Assembly (NCBI GenBank): GCA_965287045.1
Contig: OZ336878.1
Coordinates: 96,782,001 to 96,846,000, forward strand
Direction of reading: 5' to 3'
Length of the DNA stretch: 64,000 nucleotides
From: Carcharhinus amblyrhynchos
Lineage: Eukaryota
The notes beneath the pieces are model-generated. The model saw only the letters and a program-made list of their open reading frames with translations. It was not told the origin of the DNA and ran no database searches. Numbering within the stretch: position 1 is the first letter of the stretch; each line of letters starts with the position of its first letter. The position numbers and the translations under genes are program-made. This document shows, piece by piece, positions 1 to 64,000 of the stretch.

Positions 1-271
1 TTCACTGAAGGCTGCATGTCTATTGTTACACTAAATAGATAGGTTGATAATTTATAGGTTGATAAGGTCGAAAGTAATCGGGTAATTGTCTGTCCTCGAA
101 GTAAACGGTGACCACCACCAACAAAGTAATCTATTTTTCTCCAGAGAATCATCGATGACCATTTCGTAAATTTCAGACCTGCAGCAGTTCGTTTTACAAT
201 TCAATTAATGGGATCGTTTTATCAAACATGATATCCATAGAGCTAGTCATACTATTTGTTTCCCAGTGTGT

Positions 272-1200
272 TTACTTTGAATATCTGCTCAGTTGCTCTT
301 TATAATTAATTGATTGAATAATTGATCTGATTGGATATTTTACTGCCTTCATGAAGTGCTCTCTGAATATAGACTGTGTTGCACCATAAATAAATGTGTT
401 TGAGCAGCAATTTAAATTCATCAGCATATCGCCCACTCGTACAAATTTATTTAGAAAATCACTGTAATCTGAGAGATTTCTTCCCGTGATAATATATAAT
501 AAGAACTCTATGACATATATTAAACACAGAAGGATGAAACTACCAGATATACTGAAAAGCAAGGTCATGGATTTCCTCCTGCTCTCCATCTCTTGATCAC
601 TGTGTTTCTCTCCCTGATGCTGACTCTTGAGTCCTTTGCGAACTCGACTGGCCAATAACACATGTCTGACTGTCAGAGTGTTAAGCAACAAAATTAACAC
701 GAATGGAATGAATGGAGTTAAAACCTTATCAAACCAATCATAACCGATCCACGCTGGCACAGTGAAATATGCTAACTTTACATAACAGAACCATGGGACG
801 TTGTTGCTTATACCCCCAGGTTCAATGACAAAATAGAAAGATACATCTTTGGAGCACAACAGAATGCCGGTTGTTGTTAGAACTATCCACGTAACCCTTT
901 TGCTGCAATATCTAGTTTTCAGATTCTGGCAGGTAATAACGACAAATCGATTAAAGGTAAACGCTACGGTGAACCACACAGAACAGTCTCTGGCTGCGCG
1001 ACTCAGGGCAAAGATAACACTACATATAGGGGTGATATCCAGGAACGATATTGGGAAGTAATAAGAATTGAGTTGTCTGAGTATGATCTCGGTGAAAGCA
1101 ACCAGTAAATCCGTTGACGCCATGGCAACCGAATAGCGAGTTGTGCAGGTGGAGAGCCCACACTTTCCCTGGGACAGGATTATGATCGCCAATAAATTAA
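272..1200 (-). CDS. GPR139/GPR142-like class A GPCR, paralog 1, exon 2 (TM1 end to C-terminus)
   Basis: ORF 272..1276 reads VNLLAIIILSQGKCGLSTCTTRY...FTVAFTFNRF...ESRRKS...SNTFIY with seven hydrophobic segments. The acceptor 'ttttcttttctaacag' ends at 1201, so the exon starts at 1200 in phase 1; ORF residues upstream of that are intronic. Confidence 0.9.
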
Positions 1201-2989
1201 CTGTTAGAAAAGAAAATTGAAATAAGGTAAATGTATTCCTCTGCGTGATGCCATGCAGAAAAGGGCTAAATTTCAATAATTAACAACAGTGCTTTAAGAT
1301 GGGGATGTATCTTTAATTGAAAAACTCTGCAGGTCCCTGAGTCCCTTTTACCTGCTCAGTTTGTAGTTAAGAAAAGTGGAGCATTGGTGAACGTTAGCAA
1401 CACCCAGTATTGGTTGCCACATTCTTATGGTGAAGATGGTGGCAGTGTTTCGATCAGTTTTTTTTTTCAAGTTTAAAAATGGCATGGTGCATTTTTGCCT
1501 ATTTGGGACAGTAATCCCAGTAGCCGCGCAAAATCGTCACTTTAACAAACTCCCTATTCATATGATGCTAACACGACATATACTTACTGGTTTATTGAAC
1601 TTGAGAAATAATAAGTCAGACAAATAAAAGATCGGCCAAACTGTGAGGTCTGCAAAGATCGGACCACTCAACACACGTCCACTAAATTATAAGTGGGTCA
1701 GACTATCTGATTTCTTGCTGTTTGTTTCATATTCCTGAAGCCCAAAAGAAAGTCATTCCCATTGAGCGGACTGGGTTGCAGGGTTGGAACGTGTCAAGGA
1801 CAAACAAAGCTGGTACAGACAATTTGGAAATTTGAAAACGGTAAAATCATCTGACTAAACTGTTTGGATTTGTGCTATGCATGCATAGGAATTATGTCAA
1901 ATGAACTGATCATAACATCTGTTAGATGCATCCCACTATTAGGTCAAGTATATAGCAATTTTAATTTTTCAGCTCCTGTTATCGCCTTTTTCTGAAGTAA
2001 AATTAACTCCAAATCAACATTCATTCAACTTCACATCGATCACACATCATTCCCTCCTCTTCTTCATTCGCTCGATTGAATAGGATTACCCAAAAAATCC
2101 ATGTTCTTTCTTAACGTTTGATTGCCACTGCAGAGTAAACAAGATATTAATGTTGCAGCAGTTCCAAATATATCCTGGATACATTAGGAACTTGCGCAAG
2201 GAAGAGAAAGGCCCTTCACAGACAGCCACTGAAACCATCACTTTCGGAACTGAGGAGTGTATTTTAAGACTATTTATTTTCAACGCAAGAGAAAAACAAG
2301 AAATAATCACAACGTCTCCACATCAGGTAAAATCTAAGTAGGCTCTCGAGGTTGCCACTTTTCTGCCACTACTTTAGAAGGAAACGTGTCCGAAACAGAT
2401 AGAATTCACAGCAGATGTGGTCAATGAAGGGTGCGTCCGTCTATAACTCCACCAGTAGACACAGAGAAGGACAATAAGGCCTGCCTGTTATGCATGCCCC
2501 GTCTTGCCATTGCATTATGCACCAATAGAGCATTCCTCGATGGAGTAGGCATTATTGCAAAGCTATCATAGACCGTTGTGCATCTCTGTATGAGAAAATT
2601 GAGAGCGCTATTACAGGAAGGGGACTTCATCATGTACTTTTAAGCCGATATAATCATGGGAGCCGAATGTTATTTGCCATGGACAAGATATTGGTAATGT
2701 TGTTTAAAACGATGAGTTGTTCACACTTGGCTTTGAATCCTACTGTAACGAAATAGGCTCTGATACGTCGAATGCGCCCTTGGTGCCCGCAATATGCACA
2801 GAAATTTTGCTGCTAAGGCAGGACCCACGAAACTTTAGACTGTCCCAGTGAACTTTCGACACCATATCCATTCGATCACAATTGGCATGCTGTTGACATT
2901 GGAACAAGGATATATTGAAATACCCTTGCTGATTACTCTCCTCTGCAACTCGAACACAGATGGACAATATGAATGAAATGAGTGTTGTG

Positions 2990-3950
2990 CTGCCACAGGT
3001 GCACTATGGAAAGCAGCATGGCGTTGGTGAAAAATAATGTTGCTCTGTGGTAGGGAGAAATGTAGGTTTTGTACGATGTGTATATGTATAAAAACAGTTC
3101 TGTTTTTTTGGTGCGTTTAATTGTATGTCTTTATGACGGAAGGAACGTATTGTCTGATTAATATTACAGAAATGTGGTTGTATGTGTGTGGGTTTGTTTC
3201 AATCCCCATTGGGAGTCAACTGCTTTTCGAAAGTTATGGTCCTTGTTTGGTCTGGTGAAACAATCTTTCTCTGTTCTTTATTTATTTTCCCAGTAAGCTA
3301 AAAGTTGTTTCGGGTGGGCCTTGGGACATGAATAATATGTATTTCAGCCACGAGAAGATGGACAGGAAGATCAAAGTGCAGGTTTCCAAATAAACAAGAT
3401 AGTTCAGATAATATATAAAGTAAAAGTTACAGTTATTTGAGCCAGGCATCAATTATGGGATCTCCTCGTCCAGTTATCAAAACCATTCGGATCTTAACAA
3501 TATTGGGAGCTTTTGTGTTGTTGCCTGAGAAAGTGATGTTGAATGTGATTGTCGTAATTTGTTGTAAAGTTTTGAAATGTGGAAAGCAAAGCAGTGAGGC
3601 TCAAAAGTAAAACTTGTTTTGGGATCAATTGTTCCCTTCTATTTTTTGTTCAACGTACTGATTTCAATGGAAAATAAAGCAACTTCAGTGCAATGCAATT
3701 GATGAATTTCCACTGGGTAGATCCTTTGGTGAAACTGTAGCGGCGAAGAAACTTTAGTTGATTCGTCCTCTAGAAACCGTTATTTCGCAAGTTTTTTTCT
3801 TAATTTAGAGAACGAAATTTAATGGGTCCAATGCGTGAACTTGCAATTTAGTTCCATGGCAACAAGGTCAACACCTCCTCACAGCTTCATAGAAGCTTCA
3901 TATGGCTCAGGCGTGACTATGTCTTTGTGGTAGGTGTTCACATCGGGAAA
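2990..3950 (+). mobile_element. Possible degenerate LTR-like element in the paralog 1 intron
   Basis: TG-starting, GT-rich non-coding block with internal AATAAA, resembling solo LTRs; termini and TSD not resolved. Confidence 0.2.
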
Positions 3951-4867
3951 GCTATAAGGGTTATTCCCGGGACGTTAAAAGTAACACAGGCATAACTGAT
4001 TGTTATTGAAACATGTGTTGAACACCATGACCTTCGCAGAGGAATAAAAAACAAATCTGCTTCAAAGAAACCCGCGAAATTATCAAACAACCCCATTACA
4101 AAATGCTGCTTAAAAATGCATTCACCCTTCTGAAAAGCCACAAACTGGAAACTTGCGATGGCGCACCTCGTTATTCACTACAAATATCATCAAATGCAAA
4201 GTTGTTAATTATTTGAGTGGTATGGTTCGATGTTTGAAATTTCTGCGGTAAGCCTGGAAAAAGCCACAAATACATGTGTCCAGGTCAAGGAACGTGAGGA
4301 ATCCTGCACCACAAGTGAAAATGACAGCTTCTTAAAATTGGATCGCCCATTTATTGAACCTCTGCCCTGAGAGGCCATTTTTGGCATCAGTTGCACTGTT
4401 TCGGCTGAAGTTAGTGATTGCTTCTTAATCTTAATATTAAACTTTAACTACACGCATTTTAGCTAAACGAAAAAAAAGTATGTATCATTGAGAACACCCA
4501 TCTTAAAACGCCAATAAATACAAAGCATTTCAGTAAACTATATTTAAAAAGACTACCCCTGATTGCTGGATGGAATGACCAGTCAACGGAGATATGAAAA
4601 TGAATTGATTCCATTCAAGCTCATGTCAGCGCAGAGTACAAAATTTTCTTTAATATGCTGAGAAGCGCATCAAATATTTCACTGTAGCCGCAGACGAAGA
4701 GTCAGTGCAGCTTTCCAGTGAATGGATTCCCAATGACAAAAGGATATTAAGGCCAGGTATGCCACTATGTACAGTGAAAAACATTTGGTAAAATTCCACA
4801 ATTTAGAAGCTCCCATTGATAAATCGACTCTACGATCAGATTGAACAGCAAATGCATTTTCTTCTCA

Positions 4868-4972
4868 TAACAATAATAATAATTGTTGTTGTTGTTGTTG
4901 ATGATGATGATGATGATGTTGATATTGTTCTAATGCTTGTTCTTCTTCCTCATCATCTCCTTCTTATAATTA
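4868..4972. repeat. Compound trinucleotide microsatellite (ATA)n(GTT)n(GAT)n..(CTT/CAT)
   Basis: caataataataattgttgttgttgttgttgatgatgatgatgatgatgtt read directly. Confidence 0.9.
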
Positions 4973-6503
4973 TTAAAATGCGCTTATTGGATACCCACTT
5001 GGCTGAAAAGGCATAATTTGTTGTTCATAGTTAAACGCATTTGCGATGTGTTCGATTGCAATCATTTTGAATAGATGCAGCCAGTATAGTGAAGGTATTG
5101 CCGCATTGCTGTTAGGAATTGAATTCGTATAGCTGCACTCTGGTGCTTCAATTGTACTTTGAAATGACTGTCGGTTTGGATGCTGCTCTCCAAGTAGACT
5201 TTGCGAGTGCACTTGTGCGTCCTCTGCATCCAGTAAAGTGTTACCATAGCGAGTCAATTGTGAAGGAAGCAAAACACTCAGGTGGCAATGGTATGACAAT
5301 TAGGCGGACTTCACATTCACTCCTTGAGTGTTTTGAATGTGCACTGATTCAACTAACTGTTGACGAATCTGTCAATCTCATCAGCTTCCCGAGCTGTGCG
5401 TTGTAGATTGTAGAGAAGTGTTTGGAAGGGACAAGATAATTTATTCACCTCAAAATTCATTGTCTTCATATCCTCTTGTTGGTACTTACACGATTGACTA
5501 GTTCAGCTCCTGTCAAATGTTTAGCGCCTGGATAATGATAGCAGGATGATCAGCGACAGTAAAGGAGATAAATGTCAATGGGAACTGGTTCAGAATATCT
5601 ATTGTTCGAGATGATTATTACATTGGCACCTGTGACGTGAATAGATATTGGCACTCAATCACCCAATACTGAATGTACTTCAAATCTACTTCAGGACCTG
5701 AAGAATAAGGGATTGTGTTGACTATGATGTTCATTTGCAGTGGGTATCTAACTTTTGAAATGTAAATATACGCAAAGTTATTGAAACGAGCTTGGACCGG
5801 ATTGAAAGAGTGAGATTATCCTGGAACAATATCATCGGACTTAAATGACTGACCTCCAAAAACACAAGAATTATCCTTTGTCCGACGTTTGACGCCAAGA
5901 ATCAAACATCTCCCACTCTAATTCACGTTGACCTCAAATTTGTCAGAGCACCTTGTTGCCACGCAAGCCCAAATGTTGTCCCTTTCTTCGGAGAAAACAT
6001 TTTCACATCAGTTGACTTCTGCGGTCTATTTTGGCGATTGGATAGATTTTTGTCGTATAATTTCCGTTCTACTTCTGATCAAGAATACGTTTATGGACCA
6101 GCGAATACCGTGTTGTATTTCTCCAGCGTTTTGCAGCTAGGGCGTGCCTAGGCAATTTTACGTATTGTAGCAGTATGCTTTTGCAGTAGCTGCACTGAAA
6201 CAGTTTCTGCTGACTACCTGTATATCAAATCCTCAGTAATATTCCAGGTCTGTAATCCAGCAATATTGGCAGTGTATATTCAGGGATCACAGCGATTATA
6301 GTGCCCAATAATTCGACAAAAGACAGTTATTTGGTAATTATGTGGTACTACTAAATACAACTTCATATACTCGGGACTTTTGGTCAAACAAAATTATCTC
6401 ACCAATCGATCTATATACGGCAATGAGCAAGTGATACATTCACTCGTAGAATAAACCTAAGGCCAACATACGGAATCGCAAATTAAAAACTGTAATAACT
6501 TAC

Positions 6504-6566
6504 CCGGAACGCCGATAAAGCAAGAATTAGATAATACAACTTCTCAACGGCATAAAGTGTCTCCAT
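6504..6566 (-). CDS. Paralog 1 exon 1 (METLYAVEKLYYLILA..IGVP), apparently frameshifted by 1 bp
   Basis: ATG at 6566-6564 and the end ATC GGC GTT CCG G|gtaagt match the exon 1 end of paralogs 2 and 3. Length is 63 nt, but a phase-1 junction needs 3n+1. Confidence 0.8.
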
Positions 6567-6655
6567 GATGTTCCGGCTCAAATGAGCTGCACCTCCGTGT
6601 TCCATTCAAACTATGTCAATTAAAAACGAAGCTAACGTATTGCCAGTGCCTTTGG

Positions 6656-6683
6656 TTTATACTATGAGGAATCTCCATGAGGA
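6656..6683 (-). promoter_or_regulatory. Putative core promoter of paralog 1 (TCCTCATGGAGATT-N8-TATAAA)
   Basis: TATAAA on minus at 6656-6661, about 90 bp upstream of the ATG, preceded by a motif resembling the one upstream of paralog 2. Confidence 0.45.
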
Positions 6684-7529
6684 CATTAGCCTTGCAAAAT
6701 CTACCTAATACAATCATCTGCTGTTGCTTATTTTTTTTTGAAAAACAAGAGTTCATGACAGCAAAACGTCGATAGAGTCTTGGCAGTGTTTATTGTGCAC
6801 CGAGATTTAATTCATCATTGTAACGATTGGTCAATTCTGAGCACATCAGCATAATAAAGTTCCAGATTTTGTGTTTCCCTGTCAGGCATTCTTGCCTGAA
6901 TGAATGTATAAAACGCTGTATTAAAACTAGCAATAGAGAATACAGCTTTAATAGCCATGCTAATCTGGAGATAACCACTCGACTACTCAAACTAAGGCAA
7001 CATCACAATCTGATGCAGCACAATAAAGGAATAGTGAGTAATTCCAAATCCGGTGTTTTTTCTTGTTTGTCATATGCCCTCCGTATGCGTGTTGCCGTAT
7101 GTGACTAAACACTGTTGATTTATATTTCACGAAGCCCGCATTGCCAGTTGTATCCACATGGCAGATCATATTCTGATGTCAACGATTCATGTCAGATTGG
7201 ATCTTAGTTTAGCACATTTTCTAAGTGTTTACCCATGCATTTTGCCATGTCCACAAACACTCTCATCCTGTTACCATCAAATGTCCACAATACGATCTGT
7301 TACAGGATATCACTGCCTGAAAAAAAAACTCTGACAGTACGTTACTACAGCACAAACTCATTTGCCTGCTATCCAGTTTTCCACTCAGTTGAGTCTTGCC
7401 AATTCAATGTTCTTATTTGAGACTGGTAAATCGTCTTGATGGTGAAACTATAACAGCCATGAACTATTAGCTACCACGCAAGCACTCCCAGCAGATGAAT
7501 TTTCGTTGCAATCGAGATGTTATAGTTTA

Positions 7530-7826
7530 TTCGTTTAATTATTTATCATTATGTCACAAATAGGGTTAACACTGCAATGAAGTTGCAGCGTAAATCCAAT
7601 TGTCGGGCACTTGTTCGGATACATTGAGTTTTTTTTTCCACAGCCGCCAATGCACCTAACCAGCATGTCTTGAGGCTATACGAGGAATCAAGAGCACCCG
7701 GACGAAACGCAAGCAGCCACTGGGAGAGTGTTCAAACTCCGCGCAGGCAGCACTCAAGCCAGGAATCGAACCGGGGTCCCTGCCGCAGTGAAGTAGCAGT
7801 GCTAACCACAGGGCCACCGCGCCGCC
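7530..7826 (-). mobile_element. tRNA-derived SINE (shark HE1-like)
   Basis: Minus strand begins ggcggcgcggtggccctgtggttagcactgct (A box) ... ccccggttcgattcc (B box), followed by the typical core. Confidence 0.8.
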
Positions 7827-10369
7827 GAAAATTCTCCCAATAATCTGAGAAGTCACGTCATAATAGCACTGCACAAGGAGCACGCCGAATTTATGAGGTG
7901 CAATTTGTATCGTGCAAATATGTTCCAAGATAGCGGAACGTTTCATCAGTTTCAAACGGAGCTCCATTCATCAGATTTTTGCAGGTTTTTTCTCACATTT
8001 CTTCCTAACACTTCCCGAGTCAATATTGATCAGGGCACTCTACCACAGTTAAATCGATCAATTGGCTCCTGCGGTTCCCTAAACATGTGAGGTCGCACAA
8101 TAATGTAACCATTACCCTGAATAGTCGAAACTATTTGTCTACCAATCGGTATATCTCCCTGATCTAAATAAGCTGCCATCTCATCGCAATTTCTGTTCAG
8201 ATCTTTCACACATATGCAGAGAGGGTTTGGTGCATTTATGACTCTGAAACAAACTGAGATGATTTCAGAAACGCTGATCAGCAACTCATTGCTTGCCACA
8301 ACGCTTGGCGAGCAAATCAAGTAAAAAGAAATGACTACTCTATAGGCCGAAGGGCTGCAGACTGCAATTTTGTGAGTTGCATTTTATTTAGGCCTTTCCC
8401 TTGATGTTTAGGACATGCTGAACGTTCCGATTCACTTTATATTTAATATTATTCTGTAGACATATATCAGGACACATGTATTGTGGTGTTTTGATAAATT
8501 AATCAAATCAATCAATACCGACATATTCGTCCACACCTACGTTTTACGTAAAGTTGTTATGCAGTTAATAATCAATCTGCATATTTGCTTCACATTTTTC
8601 ATGCTAGACTATTACTTTGAGTTACGTTTCTCTTTGTCAGCAGGCTTCTTGTTCCACATTTTGTCAAATTTGCACTGCACGCCAAATCTGCGCGAAATCT
8701 GATACCTCACGTTTAGTGGTCACTTGAAGTTTCGAAAGATTAAGCTTCACTGTAGGAAATAATAACTGAATCATGGCAGATGAGAAATCATAACTGTTGC
8801 ATACGTAACGGGGACATTGCGACCACAGCGGAGTCCAGCAGTCCCTGTGAAAGAAATGAAAGGAGGTGTGATTTGTTTTAGGGATGATTGCACCAGCAAA
8901 CAAGCATAATTTGGCTTTTCATGACACATTCGCAGGAATGCTTCCACGTCCTACGCCGGACACCATAGCCAGAGTGAGTGGAAAATTTGCCGCTCAGCCA
9001 AATCTCAATTCTTACTTACGGTGGGAGGAAAGAGTGCAAGGCAAGTGGTGGAGCGGGGTGGAGCGAGGCGGTGGGAGGGAGGAGGGGATGTTGTGGAGGC
9101 GCGGATATTCACAACGACGCTTCGGGACAGAGGGCCATACATTTTGTGAATTGGATTATTCCAGACTGGGAAAAAAACGAAGTTTAGGATACCGCCTCTA
9201 CAGTGGCAACCATTTAAAAATAACTGTATTTATGGGCTGCTTTATGTTGCTGAGTGAAATGTTTAAATATTCAGTGGTAGGCGGAAATTTCCCCAATTGG
9301 AGGGGTGGGGAGGGGTTGGTGGGCTAACTTCTCAGAGGTAGGTTTCTCATGAAGGAGGCGACGTGCCATTTGCCGAGTGCAGGATCTTCGCCTGTGGCGT
9401 GGGGTCAATTCGATTCCGTGGTGTTTCTCCGGACTCGTTAGCCCTCGGCAGGATTTGTATTGGCCCGAAAAAATCGGATGTCGACATAAAACGGGTTTGG
9501 CCTCGGGCGTCACCCCAGTTTCAATGCTCTTAGCCGGTCATATCAGCCCGAGTCAGTTTTTTTAGCCTAGAACTGGAGGGAACCCAATGAATATTCGAAG
9601 TGCATGTTTTAAATCTGATTCGCGGAGTTGAGCCTCAACTGAATTTCCTTCCTTTATTCACCTGTTTCGTGGACTACCAGGGGGTTCATCGATAAAAATG
9701 CAGTGCCCATGTGCCCTCTGGCGCTGCCAGCTGCAAGAGGGAAGGCTCACCCCGGGCCATAGGGGCTTTGGAGGGCTGGGCTATGAAAGTCTCCCCTTGG
9801 ATACGTGTCTCGTGGCTAGATTGGCGATTTTTGACCCAGGAAACTCCAACACCAATCCAGGCTGATGGCAGCTCACAGTGAAAATAGTACACAGACACCA
9901 GAAATAACGACTTGGAGAAATAATAGTAAAGATTCATTAAATTAATTAAAATTAACCAACGAGGAACAGCAAAGGTTGGAAGACAAGGTAAGTAAATGCT
10001 TCCTATTGACAAGTTCCCCAAATTCCAAGAAGCGCAATATTACTCGTTACCCTTCTTTCATGGAGTTTTTCTGCTCTAAAGACAACTGTTGACTCGTCGG
10101 CACGCAATTATTGCAATTAGCTAGACATTGAAGAAGCATTCGAAGATGAATCGTATCTATTGCTATTGATCAGTGTTATCACATTTTGAAACTTCCAAGA
10201 GACCAAAATATCTTTTTTTTCATTACATCTCCCAAGTGAACTATATAAAAATTTTTTTTTTCAATCATGATGCTAGAATATTGAAGCTGAAGGTATGAAT
10301 TTAGATTCATACACGGTGCACATATTTGGGAAGGTTTGCCAATATCTCGATCTCTGATGCATCAACAGA

Positions 10370-10678
10370 GGCAGCACGGTGCCACAGCGGCTAACACTGC
10401 TGCCTCAAAGTGGCAAGCCCCCGGTTTCGATTTCCGGTTTAGGTCAATGTCTATGTGGAGTGTGCACATTCTCCCCGTGTCGGTATGGTTTCCACTGGGT
10501 GCTCTGCAGTCAAAAGAGATGTGGGTTAAGATGATTTGCCATGCCAAATTGGCCATAGTATCGGCGATAAGAAGGTAAAATATAAGGGTTTACAGGAATA
10601 GGGCCTGGGTGGGTTTGTGGTCAATGCAGACTCAATGGTTCGAGTGGCCTTTTTTCTGCACTGAAGGGATTCTATGCT
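10370..10678 (+). mobile_element. tRNA-derived SINE (HE1-like) with CR1-type tail
   Basis: gcagcacggtgccacagcggctaacactgctgcctca...ccggtttcgatttccgg...gcacattctccccgtgtc...gcagactcaatggttcgagtggcct...gggattctatg. Confidence 0.85.
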
Positions 10679-11439
10679 TACAAGAAAAGTTTTCGAACAT
10701 ACTTGATTTATATAATGCAAAGCATAAATAAAGAGAGCTAAATGTCTTGTACTGAGATGTGGACACATAGAAAGTAAGATAGTAATTTTCTCTGTTTAGG
10801 CAATACTCTCGAAAAGCAAGTAAGCTACATTTCAAGAGGTGTAAATAAGGCATCTGTCGATGTAAACAACAAATTAACATTTTGGTGCAAATTGATTGAT
10901 TCCAATGTCAGTTGTAAGGAACACTGAAAAAAAATATAAACTGTGACGTATCACACTTACATTTAATCAAGTGCATCCAAAAGCTCATAATGGGAAATGG
11001 GAACGTCGGTTTGGAGTGATGTAAGTGTTTCCCTTTAGATATGAGGTGAGCAGTTGTGTAAAATACAGTTACATAACATCCCCAGAGTAGTGTGATCAAC
11101 TACTGAAGAAAAATTATTCACTTGAAAGAAAAAAAGAATGTTCCAAGAAGAATTATAATACAATACGGCATTCAGGGATACTAATGGTCATACAAACATT
11201 ATTCTTCAATTAAAGTATCCCAAACTATATACATTTGCCTTAACCCTGAGATATCCCATTTACTCAGCCACATCCTTTAATAACAAAAAACGAGATAAAC
11301 CTAGCAAATGAAAATCACAACCAAGTTAAGTCGGTCACGACTGTTAGGTAGTCTTCTTGTGCAACGAAACTGAAATACAACTTCTTCTATCGAGATTCTG
11401 TAGCCCGAGTACTTTGATCTGGCCCGTGCCTTGGATTAA

Positions 11440-11582
11440 CATAGAACATAGAACACTACTTCACAAACAGGACCTTCGGCCCATGTCCGATCATATCTTT
11501 ACCTACCAGGCCTATCTCTAACCCTTAATCCCATTAAATCCCATGTACAAATCCCTCAATCCCATTAACTCCCATGTACTCA
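11440..11582 (-). mobile_element. CR1 3' tail remnant with a short internal duplication
   Basis: catagaacatagaaca tail, cttcggccc, then aatcccattaa(a/c)tcccatgtac twice. Confidence 0.6.
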
Positions 11583-12174
11583 TCGCTCCATTCTTCCTGC
11601 ATTGAAATGAGATTAAACAAGCACCTGAATTCGCCCTTCTCTATTGCATGGTAGCGGGGCTTGCAAGACTGGAGAATTGTAGCCAAAGGCTGCAACTGCC
11701 TGTCATTTTGATGTTTGTTGACACCATGTTATCCACAATGTTCTACATTTCAACCATTTTTCACCCTTTGATTTTAATGACCATAGATTCGACATTTGAC
11801 ATGTCTGTGCGAATGTTTTTTATCTCTCCACTTTGATTTTTCCGCTTCTACAGCCTTATTGCTTTCCTTTTTGTCACGTGTCCAAAATGCATGTTTTCCA
11901 CTCACAGGATGATTTCCATGGCATGATTTCTCCAGCTGTGTGCGTCTAACCAATTCCTCGATTTCACTCTGTTACTTCTTATATCATAATTCATACGATG
12001 CTGTGTAGCCCCATTTTTGACACCAGCCTGTCTGTTGTAGTTGGCAAGGACGAGAGTGTTGTGGATCCCCAATAGAATGTAGGGTTAAGTCAAGGTCTGT
12101 AAATTGTGATTTTTCAGGAGGCAAAAAGAAATCGTGCCATCAAGTAGCCAAAGGCAACATTGGTCAAGGAATAA

Positions 12175-12375
12175 CTAAAAATGCAGGAAAATCTCGGAAT
12201 GCCTGACAACAGCTAGAGTGAGGGAATAGAGCCAACATTTCTTCACAGCTGACGCGTCGTCCAGCATCAAAAATATGGTTATTTATCTTTTCTGTCTCCA
12301 TGGGTGCTGTCAGACCTGTTGAGATTTTCCTGTGATTTTTTTTTGGTTCGTATTCCAGCATCGGCAGTTTTTGTT
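12175..12375. mobile_element. Degenerate Penelope-derived inverted-repeat element
   Basis: aaaaatgcaggaaaatctc...ctgacaaca pairs with tgctgtcagacctgttgagattttcctgtgattttt, followed by ttccagcatcggcagttttt. Confidence 0.55.
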
Positions 12376-14717
12376 TTGCTTTGATAACATTGCTGAAGGC
12401 CGAATTTTGGCCTACTCCACTTCTGCTTTAATCTGTTCCCAAGCCGACAGAGAAATCCACGGTATGCTGAGGCTGGAACCAAGAGCTCTCTCAGCCAAAA
12501 TTGTTCCATGAGATTACACTTGGCGCGGGCAAGATCCCCATGTGACATGAAATTGTCGCGGCCCACATCCAAAAAGTGTGTAGCAACACTAGGTCCGGGG
12601 ACATCATTGCAGACAAATAAAGCAGTTTTCTACATTTAAATAATTCGGAAAGGAACTGATTGCCCATGAACTCTGTACATTTCTCCGAGTGTGGCGGTTG
12701 GATCAATGGTTTCCCAACTTTCGGGAGCTGACGAGGTGTTGCCAAAGTTTTAGTTTATCTGCGATTTGGCTGAAAATGTGCGTCGTGTTGGTATTGATAT
12801 TTGTTGCGAAATGGTACGTAAATCACTCAAGAAATGGACAGAAATGCTCTCTGATATAAAAAAGAATTCAAAGATAATTTCTGACTCTGATTACTGTCCT
12901 CCGTGCTGATGGACTGGCTCAGTAAATCAATGAAATCCATCATGGCTGCATTTACTATTTACTTTGCGATTTATTTGAACTGCCATTAGATAGTTTAACC
13001 ATGTTTTATTTACACCATCAGTGTTTTAATTGTTCAAGAAAATGTTTAAACGTGAAATCTTATCAGTTGGATTCTCTGCTTCAATCCGTCCAATTTCGGC
13101 CCTTCTCATATGTTTGCCTCCAAGATAATCGAAACATTGTGTTGTTGTTGACTGCATGGTCATTTAGCAGTTGTGTGATTTATTAATGAGGACTCCACTT
13201 AGCTTCTGGCATCGGTGCCAGTTATGATTCAGGGACCATTTTTGTCTTCAAGTGTTAAGTTACAGGAGATGGGTGATTTAAAATGTTGTGGAGCTGTTTG
13301 GGGCGAATATATTTAATGTCTAATTGGCTCTGCTAGATTGTTGCGTGAGCACTGAGACAATATGCAGTGATATGATGAAGGTCAAATTATGCCTGAAAAA
13401 AATTGTCCTTCAGGAGGTTTGATTGACACCATCCAGGTAATTATCTGTGTTTGTCTAATTACGTTAAAGTTCAAGTTAACGGACGAAATAAATCATGTTT
13501 CCGGGCTTTGAGGCATGATAGCCTAAAAAAAACGCATTTAAAAATTCCAGTAACGGATGTATGGGATTGCATATTATTGATCAACGGACACAAACAAGCA
13601 CCATGGATACAAGATTATCCTACAAATATTTAGAAGAAAAAACTTCAAGATATTTCGGACACGAATTTTTGCGAGCACAAATAACGCGCCCGCAAGGTAA
13701 ATTATTTAGAAGTAAACCATGCTAACATACTAGGTTCAATTGTGCAAGGTGTTGATTGGGTTTAAAGAATACCTGAAAAATCGAGTTTATTTCTGACGTT
13801 ATGAAGTTACATTTCGAGTCAATGAAATTAAGTTGCCTTTGCCAAAAGAACATGAAAGATAATTGCTGGATTAGTTATGTGCCCGTTAGTGATAAGAAGG
13901 TTTCTTGAACAAAATCGTTTATAAGTAATGAACTATAAGTAGGATTATAAGAATTATCAATAATCATTTAGAAGTAATGCGATTTGCAAAATTAAAACAT
14001 GCAACTGGACAACAACGTTCCAAATCAGACAAATAATCACTGAAAAAATCAAACGAAAGATGAGTAATTTTAAAATGAATTCTTGGAACGGATAGCATTT
14101 GTTTTAAAGAATCGTGAAACTAAGGCGAACGAGGATTAGGCATCATGTTGATGTACTAAAGGCATGGTTCGACCAGTTAGAAGCTAAATATTAAGTTATC
14201 CAGTTGATGTAATTTCGGTCCGGCAAACAATTTCATCCCATAATGTTGTGCTACAGTAAGAGCTAAAGTGTAATAGTATATTGTTTCATGGTTTAAAATA
14301 TTTAGAATACAGTGTTAGAAACATACAACAGGAGTAAAAAAAAATCATTAGAGGGTATGGTGGACACAGTTTGAAATAAATTACCACGCTCTGGTGCCTT
14401 TCAGTGATGCTCACTCGAATACTGTCGCCAATATCCCAAGAAAATCTGACTGAAGAACTATCATTTGATTCAAAAACAGAACGATCATACCATCTCTCCA
14501 TTGAAGTTTAGAACATTAACGGAGGGATTATTTGATTATTTCACTACATTTACTTGCAATGGTCACGTCACATTTAGTCTTGTTAAATCATGTTTACTTT
14601 ATCAATTGGCAATCTATTTCGAAAATACACCTTCTCCAGGGCACAGCATGTGATCTGCTTTAGACTCGTCTTTCAAACGAAACCAGCTGTTGTAAATTAT
14701 TTTCCAAAGCGTTGCAA

Positions 14718-14746
14718 TCCCACAGGTGATTTTGTTCAATTATAAA
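14718..14746 (+). promoter_or_regulatory. Putative core promoter of paralog 2 (TCCCACAGGTGATT-N9-TATAAA)
   Basis: TATAAA at 14741-14746, starting 64 bp before the ATG at 14805. Confidence 0.5.
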
Positions 14747-14804
14747 TGAGCACAGCATTTCTACACACCCATCGCACTATCAAGAATCAATACATTTCTA
14801 TGAA

Positions 14805-14874
14805 ATGGAGCAGCCTGTAATCCTTCAGATCGAAAGCTATTATTATCCTTTCCTTGCGATAGTTGGTGTTCCTG
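14805..14874 (+). CDS. GPR139/GPR142-like GPCR paralog 2, exon 1 (MEQPVILQIESYYYPFLAIVGVP)
   Basis: ATG in good context (gaaATGG), 70 nt, canonical donor G|gtaagt at 14875; joins exon 2 in frame to give GVP-A-NLVTIVIL. Confidence 0.92.
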
Positions 14875-15429
14875 GTAAGTTGTTTGATATCATTTAAATG
14901 TTAGCGGCCATTGTGCAAGTTGCACGTTTGTCAATGAAGTTGTTTTCCTGTTCATTTTGATGTCTTATCGGTTACAAATGACAGCATTGAACAGTTGAAA
15001 TTATTATTTGCAGATGTCACCTTCTTGATAATACAGTATCGAAGAGGGAGCGGTTTTGTTGCTACTATTCAATTTGAATTATGCTAATTTGGGGGTTAAT
15101 TCAATGCAAGTATTTGGAATTTGTCCGCTGTGTTCTCAAACAAAGCAGAAACCAAATGAATCCTCCAGCTAAACATTAAAAAGAATGCCTCGCAGTGGTT
15201 TTATATTATCAACAAAAATTGAGAACCTTGACAATAACCAACTTTGAGATCGGAGTCGGATTTGAATGACTTATGTTCTTATGTTCTTATGACTCTAAAC
15301 ACTTCTCAGACCGCGTTGCGCTGTAATGTGTCCAGCGACATTTTGCAGCCCAAGGTTTTTCAGCAGTACAACAGACAATTATCATTACTATTATTTTATA
15401 AATGCATTTTAAAATGGCCTTATTCGCTT

Positions 15430-16620
15430 CAAGGCAATTTCACTCCACAACCAAATTTCAACTCGATCGTAGTCTGCCACCGGCAGCAAAATTTGAGAAC
15501 AATCCGGATTCTTTTCCCTTTTCTATTTCCTATCAGTCCCTTTTGTATTTTTTTTTAAATTTAAGTATTCTTATTTTAACCGGAATGGCGGAGCAGTTAG
15601 AAACAAATTTGAAAATCACACCGTGTCAGATCTCTCCCAGGCCATAGAAAGCGGAGAAAGCAGCTCGGGGCTGAAAAACGGGAGCGATGACCCCTGCCCC
15701 CGAAAAAAAACACTGCCCTCTTATCTACGCCGCCCCCCACCCCGAACACTATGCACAGAAATCGGTGTCCTGCTTATCAACGCCCCCACTAAGAACGATC
15801 GCCACCCCTGCCCCTCATCACCCGCGGAGAGGCAACGGACCTCCGTGCTCCCCCTCTCCCCTACCAGAGTTCAATCTGGCCCATCCACCAGAGATCCATC
15901 TCCTGTCATCCCACCAGCGAGGGGTCGGGCCTCCCCCCAGTCCCCACACCAGAGACGCATTTTACCCAAATCACTCCCCCCGCCTCCAGACAACGATCTG
16001 GCCTCACACACACCCCGTCTCGACTACCAGAGAATGGTCTAGCCTCACTCAACCCCCATCCCGTCACGGCCCACCCCCAAGAGAATGTTCTGGCCTCACT
16101 CATCTGATGCGCCATCTCCTCCCTCCACCGCCCCCCCTCCGCCCCGCCCAGAACGATAGGCCCTACGCACATCCGTCCACCAGAGATGCATGTAATCGGG
16201 GTCCTCCTCCCCCGCCACGCCCACCCCCCCCTTCCGGAAACCAGAGAATGATCTGGCCTGCCTTCCTTCTTCTCCCCACCACTGATCGGAGTCACAAAGC
16301 CATTGGAAGCTCTGAACTCACCTCGTCAGCAGCTGGAGTGCCCGATCAGACGTTTACTTAACAGATCAATTACGGCCGGCTTGGGAGACACGGTGGTAAA
16401 GGGGGAAATGCTGATAAAGTTGCGCAGACAATTCATTAACTCAATTTAAATGAATGTAAATGCATTTAAATCGCAGTTGCACACATTAAAGGCGCAAAGT
16501 GGATCACTGCCATCCCCACGTTCCCGGAAAATGACAGTCTGCACGGATGCGGGCACAGATCACATTAATGGCCTCACACCCGACTTTACCACGTTTTCGC
16601 GCCTGTTTAAATTCGGGCCC
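15430..16620. mobile_element. GC-rich, probably non-autonomous DNA element (Harbinger-type end) containing a C-rich degenerate minisatellite
   Basis: Ends in aaattcgggccc; the internal motif ccaccagaga...tctggcctcac recurs with poly-C runs at about 15780-16270. Confidence 0.4.
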
Positions 16621-17282
16621 TTTGTGGTGCTTGCAGTGCAAATTTGTACACTTGGGCGATTTTTAGGCTTAAACGTCTTTAATCTAAGAACACACGTAAC
16701 GGCGCATTAACACAAATTGAGAAGCTGGTGCTGAGTTATTTCCAGTTAGTCCTGTGTTATTGTAATAACAAATGACACAAACAAGCAGTACGCAGTAAAA
16801 ACAATAGTTTTTTTTTCTCGACGGGAATCAATTATATTGCGATTTTCAGGATAAGGTGATGCACCCATTCTGGATTATATTGTTTTCCCAAGACACACTG
16901 GGTTACTTCTGAAGTTTTTGATTTTTTTCTTAATAGCAAGCTGGGAGTTACTACTGTGTGTTTCTTCCATGTTCGACTGAAACTTCGAGATAGTAGATAG
17001 TATCTGCATTAACGAAATCAATGTTGTTTCTTGTCATTTTATGCATTACGGCTGAATATCGAGTTATTGTGTTTTTTTTACGACTTGCTGTGTTGGAAGA
17101 CTGCTGATGTAAAGCTTGCTAGTATTCAATCCCTGCATATTAATCCAAAAGCAAACCAGGTTTCATTTTGTTATGACAATATCATTGCTGCTGCATTTAA
17201 ATGTGCATCGTCTGTATTCGTTGTGAAAATTTTGGGAAACTTGTGTTGATACTTCGTGTAAGTATACCGATTCTTAATGCTG

Positions 17283-17829
17283 CAAGTAGTTTCACAACAC
17301 CAGGTTAAAAACCAACAGATTTATGTGTTAGCACGAGCTTTTGGAGCGCTGCTCTATCATCGGGTGAGTGGAGTGTTGAGTTCACAAACAGGACATATAT
17401 AGACTCAATTTCAAGATCATGGTCGCAGTGCCAGTCCTAACAGGTAATCAAGTCTTTACAGGCACATTAAATACAAGTGAAGAAAAGCAAAATGCCGGCT
17501 CACTTTTATTTACAACGTAGAGAGGATCTCCAAGAAGATCTCGCACATCGATACATACACTATGTTTCTACAACAATGCAAGAAAGCAGACCCCTCCACT
17601 TGCGTTGTCTTTACCCGTAAAGACTTCGTTACCTCCTAAAACTTGCATTCAAACCATTATCTTGTAACTGTGTATTTGTCTACGCCCTGCTTGGCAAATC
17701 ATCTCTCCACTCACCTGATGAAAGAGCAGCTCTCCGAAAGCTCGTGCGACAAAATAAGCCTCGTTCACTTTAACTTGGTGTTGTGAGAATTCTTACTGTG
17801 ACCGCCCCAGCCCAACACATCTCCACATC
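17283..17829 (+). mobile_element. Internally deleted Penelope-like element with inverted pseudo-LTR, in the paralog 2 intron
   Basis: About 17290-17373 is the reverse complement of about 17705-17790 (ctccactcacctgatga...gaaagctcgtg...tggtgttgtga). The interior encodes VERISKKISHIDT...FLQQCKKAD, like a Penelope ORF N-terminus; ends ...catctccacatc. Confidence 0.75.
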
Positions 17830-18098
17830 TTAAATATCAGTTGGAATAGCAGACTTATTCCATAAATTGTATATTCTAACGATGTAATAGATTAATGTCT
17901 CACTTTGTCCCTATCAAGCAGCTCTTTAAAGAATCGTTACCATGCATTTCTATAAATTGGCAAACGTGCAAGTCTGGTGCAAAAACCATGGCGATAGTGT
18001 GAGATATCACTTATAGTTAGAAACCTATCATTTTGCACGACCAACTTACAATCAGAAATGTGAACCAGCAGTGAAGAAATGATTTATGTTCCTTGCAG

Positions 18099-18991
18099 CT
18101 AATTTGGTGACAATCGTTATACTCGCCCGTGGAAAATGCGGTCTTTCCAAATGCATCACCCGTTATCTCGTCACAGTGGCGGCTGCTGACTTTATGGTTC
18201 TGATATTTGAAGTAACTCTTTATGTGACGAAAACTGTGAGTTTGCCAAACTTATTCCTGAAGTACACGCCCATTTGTAGCCTCAATATTGCTCTACTGTT
18301 TCTGTTCATTGATTGTTCCGTCTGGTTAACTGTGGCCTTCACTTTCGATCGATACATCGGTATTTCTCAACAAAGTTTGCAAACAAAATACTGCACAGAG
18401 AAAATTGCATCTTTGGTGACTGTTGTGGTGTGTCTCTTGTGTATTCTGGAAAATGCTCCAATTTATTTTGCTTACCAGCCTCGAAAAATCATTGATAATC
18501 TACCCTTCTCCTGTCGTCTGAAATCAAGCTTCTACACGTCACCAATATGGGTGGCATTTTTATGGTTGGAAACTATTTTAACTCCCTTTGCGCCATTTCT
18601 GTTGATCTTGCTGTTTAATTTACTCACCATCAGGCATATTTTATTTGCGAATAGAGTTCGAAGACAGCTACGTAAAAGGACGGATGTCCGGAATAAAACA
18701 GATCCCGAGATAGAGAGCCGCAGGAAATCTATAATTTTACTTCTCGCGATTTCTGGCAGTTTCTTACTCTTGTGGATGGTAAATTTTACATTATTCGTAC
18801 TTGTGCAATTTACAGATATTAAATTGTTGCATGACGATTACAACGACCCCGGCACCATTGCAGAACAGTGTGGATATATGCTTAGGGCTTTGAGTTCTTG
18901 CACAAATACATTTATTTACGGAGCCTCTCAACGCAAATTCCGGGAAGAATTATTATTGCTTTTCCAAAGGCTGTCATTCGGAAATTTGTGA
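18099..18991 (+). CDS. GPR139/GPR142-like GPCR paralog 2, exon 2 (spliced product 320 aa, intact)
   Basis: Acceptor ttccttgcag ends at 18098. Motifs RGKCGLSKCITRYLV, AADF (TM2), FTFDRY, LTPFAPF (TM5), ESRRKS, CTNTFIY. Stop TGA at 18989-18991; AATAAA at 19015-19020. Confidence 0.95.
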
Positions 18992-19039
18992 ACTAAGGCA
19001 AACAACTGTTTAACAATAAATGTAATCTTCAAAAGAAGA

Positions 19040-19195
19040 CACGATCTGGAAAACTGAACGTTATGTATCCTTAAGAAATACACAAATTCAGAGTTATGAC
19101 GAAGGACAATCCAGTCTGGAAACGTTAACTTTCCTTTCTTCATCGATGCTGGGAGAATTGTTGAGGCTTTTCAGAGGATTCTGCTCATGTTTGTT
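19040..19195 (+). mobile_element. Eroded Penelope-type end with a degenerate hammerhead core
   Basis: aTGACGAagg...GAAAcgtt followed by gatgctgggagaattgttgagg, similar to the 12175 element. Confidence 0.35.
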
Positions 19196-20374
19196 CATCA
19201 TCGTTTTAAATCCGAAGTTGACTGTTCAGCAAGCCTTCAAAATTACTTCAGTGCCTCAGAGCCATCTATGCAAATAAAGTTATAATTACACGTGTGCTGA
19301 ATGCTAAGGTATTGTCATGTGTCCTGCAACAGTGCTGTTTCTAATTGATCGGTTTATTTTCTGCGGACGTTTTGGCGTCCTACCTGAAATGTTAGTTTCT
19401 GCTCTCTATAATTTAATCTAGAGCAAAATGTCGCTCGACATGTGTTGCAAAGTATTTTGCTGACCATGTTTACAGCCTAAACCCGAATTCAAAAAGACTC
19501 ACATGTAGGCTGGAAATTAACAAGTCGTACTCGTGCCGCAAAAGTGACAGATAATTAACATCTCCAACAAGAGAGAATTTAACAACTTCCTCTTCATAAT
19601 CAATTGCGTTACCATCCCGGAATCTCTCATTATGAACAAAGGGGTGGTTGTTATTTGCCAGTACCGTGACGTAAGTAGTTTTTTTTTGCTTAGGCCAATT
19701 GCCATAAAGTTATCTTGTTCCTGTGAACCCAGGGGCAATAGTAAGGGTAGTGATTGAATATGTCCCTTTCGTCTCGGTAAGTGCAGCACCAACTACAGTT
19801 AAAATGTATCACCCAGTGCTTGATTTGCACCCCTCCAATATTCACACCCTTCTCCATTAATACATTATAGCTCTATGTGCACCATTTGCATTGTGAACCA
19901 GTGGAACTCTCTCACACAGAACGCTGCTGGGGCATTTCATTCGATATGCTCAAGAGGGAGGTGGAAATGGCCCTTGTAGTTAAAAGGTACAAAGAGTACG
20001 AGAAGAACGCAACAGTGGGATTCTTAATGAGCACGATCAGCCATTATCATATTATGGTCTTCCACTCTGGAAACCACAGATGAACCTGTATCTGGGGTCA
20101 TTGTGGCCAAACAGGTAATCAAAAATGGTTTCTTGTAAAGCACTCTGGGAGAATTGGGCAAGAAACTCAACCGACAGGCTGCAGTTTAAAGATAGAAACA
20201 AACAGGGTGCAACCCTGACAAGCGACTAAACAGGGTATGGGTCGTCTCCAGGATAAAAGGGACTTTACAGTCACGCTGGCCTGTTTCATCTCCAGGATGA
20301 AAGAGGGTTTCTGGTCACACTTGGTCGTGTACCAGACATAAGGGCACCGTGAATCCTTATTTAGGAAGGAGGTA

Positions 20375-20926
20375 TGTGACGTATGTGACTCCACCACCTA
20401 CAGACGTGGTCATTGGGGATACACCCAAAGATCGGTGTGGTAACACCTGATTGGACTGTTATCGATCAGGGGAATCAAGTCCTGATCAATTGATTGGCAA
20501 TGGCCAAAAAGGGGCGTGAAACCAAACGGGGTATAAAGGGTGCTGCACAACCAGGAGTCTCCCTCTCTCCCTCTCTGACCCTACGAAAGAGCTACAACAA
20601 TGGTGGACATCGCCAGCAAGAGAGCCACCGCACCAGAAAAGGAAGGAGGGAAGTCCAGAGTCAGAATGCCAGACCAGACCAAAGGACCAGACTACGCAGA
20701 TGACTACCGAGACCGACCCACAGATGAAGGTCAATATCTGCTTGGGCACTTGCTAGTCACACAAAGCTAAGTCAAGGTCTTGTACTGGACTTGAATTCTA
20801 GTAATTTGTGTAAGATAACTTATTGTTGGTCAGGTGGGTGATTATTGTGTGGGTTTAAATAAATATTGTCTGTACTAACAAGACGTCTACTCGTAGTTAT
20901 TTGTCCACCGTATAAAGGTTAAAACA
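20375..20926 (+). mobile_element. Solo LTR
   Basis: TG...CA ends (tgtgac...aaaaca), two ATTGG boxes, ggggcgtg, TATAAA at 20532-20537, CT-rich R-like region, AATAAA at 20858-20863; no clear TSD. Confidence 0.6.
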
Positions 20927-20969
20927 GGCTGTGAGGCAGGCAACATCACCATTGCAGATATCAGAGCAG

Positions 20970-22470
20970 GTTCTCGAAAGTCAGCCGGTGGAAAGCGACT
21001 AGCCCAATGGTGTACCCGGGCAAGCACTCAGATCCAGCGCGGATCAGCTGGCCGGGGTATTCACAGACAACTTCAGCCTCGCTTTCCAACAGTCTGAGTC
21101 CATATCTGCTTCAGGAAGATGACTATTATCCCGCTGTCTAAGGACAACTAAGCAGCATTCCTTACGACTATCAACCAGTGGCTCTGACATCCATTATGGC
21201 GGTCTGCGAAAGGCTAGTCATGGCACGAATCAATTCCCGCCTCACGGACTACCTTGATCCACGACAGTTTGCCTAGCGCTGCAACAAGTCCATAGCAGAT
21301 GCCATCTCCCTGGGCCTGAACTCAACCTTGGAAAACTTAAATTACAAGGACACGTAAGACAGAGCCCTACTTATTGATTACAGCTCATCCACTAGCACCA
21401 TTATTCCCACGAAATGCGTCACCAAACTCCGTGGCCTGGGCCTCCGCACCTCCCTCTACGAACGGATCCTAAAATTCCTAACGTACTGACCGCAATCCGT
21501 AATAATAGCCAACAACACCTTCTCCACGATTATCCTTAACATAGGTGCCCCACATGGCTGTGTTTTCAGCTCCCTACTATACTCTTTTTACACCTGTGAC
21601 TATGCGGCCAAATTCTCCTCCAATTCTATTTTCAAGTTTGTTGGCCACACCATCGTAGTGGGTCGCATCTCAAAGAATGATGCTATAGAGGATAGGAATA
21701 AGATACAGAATCTGGTGAACAGATGCGGCAACAATAATGTTTTTCTCAATGTCAGCAAAACGAAGGAGATTGACTTCAGGAAGCGAAAAGGAGAAAATCC
21801 CCCGGCCTACATCAATGGTGACGAAATGGAAAGGGTCGAGAGCTTCAAGTTTTTAGATGTCCAAATCACCAACGTCTCTCCTCTCTCCACCACCCCCCCC
21901 CCCCACCTCCCCCCCACCCCATGCCAAAATTATAGTTGAAAAAAAACACCAACGCCTGTGCTTTCTCAGAAGACGAAGGAAATTTGACAATGTTAGCGAC
22001 GACTTTCACCAGTTTTTACAGATGCCTCAAAAAAAATTATGGTAGTGTCACAACGTGGCATGGATCCTGCCCTGCCCAAGGCCGCACGAACGGTCGTGAG
22101 TACAGCCTAACCTATAACACAAACCATCCCCCCATCCTTTGATTCCGTCTATCCTTCCCACTGCTTTGGCAAAGCAGATGGCATAATAAAGGATCACACG
22201 CACCCCGGACATTATCTCTTCTACCTTCTTCCGTCGGAAAAAAAAATACAAACGAATCAAGAACTGCCGCTTCCATGCTGCTGTTAGAATTTTGTTTGAA
22301 CTTACCTGGCATTAAATTGATCTTTCCCTACACCCTAGCTATGACTGCACCACTACAGTCTGCACTCTCTCATTCTTTCTCCAAGAACGGTATGCTTTGC
22401 CTGTGTAGCGCACAAGAAACAATACTTTTCTTTATACGTTAATGCATGTGAAAATAAGATGTCAAATCAG
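20970..22470 (+). mobile_element. Rex1/Babar-clade LINE, 5'-truncated and degenerate
   Basis: Broken RT reading PVALTSIM..., LDPRQFA, LLIDYSS..TIIP, GAPHGCVFSSLLYSFYT, IFKF..., NNNVFLNVSKTKEIDFRK, HQRLCFLRR. Confidence 0.85.
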
Positions 22471-23929
22471 ATTGAAAGGTGGTGCAGCCTCCAACGGCTG
22501 ACTGCCCGACACCTGCAACTATGTTCTTGATTTTCGCATTGATAACATGCATTACAGGGACTCATCAATGCTCCTTAAACACCACATCACAAATTGTACC
22601 GCACAATTTAAAAACACAAGGGCAACACAATATTGTGAACAGGGCCTTGTTGCATTTTTTGTGCACTCATCACTTTTTTCTCGAAATACATCACCATTCC
22701 TTCATGACGCGAGGTCAGATGTTGTGAACTTCCACCCTAAGAGCTCAAGTGCATTTAATCCCCACTGTCAGCAGGCTTTCAAGAAGACAGTTCAACTCTT
22801 TCTCAGGAGCAAGCAGTGATGAGTTATACATGTTGGCGGTGCCGAAGAAACGCTGATCCCCCGAGTGATTAAATATATGCATAACTATTAGATTATAATC
22901 TATTATATTCAATTTATATTTGATGTCGATATCTCGTCATCTGATCAAGTTATTGTATCAAATTCATCCATCCTATACGTGGACCCAGAATGATTTTACA
23001 ATGCTTAACACGTTGTCACAGATTACGTCATAGTTGAACCATCAAGTCTAGTCATAAGGACAGTAGTGGAAAGTATCAATTCCACGGTAACACGTCCATG
23101 GGTATGCCAATCTGCATATTCTCAGGATTTAAATTCAGTGCCAAATGTTGTTTTCCAGCATAAGGTTCACTTGAGTTTCATCAAGTTATAACTGACATCA
23201 GGAAATGAACATTGGAACATGCTGTTCGCCTTTTAACACAGGGTGACTAAAAGTTGAAGCAATGTGCAGTCGGAGCTTTGGCAAGCATTTACATTCAATA
23301 ATGCATTTGGCGGATAATCCGTTTCATAGGACACCTTAGAACGAGCTATTCTTCAGCAATTCTGCATTATGCAATAATGAAAAAGAAGTGAATAAAACGT
23401 ACAGGTTAGCAACAAGCTTTGTATATAGGAAAAAAACCCGATATTTTTTCTTTGTAGAGAAAATCAAGAGGGAACCAGACATTGAATGGAAGTCAACAAA
23501 CTTTTTTTTTGTCACGTTTACGAGGCACAGGTTTCAGGAGCTGCCACTGTTGTCATGGTGGGAACAGAGCCGAGCCGGAATGACAACGGAGGAAAGGTAA
23601 GAGTATGAATACTTCACCTGGGCGAATCGCAGCCTTCATGTTGGGAGTGCAGCCGATTCGTGGCAGTGAGAGAGGCAGCAGGATAAAAATAAGTGTCTTT
23701 TTGCGAAAAAAAGGTAAAGTGACGTTACAGGATAATGTGGCCTGAATGGCCGAAATGAGTTTGGGCAAAATTTCACAATCTATTTTGAATTTCTGACTTA
23801 AATTACAGCTTATAATTTGATTTCAGATCAAGACGGATAAATAATCAGTTTAGCACCAAGAACTATATGGCGAACTACGAACTTTTTTTTTCAAGTCTTG
23901 GATTTGTAAATACATTCATTAGAGGTATT

Positions 23930-26870
23930 ACGATCAGTCAGCAGGGCTAAGTGCATGTCTGTGAGATGCGGGAGATGCCCGAGGCTTCACGTGTTTCGGA
24001 CAACTACATTTGCAGTAAGTGCACCCAGTTGGAGCTCCTCAGAATCCGCACCAATCGGTTAGAGCAGGAGTCGGATGCAATTAGGAAAATACATTCGGCG
24101 AAGAGCCTCATACACAGGAGGTTTAGGGAATCGGCCACGCCTAACGTGGAGCAGATACATGGCTGTCCGCGAGAAAGGACAGGCAGTCAGCGCAGGAATC
24201 CTCTATGATTATCATCCTATCTATCGTTTCTGGTATTGTTGCAGAGGATGGTCTCTCAGGGGAAAATAGCAGCAGCCAAGGCAATGCTATCACGACTGAC
24301 TGTATTGCTCCGCAGGGAGGGTCAAGGCGTAGTAGAACAGTGGGTATGGAGCCAATATAGTCAGGGGCGGACACAGGTATTTATTGGCTGGGAAACTAAT
24401 TCCAGGATCGTACCTTGCCTCACCTTGCAAAGGGAAATGATGGCTTTGAACGGGCATGGAACATTTTGAAAGGCGAGGGCGAACAATCTGAAGTCGGGGT
24501 CCATATGCGTGCATACAACCTAAGCAGCAGGAATGCCGAGGGCCTGCAAGGAGAGTTCAGGTTGTTAGGTGGCAAATTAAGAAAAACTACCACTAGGGTT
24601 GAAATCTCAGGATTACTTCCTGTGGCACGTGACATTGAGCCTCGTAACAGGAAAATAATGCAACTAAACAGTGTTGTCGTGTTGGTATAGGAATGAGGGG
24701 TTCAAATGTCTTGATTATTGGGATTTCTACCGGGGCGCTTGGGACCTGTAAAAGAAGAACTCATCACACCGAAACTGAAGGAGCACAATTATCCTTGCCT
24801 GCAGTCACTTGGGAGGTTTTACATCAACATGGCAGGGGGTAGGAACTAGCGCAGTAGATTACTAGGAGAATTAGTGGAAGGGCAGCTCCAGAATAAGGCC
24901 TGTAATATTAAGAGGAAACACAGGCGAGGTGTAGCTGATGAACACAGCGGGGCTGGTCGTCCGAAATACGTTTGTTTCAACATGAGGAATCTAAAAGGTA
25001 AGATAAATGAATTTAGAGATTGAACTAATAATTTGGTCTACGATTTTGCTGCTAAATCAAGATTGGCTTCGAGACTTGGTTGGGAGATGAACAGATTGGA
25101 AGCCAGTCATTCCAGAATTTAGATGTTTCAGGCAAGAAACAGGGGGATATTAAAAGGGGTGTGTGAATTGCATTACTGGTTCAGAAGATTATCACAGCTG
25201 TGCAGAGGCAGTACACTATGCAGAGTTCAGGCAGCGAGGCAGTATGTGTGGATCTCAGGAATAGGAAGTGTGCATTCATAATGCTGGCGCATATCACAGA
25301 CCGTCCAACAGTTAGCCAGAGAATGGGATGCCGATATGCAACCAGATTTTGGAACATCTACAAACGAGAGGGTTGTTGCGATGGGTGATTTTAAATTTCC
25401 CTATATTGGCTGGGCCTCACTGACTACTGGGAAGTGGTTAGTTCAGAATATGTAAGGAGCATTCAAGAGGGTTTATTACAATAACTAGTAAATAGCCCAA
25501 CTTGGGAATGAGCCACATTTGCATTGGTATTGGGAAATTAGCCCGACCAGATGATCAAACATTCAGCAGGAGAGGATCGTGGGAGCAGTGAACAAAATTC
25601 TGTAGGTTTTTAGAGCTTGTGGAAAGAGACGAGAGTGATCCTTGAGATAAAGGTGTTAAATTAGGGAAGAGTGACAACAACAACATTAGGCAGAATCTGA
25701 AGAGTTTGCATTGGGGGAAGCTGTTTGAGGGTGAGGCAACATCCAACATGTGGAAGTTTTAGAAATGTCAATTGATCAGAAGTGAGTTCTGGTATGTACC
25801 TGCGAGGATAAAGAATAAGTGTAGCAAATATTGGGAACAGTGGATAACTAGGGATATCATAAGCCTTTTTTTCAAAAAAGAGAGATGGAGCACTCATAAG
25901 GTCTGAAACACTTACAACAAACGGAGCCCTTGAAGAATATTGCAAAGTAGGAAGGTACTTAAGGAAGGAGGTAGGGGCTAAAATGGGTCATGAAACATCC
26001 TTGGCAAACACGATTAAATGAAATCCTAAGGTATGTATATGCATGTAAAGAACATCAGTGTAACCAGGGAAGTGGTTGTATAGTGGTGAGAATGTATGCA
26101 TGGAACCAAATGAGACACTACGTGAATATTTTGCCTCAGTATTCCCCAATGGGAAGGACTTGGTGGGTGAGAAACTCAGAGCAGGGTGTGCAGACATTCT
26201 GATCATGTCGATATTGAAAAGGAGGAGTTCTTTGGCGTATAAAATAGTATTACAATAAATACTCATGACCTGATGGAACTCCCAGCCACCTGCCGAACGG
26301 ACAGCCTGTTCCGAAAGCTTGTGGCGATTGCTACAAATAAACTTGTTGGAATTTAAGCTGGTGTTGTTTCTGATGGCTGTACCCAGAATACTGAGGGAGG
26401 CAGGGAAAAAATGTTGGGTCCTGACAGATATCTTTGTGTCCACATTGGCTACAGGTTATGCTCCAGGAGATTTCAAAATAATCGCTGTTGCTCCTTTGTT
26501 AAATATATTCAGCAGAAATAATCCAGTACATTTTGGGCCGCCAAACTTTATGTCTCTGGTAGGCTAATTATTGAAAACCTTTCCTTATGGATAGTTGTTA
26601 CTCAAATTTGGAAATAAACAGACTTTTTAGTGATAGGCAGGATGGTTTTCTGAAAAGGAGTTTGTGCCTCACAAACTTGATCAACGTTATCGAGGAAGAT
26701 GATAGGTGAGGGAAAGAATGTTGTATTCATGGAATTCATTAAAACCTTTGACGAGGTGCCTCATTTCATACTGTACAAAAGGTGAAGTCAGGTGGGATCA
26801 CAAGAGAGCTGGCAAGATTGATACATAACTGATTAGAGCATAAAACACAAATAATGTAGGAAATGTCATC
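23930..26870 (+). mobile_element. CR1 LINE, near 5'-complete and degenerate (ORF1 zinc finger/zipper and esterase; ORF2 endonuclease and start of RT)
   Basis: CEMRE...YICSKCTQLELLRIRTNRLEQE; EVGVHM...LGGKLRKTTTRVEISGLLPV; SEAVCVDLRNRK; MGDFKFPYIGW; RT start near 26450-26860; many stops and frameshifts. Confidence 0.85.
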
Positions 26871-27705
26871 TATACCTATTGAAGGGAAGATTATAGGATA
26901 GGATGAGAGGAAACAATACCCTTGGTCTAGGTGCCTGCAATACAATTTATATTCAAAGATGCCTGTATAACAATTTACATTAGTAGGGGTAAAGAGTATG
27001 TAATGAATATGCATGAATTTACTGTTATATGTTCACAAAGGGCATGTATGAAATCGCCACCACGTTATCAGGAGCTCAGGATAGTAAAACGACACAAGAT
27101 GGGTGCTAGCTTTCAGCCACACTCCTGAGCACCACTAGCTGGCTTGAGCGCAAGCTTATGCACAACAGACCACAGATTCTTGTGACTGGTACTAGTCTAT
27201 GATCTGAGGTCTCGGATGGAAACCAGACATGGAGGATTTGGGAGTGCAGTCTTGGGGGATGATAAGGAGGACAACTGGACAAAGAGTATTGCACACTCAA
27301 GGACTCCAAATGGGAGAAATATTGACGAGGTACCATGAATGGTGAACATGAGACCACGAGCGGATCATGCGCAATCCCACCTTTCATAAAGCCTCTTATT
27401 TATTGAATACGTGACTACTGTATGCCATCTGTAATCAATATTATTGGACAAGGTCCAGCCGTGAATAGCTGTAGATGTTTGAAAAATGTATAAGAATGGG
27501 CGTTTTCTTTTTCTTTGTTCACCAGAGAGAGGCACTGGGTTTAATAGAAGCCCTTTCCCCGCCCGTGAAATTAAACAGTTCGATGCCTGGACCCAACCCT
27601 GGGCTGTGAGTGTTTTATTTCAGAGTCTTTCCGGCTAACAGTTTGATCCCCGCTTTCGATAATGGGCTGACCCCACCAGCTCCTGAAACAGAGGTTTTAT
27701 GGAAT

Positions 27706-28111
27706 ATAGGTTGAGGGAGCTGGGACTCTTCTCCCTGGAAAGACGAAGATTGAGAGGCGATCTGATAGAGGTTTATAAAATGTTGAGAGGAATAGATAGG
27801 GTGGATTCTCAAAGGCTATTTCCCCGGGTTGAAATGGTCGCTACGAGAGAACACAGATTTAAGGCGCGGGCAGGCAAGTACAGAAGTGATGTCAGGGGTA
27901 AGTTTTTCACTCAAAGGGTGGTGAGTGAATGGAATCGGCTGCCGTCAGTGGTGGTGGAGGCGAACTCGCTGGGGTCTTTTAAATACTTCTGGATGAGTAT
28001 ATGGGATTTAGTGGGATTGGGAGTTATAGATATGGATTGGTAGGTGTTGATGTGATCGGCGCAACTCGTGGGCCGAAGGGCCTGTTTGTGCTGTAGTGTT
28101 CTATGTTCTAT
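27706..28111 (+). mobile_element. Young 5'-truncated CR1 3' end inserted in the ERV 3' region
   Basis: Open frame RLRELGLFSLERRRLRGDLIEVYKMLRG...KFFTQRVVSEWNRLP; 3' end gggccgaagggcctg...gttctatgttctat. Confidence 0.92.
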
Positions 28112-28187
28112 ATTAAAAAACTTTGGATGGCCCAGTATTCCCTGCCTCATTGTATTTCATTTACATAATTTCAGGAATAATGGTTGG

Positions 28188-30620
28188 TTATATCAAATTG
28201 AACTGGTCCGAATTGCCCTTCCTACCATGTTGTGTCTTGTCCCTCAAGGTTTTAGCAGCGGCCCTCATCCTTTTGTGTTGCCGATATTTGTTGCACGACC
28301 GGCAAGCGGTAGTGCCCCATGCAAAGGCTAGAAGTAGTTGCAGGCCTCCAATTATGTGTGTAATGGTTCAAATCCAAGAATGAGTATTAACATTCAGCCC
28401 CGAATCCCACACTCTCTGCCACCAGCTTTCTTCCAGCTATAATATTTCGGTATATTTTTCCAAAGTCTGAATTTTTGCATGTAGCTGGCGATATAGCTTT
28501 ACTGAGTGTCCGACTAAATCTTAGATCTCACCGAGTTTCTGCTAGGTTTGCGATAGGGACCAGTTCTGGTGTCTGTCCGGAGGGTGTCTGTCATTTTGAT
28601 AGCCTGTATGGTTTGGCGCCTAACTTGAATGATCCTAGCTTGGCCTATAGTGACATGCAGAAGTGATGTGAAACAAAAATTGGGTTTGGGGGTCATGCAT
28701 AACAGACCATTACAACGATAAGAGGTCATGGTGGTAGAGACACAGTATTTGCACTTGTCCACGTATGCTATGTGGGCAAAGTGCCCAGAGTGTGGCTCGA
28801 TCTCCAGGACGCATCCCTCAGTAAGGTTGAAGCCACATTCGACATTGTCTCCCTGTCTCACAGGGTGGAGGCGCACGGTAATAGGACTAATAGGTTCAGG
28901 AGTAGAGGGCACAGCCTCAAGATAAGCGGGGTGGGTGGAGGGGAGGGGGGCGGCAGTTTAAAACAGAGTTGAGGAGGAACTTCTTCACTCAGAGGGTGGC
29001 GAATCTCTGGAATTCCCTGCCCGTTGAAGGGGTTGAGGCTTCCTCGCTAAATATATTTAAGATGCGGGTAGATAGGATTTTGGTAGCCAAGGGGATTAAG
29101 GGTTATGAGGAGAAGGCGGGAAAGTGGAACTGAGCCACTTCAGATCAGCCATGATCTTATTGAATGGTGGGGCAGGCTCGAAGGGCTAGAGGGCCTCCTC
29201 CTACTCCTATTTCATATGTTCTTATGCTCTTATGTTCTTAATGTTACCTCTCTGCTTGCACCCCGCAAGGGAGACTCCATAGAAGGAATTGTTCCAATGT
29301 ATGACTGCTGTCTCGGTCAGGTGATAATGGAGATAGTTATTTCCCGGTACTACTCCGATGTTTTCCAACTGGAACAAGGGAAAAGATCCTGAGCCCGGTG
29401 TAACGTTAGAATTCATCAGGACAATCCCCACCCCCAGTAGTCTCGCTCATCCCACAATCGGGGACTACTGATGGGGCTTTTGAGGGTGCATTTTTCCAGC
29501 ACCCCTGTCTGTCTGGTTATATGTGCCAAGCGGGAGCTGTCAATCCAAATTGGATACCGCCTCTCTTCGGATATGACTGAGATTATGTATCATCTGTCTC
29601 ACCACCCATAAGCCGTATGCATGACAAAGTTGCCCCTGTTATGATCGTGCAGTGTCCTCCCTTCTCTCTGTCTATCTGGTGGTCAATCGTACGAGCATAG
29701 TCCTCCAGCATGTTATTCTATCTAACTGGATATCCATACCTGCCTCCCCCAAAATTGTTTGTGTCTCTTGTGTGTCCTCTGATCGTTTTATGAGATCCCT
29801 CATGACCCGTTTAAGTTCTTCCACTTTCTCATTTCACCCCTGGGTATCCAATGAATTTACCAGGGAGGGTCATGTGTTCACCTCTGTGGGCATGTCACTA
29901 ACTATCCCTCTTTTTCTCCTGTCTCCGAACTCTAGATGTCCCCATGGCGTCGACAGCCTGTCTCAAATACAATTTGACTTAACAAAATATATATGCTTTT
30001 AGATTGTTCTGAACAGTATTCCGTTAATTGAATATTGACGAGAACCGGTCGAATCTCGCATTTTACATTATCATACAACATGTCTCCTTCGTTTAGGAGT
30101 ACAATCCCGTTCTCTGGTCCCTTATAAACCATGGGACATGGCAATATTGCTGGAAAGGGAATCGGAGCGGACGGTGGAGTAATAGGAGGGGAAAAACAAG
30201 CAGACAGGGATAGTGCCACTGCATCCGCCTCCTCATAATATCCGCACACTCCAAGTTTCTTCTTGGGCAGTTGGGATGGGCCGAGCCCAGCTACACATAT
30301 AATTCCAAAAATACATCCGTCCTTTTTTCTGCAGTTCCCTGTGATCCACACAACCAGTGGCCCGATCGGAAGTACGTGATCCTTGTCCGGATAAACTTGT
30401 AACGAAGCATTAAAGTAAGTTTTATCTTTAGTCCAGTCATTTCCTGCCCGAATGCAAATTCCGTCGGTGAAGTTGTACAACGCTCCGTAGCCCATGGGAT
30501 TTCGGCCCACCAAGGTCTGTTGCGTTTGAAGGATCGGTCGACATGATTCAGGGAGAGCGTTTCTGAAGAAACGTCCAGGAGGAGAAGTCCGCAAAGCTGA
30601 AGTACCCATTTGAATTCCAT
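28188..30620 (-). pseudogene. env: Retroviral env pseudogene, class I fusion protein with F-like layout, split by a CR1 insertion
   Basis: Signal peptide MEFKWVLQLCGLLLLDVSS; Cys/N-glycan domain; Pro hinge; RRKR|GIVSD at 29909-29920; heptad NEKVEELKRVMRDLIKRS; Cys-rich region (ORFs 29222-29431 and 28514-28912); KLYRQLHAKIQTLEKYTEIL; WWQRVWD; TM ITHIIGGLQLLLAFAW; basic tail; TAA at 28188-28190. Confidence 0.8.
28883..29238 (+). mobile_element. 5'-truncated CR1 inserted into env, flanked by TAAT
   Basis: RGHSLKI...RRNFFTQRVANLWNSLP; tail tatgttct-tatgctct-tatgttct; TAAT at 28879-28882 and 29239-29242; removal restores env GCKQRGNI|TV. Confidence 0.9.
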
Positions 30621-32799
30621 GACCTATGGGTTTAAAACAAAATGAGCCTGGGGCACCATGAATTAATCAACACTATTAATTTAACTCCTTCCATGCAAGC
30701 TAGCGTCCGGGGTTTAAAAGGAGAGAATTCGATTTAGGTGAGGGAAGCCTTAACATTTCTATCTCTTCAGGTGGCTCTGGAAAGTGGTGACTTGTTTGAG
30801 TCCTCAATATTGCCCATTTAAAAAATAACATGAACGCCATATAAAAGAGAAATGAATACGAATGCCCAATTGCACTGTGCTGCAGAGCGCTAACTCACGC
30901 CTGGTAACATTCAGCTGACAGGCGGTTTCCCTCATCATTGCGTGTTCAGACATTATCCTTTGGATCATAACACTTTAGTTTTCACATCAATACAAGTGTC
31001 ACTTGTCATAATGATGTCTGAGGGCCCGGTTCATTTGGATGCAAATCTCACTTGTTTTGGGACCACTCTTACTAATACTCTGTCCTGTGCTGCTAAGCAA
31101 GTACAGCTGCCTGCATTGCATCACTTTCCTCACAGAAAATGTGAAATAGTTTGGCGATGTCAGGCAATCCCAGAACTGGTGCTGTCACAAAGCCTGATTC
31201 AAATCTGAAAAAAAAAGCCTGTACTTCTGCATCTCCCTCCTCTATGTTGTTCTGACTAGCGTCCCCTCCCTTTATTAAATCCTGTAAGGGCTTTCGCACT
31301 TGGGCGTAATCTTCCAAAAACTTCCTACAATAGCTAAAAAAAATCTTCAATGCTTGTTTTATCCTTTTTTCTGGTGAAAACTCTTTGTACATTTTTTTCG
31401 AATATTATAACCAAAGAACATATTTGGAACAGATATCAAATCTTTTAATCTGATGCCAGACCATATATTGTTTGTTCTTGTCCTAAAGAACATCATTTTA
31501 TTAAGGTAACTTGCTTACAGCAAATTTCCCTATGTCAGAATCTTCCCAAACTAAGAAAACTGTGTTGTGGGCTTTCAACTGTCTATTGATGTTTAGTTTG
31601 CCTCTTCTTTCTGTTAAGGATACTTTGTTTCCTTATCCATAGCCATCACGTAAACTGTATTCTACTTCCTTGAATCCCTTTAAATACCCCTCTTGTATCT
31701 AATGAATCTCACTTTTGATTCTGTTCTCTTCTATTTATTATCAGCTCCTCTCTAATATACCTTATATTATTCCGTTCATTTTATTTTCTCATTTATTCCA
31801 CTGAATTATTTCCTTCATTTATTATTATATTAAGTTGTCAATTTGGTATTATAATTGGGCTCTCTCTATAAGCCCGTCTGGCATCTAATACAGTTTTCAA
31901 CCTTCCCAGATTCAAAATTTACAACAGGCTATGTGTTTCGAACTACTACTTCAGTTTTGTGATTGATTCACTAACGTTGCATAATCATGTAACACATTTT
32001 AATTAGAATCCATTATGGCAGTATAATAATTCCCATCATTAAACACGCACTCCCATTCTACCTGATGTAACTCCCATTTCCGTTAGATTTTTAGTTGTAC
32101 GCCTTAAAATTACTGCAAGTCTTATAACACAAAGATCTATCCTGTCTGGGACAGAGTGGCTTAATTTTCTGCTTATTTCAGCAAGGGCGGAGTAAGTTCA
32201 TTCACATTGACATCATCACTTCAAACATTCTGGAATCATTCTTTCCATTTACCTTTTCTTTGTCAGTCGTATCAAGAATACATTTTCGAATTTAACAAGA
32301 CGCCTGATCCAGGTAATCCAAAATAAAATTTGTCGACACAGGAGTGCTTGGTGATTACTCTGTATCTGCAGTCACGACGTTTGTGCGGAAGGTTTATTTT
32401 TTTCCCCCCTCTTGTAAGCTACCTCACCACCTTTTGCGATCCCACCCGTGCAGACATGTAATTTTTGACCCGTCTAGCTGTATCTTGGGTGGAAATACAT
32501 ATATTTTTGCTGGAATTGATAAAAAGGCGGCAGTTTTGCCCCAGAAAGTACAAAAGTGAACGAAATGGTTTTTTTTTCGATAATTAGTAATGCTTAATTG
32601 TTTCATTGTTGCCATTCGACATTTAATTCCAGATGTTCTATTACGCTTTGAAATCTCCCCCATTTGTCTTGGATTTATCTAGATTTCTCGTTAAACGATA
32701 ATACCACTGTGTCATCATCTCCCTCTATCATGTTTGCTCATTGTGACTTGATGCAGCCCCACTCCGAGACACATTGAACCCATGCCCTTCGATACAATT

Positions 32800-35600
32800 T
32801 TTCATTTACTCCCCATTATGTTCACAGGATATAATTAGTAGAAGATGGAAGGAGAAAATTCATGGTGGTTTCCCGAGCTGTGCCTGTTATCAGACTTTGA
32901 GCAGTACGCCCTCGAGCTGGAGCAGGAAATGCTCATCGGCAGCCAAGCCGGCATCTAATATGCAGGTAAGCATCAGCTGAATCATATTCCTAATGTATTT
33001 TTTGATGCAACTGCGATGTTAAGCAGACTGTTTTCCGAACCTTCGACGAACGTCTCCATTCTTAGAGGAGACAGTTCTGATGCCCCAGGCTCTTTTGGTG
33101 CCGCCGCCCCTCTGCTCTGTCTGCTCAGATTCTCAGGACACCTCAGAGGACAACTTGGAATGAGGGCTTGAGGATCCTCCTACGACAGCACAAATGAATT
33201 GACATAGGCAACAACGACACAAATTACCGACACAGACAACCACGACGGTGGGCCATGTTACAGGTGACGCTTTTGGGTCACTTACTGGTGAGCATCAGTC
33301 GTGAAACGTCTGAGTCAGTGATTTGTCTTCATGGGTGACGAGTGCAGGCCATCCTGAATGCACAACGGATCATGGCAGAGATACAATAGGGCATGACCAA
33401 GGATGTTGCTGGCATTCTGAAGGCACATTGGCCCATGGTCTAGTGTGCCAGAGGGATTTTGGTGACGCAGCTGGCCATGCCTTGGGCTCTTGCAGGGGTT
33501 TTGGAGGCACAGCAGGCTGTGGATGTGGACCTTGGCAACTCTGTCCTCACGGGGCTAATGGAGATTGGCTCTCGAGTTTGGCCCAGTGTCAGACGGCTAG
33601 TGCGTGTGGATGACAGAACATGGTACAGATAAATCTGGACCTCGGTGACTGGCAGAGCCAGGTGACCTCGAGGCTTGTAAATCTCAGCACAACTGCCTTG
33701 GAGTCTTATGGAGTGTACCTGGGTCAACGGGCACCACGAGGGAGGAAGAACGGCTGGAGGTTCTGCTGAAGCCTTCCGTGTTCAGGAGACGCCGGACGAC
33801 CCCTGAACTCTCGAACTTCTCCTTCCTCACATCAGGAAATGCCAGGATAAATAAGGTGACACGGAGGCAAGTCGGCCGGTACCCTTCAGGTCACAGTCCC
33901 CCAATCGACGTCCTCCAAGATCATCACAGAATATGATCATAGTTGGGCGCCTCCGTCTCCGATATGCAACCTGTGTGACCGAGGATTAGCAGTAGGCCAT
34001 GTAATATACGAAGGTTGCATCGTAACTATGAGGGCACATGTGAAGATCAACACTAGACAGGATTAATCTTTTTTAAAAAATATTAAAGCTGTGACTAATA
34101 TTTCTGATTCCTACCGACAGGTCTGAATGTTTCCCGTTTCCATGCGTTGAGGGACAGACCTTTGTAATGTGCGATATCTGCTCCTCGGTTAAAGGTTAGA
34201 GGCCGCCTTCCTGCCTGCATTCCCAAGCATCTACTAAACCCTATGTCAAACAATGTCCCTTTTTATACCTCCTTCACCCCACCAATCACTCGACCCATTA
34301 TCCCACGCATTTGTCATCTAAACCTTTATTCCTAGAGGCCAGTGTGCAGTCGGAGAACTGGTAGGAGTCAGAGATGTACGGTGCCAGGGCGGGATCCCAG
34401 TGTTCCTTACAGCGACTCGTCATCACCATCCAGCCTTAACCATAGACTTGGTAGCACCGCCAGCCCAGGCCCATGACCCTGGTGTGATGTGTCTCAGAAA
34501 CATATGAGGGATGAGTGAGTGAAAGATGGCGGGGAGGGGATGGGTCGTTGTGGCGTGTGGGGTGAAAGAGGACGGTGGAGTGGATGCGTCAGGGTCATTT
34601 TGAGGGTGCACTTAAAGATTGGGGCCTGCAGCTGCAGCGTTTCTAAAAGCGTGGTGGCATGGTGTTGGCACTGGCTGCCGCACTGTACGGCAGCAATTAC
34701 GTGAATCTTGCAAAGAAGACCGCATCCTGTCCTGCCCTGTCCTCCCGTACTTTGTTGTAGCTGCCTGTCCTCTATCCTTCAGATCCTTATACTTCACCCC
34801 CTTCTTATGCTGTAGTTGGAAATGCTCCTCTCCTCTTCCATGTGGCCTGTCGCTGTTGCACAATATTTTGGAGCATGGAACACTCAATGATGATGCGGGA
34901 GGCGCACAAAAAGATATATTACAGTGCAGGCCAGGCGTCAGAAGTGCATCTTAAAGCGTTTTGTGGACAGCTGCAGAATAGGCTGTGTGGCAGCGTGGAC
35001 TCAATGTAGCGGGCCAACACGTTGTTCTCGGTTCTCCTCATTGTGGCCATCATCCATTACGGTGGCGGGAGATCCTTGCACCGCCGCCGCCCCCCACGCC
35101 CCCGCACCCCCCCCCCCGCCCCACCCCAGCCCTCCAGCTATAGCGGCGCCTAGGACTGCTCTTCAATGCACACATCTGCATAATTATTAGTCTGTGGTCA
35201 TAGGTTATCTGGACCTTCAGAGATTGGAAACCATACCAGTTGTAAGCTGCTGTGGCTCACCTTGCTGGACACACAGCGTACTGTGCACCACATCCACAAC
35301 CCATTGTAATTGAGCGTGCCAGAAGTGGCGGAGAGGATTGCAGACCATGCCTTCTGCTGCGCTTGGTTAACATCAAAGTTGATATACCGGCCTGCCTGGA
35401 CGTGCAAGTATTCGAAGATTTGGCGGACACTGCTGCGCACAGATGCTACAGAAGACTCCACAAGTACCTGGAGTGATCCACTCGCGTAAAATTTCAAGGC
35501 CACCGTAACCTTATGTTCCACGGGAAGCTGTTCCTCTCCGATCCCCTGAGATGCCAGGCCTGCAAGGGCTTGCCACATTTGCCTTGCGCAGGCAGAACAC
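32800..35600 (-). mobile_element. PIF/Harbinger DNA transposon remnant (HARBI1-like nuclease on minus; GC-rich partner-gene debris likely on plus)
   Basis: ORF 35198-35578 LPVEHKVTVALKFYASGSLQ...RYINFDVNQAQQ matches the HARBI1-type transposase N-terminal region; outer boundaries are approximate. Confidence 0.7.
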
Positions 35601-35654
35601 TTGGCTTAAGACAAGCCTTAAAACGTCCTTATTATCCTGTGCAGCCTTCATTCC

Positions 35655-37415
35655 CTCAAAATATTGGCAACAACAAATGTAGGAGCCTCACATGGGAAAC
35701 AGGTGAATTCAAAATCGGAGATAAATAAATTGCTGAGGTTTTTTTTTCAGTCTTCGCAGAGTAAGGAATGAAGAATGCAGCTGAAAAGCTGAGAGAAATG
35801 TGTCTTAGTGAGAACGAAAGGAAATCAGCATTAATTGACAAGTGATTTTGGGGAAATTGATGTGTTTGAAAGTGGATAGCTCTCCAGCTCCTGGTAATCT
35901 TCATCCCACATCACTTAAGGGACATGGCCCTGGCAATAGATTCTTTCGTGGGAATTTCCCCAAATTATTTGGACTCTGGAATAGTTGGAGGGTAGCTCAT
36001 GTACGTCCACTATTCAAAGTAAGGGAGATAGAGATAAAACGGGTAACTGTAAACCAGTGAGCCGACCGTCGGGACTGAAAAAGTGGGAGTGTGTTATCAA
36101 GGATTTCATAACTCGGCCTATGGAAGATAGTGGTAGAATCAGACAAAGTCAGCTTGGATTTAATGAAGGGAAATCATGATTGTTTTTTTTTTTGACGATC
36201 TCACTAGTAAAGATGACCGAGAAGAACCAGTGGATGTTGTGGATTTAGAGTTTCAAAGTTTTCCAAAAAGGTCACAAATGGCAAACTCCGGCATAATATT
36301 AGAGCATATTGGCTTGCAGGTAATGTCTTCCGAGGGATAGAAAGGTGGTTATCGGATAGGACTCAACGAGTTGGTATAAATGTCATTTTGTGTCTGGCGG
36401 TCAGTGACTCGTGGGGTACGACAGCGAGCTATGTTAGAACCACAACTGTTCATTTTACACATTAATGATTAAGAAGAGGAAATGGGAAACATTATCTCCA
36501 AATTTGCTGATTACACGAAGTTGGTTCTGAGATTTAGATACAAGGCAAACACAGAGATGCTTCTGCCTTTTATTTGGATAGGCTGAGTGTGTGGGCATCC
36601 GCATGGCAGATGTAGAATGATGGGAATAAGTGCGAGGCTATCCATTTTGCATAAATAACAGGAAGACTGACTATTACGTCAATAGATGCAAATTGAGAGA
36701 GGTGGAAACTTGAAGGTCTGGTGTATCAGTCGCAGAATGTAAGCGTCCAGTTACAACAGGCAGTAAAGAAGGCAAACTTTGTATTGGCCTTCATAGAGAG
36801 ATCTTTTGAACGTAGGGATATGAGTGTTTTGTGCAATTGTAAAGAGCGTTGGTAAAGTCACACCTTGAATGTCGTGTGCTGTTTCGGTGCCCTTATATGA
36901 GGAGGGATATCCTTGTTGTAGAGGGAGTACAGCGATACTTCACCAGGGTGATTACTGAAATGGCAGGTATGTCATTTGAGGAGGGATTAAGTCGGGTAAA
37001 AATTATATTCACTGCAGTGAATGGGCGGGTATCTCAGAGAGAGTTATAAAATTATAATAGGGTGAGACATGGTGAACTCAGAAAAAATGTTCCCAATGTT
37101 GGGGTAGTCCGGAAATATTGGTCAGAGTTTGAGGATAAGGGTGAACATTTTAGAACCAAGGTGAGGAGAAATTTCTCCACCCAGAGGATGGTGAATGCAT
37201 GGAATTTGTTACCACATAATATTTTTGAGGACTAAAGGTTGCCTGATTTCAAGAGGTAATTCAACATAGCTTTTGGGGCTAAATGGATTAGGGGATATGG
37301 CTGGAAGAGGGGTCAGGATAATAAATTTGATTCTCTGTTGTGATCAAAATGAATGGCAGATCAGGCTTGAAAGGCGAAATGGCCTACTCCTGCTTTATGT
37401 TTCTATGTTTCTATC
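35655..37415 (+). mobile_element. CR1 LINE ORF2 3' half, degenerate
   Basis: LKVDSSPAPGNLHP, WRVAHVRPLFK, NCKPVS, ISKFADYTKL, LVKSHLECRVLF..PY, tail tatgtttctatgtttctat. Confidence 0.88.
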
Positions 37416-37469
37416 ATTAATCCCCATGGCCCCGCTTGTACTGGCATTTCCGGGACATGATAGATAGCC

Positions 37470-38720
37470 TCCTTTCTCTCTTTCTGCAGGTTCTAGCACT
37501 GGCTGGCGTTGCAATGGCCTCCATCTTCTCATGCTCCTCCTTCCTTGTCGCTCTCACCATGATGGTGATCTCTATGTCTCTGAGTCTGAAACACGCCTGT
37601 GCAATGTAGTTGCAGAAAGAGAGGGAGAGATGTATTTCTTATTTTACTAGTCCGTGACCCCCACTCCCTCATTGGGACCACTTGCGGATGCTGATAACAC
37701 ACCAAAATCTGGGTTGCCATGCATCAGCTGAATAAGATGCTTTCGATTGGCATCATGGCCAGAGCAGGCAGGAAGAACAAACAGTTTGTTGTCCAGGCGT
37801 GGCCATTATGCACGATTGATACATTGTCATGTGTGCTGCTGTTGTATTTCCTTTCAAGAATGTGTTTCATGTCAGGCAAATGGGGCAGGAGTAGCCTTCT
37901 GATTATCACAATATGGATTCCCATTCACTGCAGACTCCATGCATTGTGAATGTCCGTGTTACATGGTGTCTCCTACATGGCGAACCAGCTGCTTGAGCCC
38001 TCAAGCAGCAAATTTGGCCCTTCCACCCTCACAAAATCCCCAGTACTCAGTAAAGTTCATCACCCCGCCCCAGAGCCAGTAAAATGGAACATCCCTGTGA
38101 CGAGAGACAGCAAAACTATCAGCACTTAGGAAAATTCCTCAGTCCACCCCAGAACCAGAACAATAGAACACGCCTGTGTCTGGAACCATCATCCCCACGA
38201 GCACTCAGTGAAATCCCTCACTCCACCCCACAGCCTGAACAATGGAACAATGCTGTTCCCGTAACAGTTCTTCCAACATATTATGAACTCTCCCACCTCA
38301 GCCAGTAACGTTTCACCTCCTACCTCCGCCCCAGTACCTCTGCATTCCGGGGGTTGCAACTACCCAAAACTTATCTCCTGTCTCCTCTTCAGTGCTGCTC
38401 CGCCAGGTCCCGAAGTTTGTGTAACAGTTTAAACGTCGTGATGTCACGCCGGATTGGAGAGAGAAACAGGGGGTGGGGGGGCCGGGGGGTGCTGTGGGGG
38501 GGGTGGGGGGGGGGGGTGCGGTGGCGGAAGGGTTTCCTTCCAATTATGTGCTATGAAATGGAAACACATTTCAATTGCCGCTGCATCTATTTACATCACG
38601 AATCCTCCTGAAAAAAAAAACTAGCCTGGGGGCTGAGCCGCTAGCCTGATTTCCGCGAAAGGGCCTCCGCCAATATCTCCCTTTTTGTTGCGCGATCAGG
38701 GCAAAAGGATTGGATAATCC
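37470..38720 (-). mobile_element. Further Harbinger-like remnant with a GC-rich subterminal region
   Basis: Eroded transposase-C-terminus-like sequence near 37500-37720 and a G-run-rich region at 38468-38525. Confidence 0.35.
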
Positions 38721-38724
38721 TCCT

Positions 38725-38880
38725 CATGTATGTATTTAAGGTCTAGATATGTAACTTTTTGATCAGTAGAAGAATCAATAGTTACGAGTAAGGACAGGAA
38801 ATTGGACATGTGGAATTTCCAATCAGCCATGTTACTTTTAAATGGTGCAGCAGTCTCGAAAGGCCTGACGGCATACTTGT
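38725..38880 (+). mobile_element. CR1 3' end fragment
   Basis: atttaagg...ttttgatcagt...atcagccatg...aatggtgcagcagtctcgaaaggcctgacggc. Confidence 0.6.
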
Positions 38881-39867
38881 TAAAAACTTATTGTATTAAA
38901 ATCGGGATAGAAAAATTGTGCTTATATTCTGTATTAACAAAGATATTGTATGCATAACTTTCAGCCCCCTCATTTCTTGCTCTTCTTTTGCTGTTCCCCT
39001 CTTTGAAAACCTTCTTCAAGTCTTTTTCTCTTTGCATAAACTCATTGTTTCCTCATTTTGGGTGTTCTCTGCATTGAAATTAAAATGTTCTGCTGGAGAT
39101 CTGAACGCAAATCTTGTTGTTGTTTCCCTGATGCATCACAGGACAAAGATGGCTTGAAAAAATATCCAGTTTCTGCGTCTTATTTTTTGTGAGCCTCCCA
39201 ATCCGGAGTCTAGGGATTCTGCGAAACATCTTGTCATTACAAGATTACCAGTTGCTTTCACAATATATGTTTCAATTCATGGTGAAAATATAGCCGAGAA
39301 GAACAAAAGACTAAGCATGTAGCAGAGCAAATATTCCACAGATAATTTTCCTGAGAGGACATCCTTTCGATTTTCATTGACTAATTTTCATGGTATGACT
39401 CATTCATGGTGAAAAACGTTTAAGTACCTCATCAGATTACAATGAGTGTCATTGTATCTTACAGTGTCTTCTCAAAGTGGTTCTGTGGAAGAGTATTGAT
39501 TCATCAACTGAGTTTGAGAAGATGAGAAGTAGTTTCAGCAAGTGTTTTCCTTGCCCGTTTGAGATCTCATGCCACGAGGGAAATCCTGCGAATTTCCTTG
39601 TCAAATGCCCCCAACTGTTTAGCACTATACTAGGAAAACTGCTTATGACAATGCTTGTGACAGTAATGTTTCTAATATTCCATGAGTGTGATATCAGGTT
39701 GTTGCATAACTACCCTGTGGGGCTACAATCCAGGATGCCAGCCCTAGACCCCAGAAGGTTGACTCCGTTGAGATGTCGGTTTAGGTCTTGCTATTGCTAG
39801 ATGCTAAACATCTTTAACTTCGATTTGTAAGCATCGTAGCGGTTTCGTGCGAGTGAACACTTAAGAG

Positions 39868-40310
39868 CCATAGAAGCATAGAAACATAGCAACTGGAAGC
39901 AAAGGAACGCTATTCGGCCCTTCGATCCTGCTCCACCTTTCATCTTGATCATGGCTGACCATCGACTTCAATATCCTGATCCCTCTTCCTCCCACATATC
40001 CCTTGATCACTTTAGCCCCGAGGAAACAATCTCCTTCTCCTTGAAATCAGACAATATCTTGGCCTCAACTACAATCTCTGGTAAAGAACTTCACATATTC
40101 ACCACTTCTCGGTGAAAAACAAAATCTCTCTTTACCGCAGTTCAAAACGTTTACCCCTTAACGTCAAACAATGACCCGAATGTATGCACTCCTCCACCAT
40201 TGAGAATATCATTTCCGAATCAACCCTGTGTATACCTGTTCGAATTCTATACATTTCTATGAGATCCCCTCACTTTTTATTCGAGTGAATGTAATCCTAA
40301 ATGATTTGGC
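39868..40310 (-). mobile_element. CR1 3' end fragment
   Basis: catagaagcatagaaacatag tail, ctattcggcccttcga, atcatggctga, cacatattcaccac, gagatcccctca. Confidence 0.75.
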
Positions 40311-41199
40311 CTCGCAAATCTGCATTTATTTTAATTCTTTCAGCCTCCAATCCTATTTGAGATCTCCAATCATATAATTCTAACTTCTTGAATATCTATA
40401 ATGTTTAGCTCTCAAACTTTCCTGTCTGCGCCTTTAACTTCCAAGGTTCAAACTTCACCATTCCCTCCATGAAAATCTCTCAATTTCCATCCCACTTTTT
40501 TCCGTGCGGTTTATCAAAAAAAAACTACCTCTCCTTGAAAAGATGTTGGTGATCTGTGGCATTACGTCTTTCTGGGACTGTTTCTTATTAACTTGCATAT
40601 TTCTGATGTCTCCGTGATCAGCGTTGAACATTTTATGACATTAAAGATGCAATGACAAAACAAATTGTTGCTATTGCTGTGGACTTCTTCCTCATGCAGT
40701 ATTTCATATTCTGAGGCTGCGTGTAGTTATCGTATAGGAACCTTAATGACCTATCTGTCTATTTACAGGAGTGATGTATTGTGCCTTCACAACGCAGGAC
40801 ATTCGTACAGTGATGTGCAATCGTTACACCTGCCTGCTTTAGTGGTGGGTGCTCTACAAGATGCCTTTCCTACAAATGCAATTCTCCATTGTTTCAATGC
40901 CTCTGCAGGGAAGGCAGCTTATGGTCTATGCAGAGAGGAGGGGCTGTCTAGAAGGAAGGTGATAGTCGAGTGGTATTACCACTAAATAGACAATTCAGCA
41001 ATTTAGCTAATATTTCGTGGGTTCGAAACCACCATGCTGGAATATGAATGTAATAAAAAAAGAATTGTGTTCTATTCCACGTCAGAAACTCCAATGCATG
41101 TAACAGGCTGAACCTAGACCATGAGATTTGAAGTTTGAATTTGGCTAGGGTTAACATGAAATGTTTCTATTTCAGGTTTGATTTAAACGACCTCCCAGG

Positions 41200-41835
41200 G
41201 AGTTTTTTTTATCAAACAAAGTTTAATCAAGAATACAGTTAACACGTAGAAAAAAAATGTGGAATCGTTTTTCTTTTTACCGAACAGACTAATGAGAAAA
41301 AAACGATACTGTAAAGTACCTACCGTGGAATAATGGAATGCTCACGCAGCTTTGGTTGATGAATTGAAACTGATCACCCCGCCTGTAACTTCCAGCAGCC
41401 CACCCGCGAGAGACAGTACTACTGCTAGTCTTTAGCTTGTAGCCAGCAAACCACTGTAACAGACAGAGAAAATCTTTGCCTCTAGTTATAAGCTAGCAAA
41501 TAAATCGGCGGCAGAATTTTCACTCCAAAGACAAGCCATAAAAACCTTGTCCGTCTGGACTCTACAGCTTCTGACCAGACAGAATCTAAAACTGAAAGTG
41601 AAAGAACGCTTTGGACTGAAAAATAATCTCTCCCACCTGACTCCTCAACCACCCAGAATGTGAATTCGGCCCATTTTAAACAAAAATAAATACATCCCTA
41701 CTTAAATCACTAAACAGCAATCAAAAGGCATGTCATCACTCAGTTGGTGCCGGAACAAAAACAAAAGCTTGCTTACAGGCTGCAGAGAACATGCTTGACA
41801 AACACATTTCTTAAGGGCACAGTGCCGTCCCAATT
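41200..41835 (-). mobile_element. Possible solo LTR
   Basis: Non-coding block with LTR-like composition; termini not confirmed. Confidence 0.25.
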
Positions 41836-42879
41836 AGCAATATACCGATGACTGTAAAACAACTGTTAATTATAGAAAAATAAAACATCAGATAGTTTTT
41901 CTTTCAGGAATGGAATCCACCTTGGAGAGCTGGTCGCACTTACATGTGAATCCTGAGTGACCAGAATATGATTAAATCTCAACTGCCCTCTAAAACTGAA
42001 TAGCACAGATTCAGTTCAAGGGCAAGTCGGACTGGTCCTTAAATGCTGGTCCGCCAGCAACGGCCATGTCCCACGAATGATGAAACGAAACTGTCATATC
42101 GCAGTGTTTGTGTATTTTAATTGTCGATATCCATAATGTTTGTGAGCAGGCTGCCATTGTGTAAGTTTGTTTCTTTACTGCACAAGCTCACTGTTTTGCT
42201 CAGCAAGCTATGATAGGTAAAGCTCCAATTACTGATGTTATACAATCTTTGCTTACCAGACAAAAGGTAATGAAATTCCTGCAGCATTAGTAGAAGATTG
42301 GCGATCTACTGGACCAAGAGTGCACAACACTTGGATTTGTGCCATGAAAAATTGTGTTTATATTTCAAGAGTGTGGCCAGCCTCAGTAATTGTCATTGAT
42401 TATTCAGGCAAGGCGGATGAGAAGATTTTTCATTGCAGACTGATGCATGAAGAGGAGGTTTGATGGAATCATTCACAATATTGAAACACATGGACACTTT
42501 GGGGAACAACTGCCCCCATTGTTGGAAGGATCAGGAACTATTCTTCACAGATAATTGTCAAAAGTACCAATAACGACAGTGTGTGTGTTTTTTTTTGGGG
42601 GGGGGGGCGTGGAGTGGAGCGTGGGGGCGTGGAGAATCAGCATTTCCCCGCAGAATGAGTGGCTTGAAACTTAAATGTACTGTCCCAGAGTGTGATGAAA
42701 GGAAGTTCGATTGAGACTTAAAAGAGCATGTTTTTTTTTATTATCTGAATAGCAACAAGTGCAGGTTTGTCGCTTGAGGAGCAGATTTCCGCCCAGTAAA
42801 TTGTTAATTCGGTGAGCTGGCGTAAAAGCCAAATGCTGTATCAGTCCTTTCTATGCTGCACGGATTGTTACTTCATTGG

Positions 42880-45600
42880 AATCCCTTCTGTCTTTGCAGC
42901 GGCTCTGGCGCTGGTGTCTCTTGTATTCATGGGCGCAACGACGACTACCATAGATTTCTGGTGATTATCTACAGCCGTTGCTCAACTTTTCAAACCATCA
43001 TCATTGTTAAAAGTTACCAGCCCTGTCTTTAGTACTGTCTGGTGCGCAAGACTCAGTCCGTCACGATATAATTGGAGGAAGGCTGGGGTCGGAGTTGGCA
43101 CGGTAGAGGTCTGTCCCTGAGCAGAGGCAGTGGTCTGAGGGGAGTAAGGTGGCGGAAGTGGGGACGAATCTGGCTGTTCAGTCTTAATATCTTGAGGTGG
43201 GGGTTGAGGATGAGGCTGAGGTTGAAGTTGGGGTAGGAGATGTGTTAGGGGTGGCAGAGGTAGATACAATGATTGAGGTGGTGGTTCTAGCGTGGCACTG
43301 AGTCCAATCCGCCAATCGCCCTCCTCTGGTTCATCCAGATCATTATTTGGAACATCATTGGCAGACCAGATATGTGGAGGTACCTCCGATTTTCTTTTTC
43401 TCTTTCATCAATTCGGCTTGATGCTCTAATCCCTGTTCTCTGTTTCGTCTTTCCCTTTTCAGCCTTTCCTATTTAACCCTTTCCCTTTCTTCATTCTATG
43501 ATCCTCACACTGCAACTTCAAAACCTCCCAATTTGGGGTTTCCCCCTATCGTCACAGGCACTAATCCATCTTCTACGTGCGCTACCCACCCAACTAGCCA
43601 AATTTGACTTTTTAGTGAACTCCTTAGCTGTTTTTTCTCCAAGATTATATTAAAATTTTCCATCTATTTCCTATATTGCGTATCCAAATAGCCTTCTTGG
43701 CTCAAATGCATTGATTTATATCCCAAGATCCCCCGAGTGGCCAATTTTCATTTCCTAATTTTTTGTTCAGGAACCCGGATAAACACTTGAGTAGCTCCTC
43801 GTCTTCCGGGTTTTCACGACACATTTTATATAATGGGGTCCGATCCCCTGACTTATCCAAAGTTTGTCCCATTGTTAAGAGACGTTGACCACTTGTGCTT
43901 CACAATCTTCAGTGTCCTGTTGCCCGCATGCCCACTTCAAGTCCTGACCTTTGCATGGGGGAGATCCGCTCCTAACAAACGGTCTGAGGCTCTGCGTTTG
44001 AGACAGGCATTCCCTTTCGAACAGCGCAAGTAGTCACGTTTCCAACTTCACCTAATTCCCATCCTTTTTTTCAAAAAACAATTTCACAAACATTCAACAA
44101 GAACAAACACGTTTTAACAAACCCTGCTTTCAATCTAATGCAACAGCAGACGCCTACATTCGACAAGCAACCAGACCCAACAAACACGCTGGAACACAAA
44201 CACTTCTCAAATTATTAGGTCAACCTCAGATTTTTCTCTAATCAATTTTTCCATCTTGTTAATTACTTTATAATATTTCCCTAGTAATTCCCACTCATTA
44301 CTACATCTCAGGGGGCTTGAACCTCAAGTTCTATTGACCTAGGGACTCGAACTCCAGTCATCAGGGGACTCAAACCACCCGGATTTAATATACCAAAACC
44401 CTGGGGACTCTAACCCCCAGGTACACGTGGCACAATCAAACCACCCACTTTCTAACTGAATAATGCTCGGACTCTAACTATCAGGCCACTGTGGGGGTGG
44501 GGGGGGGGGGTCGAACCAGTGGGGGGCCAACAATCAGGCCACTGGGGGGGTCTTAACAAATAAACCAGGTGTCTGTAACCACCAGGGCAACCGGGGCACT
44601 CGAACCTCCTGGTGTAGGACTAGCCAGTGTTCAAGGACATCAGTCCTCTCAAGGTTCCATCAACAGAGAGTCCCGGGCGATGAGAGGTCGACTGAGTAAT
44701 AGGTTCAGTGAGAGAGATCAATGTAAAATCTTACTTTGTGGGCCCATCCGTCTCACGTTACCTACACCCGGATGATCACTTATTCAGTCCGCCTCAGAGG
44801 ACAACTGAATATCTTGGATCCAAGGAATCGGTACCAAATCATTAGGTTCATTTTTTCAGAGACCCTTACTTGATGCCAGAGCGATATATTGATCTGTACA
44901 CGAAAACCCAGAATACCCAGTCCTTTATTTTCAAGCAAGTGCAGTCTTTTTTGGAGGATAGTATACTAACTCACCACAGTATGCTGAACTTTGCTGAACA
45001 ATGCTTCTTCAAACGGGGTGGAGGGAGGTGAGAGTCCCTCCCTTTATATTTTTTTTACAGCAATTAGTCGCGTACACACAGTATAAATTCACCCAGATCA
45101 CGTGCTTAGCAGCAACAAAAGTAAGTCGAAATACAGCATATGAGTAAAAAGACATTGAACACCCACCCCCGGTTGCCATCGACACTGCAAATCCACCATT
45201 ACTCGAGTATGAGAAAGCAACCATTCGTATATATATATCTTGGGATGTTACTTTGCCAATAAAGCGAACGTTATCTCCTTCAAACAAGCCCAGCATTTAA
45301 CCAAGTCCAGTCCAGACTGATTTGATAAAGCAAGAGTTTTCTTATTCATAAGGCAAGGGTGACAGTTCAGAATAGGGAGCATGTACTGATAACAGCACAC
45401 GTTCTTTCAAGCAAGATGCAGTTAATCACAGTTTTTAAGCTAATGAAGACTTTTCACTTTATCTGAAAGCAAATAGCTGCATTTGCAATTTTGCAGAACC
45501 TCAGCTTGCAAAACCCTTTTTTTCATAAATAGCCAAGATCATAGGAGATTCATGGGATGTTAACCCCTTAACATCTCACACCGATCCATGCACTACACCG
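42880..45600 (-). mobile_element. ERV 5' half: LTR, degenerate PBS, repetitive leader and gag N-terminus
   Basis: On minus: TATAAA near 45045, AATAAA near 44925, TGGTACCGATTCCTTGGA near 44826-44846, recurring ggggactcgaac-like units (plus reading) at 44310-44610, matrix-like ENWPLGGSWDINQC near 43720-43755, and a Pro/Gln-rich segment with a PPPY late domain (ORF 42982-43269). Confidence 0.65.
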
Positions 45601-45689
45601 CTGTAGTCACAGGCTTTGATTCATAAAAGCATAAATCCACCCTCACTGTTTGCCTTGCATTAAAAAAAATCAACGTATGATTCCATTTG

Positions 45690-46830
45690 TCAACTTGCCT
45701 TGAATCTTATGTGTTTTGACCGGTTGGACAAGCGTTCCATATAGGACTCTCTAAATAGGCTTATTAAATTCTACGTAGACCACATTAACTGGGCTGCCCT
45801 CATGAATAAAGTTAGTTACTATTAGATGAATTAGACACGATCCCCCAACAATGCATCCCTACTCACAACCCCCGATCAATTGCTGCCTTTCTAAGTGTCG
45901 ACTAATCGACTCCCACAGAGTTTTTTTCGAATGAATTCCCCATCACTAATGATGCACTAACTTTCTAATTGCCTGGATTAACCCTGATGCCCTTCTTCAA
46001 TAAATGTGCCACATTACCTATTTTGCAGTCATTTGAAACTTCAACTCTGGTCACCAAAACATTAAATACCTCCTGCATTCTCTTCCCATTCATTCCTAGC
46101 AGCCACGACTGGATCGTATCTGGTTTTGGGGATTTATACAACTTTATATCCGCTCAAAAATCTGATAATCCTCCCTAGTGATGTTTAGAGTTTCATCGTC
46201 CTAACTGAAATCTCCAGCCACAATATACTTCACCTTCGTGAACACTGATGAAAAATAATTTCATACCTCCACGTCCTCTGGCTCCACACATAGTTGGCCC
46301 GTTTGTTTTCTAATGTTCCCAACATTTCCTGGCAGTCCTTTGTTCTTAATATACTTACACAACGCACTTCAGGCTCCCTCGTCTTATCTGTTGTTGACAT
46401 TTTCTGGCCCCTTTTTGCACTCCTTTTCTATGAACCCCCGGGTTTCTTTTCTTTTCTGAAAGGGCTCGCCTGTTCTAATGTTCTACACCTATTTTATATT
46501 TATTTTATTTCCTTCAGCAAACACTCAAAATTCGTTGACACATATCTTCCCTGGCTTGGTCACCCTGGCTCTTCATTCTTTGAGGAATATTCTGGCCCTT
46601 AACATCCACTATTTTAATTGAAAAGACTCACACTTTCCAAATGTAGAGTGCCCTGCAAGTAACTGCTCGCACTCTACATAGCCAGATACTGTCTATTGAT
46701 ATTGACATTGGACTTCAATTAATTCAGACTCTTTAAAACTGGACTAGACTTTTACATTTCCATGCCAACTTGAATACTTATAGGGTTACGTTCACTATCA
46801 CCAAAATGCTCCACATTGACATTTGAGCAT
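45690..46830 (-). mobile_element. Old CR1 ORF2 fragment
   Basis: Antisense CR1-like stretches such as ttccccatcactaatgatgcactaactttctaattgcctggattaaccctgatgcccttcttcaataa and ttcactatcaccaaaatgctcc. Confidence 0.55.
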
Positions 46831-49051
46831 TTATGCCCAGCCTGCAGTTTTTTTTTAAGTAATTTTTCCTAAGCTCCATCCATGTGGTTTGGTTTGACCA
46901 GTCTTCTAAGGCATCCTACTTCAATGATGCAGTGATGGCTTTTTTTTTATAAATAAGTCAAAGATTCATCCAGAACTAAGTCCCCATCCCCCCGCCCATA
47001 CCCAACGCAACCCACTTCTCATCACACTTAAAATTCAATCTCCATCAATGTTGATTTACCGGTCATGGCCTTCGTTCATCCTTTTATCAGTGTTTGCAAC
47101 AATTTGAAACTTACACATTTTGATCAATACTGCATGTTCTTCAGACAGTCTCCCTCTACTAAAATAGATGTAATTTAGCTATCCTGTTCTCCAAGGTCAC
47201 TTATTATGCACTTGGAAATTTGCCGGACTCGGCTTGTTTTCCACTTCTTTTTCACATAACTTCGCTCGCAACTCGTTTACTATGTGCCCCATCCTGCTTG
47301 ATGTGCAAATGCCAATCTTTTCCGAGTAGCTATGTTACCGGATGTACCACTCTTGCCGCTTACGTAAGAATTTCGTTCATAAAATCCAATTGGCTTTTCC
47401 TGTCGTTTATTTCTATAAAAACAACACTATTAAAGAAATTTGATTGTACTGTGATGAAGGTTGCATACTCGTTATCATGTACATACTGATGAATAGACAA
47501 TTGTTGGATGCATTTTATTAGGAAGAATTAGAATGGAATGGAAGGGGGCGACAGTTACCGAAACAATAATGATGTCATTCAAAATCCGAATCCTGTCGAA
47601 CTTCCAACTGCCTGTATTGAAGAGAAACTGTGTTCCTTAAATATGATTCCCGCCAGCATGTCTGTTTATTCAGAATTTCTTTTTGATTGGGTATCCTGAA
47701 AGTTAAAAATCAAATTGCTCTGGGATTACTGTTTGTCTGGAAAATGAAGAGGGAATAGCATATCATCCAAGTCCGATTTTAATGTTAGTCGTGGAGAGTA
47801 ATGAACGACCACTTCAAGAAGATAGGCTATGCAAATTATTTGGGGCTGGCGATGAATCTGTCAGTAGCCGCGATCTCAACCAACACGGTGTCAATTCGGT
47901 GCCATCCTACTTCAAGGATTTTAACATATATAAGAAGGGAATGAGTTTTGTGGTCTTCGACGAAACTGTAAACAAGAACGTAGATGGACTGAATGATGCC
48001 CTTTTTCGGATAACATAAAACAGTCGATTATTTACGTATTCAAATTAAATGATATTATATTCAACCATTGCTTTGTAGATGAGAGCTACCTTCAGGCGTT
48101 TGGAAATCCTGCGGTCCAAATAACGTAACAACAGCCTTTTGTTAAAAATGGGACACAGCAAACAATCACCCCAATGAGTTCGAAAGTATCGTGCAGACGC
48201 GTTCAGTTATCTTGAGTTTTAACACATCGACGCAGCACGAATGCAGAATTGCCAATTTCTTTAGAAAATATGGGAGCCTGGTCACGCAGAAATGCATCAA
48301 CATCTAATTAGTAGCATGGTTAGCTTGGTCACATACGCAGCGCAAATAGTCCACTCTGATTCATTTCTCCCACCAATTGCTTTTCACCAAAAATCTTGAA
48401 GATTTATCTGTAACACAATAATCATTTGGAATCAAGACTTGCTATTAATCTGTCACGTCCAATCAGTGTGTCACTCAAATTAAGTCATTTCGTGGGAGAC
48501 GTAGCTTGTTTTGAAACAAATATTTGTTACAGCGTGGCCAGCTTTGCCAGCCATACTAGTCATTATTTACCAACTGTTATATTGCCACTGCATGTGATAT
48601 TGTTGGTGGCAATTGATATGGTGTTTGAAATACGGAGCTTTGTGTTATATTCGATCCCATTCCAAGAGTTATCTTTCGGAATATAACAACGTAATAACTC
48701 GAAGCAATCAATTCAGCCCCGCGCTCCTACACTGACATTTCATATGATTATTGATGACCCAACTTCGACCTCAAATCCAAGTCCCTTCTAGTTTTCCAAA
48801 ACGCAAAAACCATTGTTAATTACGAAACAGTCTACCCCTTCTTTAAATCACTCAATTTCCGGGGATCCATCGAGTTCATGGGTAGTATCTTCCATAAATT
48901 TGCGACTTGTTCACAGAAACAATTTCTGCCGATCTCGAATTTCAATCTGGTACCCCCTTATCCGTAAATTGTGATCTTCCGTTGTAGACTCGCCCACAAG
49001 AGGAGCATGCTCAGTACCTCTACGCTGTTAATCTCCATTATCATCGTATCT

Positions 49052-49538
49052 CATAAGGGGGTTAGCTTATGAAGAGAGTTTAGAAGGCTGAGGGGGGATC
49101 TTATAGAGACTTACAAGATAATGAAGGGGATCTTATAGAGACTTACAAGATAATGAAGGGGCTAGATAGGGTAGAGGTACACAGATTCATCCCGCTTAGA
49201 AAGGATAGCAGAACTAGAGGGCATAACCTCAAAATAAGGCGGGGCGGGGGTGGGGGGGGGCGCAGTTTGGAACGGAGTTGAGGAGGAACTTCTTCACTCA
49301 AAGGGTGGTGAGTCTCTGGAATTCTCTGTCCATTAAAGTGGTGGAGGCTACGTCGTTGAATATATTCAAGTCACATGTAGATAGATTTCTGATAGACAAG
49401 GGAATTAAGGGTTAAGGGGAGAAAAAGGGAAAGTGGAACTGATCCACTTCAGATCAGCCATGATCTTGTTGAATGGCGGGGCAGGCTCGAAGGGCTAGAT
49501 GGCCTACTTCTGCTCCTATTTCTTGTGTCCTTGTGTTC
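49052..49538 (+). mobile_element. 5'-truncated CR1 of the same subfamily as 28883-29238, with an internal 32-bp tandem duplication
   Basis: RRLRGDLIETYKIMKG; ggggatcttatagagacttacaagataatgaa at 49094 and 49126; 3' part nearly colinear with the 28.9-kb copy. Nested in an older antisense CR1 remnant (about 48700-50400). Confidence 0.9.
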
Positions 49539-51534
49539 TCCTGAAATAAGCCAATTCTGACGAATTATACAATGTGTATAGGCATAGAATGCGCAATTTC
49601 CCTTCATAAAAAAAAAACCCCTCATCTATAAAATCAGCCTAGAGACCCAACTGTGTACTGTCTCCATAAAGTCATCCTCCTCCTAAAATAAGAAAACAAA
49701 AAAAGTGTACATAGCACCCTTGCGCGTCCGCATTAATGGTTTGCATACTTGCAGCAATGAGTCACTGCTTTCATACTATCGATGTCAAAATTTCATTTGC
49801 TTTCTTTATAGCGTTATATTTTGGATGCTAGTTTTCTGTTATTCATGCATACTTGCATGAATGAGCTAAATTCACACTTAACCATCTTCAAATTCATCTA
49901 CCAAGTGTTGTGCCACTAACCTTACCTATTCATGCCCATTTGTAAATTTCTTATCACCTCGTTGCAACTCATTTTCCCCACCTATTTTAAAGTAATCTGC
50001 AAAGCTACCTATAGTGCCTTATATCCCCGTATCCAAATCACAGGAAATGCCCTATTCATCTCAAGCCTTTGCTTACAGTTGGTAAATTTACATGGAATTA
50101 CAGGTGAATTGACCTTGTGCATTAACTTCTGGTGATCCGAATTGTGGAATATCTTCTCGATGTCCAGATATGCTCGAAATACAGGATCCACATATTCCTG
50201 TTCGATTGTTGTACCTTTGAAGAAAGAGCCAAAGAGAGAAGGAGTTGTAAAACGTAACTTTATGGAATTGACCTATATTCCAATATAGGATTTCGACTTT
50301 TGATCAGCTCGAATTTCTCCACTAGCGTAAAACTTCAGACGCGATTACTGTTCTATTCCACTAATTTCAAAAACGAACATGGGCTATTTGTCACACCTCG
50401 TTTACTGGCACTCGGCATCTCCTTTCTAATGGAACAGATATATAAAAAAAGACCAACGTTATGACAGCAATCACTAATGTCCAAATACGTAAAAAAATCC
50501 CGAGCCAATATTTGCCTAATTATGGCCCGGCATTCACTACTCTATGTATTTATTGCATATCGCTCTGATTTCCCAACAGATTCACTCCTATATCGTCATT
50601 TATCTATTTATAGGCCGTCAGGTTACTCCAGTAACATCGTCGTGTTATTTTGTTTCTCAAGTACAAACACATAGACGTCGTCTTTGCATGCTGAACGGCA
50701 TTTTTTTATTTCCAAAAAACATACAGTACTCCCTAAACAGGAAAGTGAATTTAACGGCTTCTGCGTGCGCAAATATTTTCATAATAGTCTTTAATCTTGA
50801 ATGTCAAGCGCCAGTTCCCACTTTTAACGGGTTTTGAGACACAGCTCTGCTGATGTTACTTCGCCATTGTCTGACATAGTTATTAGCGTCGGAATAGCAC
50901 AAACAGTATTCATTGACTCATTAGTTCACACACGTGCTTTCTAAACATATTTGGTGTTCCTCAATTTCCTTCGTATTCTGGGACAAACCCATAAGTCACC
51001 ACGGTCTTCCCATACAAGGTCCTTTAAGTAAAATTGATGAATTTTACTCTTGTTACTGACCGCGATATGTTGGTTCTATTGTTTTGCCAAATAACTTAAA
51101 TACTCTACAGGCAGATCAAAATATATCGTCTAAAAAAACTATCAGGTTTTCTTGAAACTTTTTTTATTCTCTTTCAGGAGGTGCTGCATCGCTTAGTGTT
51201 TACCCCAATATCCCACGAATCTGATATCCTCCAATCTGCACCACGTCTCAAGCCACATATTTATCCTCCATACATTTTTCCTCTTTAAAGTGGGAAATGG
51301 GAGAAATACAGTTGTTGCTACAGCCGAAGACCTCCGCTTAATAACCGTCTTAATTTCGAAAAATCCGGTCTCGTGAACTCAATAGATGCCCTGCGACACG
51401 TTCCTGCCAAAGTTCATCACAACTTGTGGCTATCTATCTTCAGAACATTCACTACCTTCTCCCTGGCATCGGCCAAGTTCAGTAAAAAGTCTGACAACAC
51501 CAGGTTTTAGTCCAACCTATTTATTTGATAATAT

Positions 51535-51576
51535 GCTCACAAGCTTTCGAGGGGACTGCCTCTTCGTCAGGTGAAT
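51535..51576 (-). ncRNA. Minimal type I hammerhead ribozyme motif, copy 1
   Basis: Minus strand: AUUCAC CUGACGA A GAGG-cagucc-CCUC GAAA GC UU GUGAGC. Confidence 0.75.
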
Positions 51577-51588
51577 GGAGAGTTTTCC

Positions 51589-51630
51589 ATTCACCTGACG
51601 AAGAGGCAGTCCCCTCGAAAGCTTGTGAGT
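51589..51630 (+). ncRNA. Minimal type I hammerhead ribozyme motif, copy 2
   Basis: Stem I auucac/gugagu; CUGACGA 51595-51601; stem II gagg/ccuc; GAAA 51617-51620; palindromic AGCU in place of stem III; predicted cut after 51624. Confidence 0.78.
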
Positions 51631-51670
51631 ATATTATCAAATAAATAGGTTGGTGAATGGAGAACTCTCC

Positions 51671-51712
51671 ATTCACCTGACGAAGAGGCAGTCCCCTCGA
51701 AAGCTTGTGAGT
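51671..51712 (+). ncRNA. Minimal type I hammerhead ribozyme motif, copy 3
   Basis: Identical to copy 2; CUGACGA 51677-51683, GAAA 51699-51702, predicted cut after 51706. Confidence 0.78.
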
Positions 51713-52073
51713 ATATTATCAAATAAATAGGTTGGACTAAAACCTGGTGTTGTCAGACTTTTTACTGTGTTTACGCCAGTCCAACGCCGGCATACCCATA
51801 TCATCGGCCAAGTTCTCATGGCTGAGGTAATGCATAATGATAAATTCACGTTTACGGTTATAGAAATGATTGTGCACCAATTGCTGAATCTTCGACAACG
51901 ATTGCACCTGTGCTCTTATCTATCCGGTGACAAAGCCATATTTTTTTAAAAGTTGCAACATTTGTATTTTATTATCTTTTTGTGTCAATTTTTCTTTCGA
52001 ATTTTCTGTTCCAGGTACATTCTTACTGCGTTGATTTTAGCTTTGCCCTACTTAATTATTAGTAATATTAGTA

Positions 52074-52120
52074 TTCTTCTTCTTCGTCTTCTTCTTCTTC
52101 TTTTTCTTCTTCTTCTTATT
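52074..52120. repeat. (CTT)n microsatellite, imperfect
   Basis: ttcttcttcttcgtcttcttcttcttctttttcttcttcttcttatt. Confidence 0.9.
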
Positions 52121-53579
52121 TTTTTTAAGGAATTCCTGTTCTTTTTCATAGCAACGCATATCGAATTAGACAATTATGTCTATTCCACCAGGCCATGCTA
52201 ATCCCAAGGACAAACAGTAAGTTTAACAATAAGAATAGGGGTGTGCGGAGGGGGTGCGGCGGGGGTGGGGGTGCTCAGATATGTCAATTAAGAAGTCAGG
52301 AGACCAGAAGTTACAATAAACTGATTATTCACAATACCCACAAGCGTAGGAGTACGGAAATGGGATACAGCAGTGCCAAGTATTTCTCGGCTTCTTGTTC
52401 TGAATGAAAGTTATAGATTAATGGGTTATTTGGACAGATTCTGAGTCAAATGTAACCTACACAGGACAATCACATATATGTAAACAGGATTGGGCAGGTA
52501 TTGCAGTGGAGCGGTTTGTCCCTCAGCTTGGCAGAGTAGTGACAACATTTAGAAGGCCAAGTGCCACAATTTCAGTTGAAATGCAGACATTTAAGAAGCA
52601 AGTGTAGGAGACAGAGCAAACAGAGACCAGAGGCAAGTCTGTAATTGGCTGCATTTATTTTACTGAGGGCGTCCAATGATCAAAGCAGCTGTGGAACAAG
52701 CATAGTTTGACATTTCAAAGGATGATGTGCTAACGGGTATTCAAATATTAATATCAAAAATGACAGTTAATTATTCCCGTTAGCAGGATTTCAGATGCGT
52801 CAGAAACCAATGTCATCTACGTGGACATAAGACAGCGAATTCAGAAATGGCAAGCAACATGTACGCCGCAAGAATTAAGACAGAAGCGCGTTGTGCGAGA
52901 TATATAATCGAAATAAACTCAGCGGGAAAAACAGAAAGATAATAAGAAATCGTAACAGTAGAACTTTATCATGAACTCCGAATATGCAGAGTCAAATGGA
53001 AATGCAAGTGCGTGCACGTATTGCTGTGAGGCACAAAAACACAACATATACACCGCAGGAAATTTGAACCAACCTGAAATTTACTTGAATGATCCATGTT
53101 GACTGTTTCGTCATCTTAGGGTTCTGAAAAATATTGTTACTTTTGTTTGAATTCTCGCATGTCATGAAGGTTAACAAAACAAAGGCTCCAGTATTCACAT
53201 CTCTTCTTGAGACTGATAGGGTCACGGCGAACTGCCTACTTGAACGGCTGCAGATCGTGTGCACCCATCGTACCGCTAGTGAGAAAATTATTGACCCAGC
53301 GGCATGAAGATTGCGCGATGTTATACATGTTCGGATGATTTCAGGCTTGAGGAGATGTGACCTTGCAGTTGTTAGCATGCAACGACTGACCATCCCCTTC
53401 TACATGCTGGAGAGCTCAGGTTTGTAAAGTGCTTCCGATTAACCATTTGATAACTGTTTTAGCCCATCCCTGTCCACAACACCCATGTAATCAATCGTTT
53501 AATCGGACACGGACTTCCCTCATAATCCCTTGCTTGCTTTCCTTGAATTTTTAATTACTTTCGTCATAATTCTTGATAA

Positions 53580-53762
53580 TCGTAGAAACTCTACTTTGCA
53601 GAATGAGGCTATTCACCCATCGCGTCTGCACCGACAATTATCTCATTCAGGCCGAATCTTCGTCACCCCATATATTTACCCTCCTAATCCTCTAACCGAA
53701 GCATCCCGGGACAATAAGGGACGAGTTAGCATGGCCAATTCACTGAATCCACATCTTTGGAG
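53580..53762 (-). mobile_element. SINE 3' fragment (HE1-like)
   Basis: gcagaatgaggctattc...taagggacgagttagcatggccaattcactgaatccacatctttgg, antisense to the 10370 SINE. Confidence 0.6.
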
Positions 53763-54071
53763 CGAGAGAGCAAACACGAGCATCCAGAGGATAATTAGTA
53801 TTCCATCTATAGCAATATTTGTGACATCATTTTTCTACAAATGTGTTCATTGCCCATTTTGGTTGGAAGGACGATTTATTAAAATGTTTAATACAGACCA
53901 CCACTAAAACTTCTGTCTGGCATTTCGGACTGTCAACTGGTTTCTGTAACTTTCCTCCTGTCCAGTCTTAGTTTAGCATGCCAGAGTTATCTTTGTTTTA
54001 TTTGTTTACGTTTTAGTGCTTTTTCTTCAGAATTCGTTTTGCATTTTCTATGCTGCTTTGGGTTTTGATGT

Positions 54072-54135
54072 ATGTGCTACCAAATAAACCTGTTGGAAAT
54101 TAACCTGGGGTTTCGAGACTTCTTGCTTTGTGCTT
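54072..54135 (+). mobile_element. Penelope end remnant
   Basis: gtgctaccaaataaacctgttggaaattaacctggggtttcgagacttctt, the same end sequence as the 17.7-kb and 51.7-kb elements. Confidence 0.55.
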
Positions 54136-54594
54136 CTCCAGTACTGAGATTTTAATGATGATATACATTTCTTGTTTATGGATATTAACTTACTCTACGG
54201 TCTATTTGATACTTACTTTCTGCTCTATATGGAGGACTCGTTTTAGTCCTGAGTGATAACGCTCGTTTTCTAAACCGTCATCATCCTATCAGTAAGCACC
54301 ACTCACTGACTTGGCGATGTTTAACTCAAGTAGATATTTCGCCTGAAATGTTCCCATTCATATCATAAATTGGGAGATTTGTCCTATCTCATTTAGCCTT
54401 CTGTTGTAATTTCCCTCAAGCACTCTCAATATTTAAGCTCTGAGAACTTTTCCACTGATACCAGAGATACGAAAATAGTAATATTGTCTAATTTCCCTCC
54501 ATCATGGAGACAAAAGTGAGACATTCTTTAATATCTCCGCAATTTGGAATATAATTTGTAACTGTTGAAATAATATGCATACATGGCTATGGAC

Positions 54595-54890
54595 AGAGCA
54601 AAGAACAAAGAACAAAAACAACCCGGGAAACAGACCCTTCGGCCCAACGAGCCCGGGCCACCACTTTAACATTACCAGCGACCCCCCCACCCGCCCCCCC
54701 CCCCCCCCTCCACCCATGACCCTTATCTATGCTTATGGCATTCCACATTGAGGGAAAACTAATGTAGGGACAATTTATTACCTCCAATCAGCCTAATAGC
54801 ACATCTTTTGGGTGTGGGAGGAAACCGGAGCACCCGGAGAAAACCCACGCAAGCACGGGGAGAATGCACAAACTCCCACAGACACTGGCC
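54595..54890 (-). mobile_element. CR1-type tail joined to a SINE core
   Basis: aaagaacaaagaacaaa tail, cccttcggcccaa, then gggtgtgggaggaaaccggagcacccggag...gcacggggagaatgcacaaactcc. Confidence 0.75.
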
Positions 54891-55094
54891 CAAATCCATG
54901 TGTCTGCACAGCAAACAGCGATAGTCACTCAGCTGTCGTGTTGCCCAGCATCTGGTCCAGTTTAAGCGTACACTAACGACATGAAGGTCTAGGCTACTCT
55001 CGAACATCCAAGAGCAAACCTTGTACGACCCATCGCGTGTATGCCTCTTGTTGGACAACACGGCGGACCGACTTAAAACCTGTGAATTAAAAAA

Positions 55095-55149
55095 GAAAAA
55101 CATTAGTATCATAGAAAAACATTAGTAGCATGAAAAACATTCGTATCAT
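55095..55149. repeat. Three copies of an 18-19 bp unit (gaaaaacattagtatcat)
   Basis: gaaaaacattagtatcata-gaaaaacattagtagcat-gaaaaacattcgtatcat. Confidence 0.85.
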
Positions 55150-55959
55150 TACAGCTGGGCCAATTCAAGCTCTGGCAGATATATGACAACTAGACTTCGC
55201 AAGGCGCAAACATCAGGCCATACCATGCTCGACATCGGATAAACTAAAAAAAATCCATAATTTTAAATAGCATTGCCACCTCTGTAACCACAACATCGAG
55301 GTCTTGGGGATTCGCTTCGACCAAAGACTGAACTGAATTCGTCATATGCATGGCATGACTAAAATAACGAAACAAAAGCTGATAGTCCTGCAGCTGTTCC
55401 TCATTTCCTGGACCCAGCAAGCGTGCACACTAGCAATAACGCATGAGCTCGGCGTGAATACATTGCTTTTCCCTCGAAAAGTTCAGCTTTGACAGTACTG
55501 TAGGTCATCGAAACCATGCATAACGCAACAACATTCTTGATTTTCTTTCCATCCATGATTAGGAACCCTGACTCAAAGGCACAACAGCGCATGTACCTTC
55601 TCCAAGATGGGCTAAAACAGCTATCTAATTGTTATTCGGAAGCACTTTACAAAGGGTAACAGGCTAGTTGTAGTTTGCATGAATTTTACCAATGACTTTG
55701 ATAAGATCGTGTTGACAGTGAAATGAAATATGTCGGAACTTGCAGAATGCTCAATATAAGTTGTTTCAATAACAAGATAATAGTTTTCACCAGGAGAGAG
55801 CTGGTGACCCGGGGCACATTTTCCAAAAAAAAACACGATAGAGGGGGAAAGACTCATTACATGGACACATAACAAGGGGAAAACATATACTTAACTCGAG
55901 GGTGGTTAACAACAGGGCTGAACCCAAAAGCCGGGACATGGATTGTAGCTGGATAGTTG

Positions 55960-56790
55960 CTTTTGTTTTCATTATTGCTGCAATTGAAAATAAATCATTC
56001 GAAGCCGCTGTAAAGAAGATCCATACCATTCACAGAGTACATAAAGGAGAAGGAAAGGAGATGGTCTGGAATGCAGTTTTACAGTTTTAGATTTAACATT
56101 AGGAGCGGACAGTCAAAAGTCTGACGGCAACAGGAAAGAAACGCTTCTACAGTCCGCTTGTGTGTGATCTCAGACATTTGTATTTTTCTTTTCTGACGAA
56201 TGAAATTGGAAAATAGTATGTCCGGGGTGTCGATGGCCCTTCATTCTGCTGCTGCTTTTCCGAGACAGCGCAAAATATAGACGAGGTCAATGAATGGGAG
56301 GCTCGTTTGCCTGATGGACTGGGCTGAGTTCACATCGCTTTGTTTTTTTTTCTTTCGGCCTTGGTCGGATCAGGAGTCATAACAGGCTGAGGTACATCTG
56401 GATTTTTTTTTTCTGGCGCATTTGCGAAAATTGGAGTGATTCGTGGCAAACATGCCGAATTTCTTTTGCCTCGGGAAAAGTAAGTAGAGGCGTTGATGGC
56501 ATTTTATCTGTTGATTCAGCTTGAAGCGGGGAGGACGTGTGACTTGGTCAGATAGAAACTTGAAGGCACCTATTGTTTGCCCTGCATCACTGTTAGTGTA
56601 GACAGGGGCATGACCCCCACTACGCTTTTTGATGTAGATGACTATCTGCTTTGTTTTACTGAACTAGAGAGAGAGATTATCGTGGACGTACCATTTCATC
56701 AATTTCTCCATTTATTTCCTGTGTCCCGTTTCCTCATTTTTGAAGTATCATTAGCAAACTTGAAAATGAAGTTGATGCTGGATTTGGTCA
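55960..56790 (-). mobile_element. Rex1/Babar-clade LINE 3' fragment
   Basis: Minus reading SINFIFKFANDT (KFADDT motif), then sequence colinear with the 3' part of the 21-22 kb element. Confidence 0.65.
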
Positions 56791-57233
56791 ACCTGTCCAA
56801 AGCATCGTAAGGATCCGATGGCACAGCCTTGTGAGGCACCCGTGCCGAATATATTCAGAAACGGACATGATTGCCCCCCCCCCCAAAAAAAAAACATATT
56901 TACGGTTGTTTTGTTTTTAGTTTTTCTACATCATTGTGTAGCTGCGCCGGATACGATTGGATTTTTTTGAAAATAATTGTATTCTCATTTTCGTGCAATC
57001 AGTAAATTCGACGATTTTCATTTCAGTAGCTTCTGCTGACCTTCTTCGTTTCACCAACTTCAGCAGCTCGTTCACGCTTTATCCGCTAAATGCTATGGTC
57101 AGACAAAACTTTGCAAACTGTGCTTTAATTCGTAACATGTGTGTTTCTTTATCTTTGCTATCCTCGATTGTCAAAGTTTGACATCCGGTCCAGCAACGTC
57201 TAGAAAGAAATTAATTTTCTTTGCACTAAAATG

Positions 57234-57533
57234 CATAGAATCATTACAGTGCAGGGGAAGACCGTTTGCTACATCGAACCTGCACCGACACCATCCCATC
57301 CACATAACCTACGTATTTTGCCTGCTCGTACTCCTGACAATACAAGTAAATTTCCCATGGTCAATCAACTTGAACTACGCATTTTTGGACTGTGGGAGGA
57401 AAGTGGAGCAGCCGGAGGATGCCATGCAGACACGGAGAAAATATACAAACTGGACACAGAAGGTCACCCAGGCCAGAATTGAACCCGAGTTTCTGGCGGT
57501 GTGAGAGAGCCGTGCGAACCATTGTGCCGCCCC
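57234..57533 (-). mobile_element. tRNA-derived SINE (HE1-like)
   Basis: Minus begins ggggcggcacaatggttcgcacggct...ctcgggttcaattctggcc; core tttggactgtgggaggaaa; tail catagaatc. Confidence 0.8.
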
Positions 57534-59559
57534 TCCTTCAAGGTCACAATTTTTGCAATATGTTGCCCAAGCATCTCAGCCTCTTTTCTGACTAACGTCC
57601 TTGACGTCAGTCCGAAAAAAAAGTCTTAGCTTTTGATTACACTTTGTCTGACCTGGCGGAATATTGTTTTACGAAGCATTGTCTCTAATATTTTTAATGT
57701 ATGCCCCTAATGAAATGTTTCCTATAATTTCAATGTGCTTGCTAAATGAATGGAGGTTTCTTTGATGTGTTCAATTTATTCGACAGTTGCTTTAGTTTTC
57801 TCATCCATTCCATGGCAGTTCAATTCAAACAGTCATTTTTTTTTCTCATGTTGAGTCGGGAAGATTAATCCCGTTGGAATGAATGCTGTTAAGGAAAGCA
57901 TGGTAGAAGAAGGGGAGGAGAATGTGATAGTCCCAATGAATCCAGGAGCCGAATGACAATTGAGACTGAAAATAGTGAGGTATATATAAAAAACGTGGTG
58001 TGTTCATCGTCGCTGTCCCAGGGCAATGGTGATGTAGAAAGGAAAAGGGTGGGTTTATTTTTGTTTTCCAGGCTAGATTGATTTGAGGGCGTCGGGGACA
58101 TTTGATTGATTTAGAAAGCTGGGGCAAGGGGGTGGGTGATTGTATTCTGCAAACAGGTCTCTGAGCTGACCCTGCAAGTTCTTGTACATTGCGTACAGCC
58201 TTTCGGATAGCAGCTATAGTGCTGCCCGCTAAAGGAATAAGAGATGCAAAACTGCTCTTGCAGCCACAGTATTGTTTTGACTCATCCGGTTGATTATGTG
58301 GGCAGTGAAGAAAATACCTGCCCCACCGCTCACCACATCTCCCCAGATATTGGCCGTCAAAGATTCAGCAATATGAATATCATCCATTGTGGATTATGTG
58401 CGGCAATGTTCCAATATAATTTAAAACAAATAAACTATATTCCCAGGAATAGTGTTGGTGTCTGCCCCATATTTTTTGTATTGGAAGTCCTCCCTATACG
58501 TGGACTCATATAGATTTCGGTTTCATTTCCTTTCAGCTAGATACATATTGAAATTCTGAAATATGATTTCATATATCCACCCAGAAGCCGCACGCCAGAT
58601 ATTTTTGTGTTACAAATTACCAAACGTGTGTCCACACTGTTTAGTTTTGTGTACTCTAGTGACCGTCTTTCACTGAATTCCGCAGTTTAGATTTATCTAT
58701 ATCTTCGATTCATAAATTGAATGTATGATTAAAATCTGAGCTATTAACGCAGCTTGTCAATTCCAAAAGTGTGGGTTACTCTTATTTTATCATTACAATA
58801 TATTATATTTACCTGGATATTTTCCACCTGTCAAGTTAACACAACATTAGGTTCACATTTATTGTGCTAAGGCTAAGTCTAAGACAATGCAAGTTAAAAT
58901 ACGCTATATATACAACTAGTGATACCCATGGCGAAGGGAAAGGACACATTAATCGGGAAACCCATTCAGACAATACAGAATGACATGGATGGTTATAAAT
59001 GAGGCCACTAATTGATGTTGGTTAATCCTGTTGATGAACTCACAACCCATGTAAAGAGATTCTCACTTTTAAATGGCCATTTTGTTTTATTATTGCTGCG
59101 GTAAAGTAATGGTGATTGACATCACGCATGATGTCGAGCTCCCATTGAGGAGGGCGCAGATTAAATTTCACAGACGTTTTCATGTTATTATGAGGAAATC
59201 GTCGATGATTATTTTGGAAATAGAAGCAGCGCTAAGAACGATTTTTTTTTTCTTGACGTGTTAGGAGCGTGTGTCAGATATTTCTTCACGCAGAGAATCA
59301 AAAGGCTGTGAAACTCACTTACCTTGTTTTTTGTCCGTCAAAAAGACAATGCCTCACTGCAAAGACTGAAATTCGGGCAAGATAGAGAAACTTGATTACT
59401 GCTGCTATGTCAGTAATGCCAACCAGTGTTTATTGTATTTGTTCAAAATTTATATTGACAGAAAACACGAAGAATGTTGGATCACAATTGGAACAAGCAA
59501 GCATTGCGTTATACATTTTAATTGCAGATTATCGACAGTGGAGCAGCAATGGCAGGAAT

Positions 59560-61210
59560 ATTGCGGGGTTATGCGGGAGGCAAAACTGAAATTCATCCCA
59601 AGGAGGAGGAAACATGCTAAGGAGAGGACGAGGCATCCATGTCTGAGGAGATAAGTCAAGGACCGTGAAAACGCAAAAGGGATATGCGGCAAAGTGGCCA
59701 GGATTAGTGAGAAGCCAGAGATAGCTGAGGAAATCGTGGAGGCATTGTTGGTGATCTTTCAGGAACTGCTGATTGCAGCGAGGATCCCACAGAACTGGAA
59801 AGTTGTTCATGTAACACCTCAGTTTAAGAAGGGAGGGAGACAACAGACCAGAAATTATCGGCTCGTGAGTCTGACCTCGGTAATTTGCAAGATTTTAGAG
59901 TCCATTATGAAACTTGAGATCGCGGAGTACTTGGAAGTGCAGGGTAAAATAGGACTGATTCAGTACAGCTTCGAAAACCCGATGTCAGGTCTGACAAATC
60001 AGGCAGAGTTCTTTGATGAGGTAACAAGCACGTTGGGTGAAGGAGAATCAGTGAACGTGATATATTTATATTTCCAATCAGCCTTTGACAAGATGCCACA
60101 TAGGACAATATTAAATAAGTTAAAAGCCCATTGTGTTCAGGGTAAGATCATGGCACGGTTAGAAGATTAGCTGATTGCATAAGGAAGACTGTGAGGATAA
60201 AGGAGTCTTCTCCAGATGACAAGAGGTGTGCCTCAGGGGTGGAGCTGGGACAACAATGTTGCACGGTATACATGAACGATTTGGAGGAATGAACTGAAGG
60301 CAAAGTTGCTTCGTTGGCAGATGATAAAAAGGTATGTAAAGGGATAAGTAGTACTGAGGACGCAGGGGGCTGCAGAAGAATTGGACGGGTTACAAGCGTG
60401 GGCAAAGAAGTGTCGGGGGAGTACAATGTGGGAAAGTGTGTGGTTATGCACTTTGGAAGGAGTAATGGACGCAAAGGCTATTTTGGAAGTGGGGAAATGC
60501 TTCGGAAATAAGAAGCACAGAAGGAATTGGGAGTCGTTGTTCAAGATGTTCTTACGGCTAACATGCAGTTGGCTCGGCAATTAGGAATGTTAGTGCAATG
60601 TTAGCATTCGTTTTGAGAGGGCTAGTATACAAGAGTAGGAATGTACTACTGATGCTGCATTAGGCTCTGTTCTGGGCCAATTTGAAGTATTGTTTAGCAG
60701 TTTTGGACCCTAAGTTTAAGGAAGAATGCACTAACCTTGGAACAGCTCCAGAGGAGGTTCACAAAATGATCTCTAGAATGAAGAACTCTGAATCTTGTCG
60801 GGTTGGAGTTCAGAAGGATGAGGGGGGAGGGGGGGGGGACCTCATTGAAATTATAGGATACTGCAAGGCCTGGATCGTGTGGAAGTAGAGAGGTTGTTTC
60901 TACTGGTAGGAAAACTAGAACCAGATGACAAAGTTCCAGGCTAACGGGACAATCCTTTCAATAAAAAAAATGAGAAGGGTTTGTTTTTTTCAGCCAAGAA
61001 CGGTGAATCTGTTGAACTCTTTGCCGCAGAAGGCTATGGATTCAAGTCATTGAGTGTCCGTAACACAAAATAGGTAGGTTCTTGATTTATGAGGGGATCA
61101 GACGTTAAGGAGAAAAGGCAGAAGAATGGGAATGAGAAAAATCATGATTGAATGGCGGAGCAGACTCGATGGGCCGCGAGGGTTACTTCTATTCCTAGTT
61201 TCATGGTCTA
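59560..61210 (+). mobile_element. CR1 LINE ORF2 3' half, degenerate
   Basis: ORF 59694-60170 EIVEALLVIFQ..WKVVHVTPQFKKGGRQQTRNYRLVSLTSVICKILESI...VIYLYFQSAFDKMPH; GVPQG; LADDKK; 3' end aatggcggagcagactcgatgggccg. Confidence 0.9.
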
Positions 61211-61263
61211 ACGGATGGCTAAATCCATTTCATTCAGACTGCTGTGAAGTTTAGTGCGTGACA

Positions 61264-62180
61264 CTATTTGTGATTTTTTTTCAATTTATTAAAGGCGATC
61301 AGGAAGGGCGTAATCATATTCTTCAATTCGTCTCGGAATTTCCTCTGGGACACTGCATAAATGAATGTGTTTGTGCAAGAACTTAAACACCGAAGCATGT
61401 AACCAGACTGTTCTGCAACGGTGAAAGAATCAGTGTAGTTTCCTTGCAGTAACTGGGAATCTGTGATTTGCACCAGTATAGCACATATAAATATTACAAG
61501 CCATAGCAGTATAAGATTTCCAGAAATGGCGAGGAGTAAAATTATAGATTTCCTTCGATTCCCTGCCTCCGGGTCAGTGAAATTCCTCCCAGTGTTATTT
61601 TTTCCTAGAAGCCCACTCCTCACTTTATTAGCCAGCATGATGTTGTTGATGGTCAGGGCATTGAGCAGCAAAATCAATGTAAGTGGAGCAAACGGAGTTA
61701 AAAACGTGTCGAACCACAAAAATGCAACCCATACTGGGGAGATGTAAAAGCTGGACTTCACGGCGCAGTATAGAGTCAGGTTTTCTATTATTTCCCGAGG
61801 TTCATAGATAAAGTAGATTGGAACATTTTGCAAAATCATGGCGAAGCACACCACTGTTATTACCTTAGTTGCAGTTTTCTCCGTGCAATATTTTCTTTGA
61901 AAGCTTTGGTAGCATATAGCAACAAATCGATCAAATGTGAAAGCAACAGTAAGCCATACAGAACAATCAACTGAAAGGAAGAGCAAGGCCAGATTGAGAC
62001 TACAAATGGGGGTATAGTTCAGAAACGAATACGGGAAGTAAGCATCTTTAATTTCATACAGAATAACTTCAAATATCAGGACCATTAAATCCGCCACCGT
62101 CATGGCTACCAAATAACGAGTGATGCACTTTGACAGACCACATTTTCCCCGACAGAGAATGACAACTGTCACACAATTAG
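61264..62180 (-). CDS. GPR139/GPR142-like GPCR paralog 3, exon 2 (open frame)
   Basis: Acceptor ttctattcttattgcag ends at 62181; ANCVTVVILCRGKCGLSKCITRYLVAM, FTFDRF, LTPFAPL, NRRKSIILLL, CTNTFIY; stop TAG at 61264-61266. Confidence 0.95.
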
Positions 62181-63971
62181 CTGCAATAAGAATAGAAATG
62201 AAGTTAACTGACATTAAGCAAGAACATATGCATAACACGGATGTAAATATTCTAATCCATACCTAAAAATGCGTTTTCTGTAATGCACATAGTACACCTG
62301 GAACCTGAGGCAAATTGATTTCGCTTGTTTCATTTATATTCCCATGCCTCATACCTCTAACTGATTTGAATCACATCTACAAAATTCCAGGTAAAGCCTG
62401 AAGCATTTCAGATTTTAATGTCTCCAAATATTTACGTAAATTCTGCTGGCCGAAATAAGCTAATCCTTCAAGCTCACCCAAAATGATCATATAGAAAAAG
62501 CCACAAACTCCATGTATGTTGCAGTATTACTTTGTGATTTTTTTTAAAAAATCCTGAGTTGCAAGCAGAATAGTATCAGAATTTAAACTATCCTATTTAT
62601 TCTGGAGTTGGTTTTGCCAAGTCTAATGGACTTATCACGAAGAAGCATTTTAATTCACATGATTGACCAGACCAGCGTCGGCCGCACGATATAGACTTGC
62701 ATAAACACCTCTGTATAATGCAGGACCTGAAATTTCCCCAGAAAATTTTCCTGATGGAACGATAAAAATCAGTTCAATGCTATTATATCAGCCTGATCAC
62801 GTTTGTTTTGTGAGAAATCACAAAGTGATCAGAGTGAATAGAAATTTTGTGTGCACGAATGATAATCTTTACCATAGGAGACACATTTCAGGTCTTAGAC
62901 AAAGTCAGAATGATGGTCAGGGGTAATCACCCCTTAGTGTCCAAAGACGTTAAGGTTAAATTGCTTGACGATGTGTGGGATGATGAATATAGGGTACATA
63001 AGGGATGTGCTTGACATGCCCTTTCGAAAAGTCAGTGCAGACTAGTTTGACCGAATATCCTTATAAAGCACTCGAGGGATTATATGGTTTTAAGCATTGC
63101 AGTGACAATGTGAGCAAGTGTGCTTCATATTTAAGACATTGGAATTGTCTGAAACTCCCAACACATGTGGCCAGTGAAAAAAAATCAAATGTTTCAAGTG
63201 AAATGTGAATGATTACTTGCAAGATAAAGTGTCGTGATTTGTTTGTAGATCTGTAGAATCTGGTTGAATAGATTACTCAACAGAGATCTATCATGGACAA
63301 GGGCTGTATAGCTTCCAATGTCATCAACGCGATTACAACACTACATGCCTGCTGTTCTATTTTCAACAACAATATACTAAACTTTACTTTGTTTAGTTTC
63401 CCTTGAACAGCCATCGAAAATCCCTTGTCAATTGTTCTGCTTTGTCTGCATGACTGAGAGTCTAACGTCTCAAGATTACTGTTTTTTTTTATCTGAACCC
63501 CTGAAAATGAGGAAGAAATACTTAAAACGTTTCGTAAATTATTTTACCTTCAAAACATCCCAGTTACTTGGAGCGATTTGAATAATACAGATTTAGATTT
63601 TTTGGAGAGCAGACCCTTAAAATGATGTAGGACTTGGAAGGCAATAATTTGACTACTTCCTTCCGGAAGTCACAGACATTCAGTCAACAGCGCTTCTCAG
63701 CCAACTTTGCAGAATATTTCTTAATATTCCCACGATTGTGAAGCTGCAAATACTGATAAATTGTCTTATAGTAGACGTCTGGTGAACTCACAACCTTGGC
63801 ATTTCATTCACCGTCTTTACCTGATACTTTGAGTGCCAGTTGTATTGTGCTACGACACACAAATGTGCCAAGCAAATCACGATAATCAACAACAACATTT
63901 CACTGCCAGTAGGAGGTGTGACATAGACAAATGCAATGACAGATCAATACAAATTACATATAGATACTTAC

Positions 63972-64000
63972 CTGGAACACCAATTATTGCAAGGATAGGG
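63972..64000 (-). CDS. Paralog 3 exon 1, 3' part (..PILAIIGVP), cut by the window edge
   Basis: Minus c cct atc ctt gca ata att ggt gtt cca g|gtaagt; the phase-1 donor matches the exon 2 acceptor; intron 62181-63971. Confidence 0.9.

What the first reader, a model, noticed from the sequence alone, without database searches (positions are those of the whole stretch)
272..64000. Cluster of divergent GPR139/142-like receptors with the hallmarks of a chemoreceptor-type expansion
Seen: three paralogs in 64 kb in mixed orientation, each with a tiny exon 1, a phase-1 intron after GVP, a very short N-terminus (about 10 residues before TM1 in the two complete exons) and a signature GKCGLSxCxTRY in the first intracellular loop. 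Extracellular loops diverge and one copy looks damaged. Established: mammalian GPR139 and GPR142 are single-copy aromatic amino acid sensors, and cartilaginous fish have few classical ORs. Inference: a lineage-specific birth-and-death family that may act as an uncharacterised chemosensory or metabolite-sensing repertoire.
Basis: partly seen in the sequence, partly recalled or inferred. Interest (0 to 1): 0.8.

Follow-up and report, generated by a model that had tools for sequence, protein, structure and literature searches.

The report
Thousand-gene shark receptor family, likely smell
The three receptor genes belong to a family of well over a thousand genes in this shark, related to but distinct from GPR139, whose shared control sequences resemble those of smell-receptor genes, so sharks and rays may have a far larger chemical sense repertoire than thought.

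Summary
Observation confirmed: three two-exon class A GPCRs (-,+,-); copy A is frameshifted in exon 1. They belong to a huge family: 1,228 and 980 exact motif hits (controls 0 and 8), about 1,300-2,300 loci on at least 30 contigs; 33 of 40 sampled coding exons are open. They are not GPR139 or GPR142: the genome has a single true GPR139, and the tree places the family next to two other single-copy paralogues (one shared with coelacanth, bony fish, amphibians and reptiles, one with lamprey); family+GPR139/142 is rejected (AU p=0.007). The amino-acid-binding Arg6.51 is lost and the pocket is hypervariable; young arrays are under purifying selection (dN/dS 0.30-0.48). New here: unalignable promoters share a family-specific element (30 of 30 test hits lie before a family exon 1), a TATA box and O/E(EBF)-like sites, also enriched at this shark's V2R-type genes; immune-type motifs are not enriched. 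Best reading: a birth-and-death chemoreceptor repertoire of olfactory neurons (0.55). No expression data were available, EBF is also a B-cell factor, and no ligand is known. Ten literature searches found no description.

The parts
272..1200 (-). Copy A, exon 2 (TM1 second half to stop); open frame, but NRF for DRF, Ser for Leu after TRY, Cys at 6.48
1201..6503 (-). Copy A intron, GT...AG, 5.3 kb
6504..6566 (-). Copy A, exon 1; one base short, out of frame with exon 2 (probable pseudogene)
6656..6683 (-). Copy A promoter: O/E(EBF)-like site (6674-6683, 2 mismatches) 22 bp before a TATA box (6656-6661)
14718..14746 (+). Copy B promoter: O/E(EBF)-like site (14718-14727, 2 mismatches) 23 bp before a TATA box (14741-14746)
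14805..14874 (+). Copy B, exon 1: 23 codons plus one base, phase-1 donor
14875..18098 (+). Copy B intron, 3.2 kb
18099..18991 (+). Copy B, exon 2; intact (320 aa spliced, by coordinates); near-identical duplicate lies 44 kb upstream of it in the genome
61264..62180 (-). Copy C, exon 2; intact (328 aa spliced, by coordinates); 77% identical to a horn shark protein
62181..63971 (-). Copy C intron, 1.8 kb
63972..64000 (-). Copy C, 3' part of exon 1; start codon 41 bases beyond the window end

Best explanation
The genes are members of an elasmobranch receptor repertoire of more than 1,000 class A GPCRs that arose from a duplicate of a little-known sister paralogue of GPR139/142, diverged fast, and has since expanded and decayed in tandem arrays (shown). 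The intracellular face is conserved while the pocket and outer loops vary, so the receptors probably signal through one shared G-protein route but each binds a different ligand (pattern shown, function inferred). A shared short promoter with homeodomain-like, O/E(EBF)-like and TATA sites most likely drives them in olfactory sensory neurons, a few cells per gene, where they detect water-borne molecules (inferred). The ligands are unknown; small peptides or polar metabolites are a guess from ancestry among peptide receptors.
For: Size and clustering. Birth and death: 6 of 40 clearly broken, 2 of 8 loci broken plus A in 214 kb, young arrays at 86-100% nucleotide identity. Purifying selection, dN/dS 0.30, 0.48, 0.35; amino-acid changes 1.6x denser in pocket and outer loops than in the core (p=2e-5) with equal synonymous density. 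Pocket columns invariant in relatives are variable here. Promoters: EBF-like sites 48 vs 20.4 in dinucleotide shuffles, introns 22 vs 25.7; V2R-type promoters 25 vs 11.7 (p=0.01), their far upstream 24 vs 30.9; single-copy third paralogue 0. TATA 17 of 32 vs 36 of 324 intron windows; ETS, octamer, RUNX, NF-kB not enriched. O/E + homeodomain + TATA is the signature of mammalian OR promoters (PMC3247239). In catshark, olfactory neurons form an almost continuous layer but the best known receptor probe labels 5.9 cells per mm, which leaves room for unknown receptors (my inference).
Against: No expression data. EBF also controls B cells and many neurons (recalled), so the motif is not tissue-specific. 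The EBF-like sites are degenerate: only 9 of 32 promoters have one within 1 mismatch; the de novo 14-mer scored no better than intron background (72.0 vs 71.3); in the test set only 1 of 18 TATA-bearing loci had a site in the expected slot, 17 of them near-copies from one cluster. The family's main element is in 0 of 21 V2R-type promoters. No region reaches dN/dS above 1 against gene-wide synonymous rates. Published work explains the shark nose by V2Rs alone (PMC10116579), and no GPCR is among the 50 most specific brain-and-nose transcripts of catshark (PMC11979771; V2Rs are not among them either).
Confidence: 0.55

Rival explanations
1. A chemosensory repertoire of other cells: taste buds, solitary chemosensory cells of skin, or somatosensory neurons (an analogue of the MRGPR itch/pain receptors).
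For: Same birth-and-death evidence. The family-specific Fox-like/homeodomain-like element is not shared with V2R-type promoters (0 of 21). Sharks lack MAS1 and its relatives (PMC8455134 passage).
Against: EBF-like enrichment is shared with the V2R-type genes. A repertoire of over 1,000 is known mainly from noses (recalled).
Confidence: 0.18
2. Immune receptors on leukocytes, for example B cells, sensing microbial peptides or metabolites (like formyl-peptide receptors).
For: EBF-like and forkhead-like sites fit the B-cell EBF1/FOXO1 programme (recalled). Rapid turnover is typical of immune gene families (recalled).
Against: ETS 1 of 32, octamer 0 of 32, RUNX 5 of 32, NF-kB 10 of 32, none above intron background. 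No sign of dN/dS above 1. A conserved TAAT homeodomain core next to the EBF-like site (7 of 11, expected 0.12) fits neurons better.
Confidence: 0.14
3. Internal metabolite or peptide sensors of gut, endocrine cells or brain, extending the role of GPR139/GPR142.
For: Ancestry in the GPR139/142 group and the shared intron. GPR142 is a gut and islet amino-acid sensor (abstract start of PMC6323244).
Against: Arg6.51 is lost in 44 of 44 tree rows and 65 of 66 own-genome copies. Internal signals are few and conserved, which does not explain over 1,000 fast-turning genes (inference).
Confidence: 0.09
4. Mostly non-functional copies or assembly duplicates carried along by segmental duplication.
For: Many hits lie on small contigs that could be uncollapsed haplotypes; 3 identical protein pairs among 22 C13 copies.
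Against: 33 of 40 open exons, dN/dS 0.30-0.48, median pairwise identity 48%, conserved promoter element in unalignable DNA, 2,230 related proteins in public data.
Confidence: 0.04

Closest known systems
GPR139 and GPR142 (class A orphan receptors for L-Trp and L-Phe)
   Same: Same phase-1 intron before A-N1.50; nearest solved structure by sequence (E 1e-7); same wider clade; NCBI names most copies 'probable GPR139'.
   Different: Only 20-29% identical; the genome has its own GPR139, 87% to a human entry; Arg6.51 and mostly Pro6.50, Glu3.32, Asn7.38 lost; Cys3.25 present, absent in GPR139/142; AU test rejects a joint clade.
Single-copy third and fourth paralogues of the GPR139/142 group (possibly the GPR210A/B sets named in PMC6504862; ids not matched)
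   Same: Closest relatives in the tree (93/93 with the third, 100/98 with both); 28-37% identity to the coelacanth protein; same short exon 1 and intron; Cys3.25.
   Different: One copy each in this genome; keep Arg6.51; the third paralogue's upstream region lacks the TATA, EBF-like site and family element; long stem branch (1.13) to the family.
Vertebrate olfactory receptor families OR, TAAR, V1R/ORA, V2R/OlfC
   Same: Large clustered repertoire, pseudogenes, variable pocket, O/E-like and TATA promoter sites.
   Different: Different ancestry; only 7tm_1 is hit in Pfam; coding region split by one intron; expression untested. Catshark has 34 v2r and 4-9 genes in each other family (PMC10116579).
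Nematode srw chemoreceptors and protostome MIP/sex-peptide, FMRFamide, proctolin receptors
   Same: GPR139/142 share an origin with these peptide receptors (PMC8514136 passages); atlas neighbours include FMRFamide-receptor-like and Srw clusters. That srw genes are a chemoreceptor expansion from this branch is recalled.
   Different: Separate branches in the tree (most invertebrate rows are unnamed); an independent expansion.

Membership tests
GPR139 / GPR142 orthologues | Falls in the GPR139+GPR142 clade | tested here: not met
   Separate clades, 100/100 each; joint clade rejected, p-AU 0.007.
GPR139 / GPR142 orthologues | Arg6.51, needed for ligand binding (PMC8807744) | tested here: not met
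   0 of 44 tree rows, 1 of 66 own-genome copies; A, B, C have Tyr, Asn, Ile.
GPR139 / GPR142 orthologues | Single copy, highly conserved across vertebrates | tested here: not met
   More than 1,200 motif loci; the true GPR139 is a separate single motif hit.
GPR139 / GPR142 orthologues | Phase-1 intron in TM1 before A-N1.50 | tested here: met
   Acceptor of own GPR139 matches the family's; GPR139's exon 1 was not found in the 50 kb searched.
Wider GPR139/142 group (with third and fourth paralogues and amphioxus GPR139-like) | One clade against the invertebrate receptors sampled | tested here: met
   99/96 for the 31-row group; 100/98 for family + third + fourth. Long stem branch is a caveat.
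GPR210A/B of PMC6504862 | Identity with the Ensembl proteins named in the paper | not testable with these tools
   Ids are in the text but not in the supplement and could not be matched to sequences.
Canonical odorant receptors (OR) | Olfactory receptor Pfam family and intronless coding region | tested here: not met
   Only PF00001; coding intron.
Chemoreceptor-type repertoire (functional class) | Large clustered family with birth and death | tested here: met
Chemoreceptor-type repertoire (functional class) | Variable pocket on a conserved scaffold | tested here: met
   positive selection not shown.
Chemoreceptor-type repertoire (functional class) | O/E, homeodomain and TATA promoter sites | tested here: inconclusive
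   Enriched but degenerate and partly post hoc; binding not shown.
Chemoreceptor-type repertoire (functional class) | Sparse expression in sensory neurons | not testable with these tools
Chemoreceptor-type repertoire (functional class) | Activation by external chemicals | not testable with these tools
   Needs heterologous assays.

The most novel reading that the evidence does not exclude
This is the main odorant-receptor repertoire of sharks and rays: a further vertebrate olfactory receptor family of 1,000 or more genes, recruited from a neuropeptide-receptor lineage and wired to Lhx2/Ebf-type olfactory regulation independently of ORs, which would overturn the view that elasmobranchs smell with a few dozen V2Rs.
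Probability: 0.5. Interest if true: 0.95.

Novelty: new variant of a known kind. Interest (0 to 1): 0.85.

Why it matters
Cartilaginous fishes are described as poor in GPCRs (PMC8455134) and as having a very small olfactory repertoire despite large noses (PMC10116579). A functional family about 30 times larger than the catshark's 34 v2r genes, hidden under the automatic name 'probable GPR139', contradicts the first statement whatever its role. If it is olfactory it answers a standing puzzle about shark smell, and public multi-tissue RNA-seq can test this at once. The single-copy sister paralogues in fish, amphibians and reptiles give a route to the ancestral ligand.

Tried and rejected
Expression: no RNA holder listed, so no test; the laid runs were contigs used only for alleles. 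None of 9 Logan-derived proteins carries a spliced exon 1; uninformative. The catshark atlas supplement was too large to read and may hold the answer; 12 of 24 whale-shark supplement files were searched, with no GPR139/142. Chimaera and lamprey membership of the expanded family was not testable: only 120 of 2,230 hits were shown, all named ones sharks or rays. 'Expanded GPR139/142' rejected. Positive selection not shown (parsimony counts, gene conversion not modelled; 6 of 23 C36 and 4 of 24 C33 loci left out because no full frame was extracted). The 3,384 and 3,053 first-look candidates are not copy numbers. A first intactness script mis-scored loci and was replaced. The mouse Lhx2/Ebf composite was compared: similar half-sites, but spacing is 1-2 bases longer in the shark, and that paper shows a 2-base insertion weakens it, so identity is not claimed; the pairing is weak in the 32 promoters (4 of 32 vs 1.4). 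YYYCARRRR, CTAATT, E-box, ISRE and the immune motifs were not enriched. No structure was predicted.
Full report
1. The observation. The window holds three class A GPCR genes, oriented -,+,-. Each has a small exon 1 ending in GVP, a phase-1 GT-AG intron of 5.3, 3.2 and 1.8 kb, and a large exon 2 with GKCGLSxCxTRY in the first inner loop. Copy C's exon 1 is completed 41 bases past the window end. Copy A is one base short in exon 1; a contig of a close relative (X1) has the base, and all four runs read Leu and Trp where A has Ser and Cys. A is therefore a probable recent pseudogene, though an error in the T run is not excluded.

2. Family size. The window lies on a 112-Mb contig of a 2.92-Gb genome. 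A TM3 pattern has 1,228 exact hits (control 0) and a TM7 pattern 980 (control 8). In the listed range 72 of 100 overlap, giving a union of 1,316-1,463 and capture-recapture estimates of 1,350-1,620. The TM3 pattern catches 22 of 28 and 20 of 37 loci found by other routes, giving 1,563 and 2,272. Coding hits lie on 27 contigs and exon 1 on three more. Of 40 evenly spaced TM3 loci from the first 100 listed, 33 have an intact exon 2, 6 are clearly broken and 1 is unclear. Exon 1 was found with a GT donor in 30 of 39 upstream 8-kb stretches. About 1,000 or more intact genes follow; uncollapsed haplotypes could inflate this. In 214 kb around the window there are 8 loci, two with broken exon 2, and one near-copy of B. 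Public data hold 2,230 related proteins; all named ones among the 120 shown are from sharks and rays, mostly labelled 'probable GPR139'. Ray proteins fall inside several subfamilies, so the radiation began before sharks and rays split.

3. Origin. The genome has a true GPR139: one motif hit, 99% identical to a Mustelus entry and 87% to a human one, with the same intron acceptor position. GPR142 is present in other sharks and a chimaera. The family is only 20-29% identical to GPR139. A GPR139/142 profile run over 1.84 billion representatives brought up a coelacanth protein and a lamprey protein with the family's short N-terminus and loop motif. The coelacanth protein has relatives at 46-66% in sharks, sturgeon, bichir, bowfin, teleosts, amphibians, turtles and squamates; no bird or mammal is named among 120 of 145 shown. 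This genome has one orthologue of it (64%) and one further single gene that pairs with the lamprey protein. In a 40-row IQ-TREE tree the family is monophyletic (100/100, stem 1.13), sister to the third paralogue (93/93), then the fourth (100/98), then amphioxus (96/89); GPR139+GPR142 are a separate clade. Forcing the family with GPR139/142 is rejected (p=0.007). The third-paralogue set scores at most 198 bits on a family profile, family members at least 362. PMC6504862 (passages) names orphan sets GPR210A/B beside GPR139/142 in coelacanth, gar and fish; these may be the same paralogues, not matched here.

4. Protein anatomy. Arg6.51 binds L-Trp and L-Phe in docking and is critical for activation of GPR139 (PMC8807744 passages). 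It is invariant in all GPR139, GPR142, third, fourth and amphioxus rows and absent from 44 of 44 family rows. Other pocket columns (2.61, 3.29, 3.32, 3.33, 3.36, 7.42) are highly variable, while Cys3.25, Trp6.48, the DRF region and the third inner loop are conserved. In three young arrays (17, 22 and 20 genes) dN/dS is 0.30, 0.48 and 0.35; amino-acid changes are 1.62 times denser in pocket and outer loops than in the core (p=2e-5) while synonymous changes are not (1.04); no pooled region exceeds 0.64. The genes are maintained and their ligand side drifts or diversifies; positive selection is not shown.

5. Promoters. I took 334 bases before exon 1 for 32 genes. They are not alignable (2% of pairs exceed the null maximum), yet share a 24-base element, TTTGTTCA-N-CTGTAAYTAAT (de novo score 131 vs 79-95 in nulls; core in 11 of 32 vs 3 of 324 intron windows). 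This motif was read from the same data, so it was tested outside them: 86 genome-wide hits vs 10 control, and the first 30 of 64 hits of a fixed-length version all lie 217-417 bases before a family exon 1 donor (17 are near-copies from one cluster). A TATA box is in 17 of 32 vs 36 of 324. Sites like the O/E(EBF) palindrome TCCCNNGGGA (recalled; it matches the OMP probe) number 48 vs 20.4 in dinucleotide shuffles, with introns at 22 vs 25.7; 11 of 22 TATA-bearing promoters have one starting 12-32 bases before the TATA, against 5% in introns (window chosen after viewing). In 7 of 11 non-redundant test loci such a site follows the TAAT within a few bases (0.12 expected). The same EBF-like excess is seen before 12 non-redundant V2R-type genes of this genome (25 vs 11.7, p=0.01), not in their far upstream DNA, not significantly in 6 other class C genes, and not in the third paralogue. 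ETS, octamer, RUNX and NF-kB motifs are not enriched (15 patterns tested). O/E, homeodomain and TATA sites mark mouse OR promoters (PMC3247239 passages; PMC5608512 passages and supplement 7). Against: sites are degenerate, the de novo EBF-like motif did not beat intron background, only 1 of 18 TATA-bearing test loci had the TATA-proximal site, the 24-base element is absent from 21 V2R-type promoters, and EBF is used in B cells and many neurons (recalled).

6. Mechanism. Shown: a very large, selected, turning-over receptor family with a variable pocket and a shared promoter. Inferred: each gene is expressed in a sparse set of sensory neurons, most likely olfactory (0.55), signalling through a common G protein. 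Catshark olfactory neurons nearly all express Go and TRPC2 and form an almost continuous layer (PMC10116579 section 6), whereas v2r1 labels 5.9 cells per mm and other probes 0.5-2.8; that gap is my inference and could be probe sensitivity. Rivals: other chemosensory or somatosensory cells (0.18), leukocytes (0.14), internal sensing (0.09), junk or assembly duplicates (0.04).

7. Novelty. Ten searches of the held library (listings seen) found no paper on this expansion. GPR139 does not occur in the main text of the catshark atlas or the zebra shark preprint, and 'receptor 139' not in the whale shark paper, which calls cartilaginous fishes poor in GPCRs. A 2026 preprint on OR evolution (passages) does not mention it. 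The library lacks most subscription journals, and unread supplements may list the genes. The genes are in NCBI annotation under a misleading name.

8. Verdict. Real, large and apparently undescribed; a known kind of system (birth-and-death receptor repertoire) built from a lineage not known to do this in vertebrates. Interest 0.85.

Noticed in passing
L162, L213 (G000:C22:47.735-47.740 Mb): Single-copy third paralogue of the GPR139/142 group, 64% to a coelacanth protein, with orthologues from sharks to reptiles and none named in birds or mammals among 120 shown; two database entries are named as TMEM183A isoforms, hinting at a neighbouring gene. Keeps Arg6.51 but lacks Trp6.48 and Pro6.50.
   Followed up: partly
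L163 (G000:C7:106.817 Mb): Fourth single-copy paralogue that pairs with a lamprey protein (100/99).
   Followed up: partly
L001 (G000:C18:56.127 Mb): True GPR139 orthologue; lacks Cys3.25 like all GPR139/142 rows; exon 1 not found within 50 kb upstream.
   Followed up: partly
L249-L269 (G000:C3:133.47-134.42 and 138.37-138.47 Mb): 21 clustered class C receptor first exons, taken as V2R/OlfC by motif and clustering; their upstream DNA is enriched for EBF-like sites and TATA boxes.
   Followed up: partly
family exon 2, inner loops 1 and 2 and TM7 (e.g. window:61264-62180): A conserved set of cysteines on the cytoplasmic side (CGLSxC, ICC, KYC, SCCTN); palmitoylation or metal binding are untested ideas.
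   Followed up: no
L221-L243: Subfamilies on C33, C34, C38 and C39 have a longer exon 1, with the donor about 380-417 bases after the promoter element.
   Followed up: no
window:29935-31404: Decayed retroelement-like stretch on the minus strand: weak RT_RNaseH_2 hit at 31096-31404 (E 0.01) and a 244-aa frame at 29935-30666 with no Pfam match.
   Followed up: no
window:59655-60167: Reverse transcriptase fragment (RVT_1, E 1.5e-6), LINE-like; similar fragments at 21490-21936 and 27687-28040 by eye only.
   Followed up: no
window:35201-35605: Frame resembling a Harbinger-type transposase fragment (recalled motif; no Pfam hit).
   Followed up: no
window:51480-51767: 82-bp tandem repeat within nested inverted repeats of 116 and 68 bases at 98-99% complementarity.
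   Followed up: no
L087:8320-8394: Weak exon-1-like remnant (E 0.85) upstream of the broken locus at 96.890 Mb.
   Followed up: no

Follow-up and report, generated by a model that had tools for sequence, protein, structure and literature searches.

The window analysed here, meaning the whole stretch of 64,000 nucleotides, contains a dead retroviral env gene at positions 28188-30620 on the minus strand, broken by a CR1 insertion, about 10 stops and several frame changes. The positions that follow lie on the minus strand unless marked (+). The start codon (ATG at 30620) and signal peptide occupy their own frame at 30564..30620, with a frame break just 3'; in the relatives L045 and L059, this frame is continuous with the N-terminal domain. 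The family-specific, Cys-rich N-terminal domain (30190..30498) contains 6 Cys and 2 sequons, and is 38% identical to residues 39-224 of P0006, the unbroken 714-aa Mustelus asterias RefSeq model that served as the reference for the window env. A proline-rich hinge (30151..30189) leads into an F2-like part (29974..30150; GPENG motif at 30120), which consists of a Cys, two predicted strands, a further Cys and a pre-cleavage helix, and is common to a second envelope family described below as family B. The furin-type site RRKR, followed by GIVSD, was located at 29909..29920, and the fusion peptide, long heptad region and first beta region (FPLFQLENIGV/SLAGC) at 29240..29908, where the main frame holds 7 stops. 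The 3' end of a CR1 LINE inside env (28883..29238, +) is present in the paralogue L015 and missing from L041, L043 and L044. Beyond it lie the Cys-rich beta region and linker (28516..28882; ECGF, KYCVSTT and NFCF at 28882-28607), and then the second heptad, the Trp-rich membrane-proximal stretch with WWQRVWD at 28424-28404, the transmembrane segment (TM, about 28355-28302) and the tail (28188..28514). All the motifs named in the original prediction, from signal peptide to TM, were thus found in minus-strand frames, several of which are needed to join them.

The env pieces are collinear with P0006 at 38-57% identity, in several frames; the five main HSPs contain 10 stops. The post-cleavage subunit, predicted at about 450 codons, measures about 455 codons in the window with the CR1 removed, 461 aa in P0006 and about 457 in the family B protein P0002. 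No CX6CC motif occurs in P0006 or P0002, and CXXC, the gamma-type SU motif, appears once in P0006 (residue 81) and not at all in P0002. In a Pfam hmmscan at E<=1, none of 35 env family members matched TLV_coat, Fusion_gly or Foamy_virus_ENV. A post-cleavage part of about 460 aa, the missing CX6CC motif and the absence of TLV_coat matches bear out the view that this env is not gamma-type. A strict ISD regex gave no true site even in the gamma-type family C, and was therefore unusable as a test. Against L015, the window env showed a dN/dS of 0.8-0.9 (over 92 and 119 codons), which points to neutral decay.

Remnants of the element around env

Upstream of env, an integrase C-terminal remnant (30974..31087; 55% over 40 aa to the family A integrase) and an RT thumb/tether remnant (31135..31341; 45% to the family RT, E=2e-13; RT_RNaseH_2 E=0.01) were recognised, and the RT core, RNase H and integrase core are all deleted from the window copy. 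An AT-rich deleted backbone (31079..32331) is common to copies with F-type and with gamma-type env; the window copy ends at 32331. This boundary was considered as an LTR edge and rejected, being a break private to the window copy. A gag fragment of the same subfamily is displaced about 10 kb upstream (42864..43090).

On the other side, the polypurine tract (27646..27656) is the same as that of L041, L043, L045, L046 and L047. In both the window and L015, the 3' LTR of about 764 bp (26877..27640, +) runs opposite to env. The inverted segment, 26877-27645, comprises the entire 3' LTR and 5 extra bases between the polypurine tract and the host flank, and the inversion is absent from five other copies. 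No 5' LTR was found within the window. A second CR1 3' end (27700..28110, +) is missing in L015, and was therefore inserted after the segmental duplication that relates the two copies: the window copy sits in a duplication of ~44 kb, and L015 is 94.5% identical. Single-exon rhodopsin-type GPCR genes lie at 18083-18991 (+) and about 61325-62186 (-); they match 7tm_1 (E=5e-21) and are 70% alike, so that the ERV sits in a duplicated GPCR cluster. The window also contains what we take to be a decayed, near-full CR1-like LINE (23950-27030, +) and an RT-bearing non-LTR remnant (21000-22300), and possibly a fragment of a Harbinger-type transposase (35198-35605); one weak RVT_1 match was obtained among them.

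Envelope families and predicted fold

A 128-aa env query returned 311 candidates in the genome, and all 150 that were scored matched; the window env is a member of a multi-copy shark ERV family. Its own subfamily, A2, comprises copies 73-82% alike in nucleotides. Family A proper is 45-55% alike to the window in amino acids and includes gag-pro-pol-env elements inside LTR pairs (L017, L012 and L004, at 98%, 95% and 94% identity, respectively). Family B is 25-31% alike to the window, with 902 candidates and some long unbroken frames. The env cores of families A and B are homologous (BLAST E=2e-80; HHalign 100%; 31-35% identity), while their N-terminal domains are unrelated (HHalign 0.2%). The extra N-terminal domain that had been proposed is therefore a variable module, real and specific to its family.

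A-type env was also found in Mustelus, Chiloscyllium, Heterodontus and Pristiophorus. In a quick env tree, A2 joins Heterodontus and Pristiophorus proteins (SH-aLRT 100), disregarding the L016 row, which was cut out of frame. A profile search in which 8000 word-sharing candidates were scored yielded 19 proteins, all named ones from sharks; a homologue search with P0002, again with 8000 word-sharing candidates scored, gave no match, and a scan of IMG/VR with env and with RT detected no relative.

Several further observations concern individual copies. At L003:1213-3300 (-) (G000:C14), a family B env of 696 codons is unbroken; the pol of the same provirus contains 10 stops and about 6 frame changes. 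Pairwise env dN/dS was 0.29-0.45 for pairs with L003 versus 0.39-0.62 among broken relatives, and we regard the L003 env as a candidate co-opted envelope on these sequence grounds. No RNA record is listed as carrying it; contigs of three putative RNA runs span parts of it at about 90-95% identity and are not attributable to the L003 locus. Many family B copies are gag-env elements without pol (L020, L035, L028, L032, L033, L066), and the LTR-like repeats of L035 (686 bp) are 100% identical. At G000:C48 and at C13:74.9-75.5 Mb, RT copies of family A occur by the dozen; they are 81-84% identical and almost all carry one TGA. They cluster on one 3.6-Mb contig, and a single broken copy was likely amplified in tandem or by segmental duplication.

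The original prediction assigned this env an architecture like that of paramyxovirus and pneumovirus F proteins. The order of elements agrees with an F-type protein: signal peptide, strand/helix piece, basic site, fusion peptide, first heptad region, Cys-rich beta region, second heptad region and TM. Two AlphaFold models, each with a mean pLDDT of 44 and a pTM of 0.22-0.25, agreed on one order of elements: strands and a helix N-terminal to the cleavage site and, C-terminal to it, a long helix, a beta-rich region and a second helix that precedes the TM. In a Foldseek search of the PDB, rows 1-14 were all F proteins of hMPV, RSV, hPIV3 or measles virus or foamy Env (rows 13-14), with a best E of 3.8e-3 (probability 0.80) and no row at E<=1e-3; TM-scores in these rows stayed below 0.3, and query-normalised TM-scores to F were only 0.07-0.16. 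No gp41, HA2, GP2 or gamma-type TM was among the PDB rows listed.

BFVD was searched with both models. The first model matched a torovirus spike (1.0e-5) and a fish paramyxovirus F (1.6e-5), then nidovirus spike and chu-like glycoproteins, with the WEHV-1 Env at rank 14 (E=4.8e-3, probability 0.23) and foamy Env at 0.047. The second model again had a torovirus spike on top (5.9e-6), its sole match below 1e-3, with no WEHV-1 row. SnRV Env was not among the 50 matches listed in either search, and BFVD may not contain it. With ESM features, the first match of P0002 was the Fusion_gly cluster (0.96; 213/256 shared), a score weakened by its low recognition value (1580), and the P0006 core matched Baculo_F (0.92) and Fusion_gly (0.89). 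No hmmscan match to PF00523 or PF12259 was obtained, the env profile had no match among PDB sequences, and a VIA-wide search returned generic helical bundles only (Z<=8.1). From the Foldseek rows, the ESM features and the element order, we conclude that the Env likely folds like the fusion protein of measles virus or RSV, both models being of low confidence. That the window Env is of F-type ancestry is in our judgement highly probable.

The linked pol and the probable exchange of envelope types

Since the RT core of the window copy is deleted, its pol was typed through relatives 45-55% alike. The family A RT with tether scored 223 bits to MLV versus 154 to foamy virus and 108 to Ty3; the RT core alone was equally close to foamy virus (170 bits) and MLV (166). 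The family A RNase H scored 99.5 bits to XMRV/MLV and had no foamy match at E<=1e-3, and belongs to group III (MLV-type), as in the SnRV-like clade. It has motifs in common with WDSV/Xen-1 as well as with SnRV. Family A Gag has two zf-CCHC knuckles; foamy Gag lacks CCHC knuckles. Judged by eye, the RT motifs of families A and B fit the SnRV row rather than the Loki rows in the part of the PMC7947760 supplement consulted, and the family A RNase H is without the Loki motifs shown there. A hand count over the same RT stretch gave about 43% to SnRV versus about 35% to WDSV; the SnRV placement is one by motifs and hand count, not by a tree with named references. These sequence features support the expectation that the linked pol is of SnRV/orthoretrovirus type, neither lokiretrovirus nor foamy.

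Family B was for a time read as a lokiretrovirus, from an RT nearest to foamy virus, a weak foamy RNase H match and a coiled-coil Gag, and this reading was dropped after comparison with the supplement motifs. Its pol has an SnRV-like RT, a well-kept tether and an RNase H that is weakly foamy/MLV-like (30 bits), with a Tf2-like SH3 after the integrase and a long C-terminal tail, and its Gag has a coiled-coil N-terminus; family B is possibly a further deep lineage. A divergent RT at L048:863-2050 (-), 30-37% alike to A and B, is separated by a few kb from a piece of A2 env and sits on a long tree branch.

We compared family A with 20 loci picked for 53-62% RT identity to it (family C). In an RT tree from a quick search with a midpoint root, family A is sister to family C (SH-aLRT 99), with B outside. 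None of the 20 family C loci showed F-type env within the 10 kb retrieved for each, and TLV_coat was detected in 3 of the 7 loci scanned (L084 with E=1.8e-8, above the cutoff; L083 and L095 with E about 0.0025). Among 22 loci with the deleted backbone of the window, 7 carry an F-type env and 8 a gamma-type env, and 7 gave no env call. The gamma-type copies share this backbone at 73-77% nucleotide identity, and their env resembles that of L084 (E 1e-6 to 1e-29); three of these envs went undetected with Pfam alone. A backbone tree, from which L045 was left out (its backbone is only 92 bp), splits the F-env and gamma-env sets (FastTree 0.997). Envelopes have thus likely been swapped between related shark ERV copies, as judged from these alignments. 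Families A and B are about 40% identical in RT and 31-35% in the env cores; because the envs are more diverged than the RTs, the F-type env is more likely the older state, with the gamma-type as its replacement.

The pairing of pol and env had been called unusual. The pairing itself proved real; F-type env with SnRV/MLV-like pol is the norm in two large families of the present genome and in four further genera of sharks, and the WEHV-1 Env is among the fold-search rows. Being so widespread, it looks native to its lineage rather than a one-off, and is probably native to SnRV-like (perhaps epsilon) retroviruses. It is the gamma-type env of the sister backbones that looks recombinant.

Origin of the pairing and related viruses

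We consider it probable that the locus, a dead and internally deleted shark ERV copy, is of SnRV-like descent and encoded a likely F-type (class Ib) fusogen with a swappable N-terminal domain. By analogy with F-protein biology, the intact Env precursor would lose its signal peptide, trimerise and be cut by furin at R-x-K-R, with the short F2-like piece held by a disulfide to the C-subunit of ~460 aa. On triggering, the first heptad would extend, the fusion peptide would insert, and the second heptad would zip back around the first, the Cys-rich beta domains making up the head. The N-terminal domain on its proline hinge is likely a receptor-binding module, which would take the role of the separate attachment protein of paramyxoviruses. 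The F-type env, common to A and B, would be old in the lineage, and gamma-type env would have replaced it at least once. The defective, RT-less subfamily may have been copied in trans with its 3' part exchanged, and the window copy, which makes no protein, would have decayed neutrally since the ~44-kb duplication. More broadly, and as a tentative possibility, the ancestor of Retroviridae may already have had an F-type env, which the foamy, loki, SnRV-like and epsilon lineages would have retained; gamma-type env would be a later replacement, both types having been exchanged on one shark backbone, and the N-domains of the F-type core would be interchangeable.

A one-off chimera would explain the pairing differently: a class I/III ERV with a gamma-type env would have taken an F-type env from family B, a lokiretrovirus or an RNA virus, and given rise to family A and the window subfamily. 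Family C, the sister RT lineage of A, does have a gamma-type env, the tree needs two changes either way, and frequent env exchange is documented for XtERV-S and in the portions consulted of Chen et al. (10.1101/2021.11.23.469661). However, the lower identity of the A and B env cores than of their RTs fits co-divergence rather than recent capture, and the presence of A-type env across four shark genera means that any capture was ancient. We regard such a chimera as unlikely. An epsilonretrovirus-related ERV with a native long epsilon-type Env, F-like in itself, would accord with the WEHV-1 Env in the first BFVD search, with a published description, seen in part, of this Env class as neither gamma nor beta type, and with the RNase H motifs that family A shares with WDSV/Xen-1. 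It seems quite improbable: the RT motifs and hand count point to SnRV rather than WDSV, the Env has about 700 aa versus 1317 for WEHV-1, and the WEHV-1 row is weak and missing from the second search.

The Env might also be a long class I fusogen without relation to F, its matches reflecting the generic heptads and Cys-rich strands of a poor model. The low pLDDT and TM-scores, the lack of any sequence-profile match and the generic helices of the VIA-wide search would fit this; the identity of all 14 top PDB rows and the agreement of the language-model search from two different families argue against it and lead us to think it very improbable. The shark element might instead be a lokiretrovirus or a foamy-like virus: an F-related Env with signal peptide, RXKR, fusion peptide, coiled coil and TM is a lokiretrovirus hallmark in the sections consulted of PMC7947760, and the RT core scores equally to foamy virus and MLV. 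Yet the RT is without the Loki catalytic-region motif and the RNase H without Loki motifs, the RNase H being MLV-like and the Gag having two CCHC knuckles; this reading is already largely refuted, and we give it almost no weight. The SnRV-like ERV with a likely F-type fusogen is the explanation we retain.

In the portions available to us of PMC7947760, PMC9040795 and PMC11468914, an F-like envelope marks lokiretroviruses and foamy viruses, and orthoretrovirus Env falls in the unrelated class Ia, a split for which PMC9040795 prefers independent env origins. F-type Env on an SnRV/MLV-type pol breaks this division, and would make the four origin scenarios of Wang and Han (PMC7947760, as far as its available text goes) testable with one tree. 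An F-like SnRV-like or epsilon Env is not stated in the accessible text of those three papers, nor in that of PMC9967133, PMC4977317, PMC10536682, PMC13524379, PMC11521997, 10.1101/2021.11.05.467493, 10.1101/2021.11.23.469661 or 10.1101/2024.12.19.629443; the pairing seems unreported in the literature searched, subscription journals and bioRxiv supplements aside. What is new here is the apparent F/gamma exchange on one backbone, together with a sister RT lineage with gamma-type env. In the paired F-env and gamma-env copies, the exchange of two fusogen classes is naturally recorded; the window locus by itself is just one decayed family member, a variant of known retrovirus types.

Among known systems, the lokiretrovirus Env (Wang and Han 2021; PMC7947760, in the parts consulted) is alike in signal peptide, RXKR, fusion peptide, coiled coil, TM and the link to Mononegavirales F. 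It differs in that the shark pol has RT and RNase H motifs other than those of Loki and the shark Env has no PF00523 hmmscan match; the same source lists no cartilaginous fish among lokiretrovirus hosts and describes the Loki Env as without overall similarity to retrovirus Env. Foamy Env resembles the shark Env in having what is likely a class Ib, F-like core to which a receptor-binding module is added (PMC11468914, accessible text), but its leader has a TM anchor and the added domain is inserted, whereas the shark Env has a cleavable-type signal peptide, one TM and an N-terminal domain. Foamy viruses differ further from the shark elements, whose Gag has CCHC knuckles. Epsilonretrovirus Env (WEHV-1, WDSV) resembles the shark Env in combining an orthoretrovirus pol with a long non-gamma Env and in its weak fold-search row; the shark Env is about half as long and the shark RT closer to SnRV. 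The F proteins of paramyxo- and pneumoviruses, baculovirus F and the F-type Env of errantiviruses share the element order and gave the best fold and feature matches, and the shark Env differs by its extra N-terminal domain of ~130 aa with hinge and by belonging to a vertebrate retrovirus. XtERV-S and anamniote ERVs combine a class III/SnRV-related pol with gamma-type env, as family C does (10.1101/2021.11.23.469661, portions consulted); this survey by Chen et al. searched for gamma- and beta-type Env only, and an F-type partner therefore fell outside its scope. SnRV and SnRV-like ERVs, including one elephant shark CmiERV lineage, are alike in RT motifs, about 43% RT identity by hand count and a group III RNase H. 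Cartilaginous-fish hosts of such ERVs were already known (PMC4977317, in the text available), and the shark elements differ from them in that the window copy is deleted and dead and in having sister lineages with gamma-type env.
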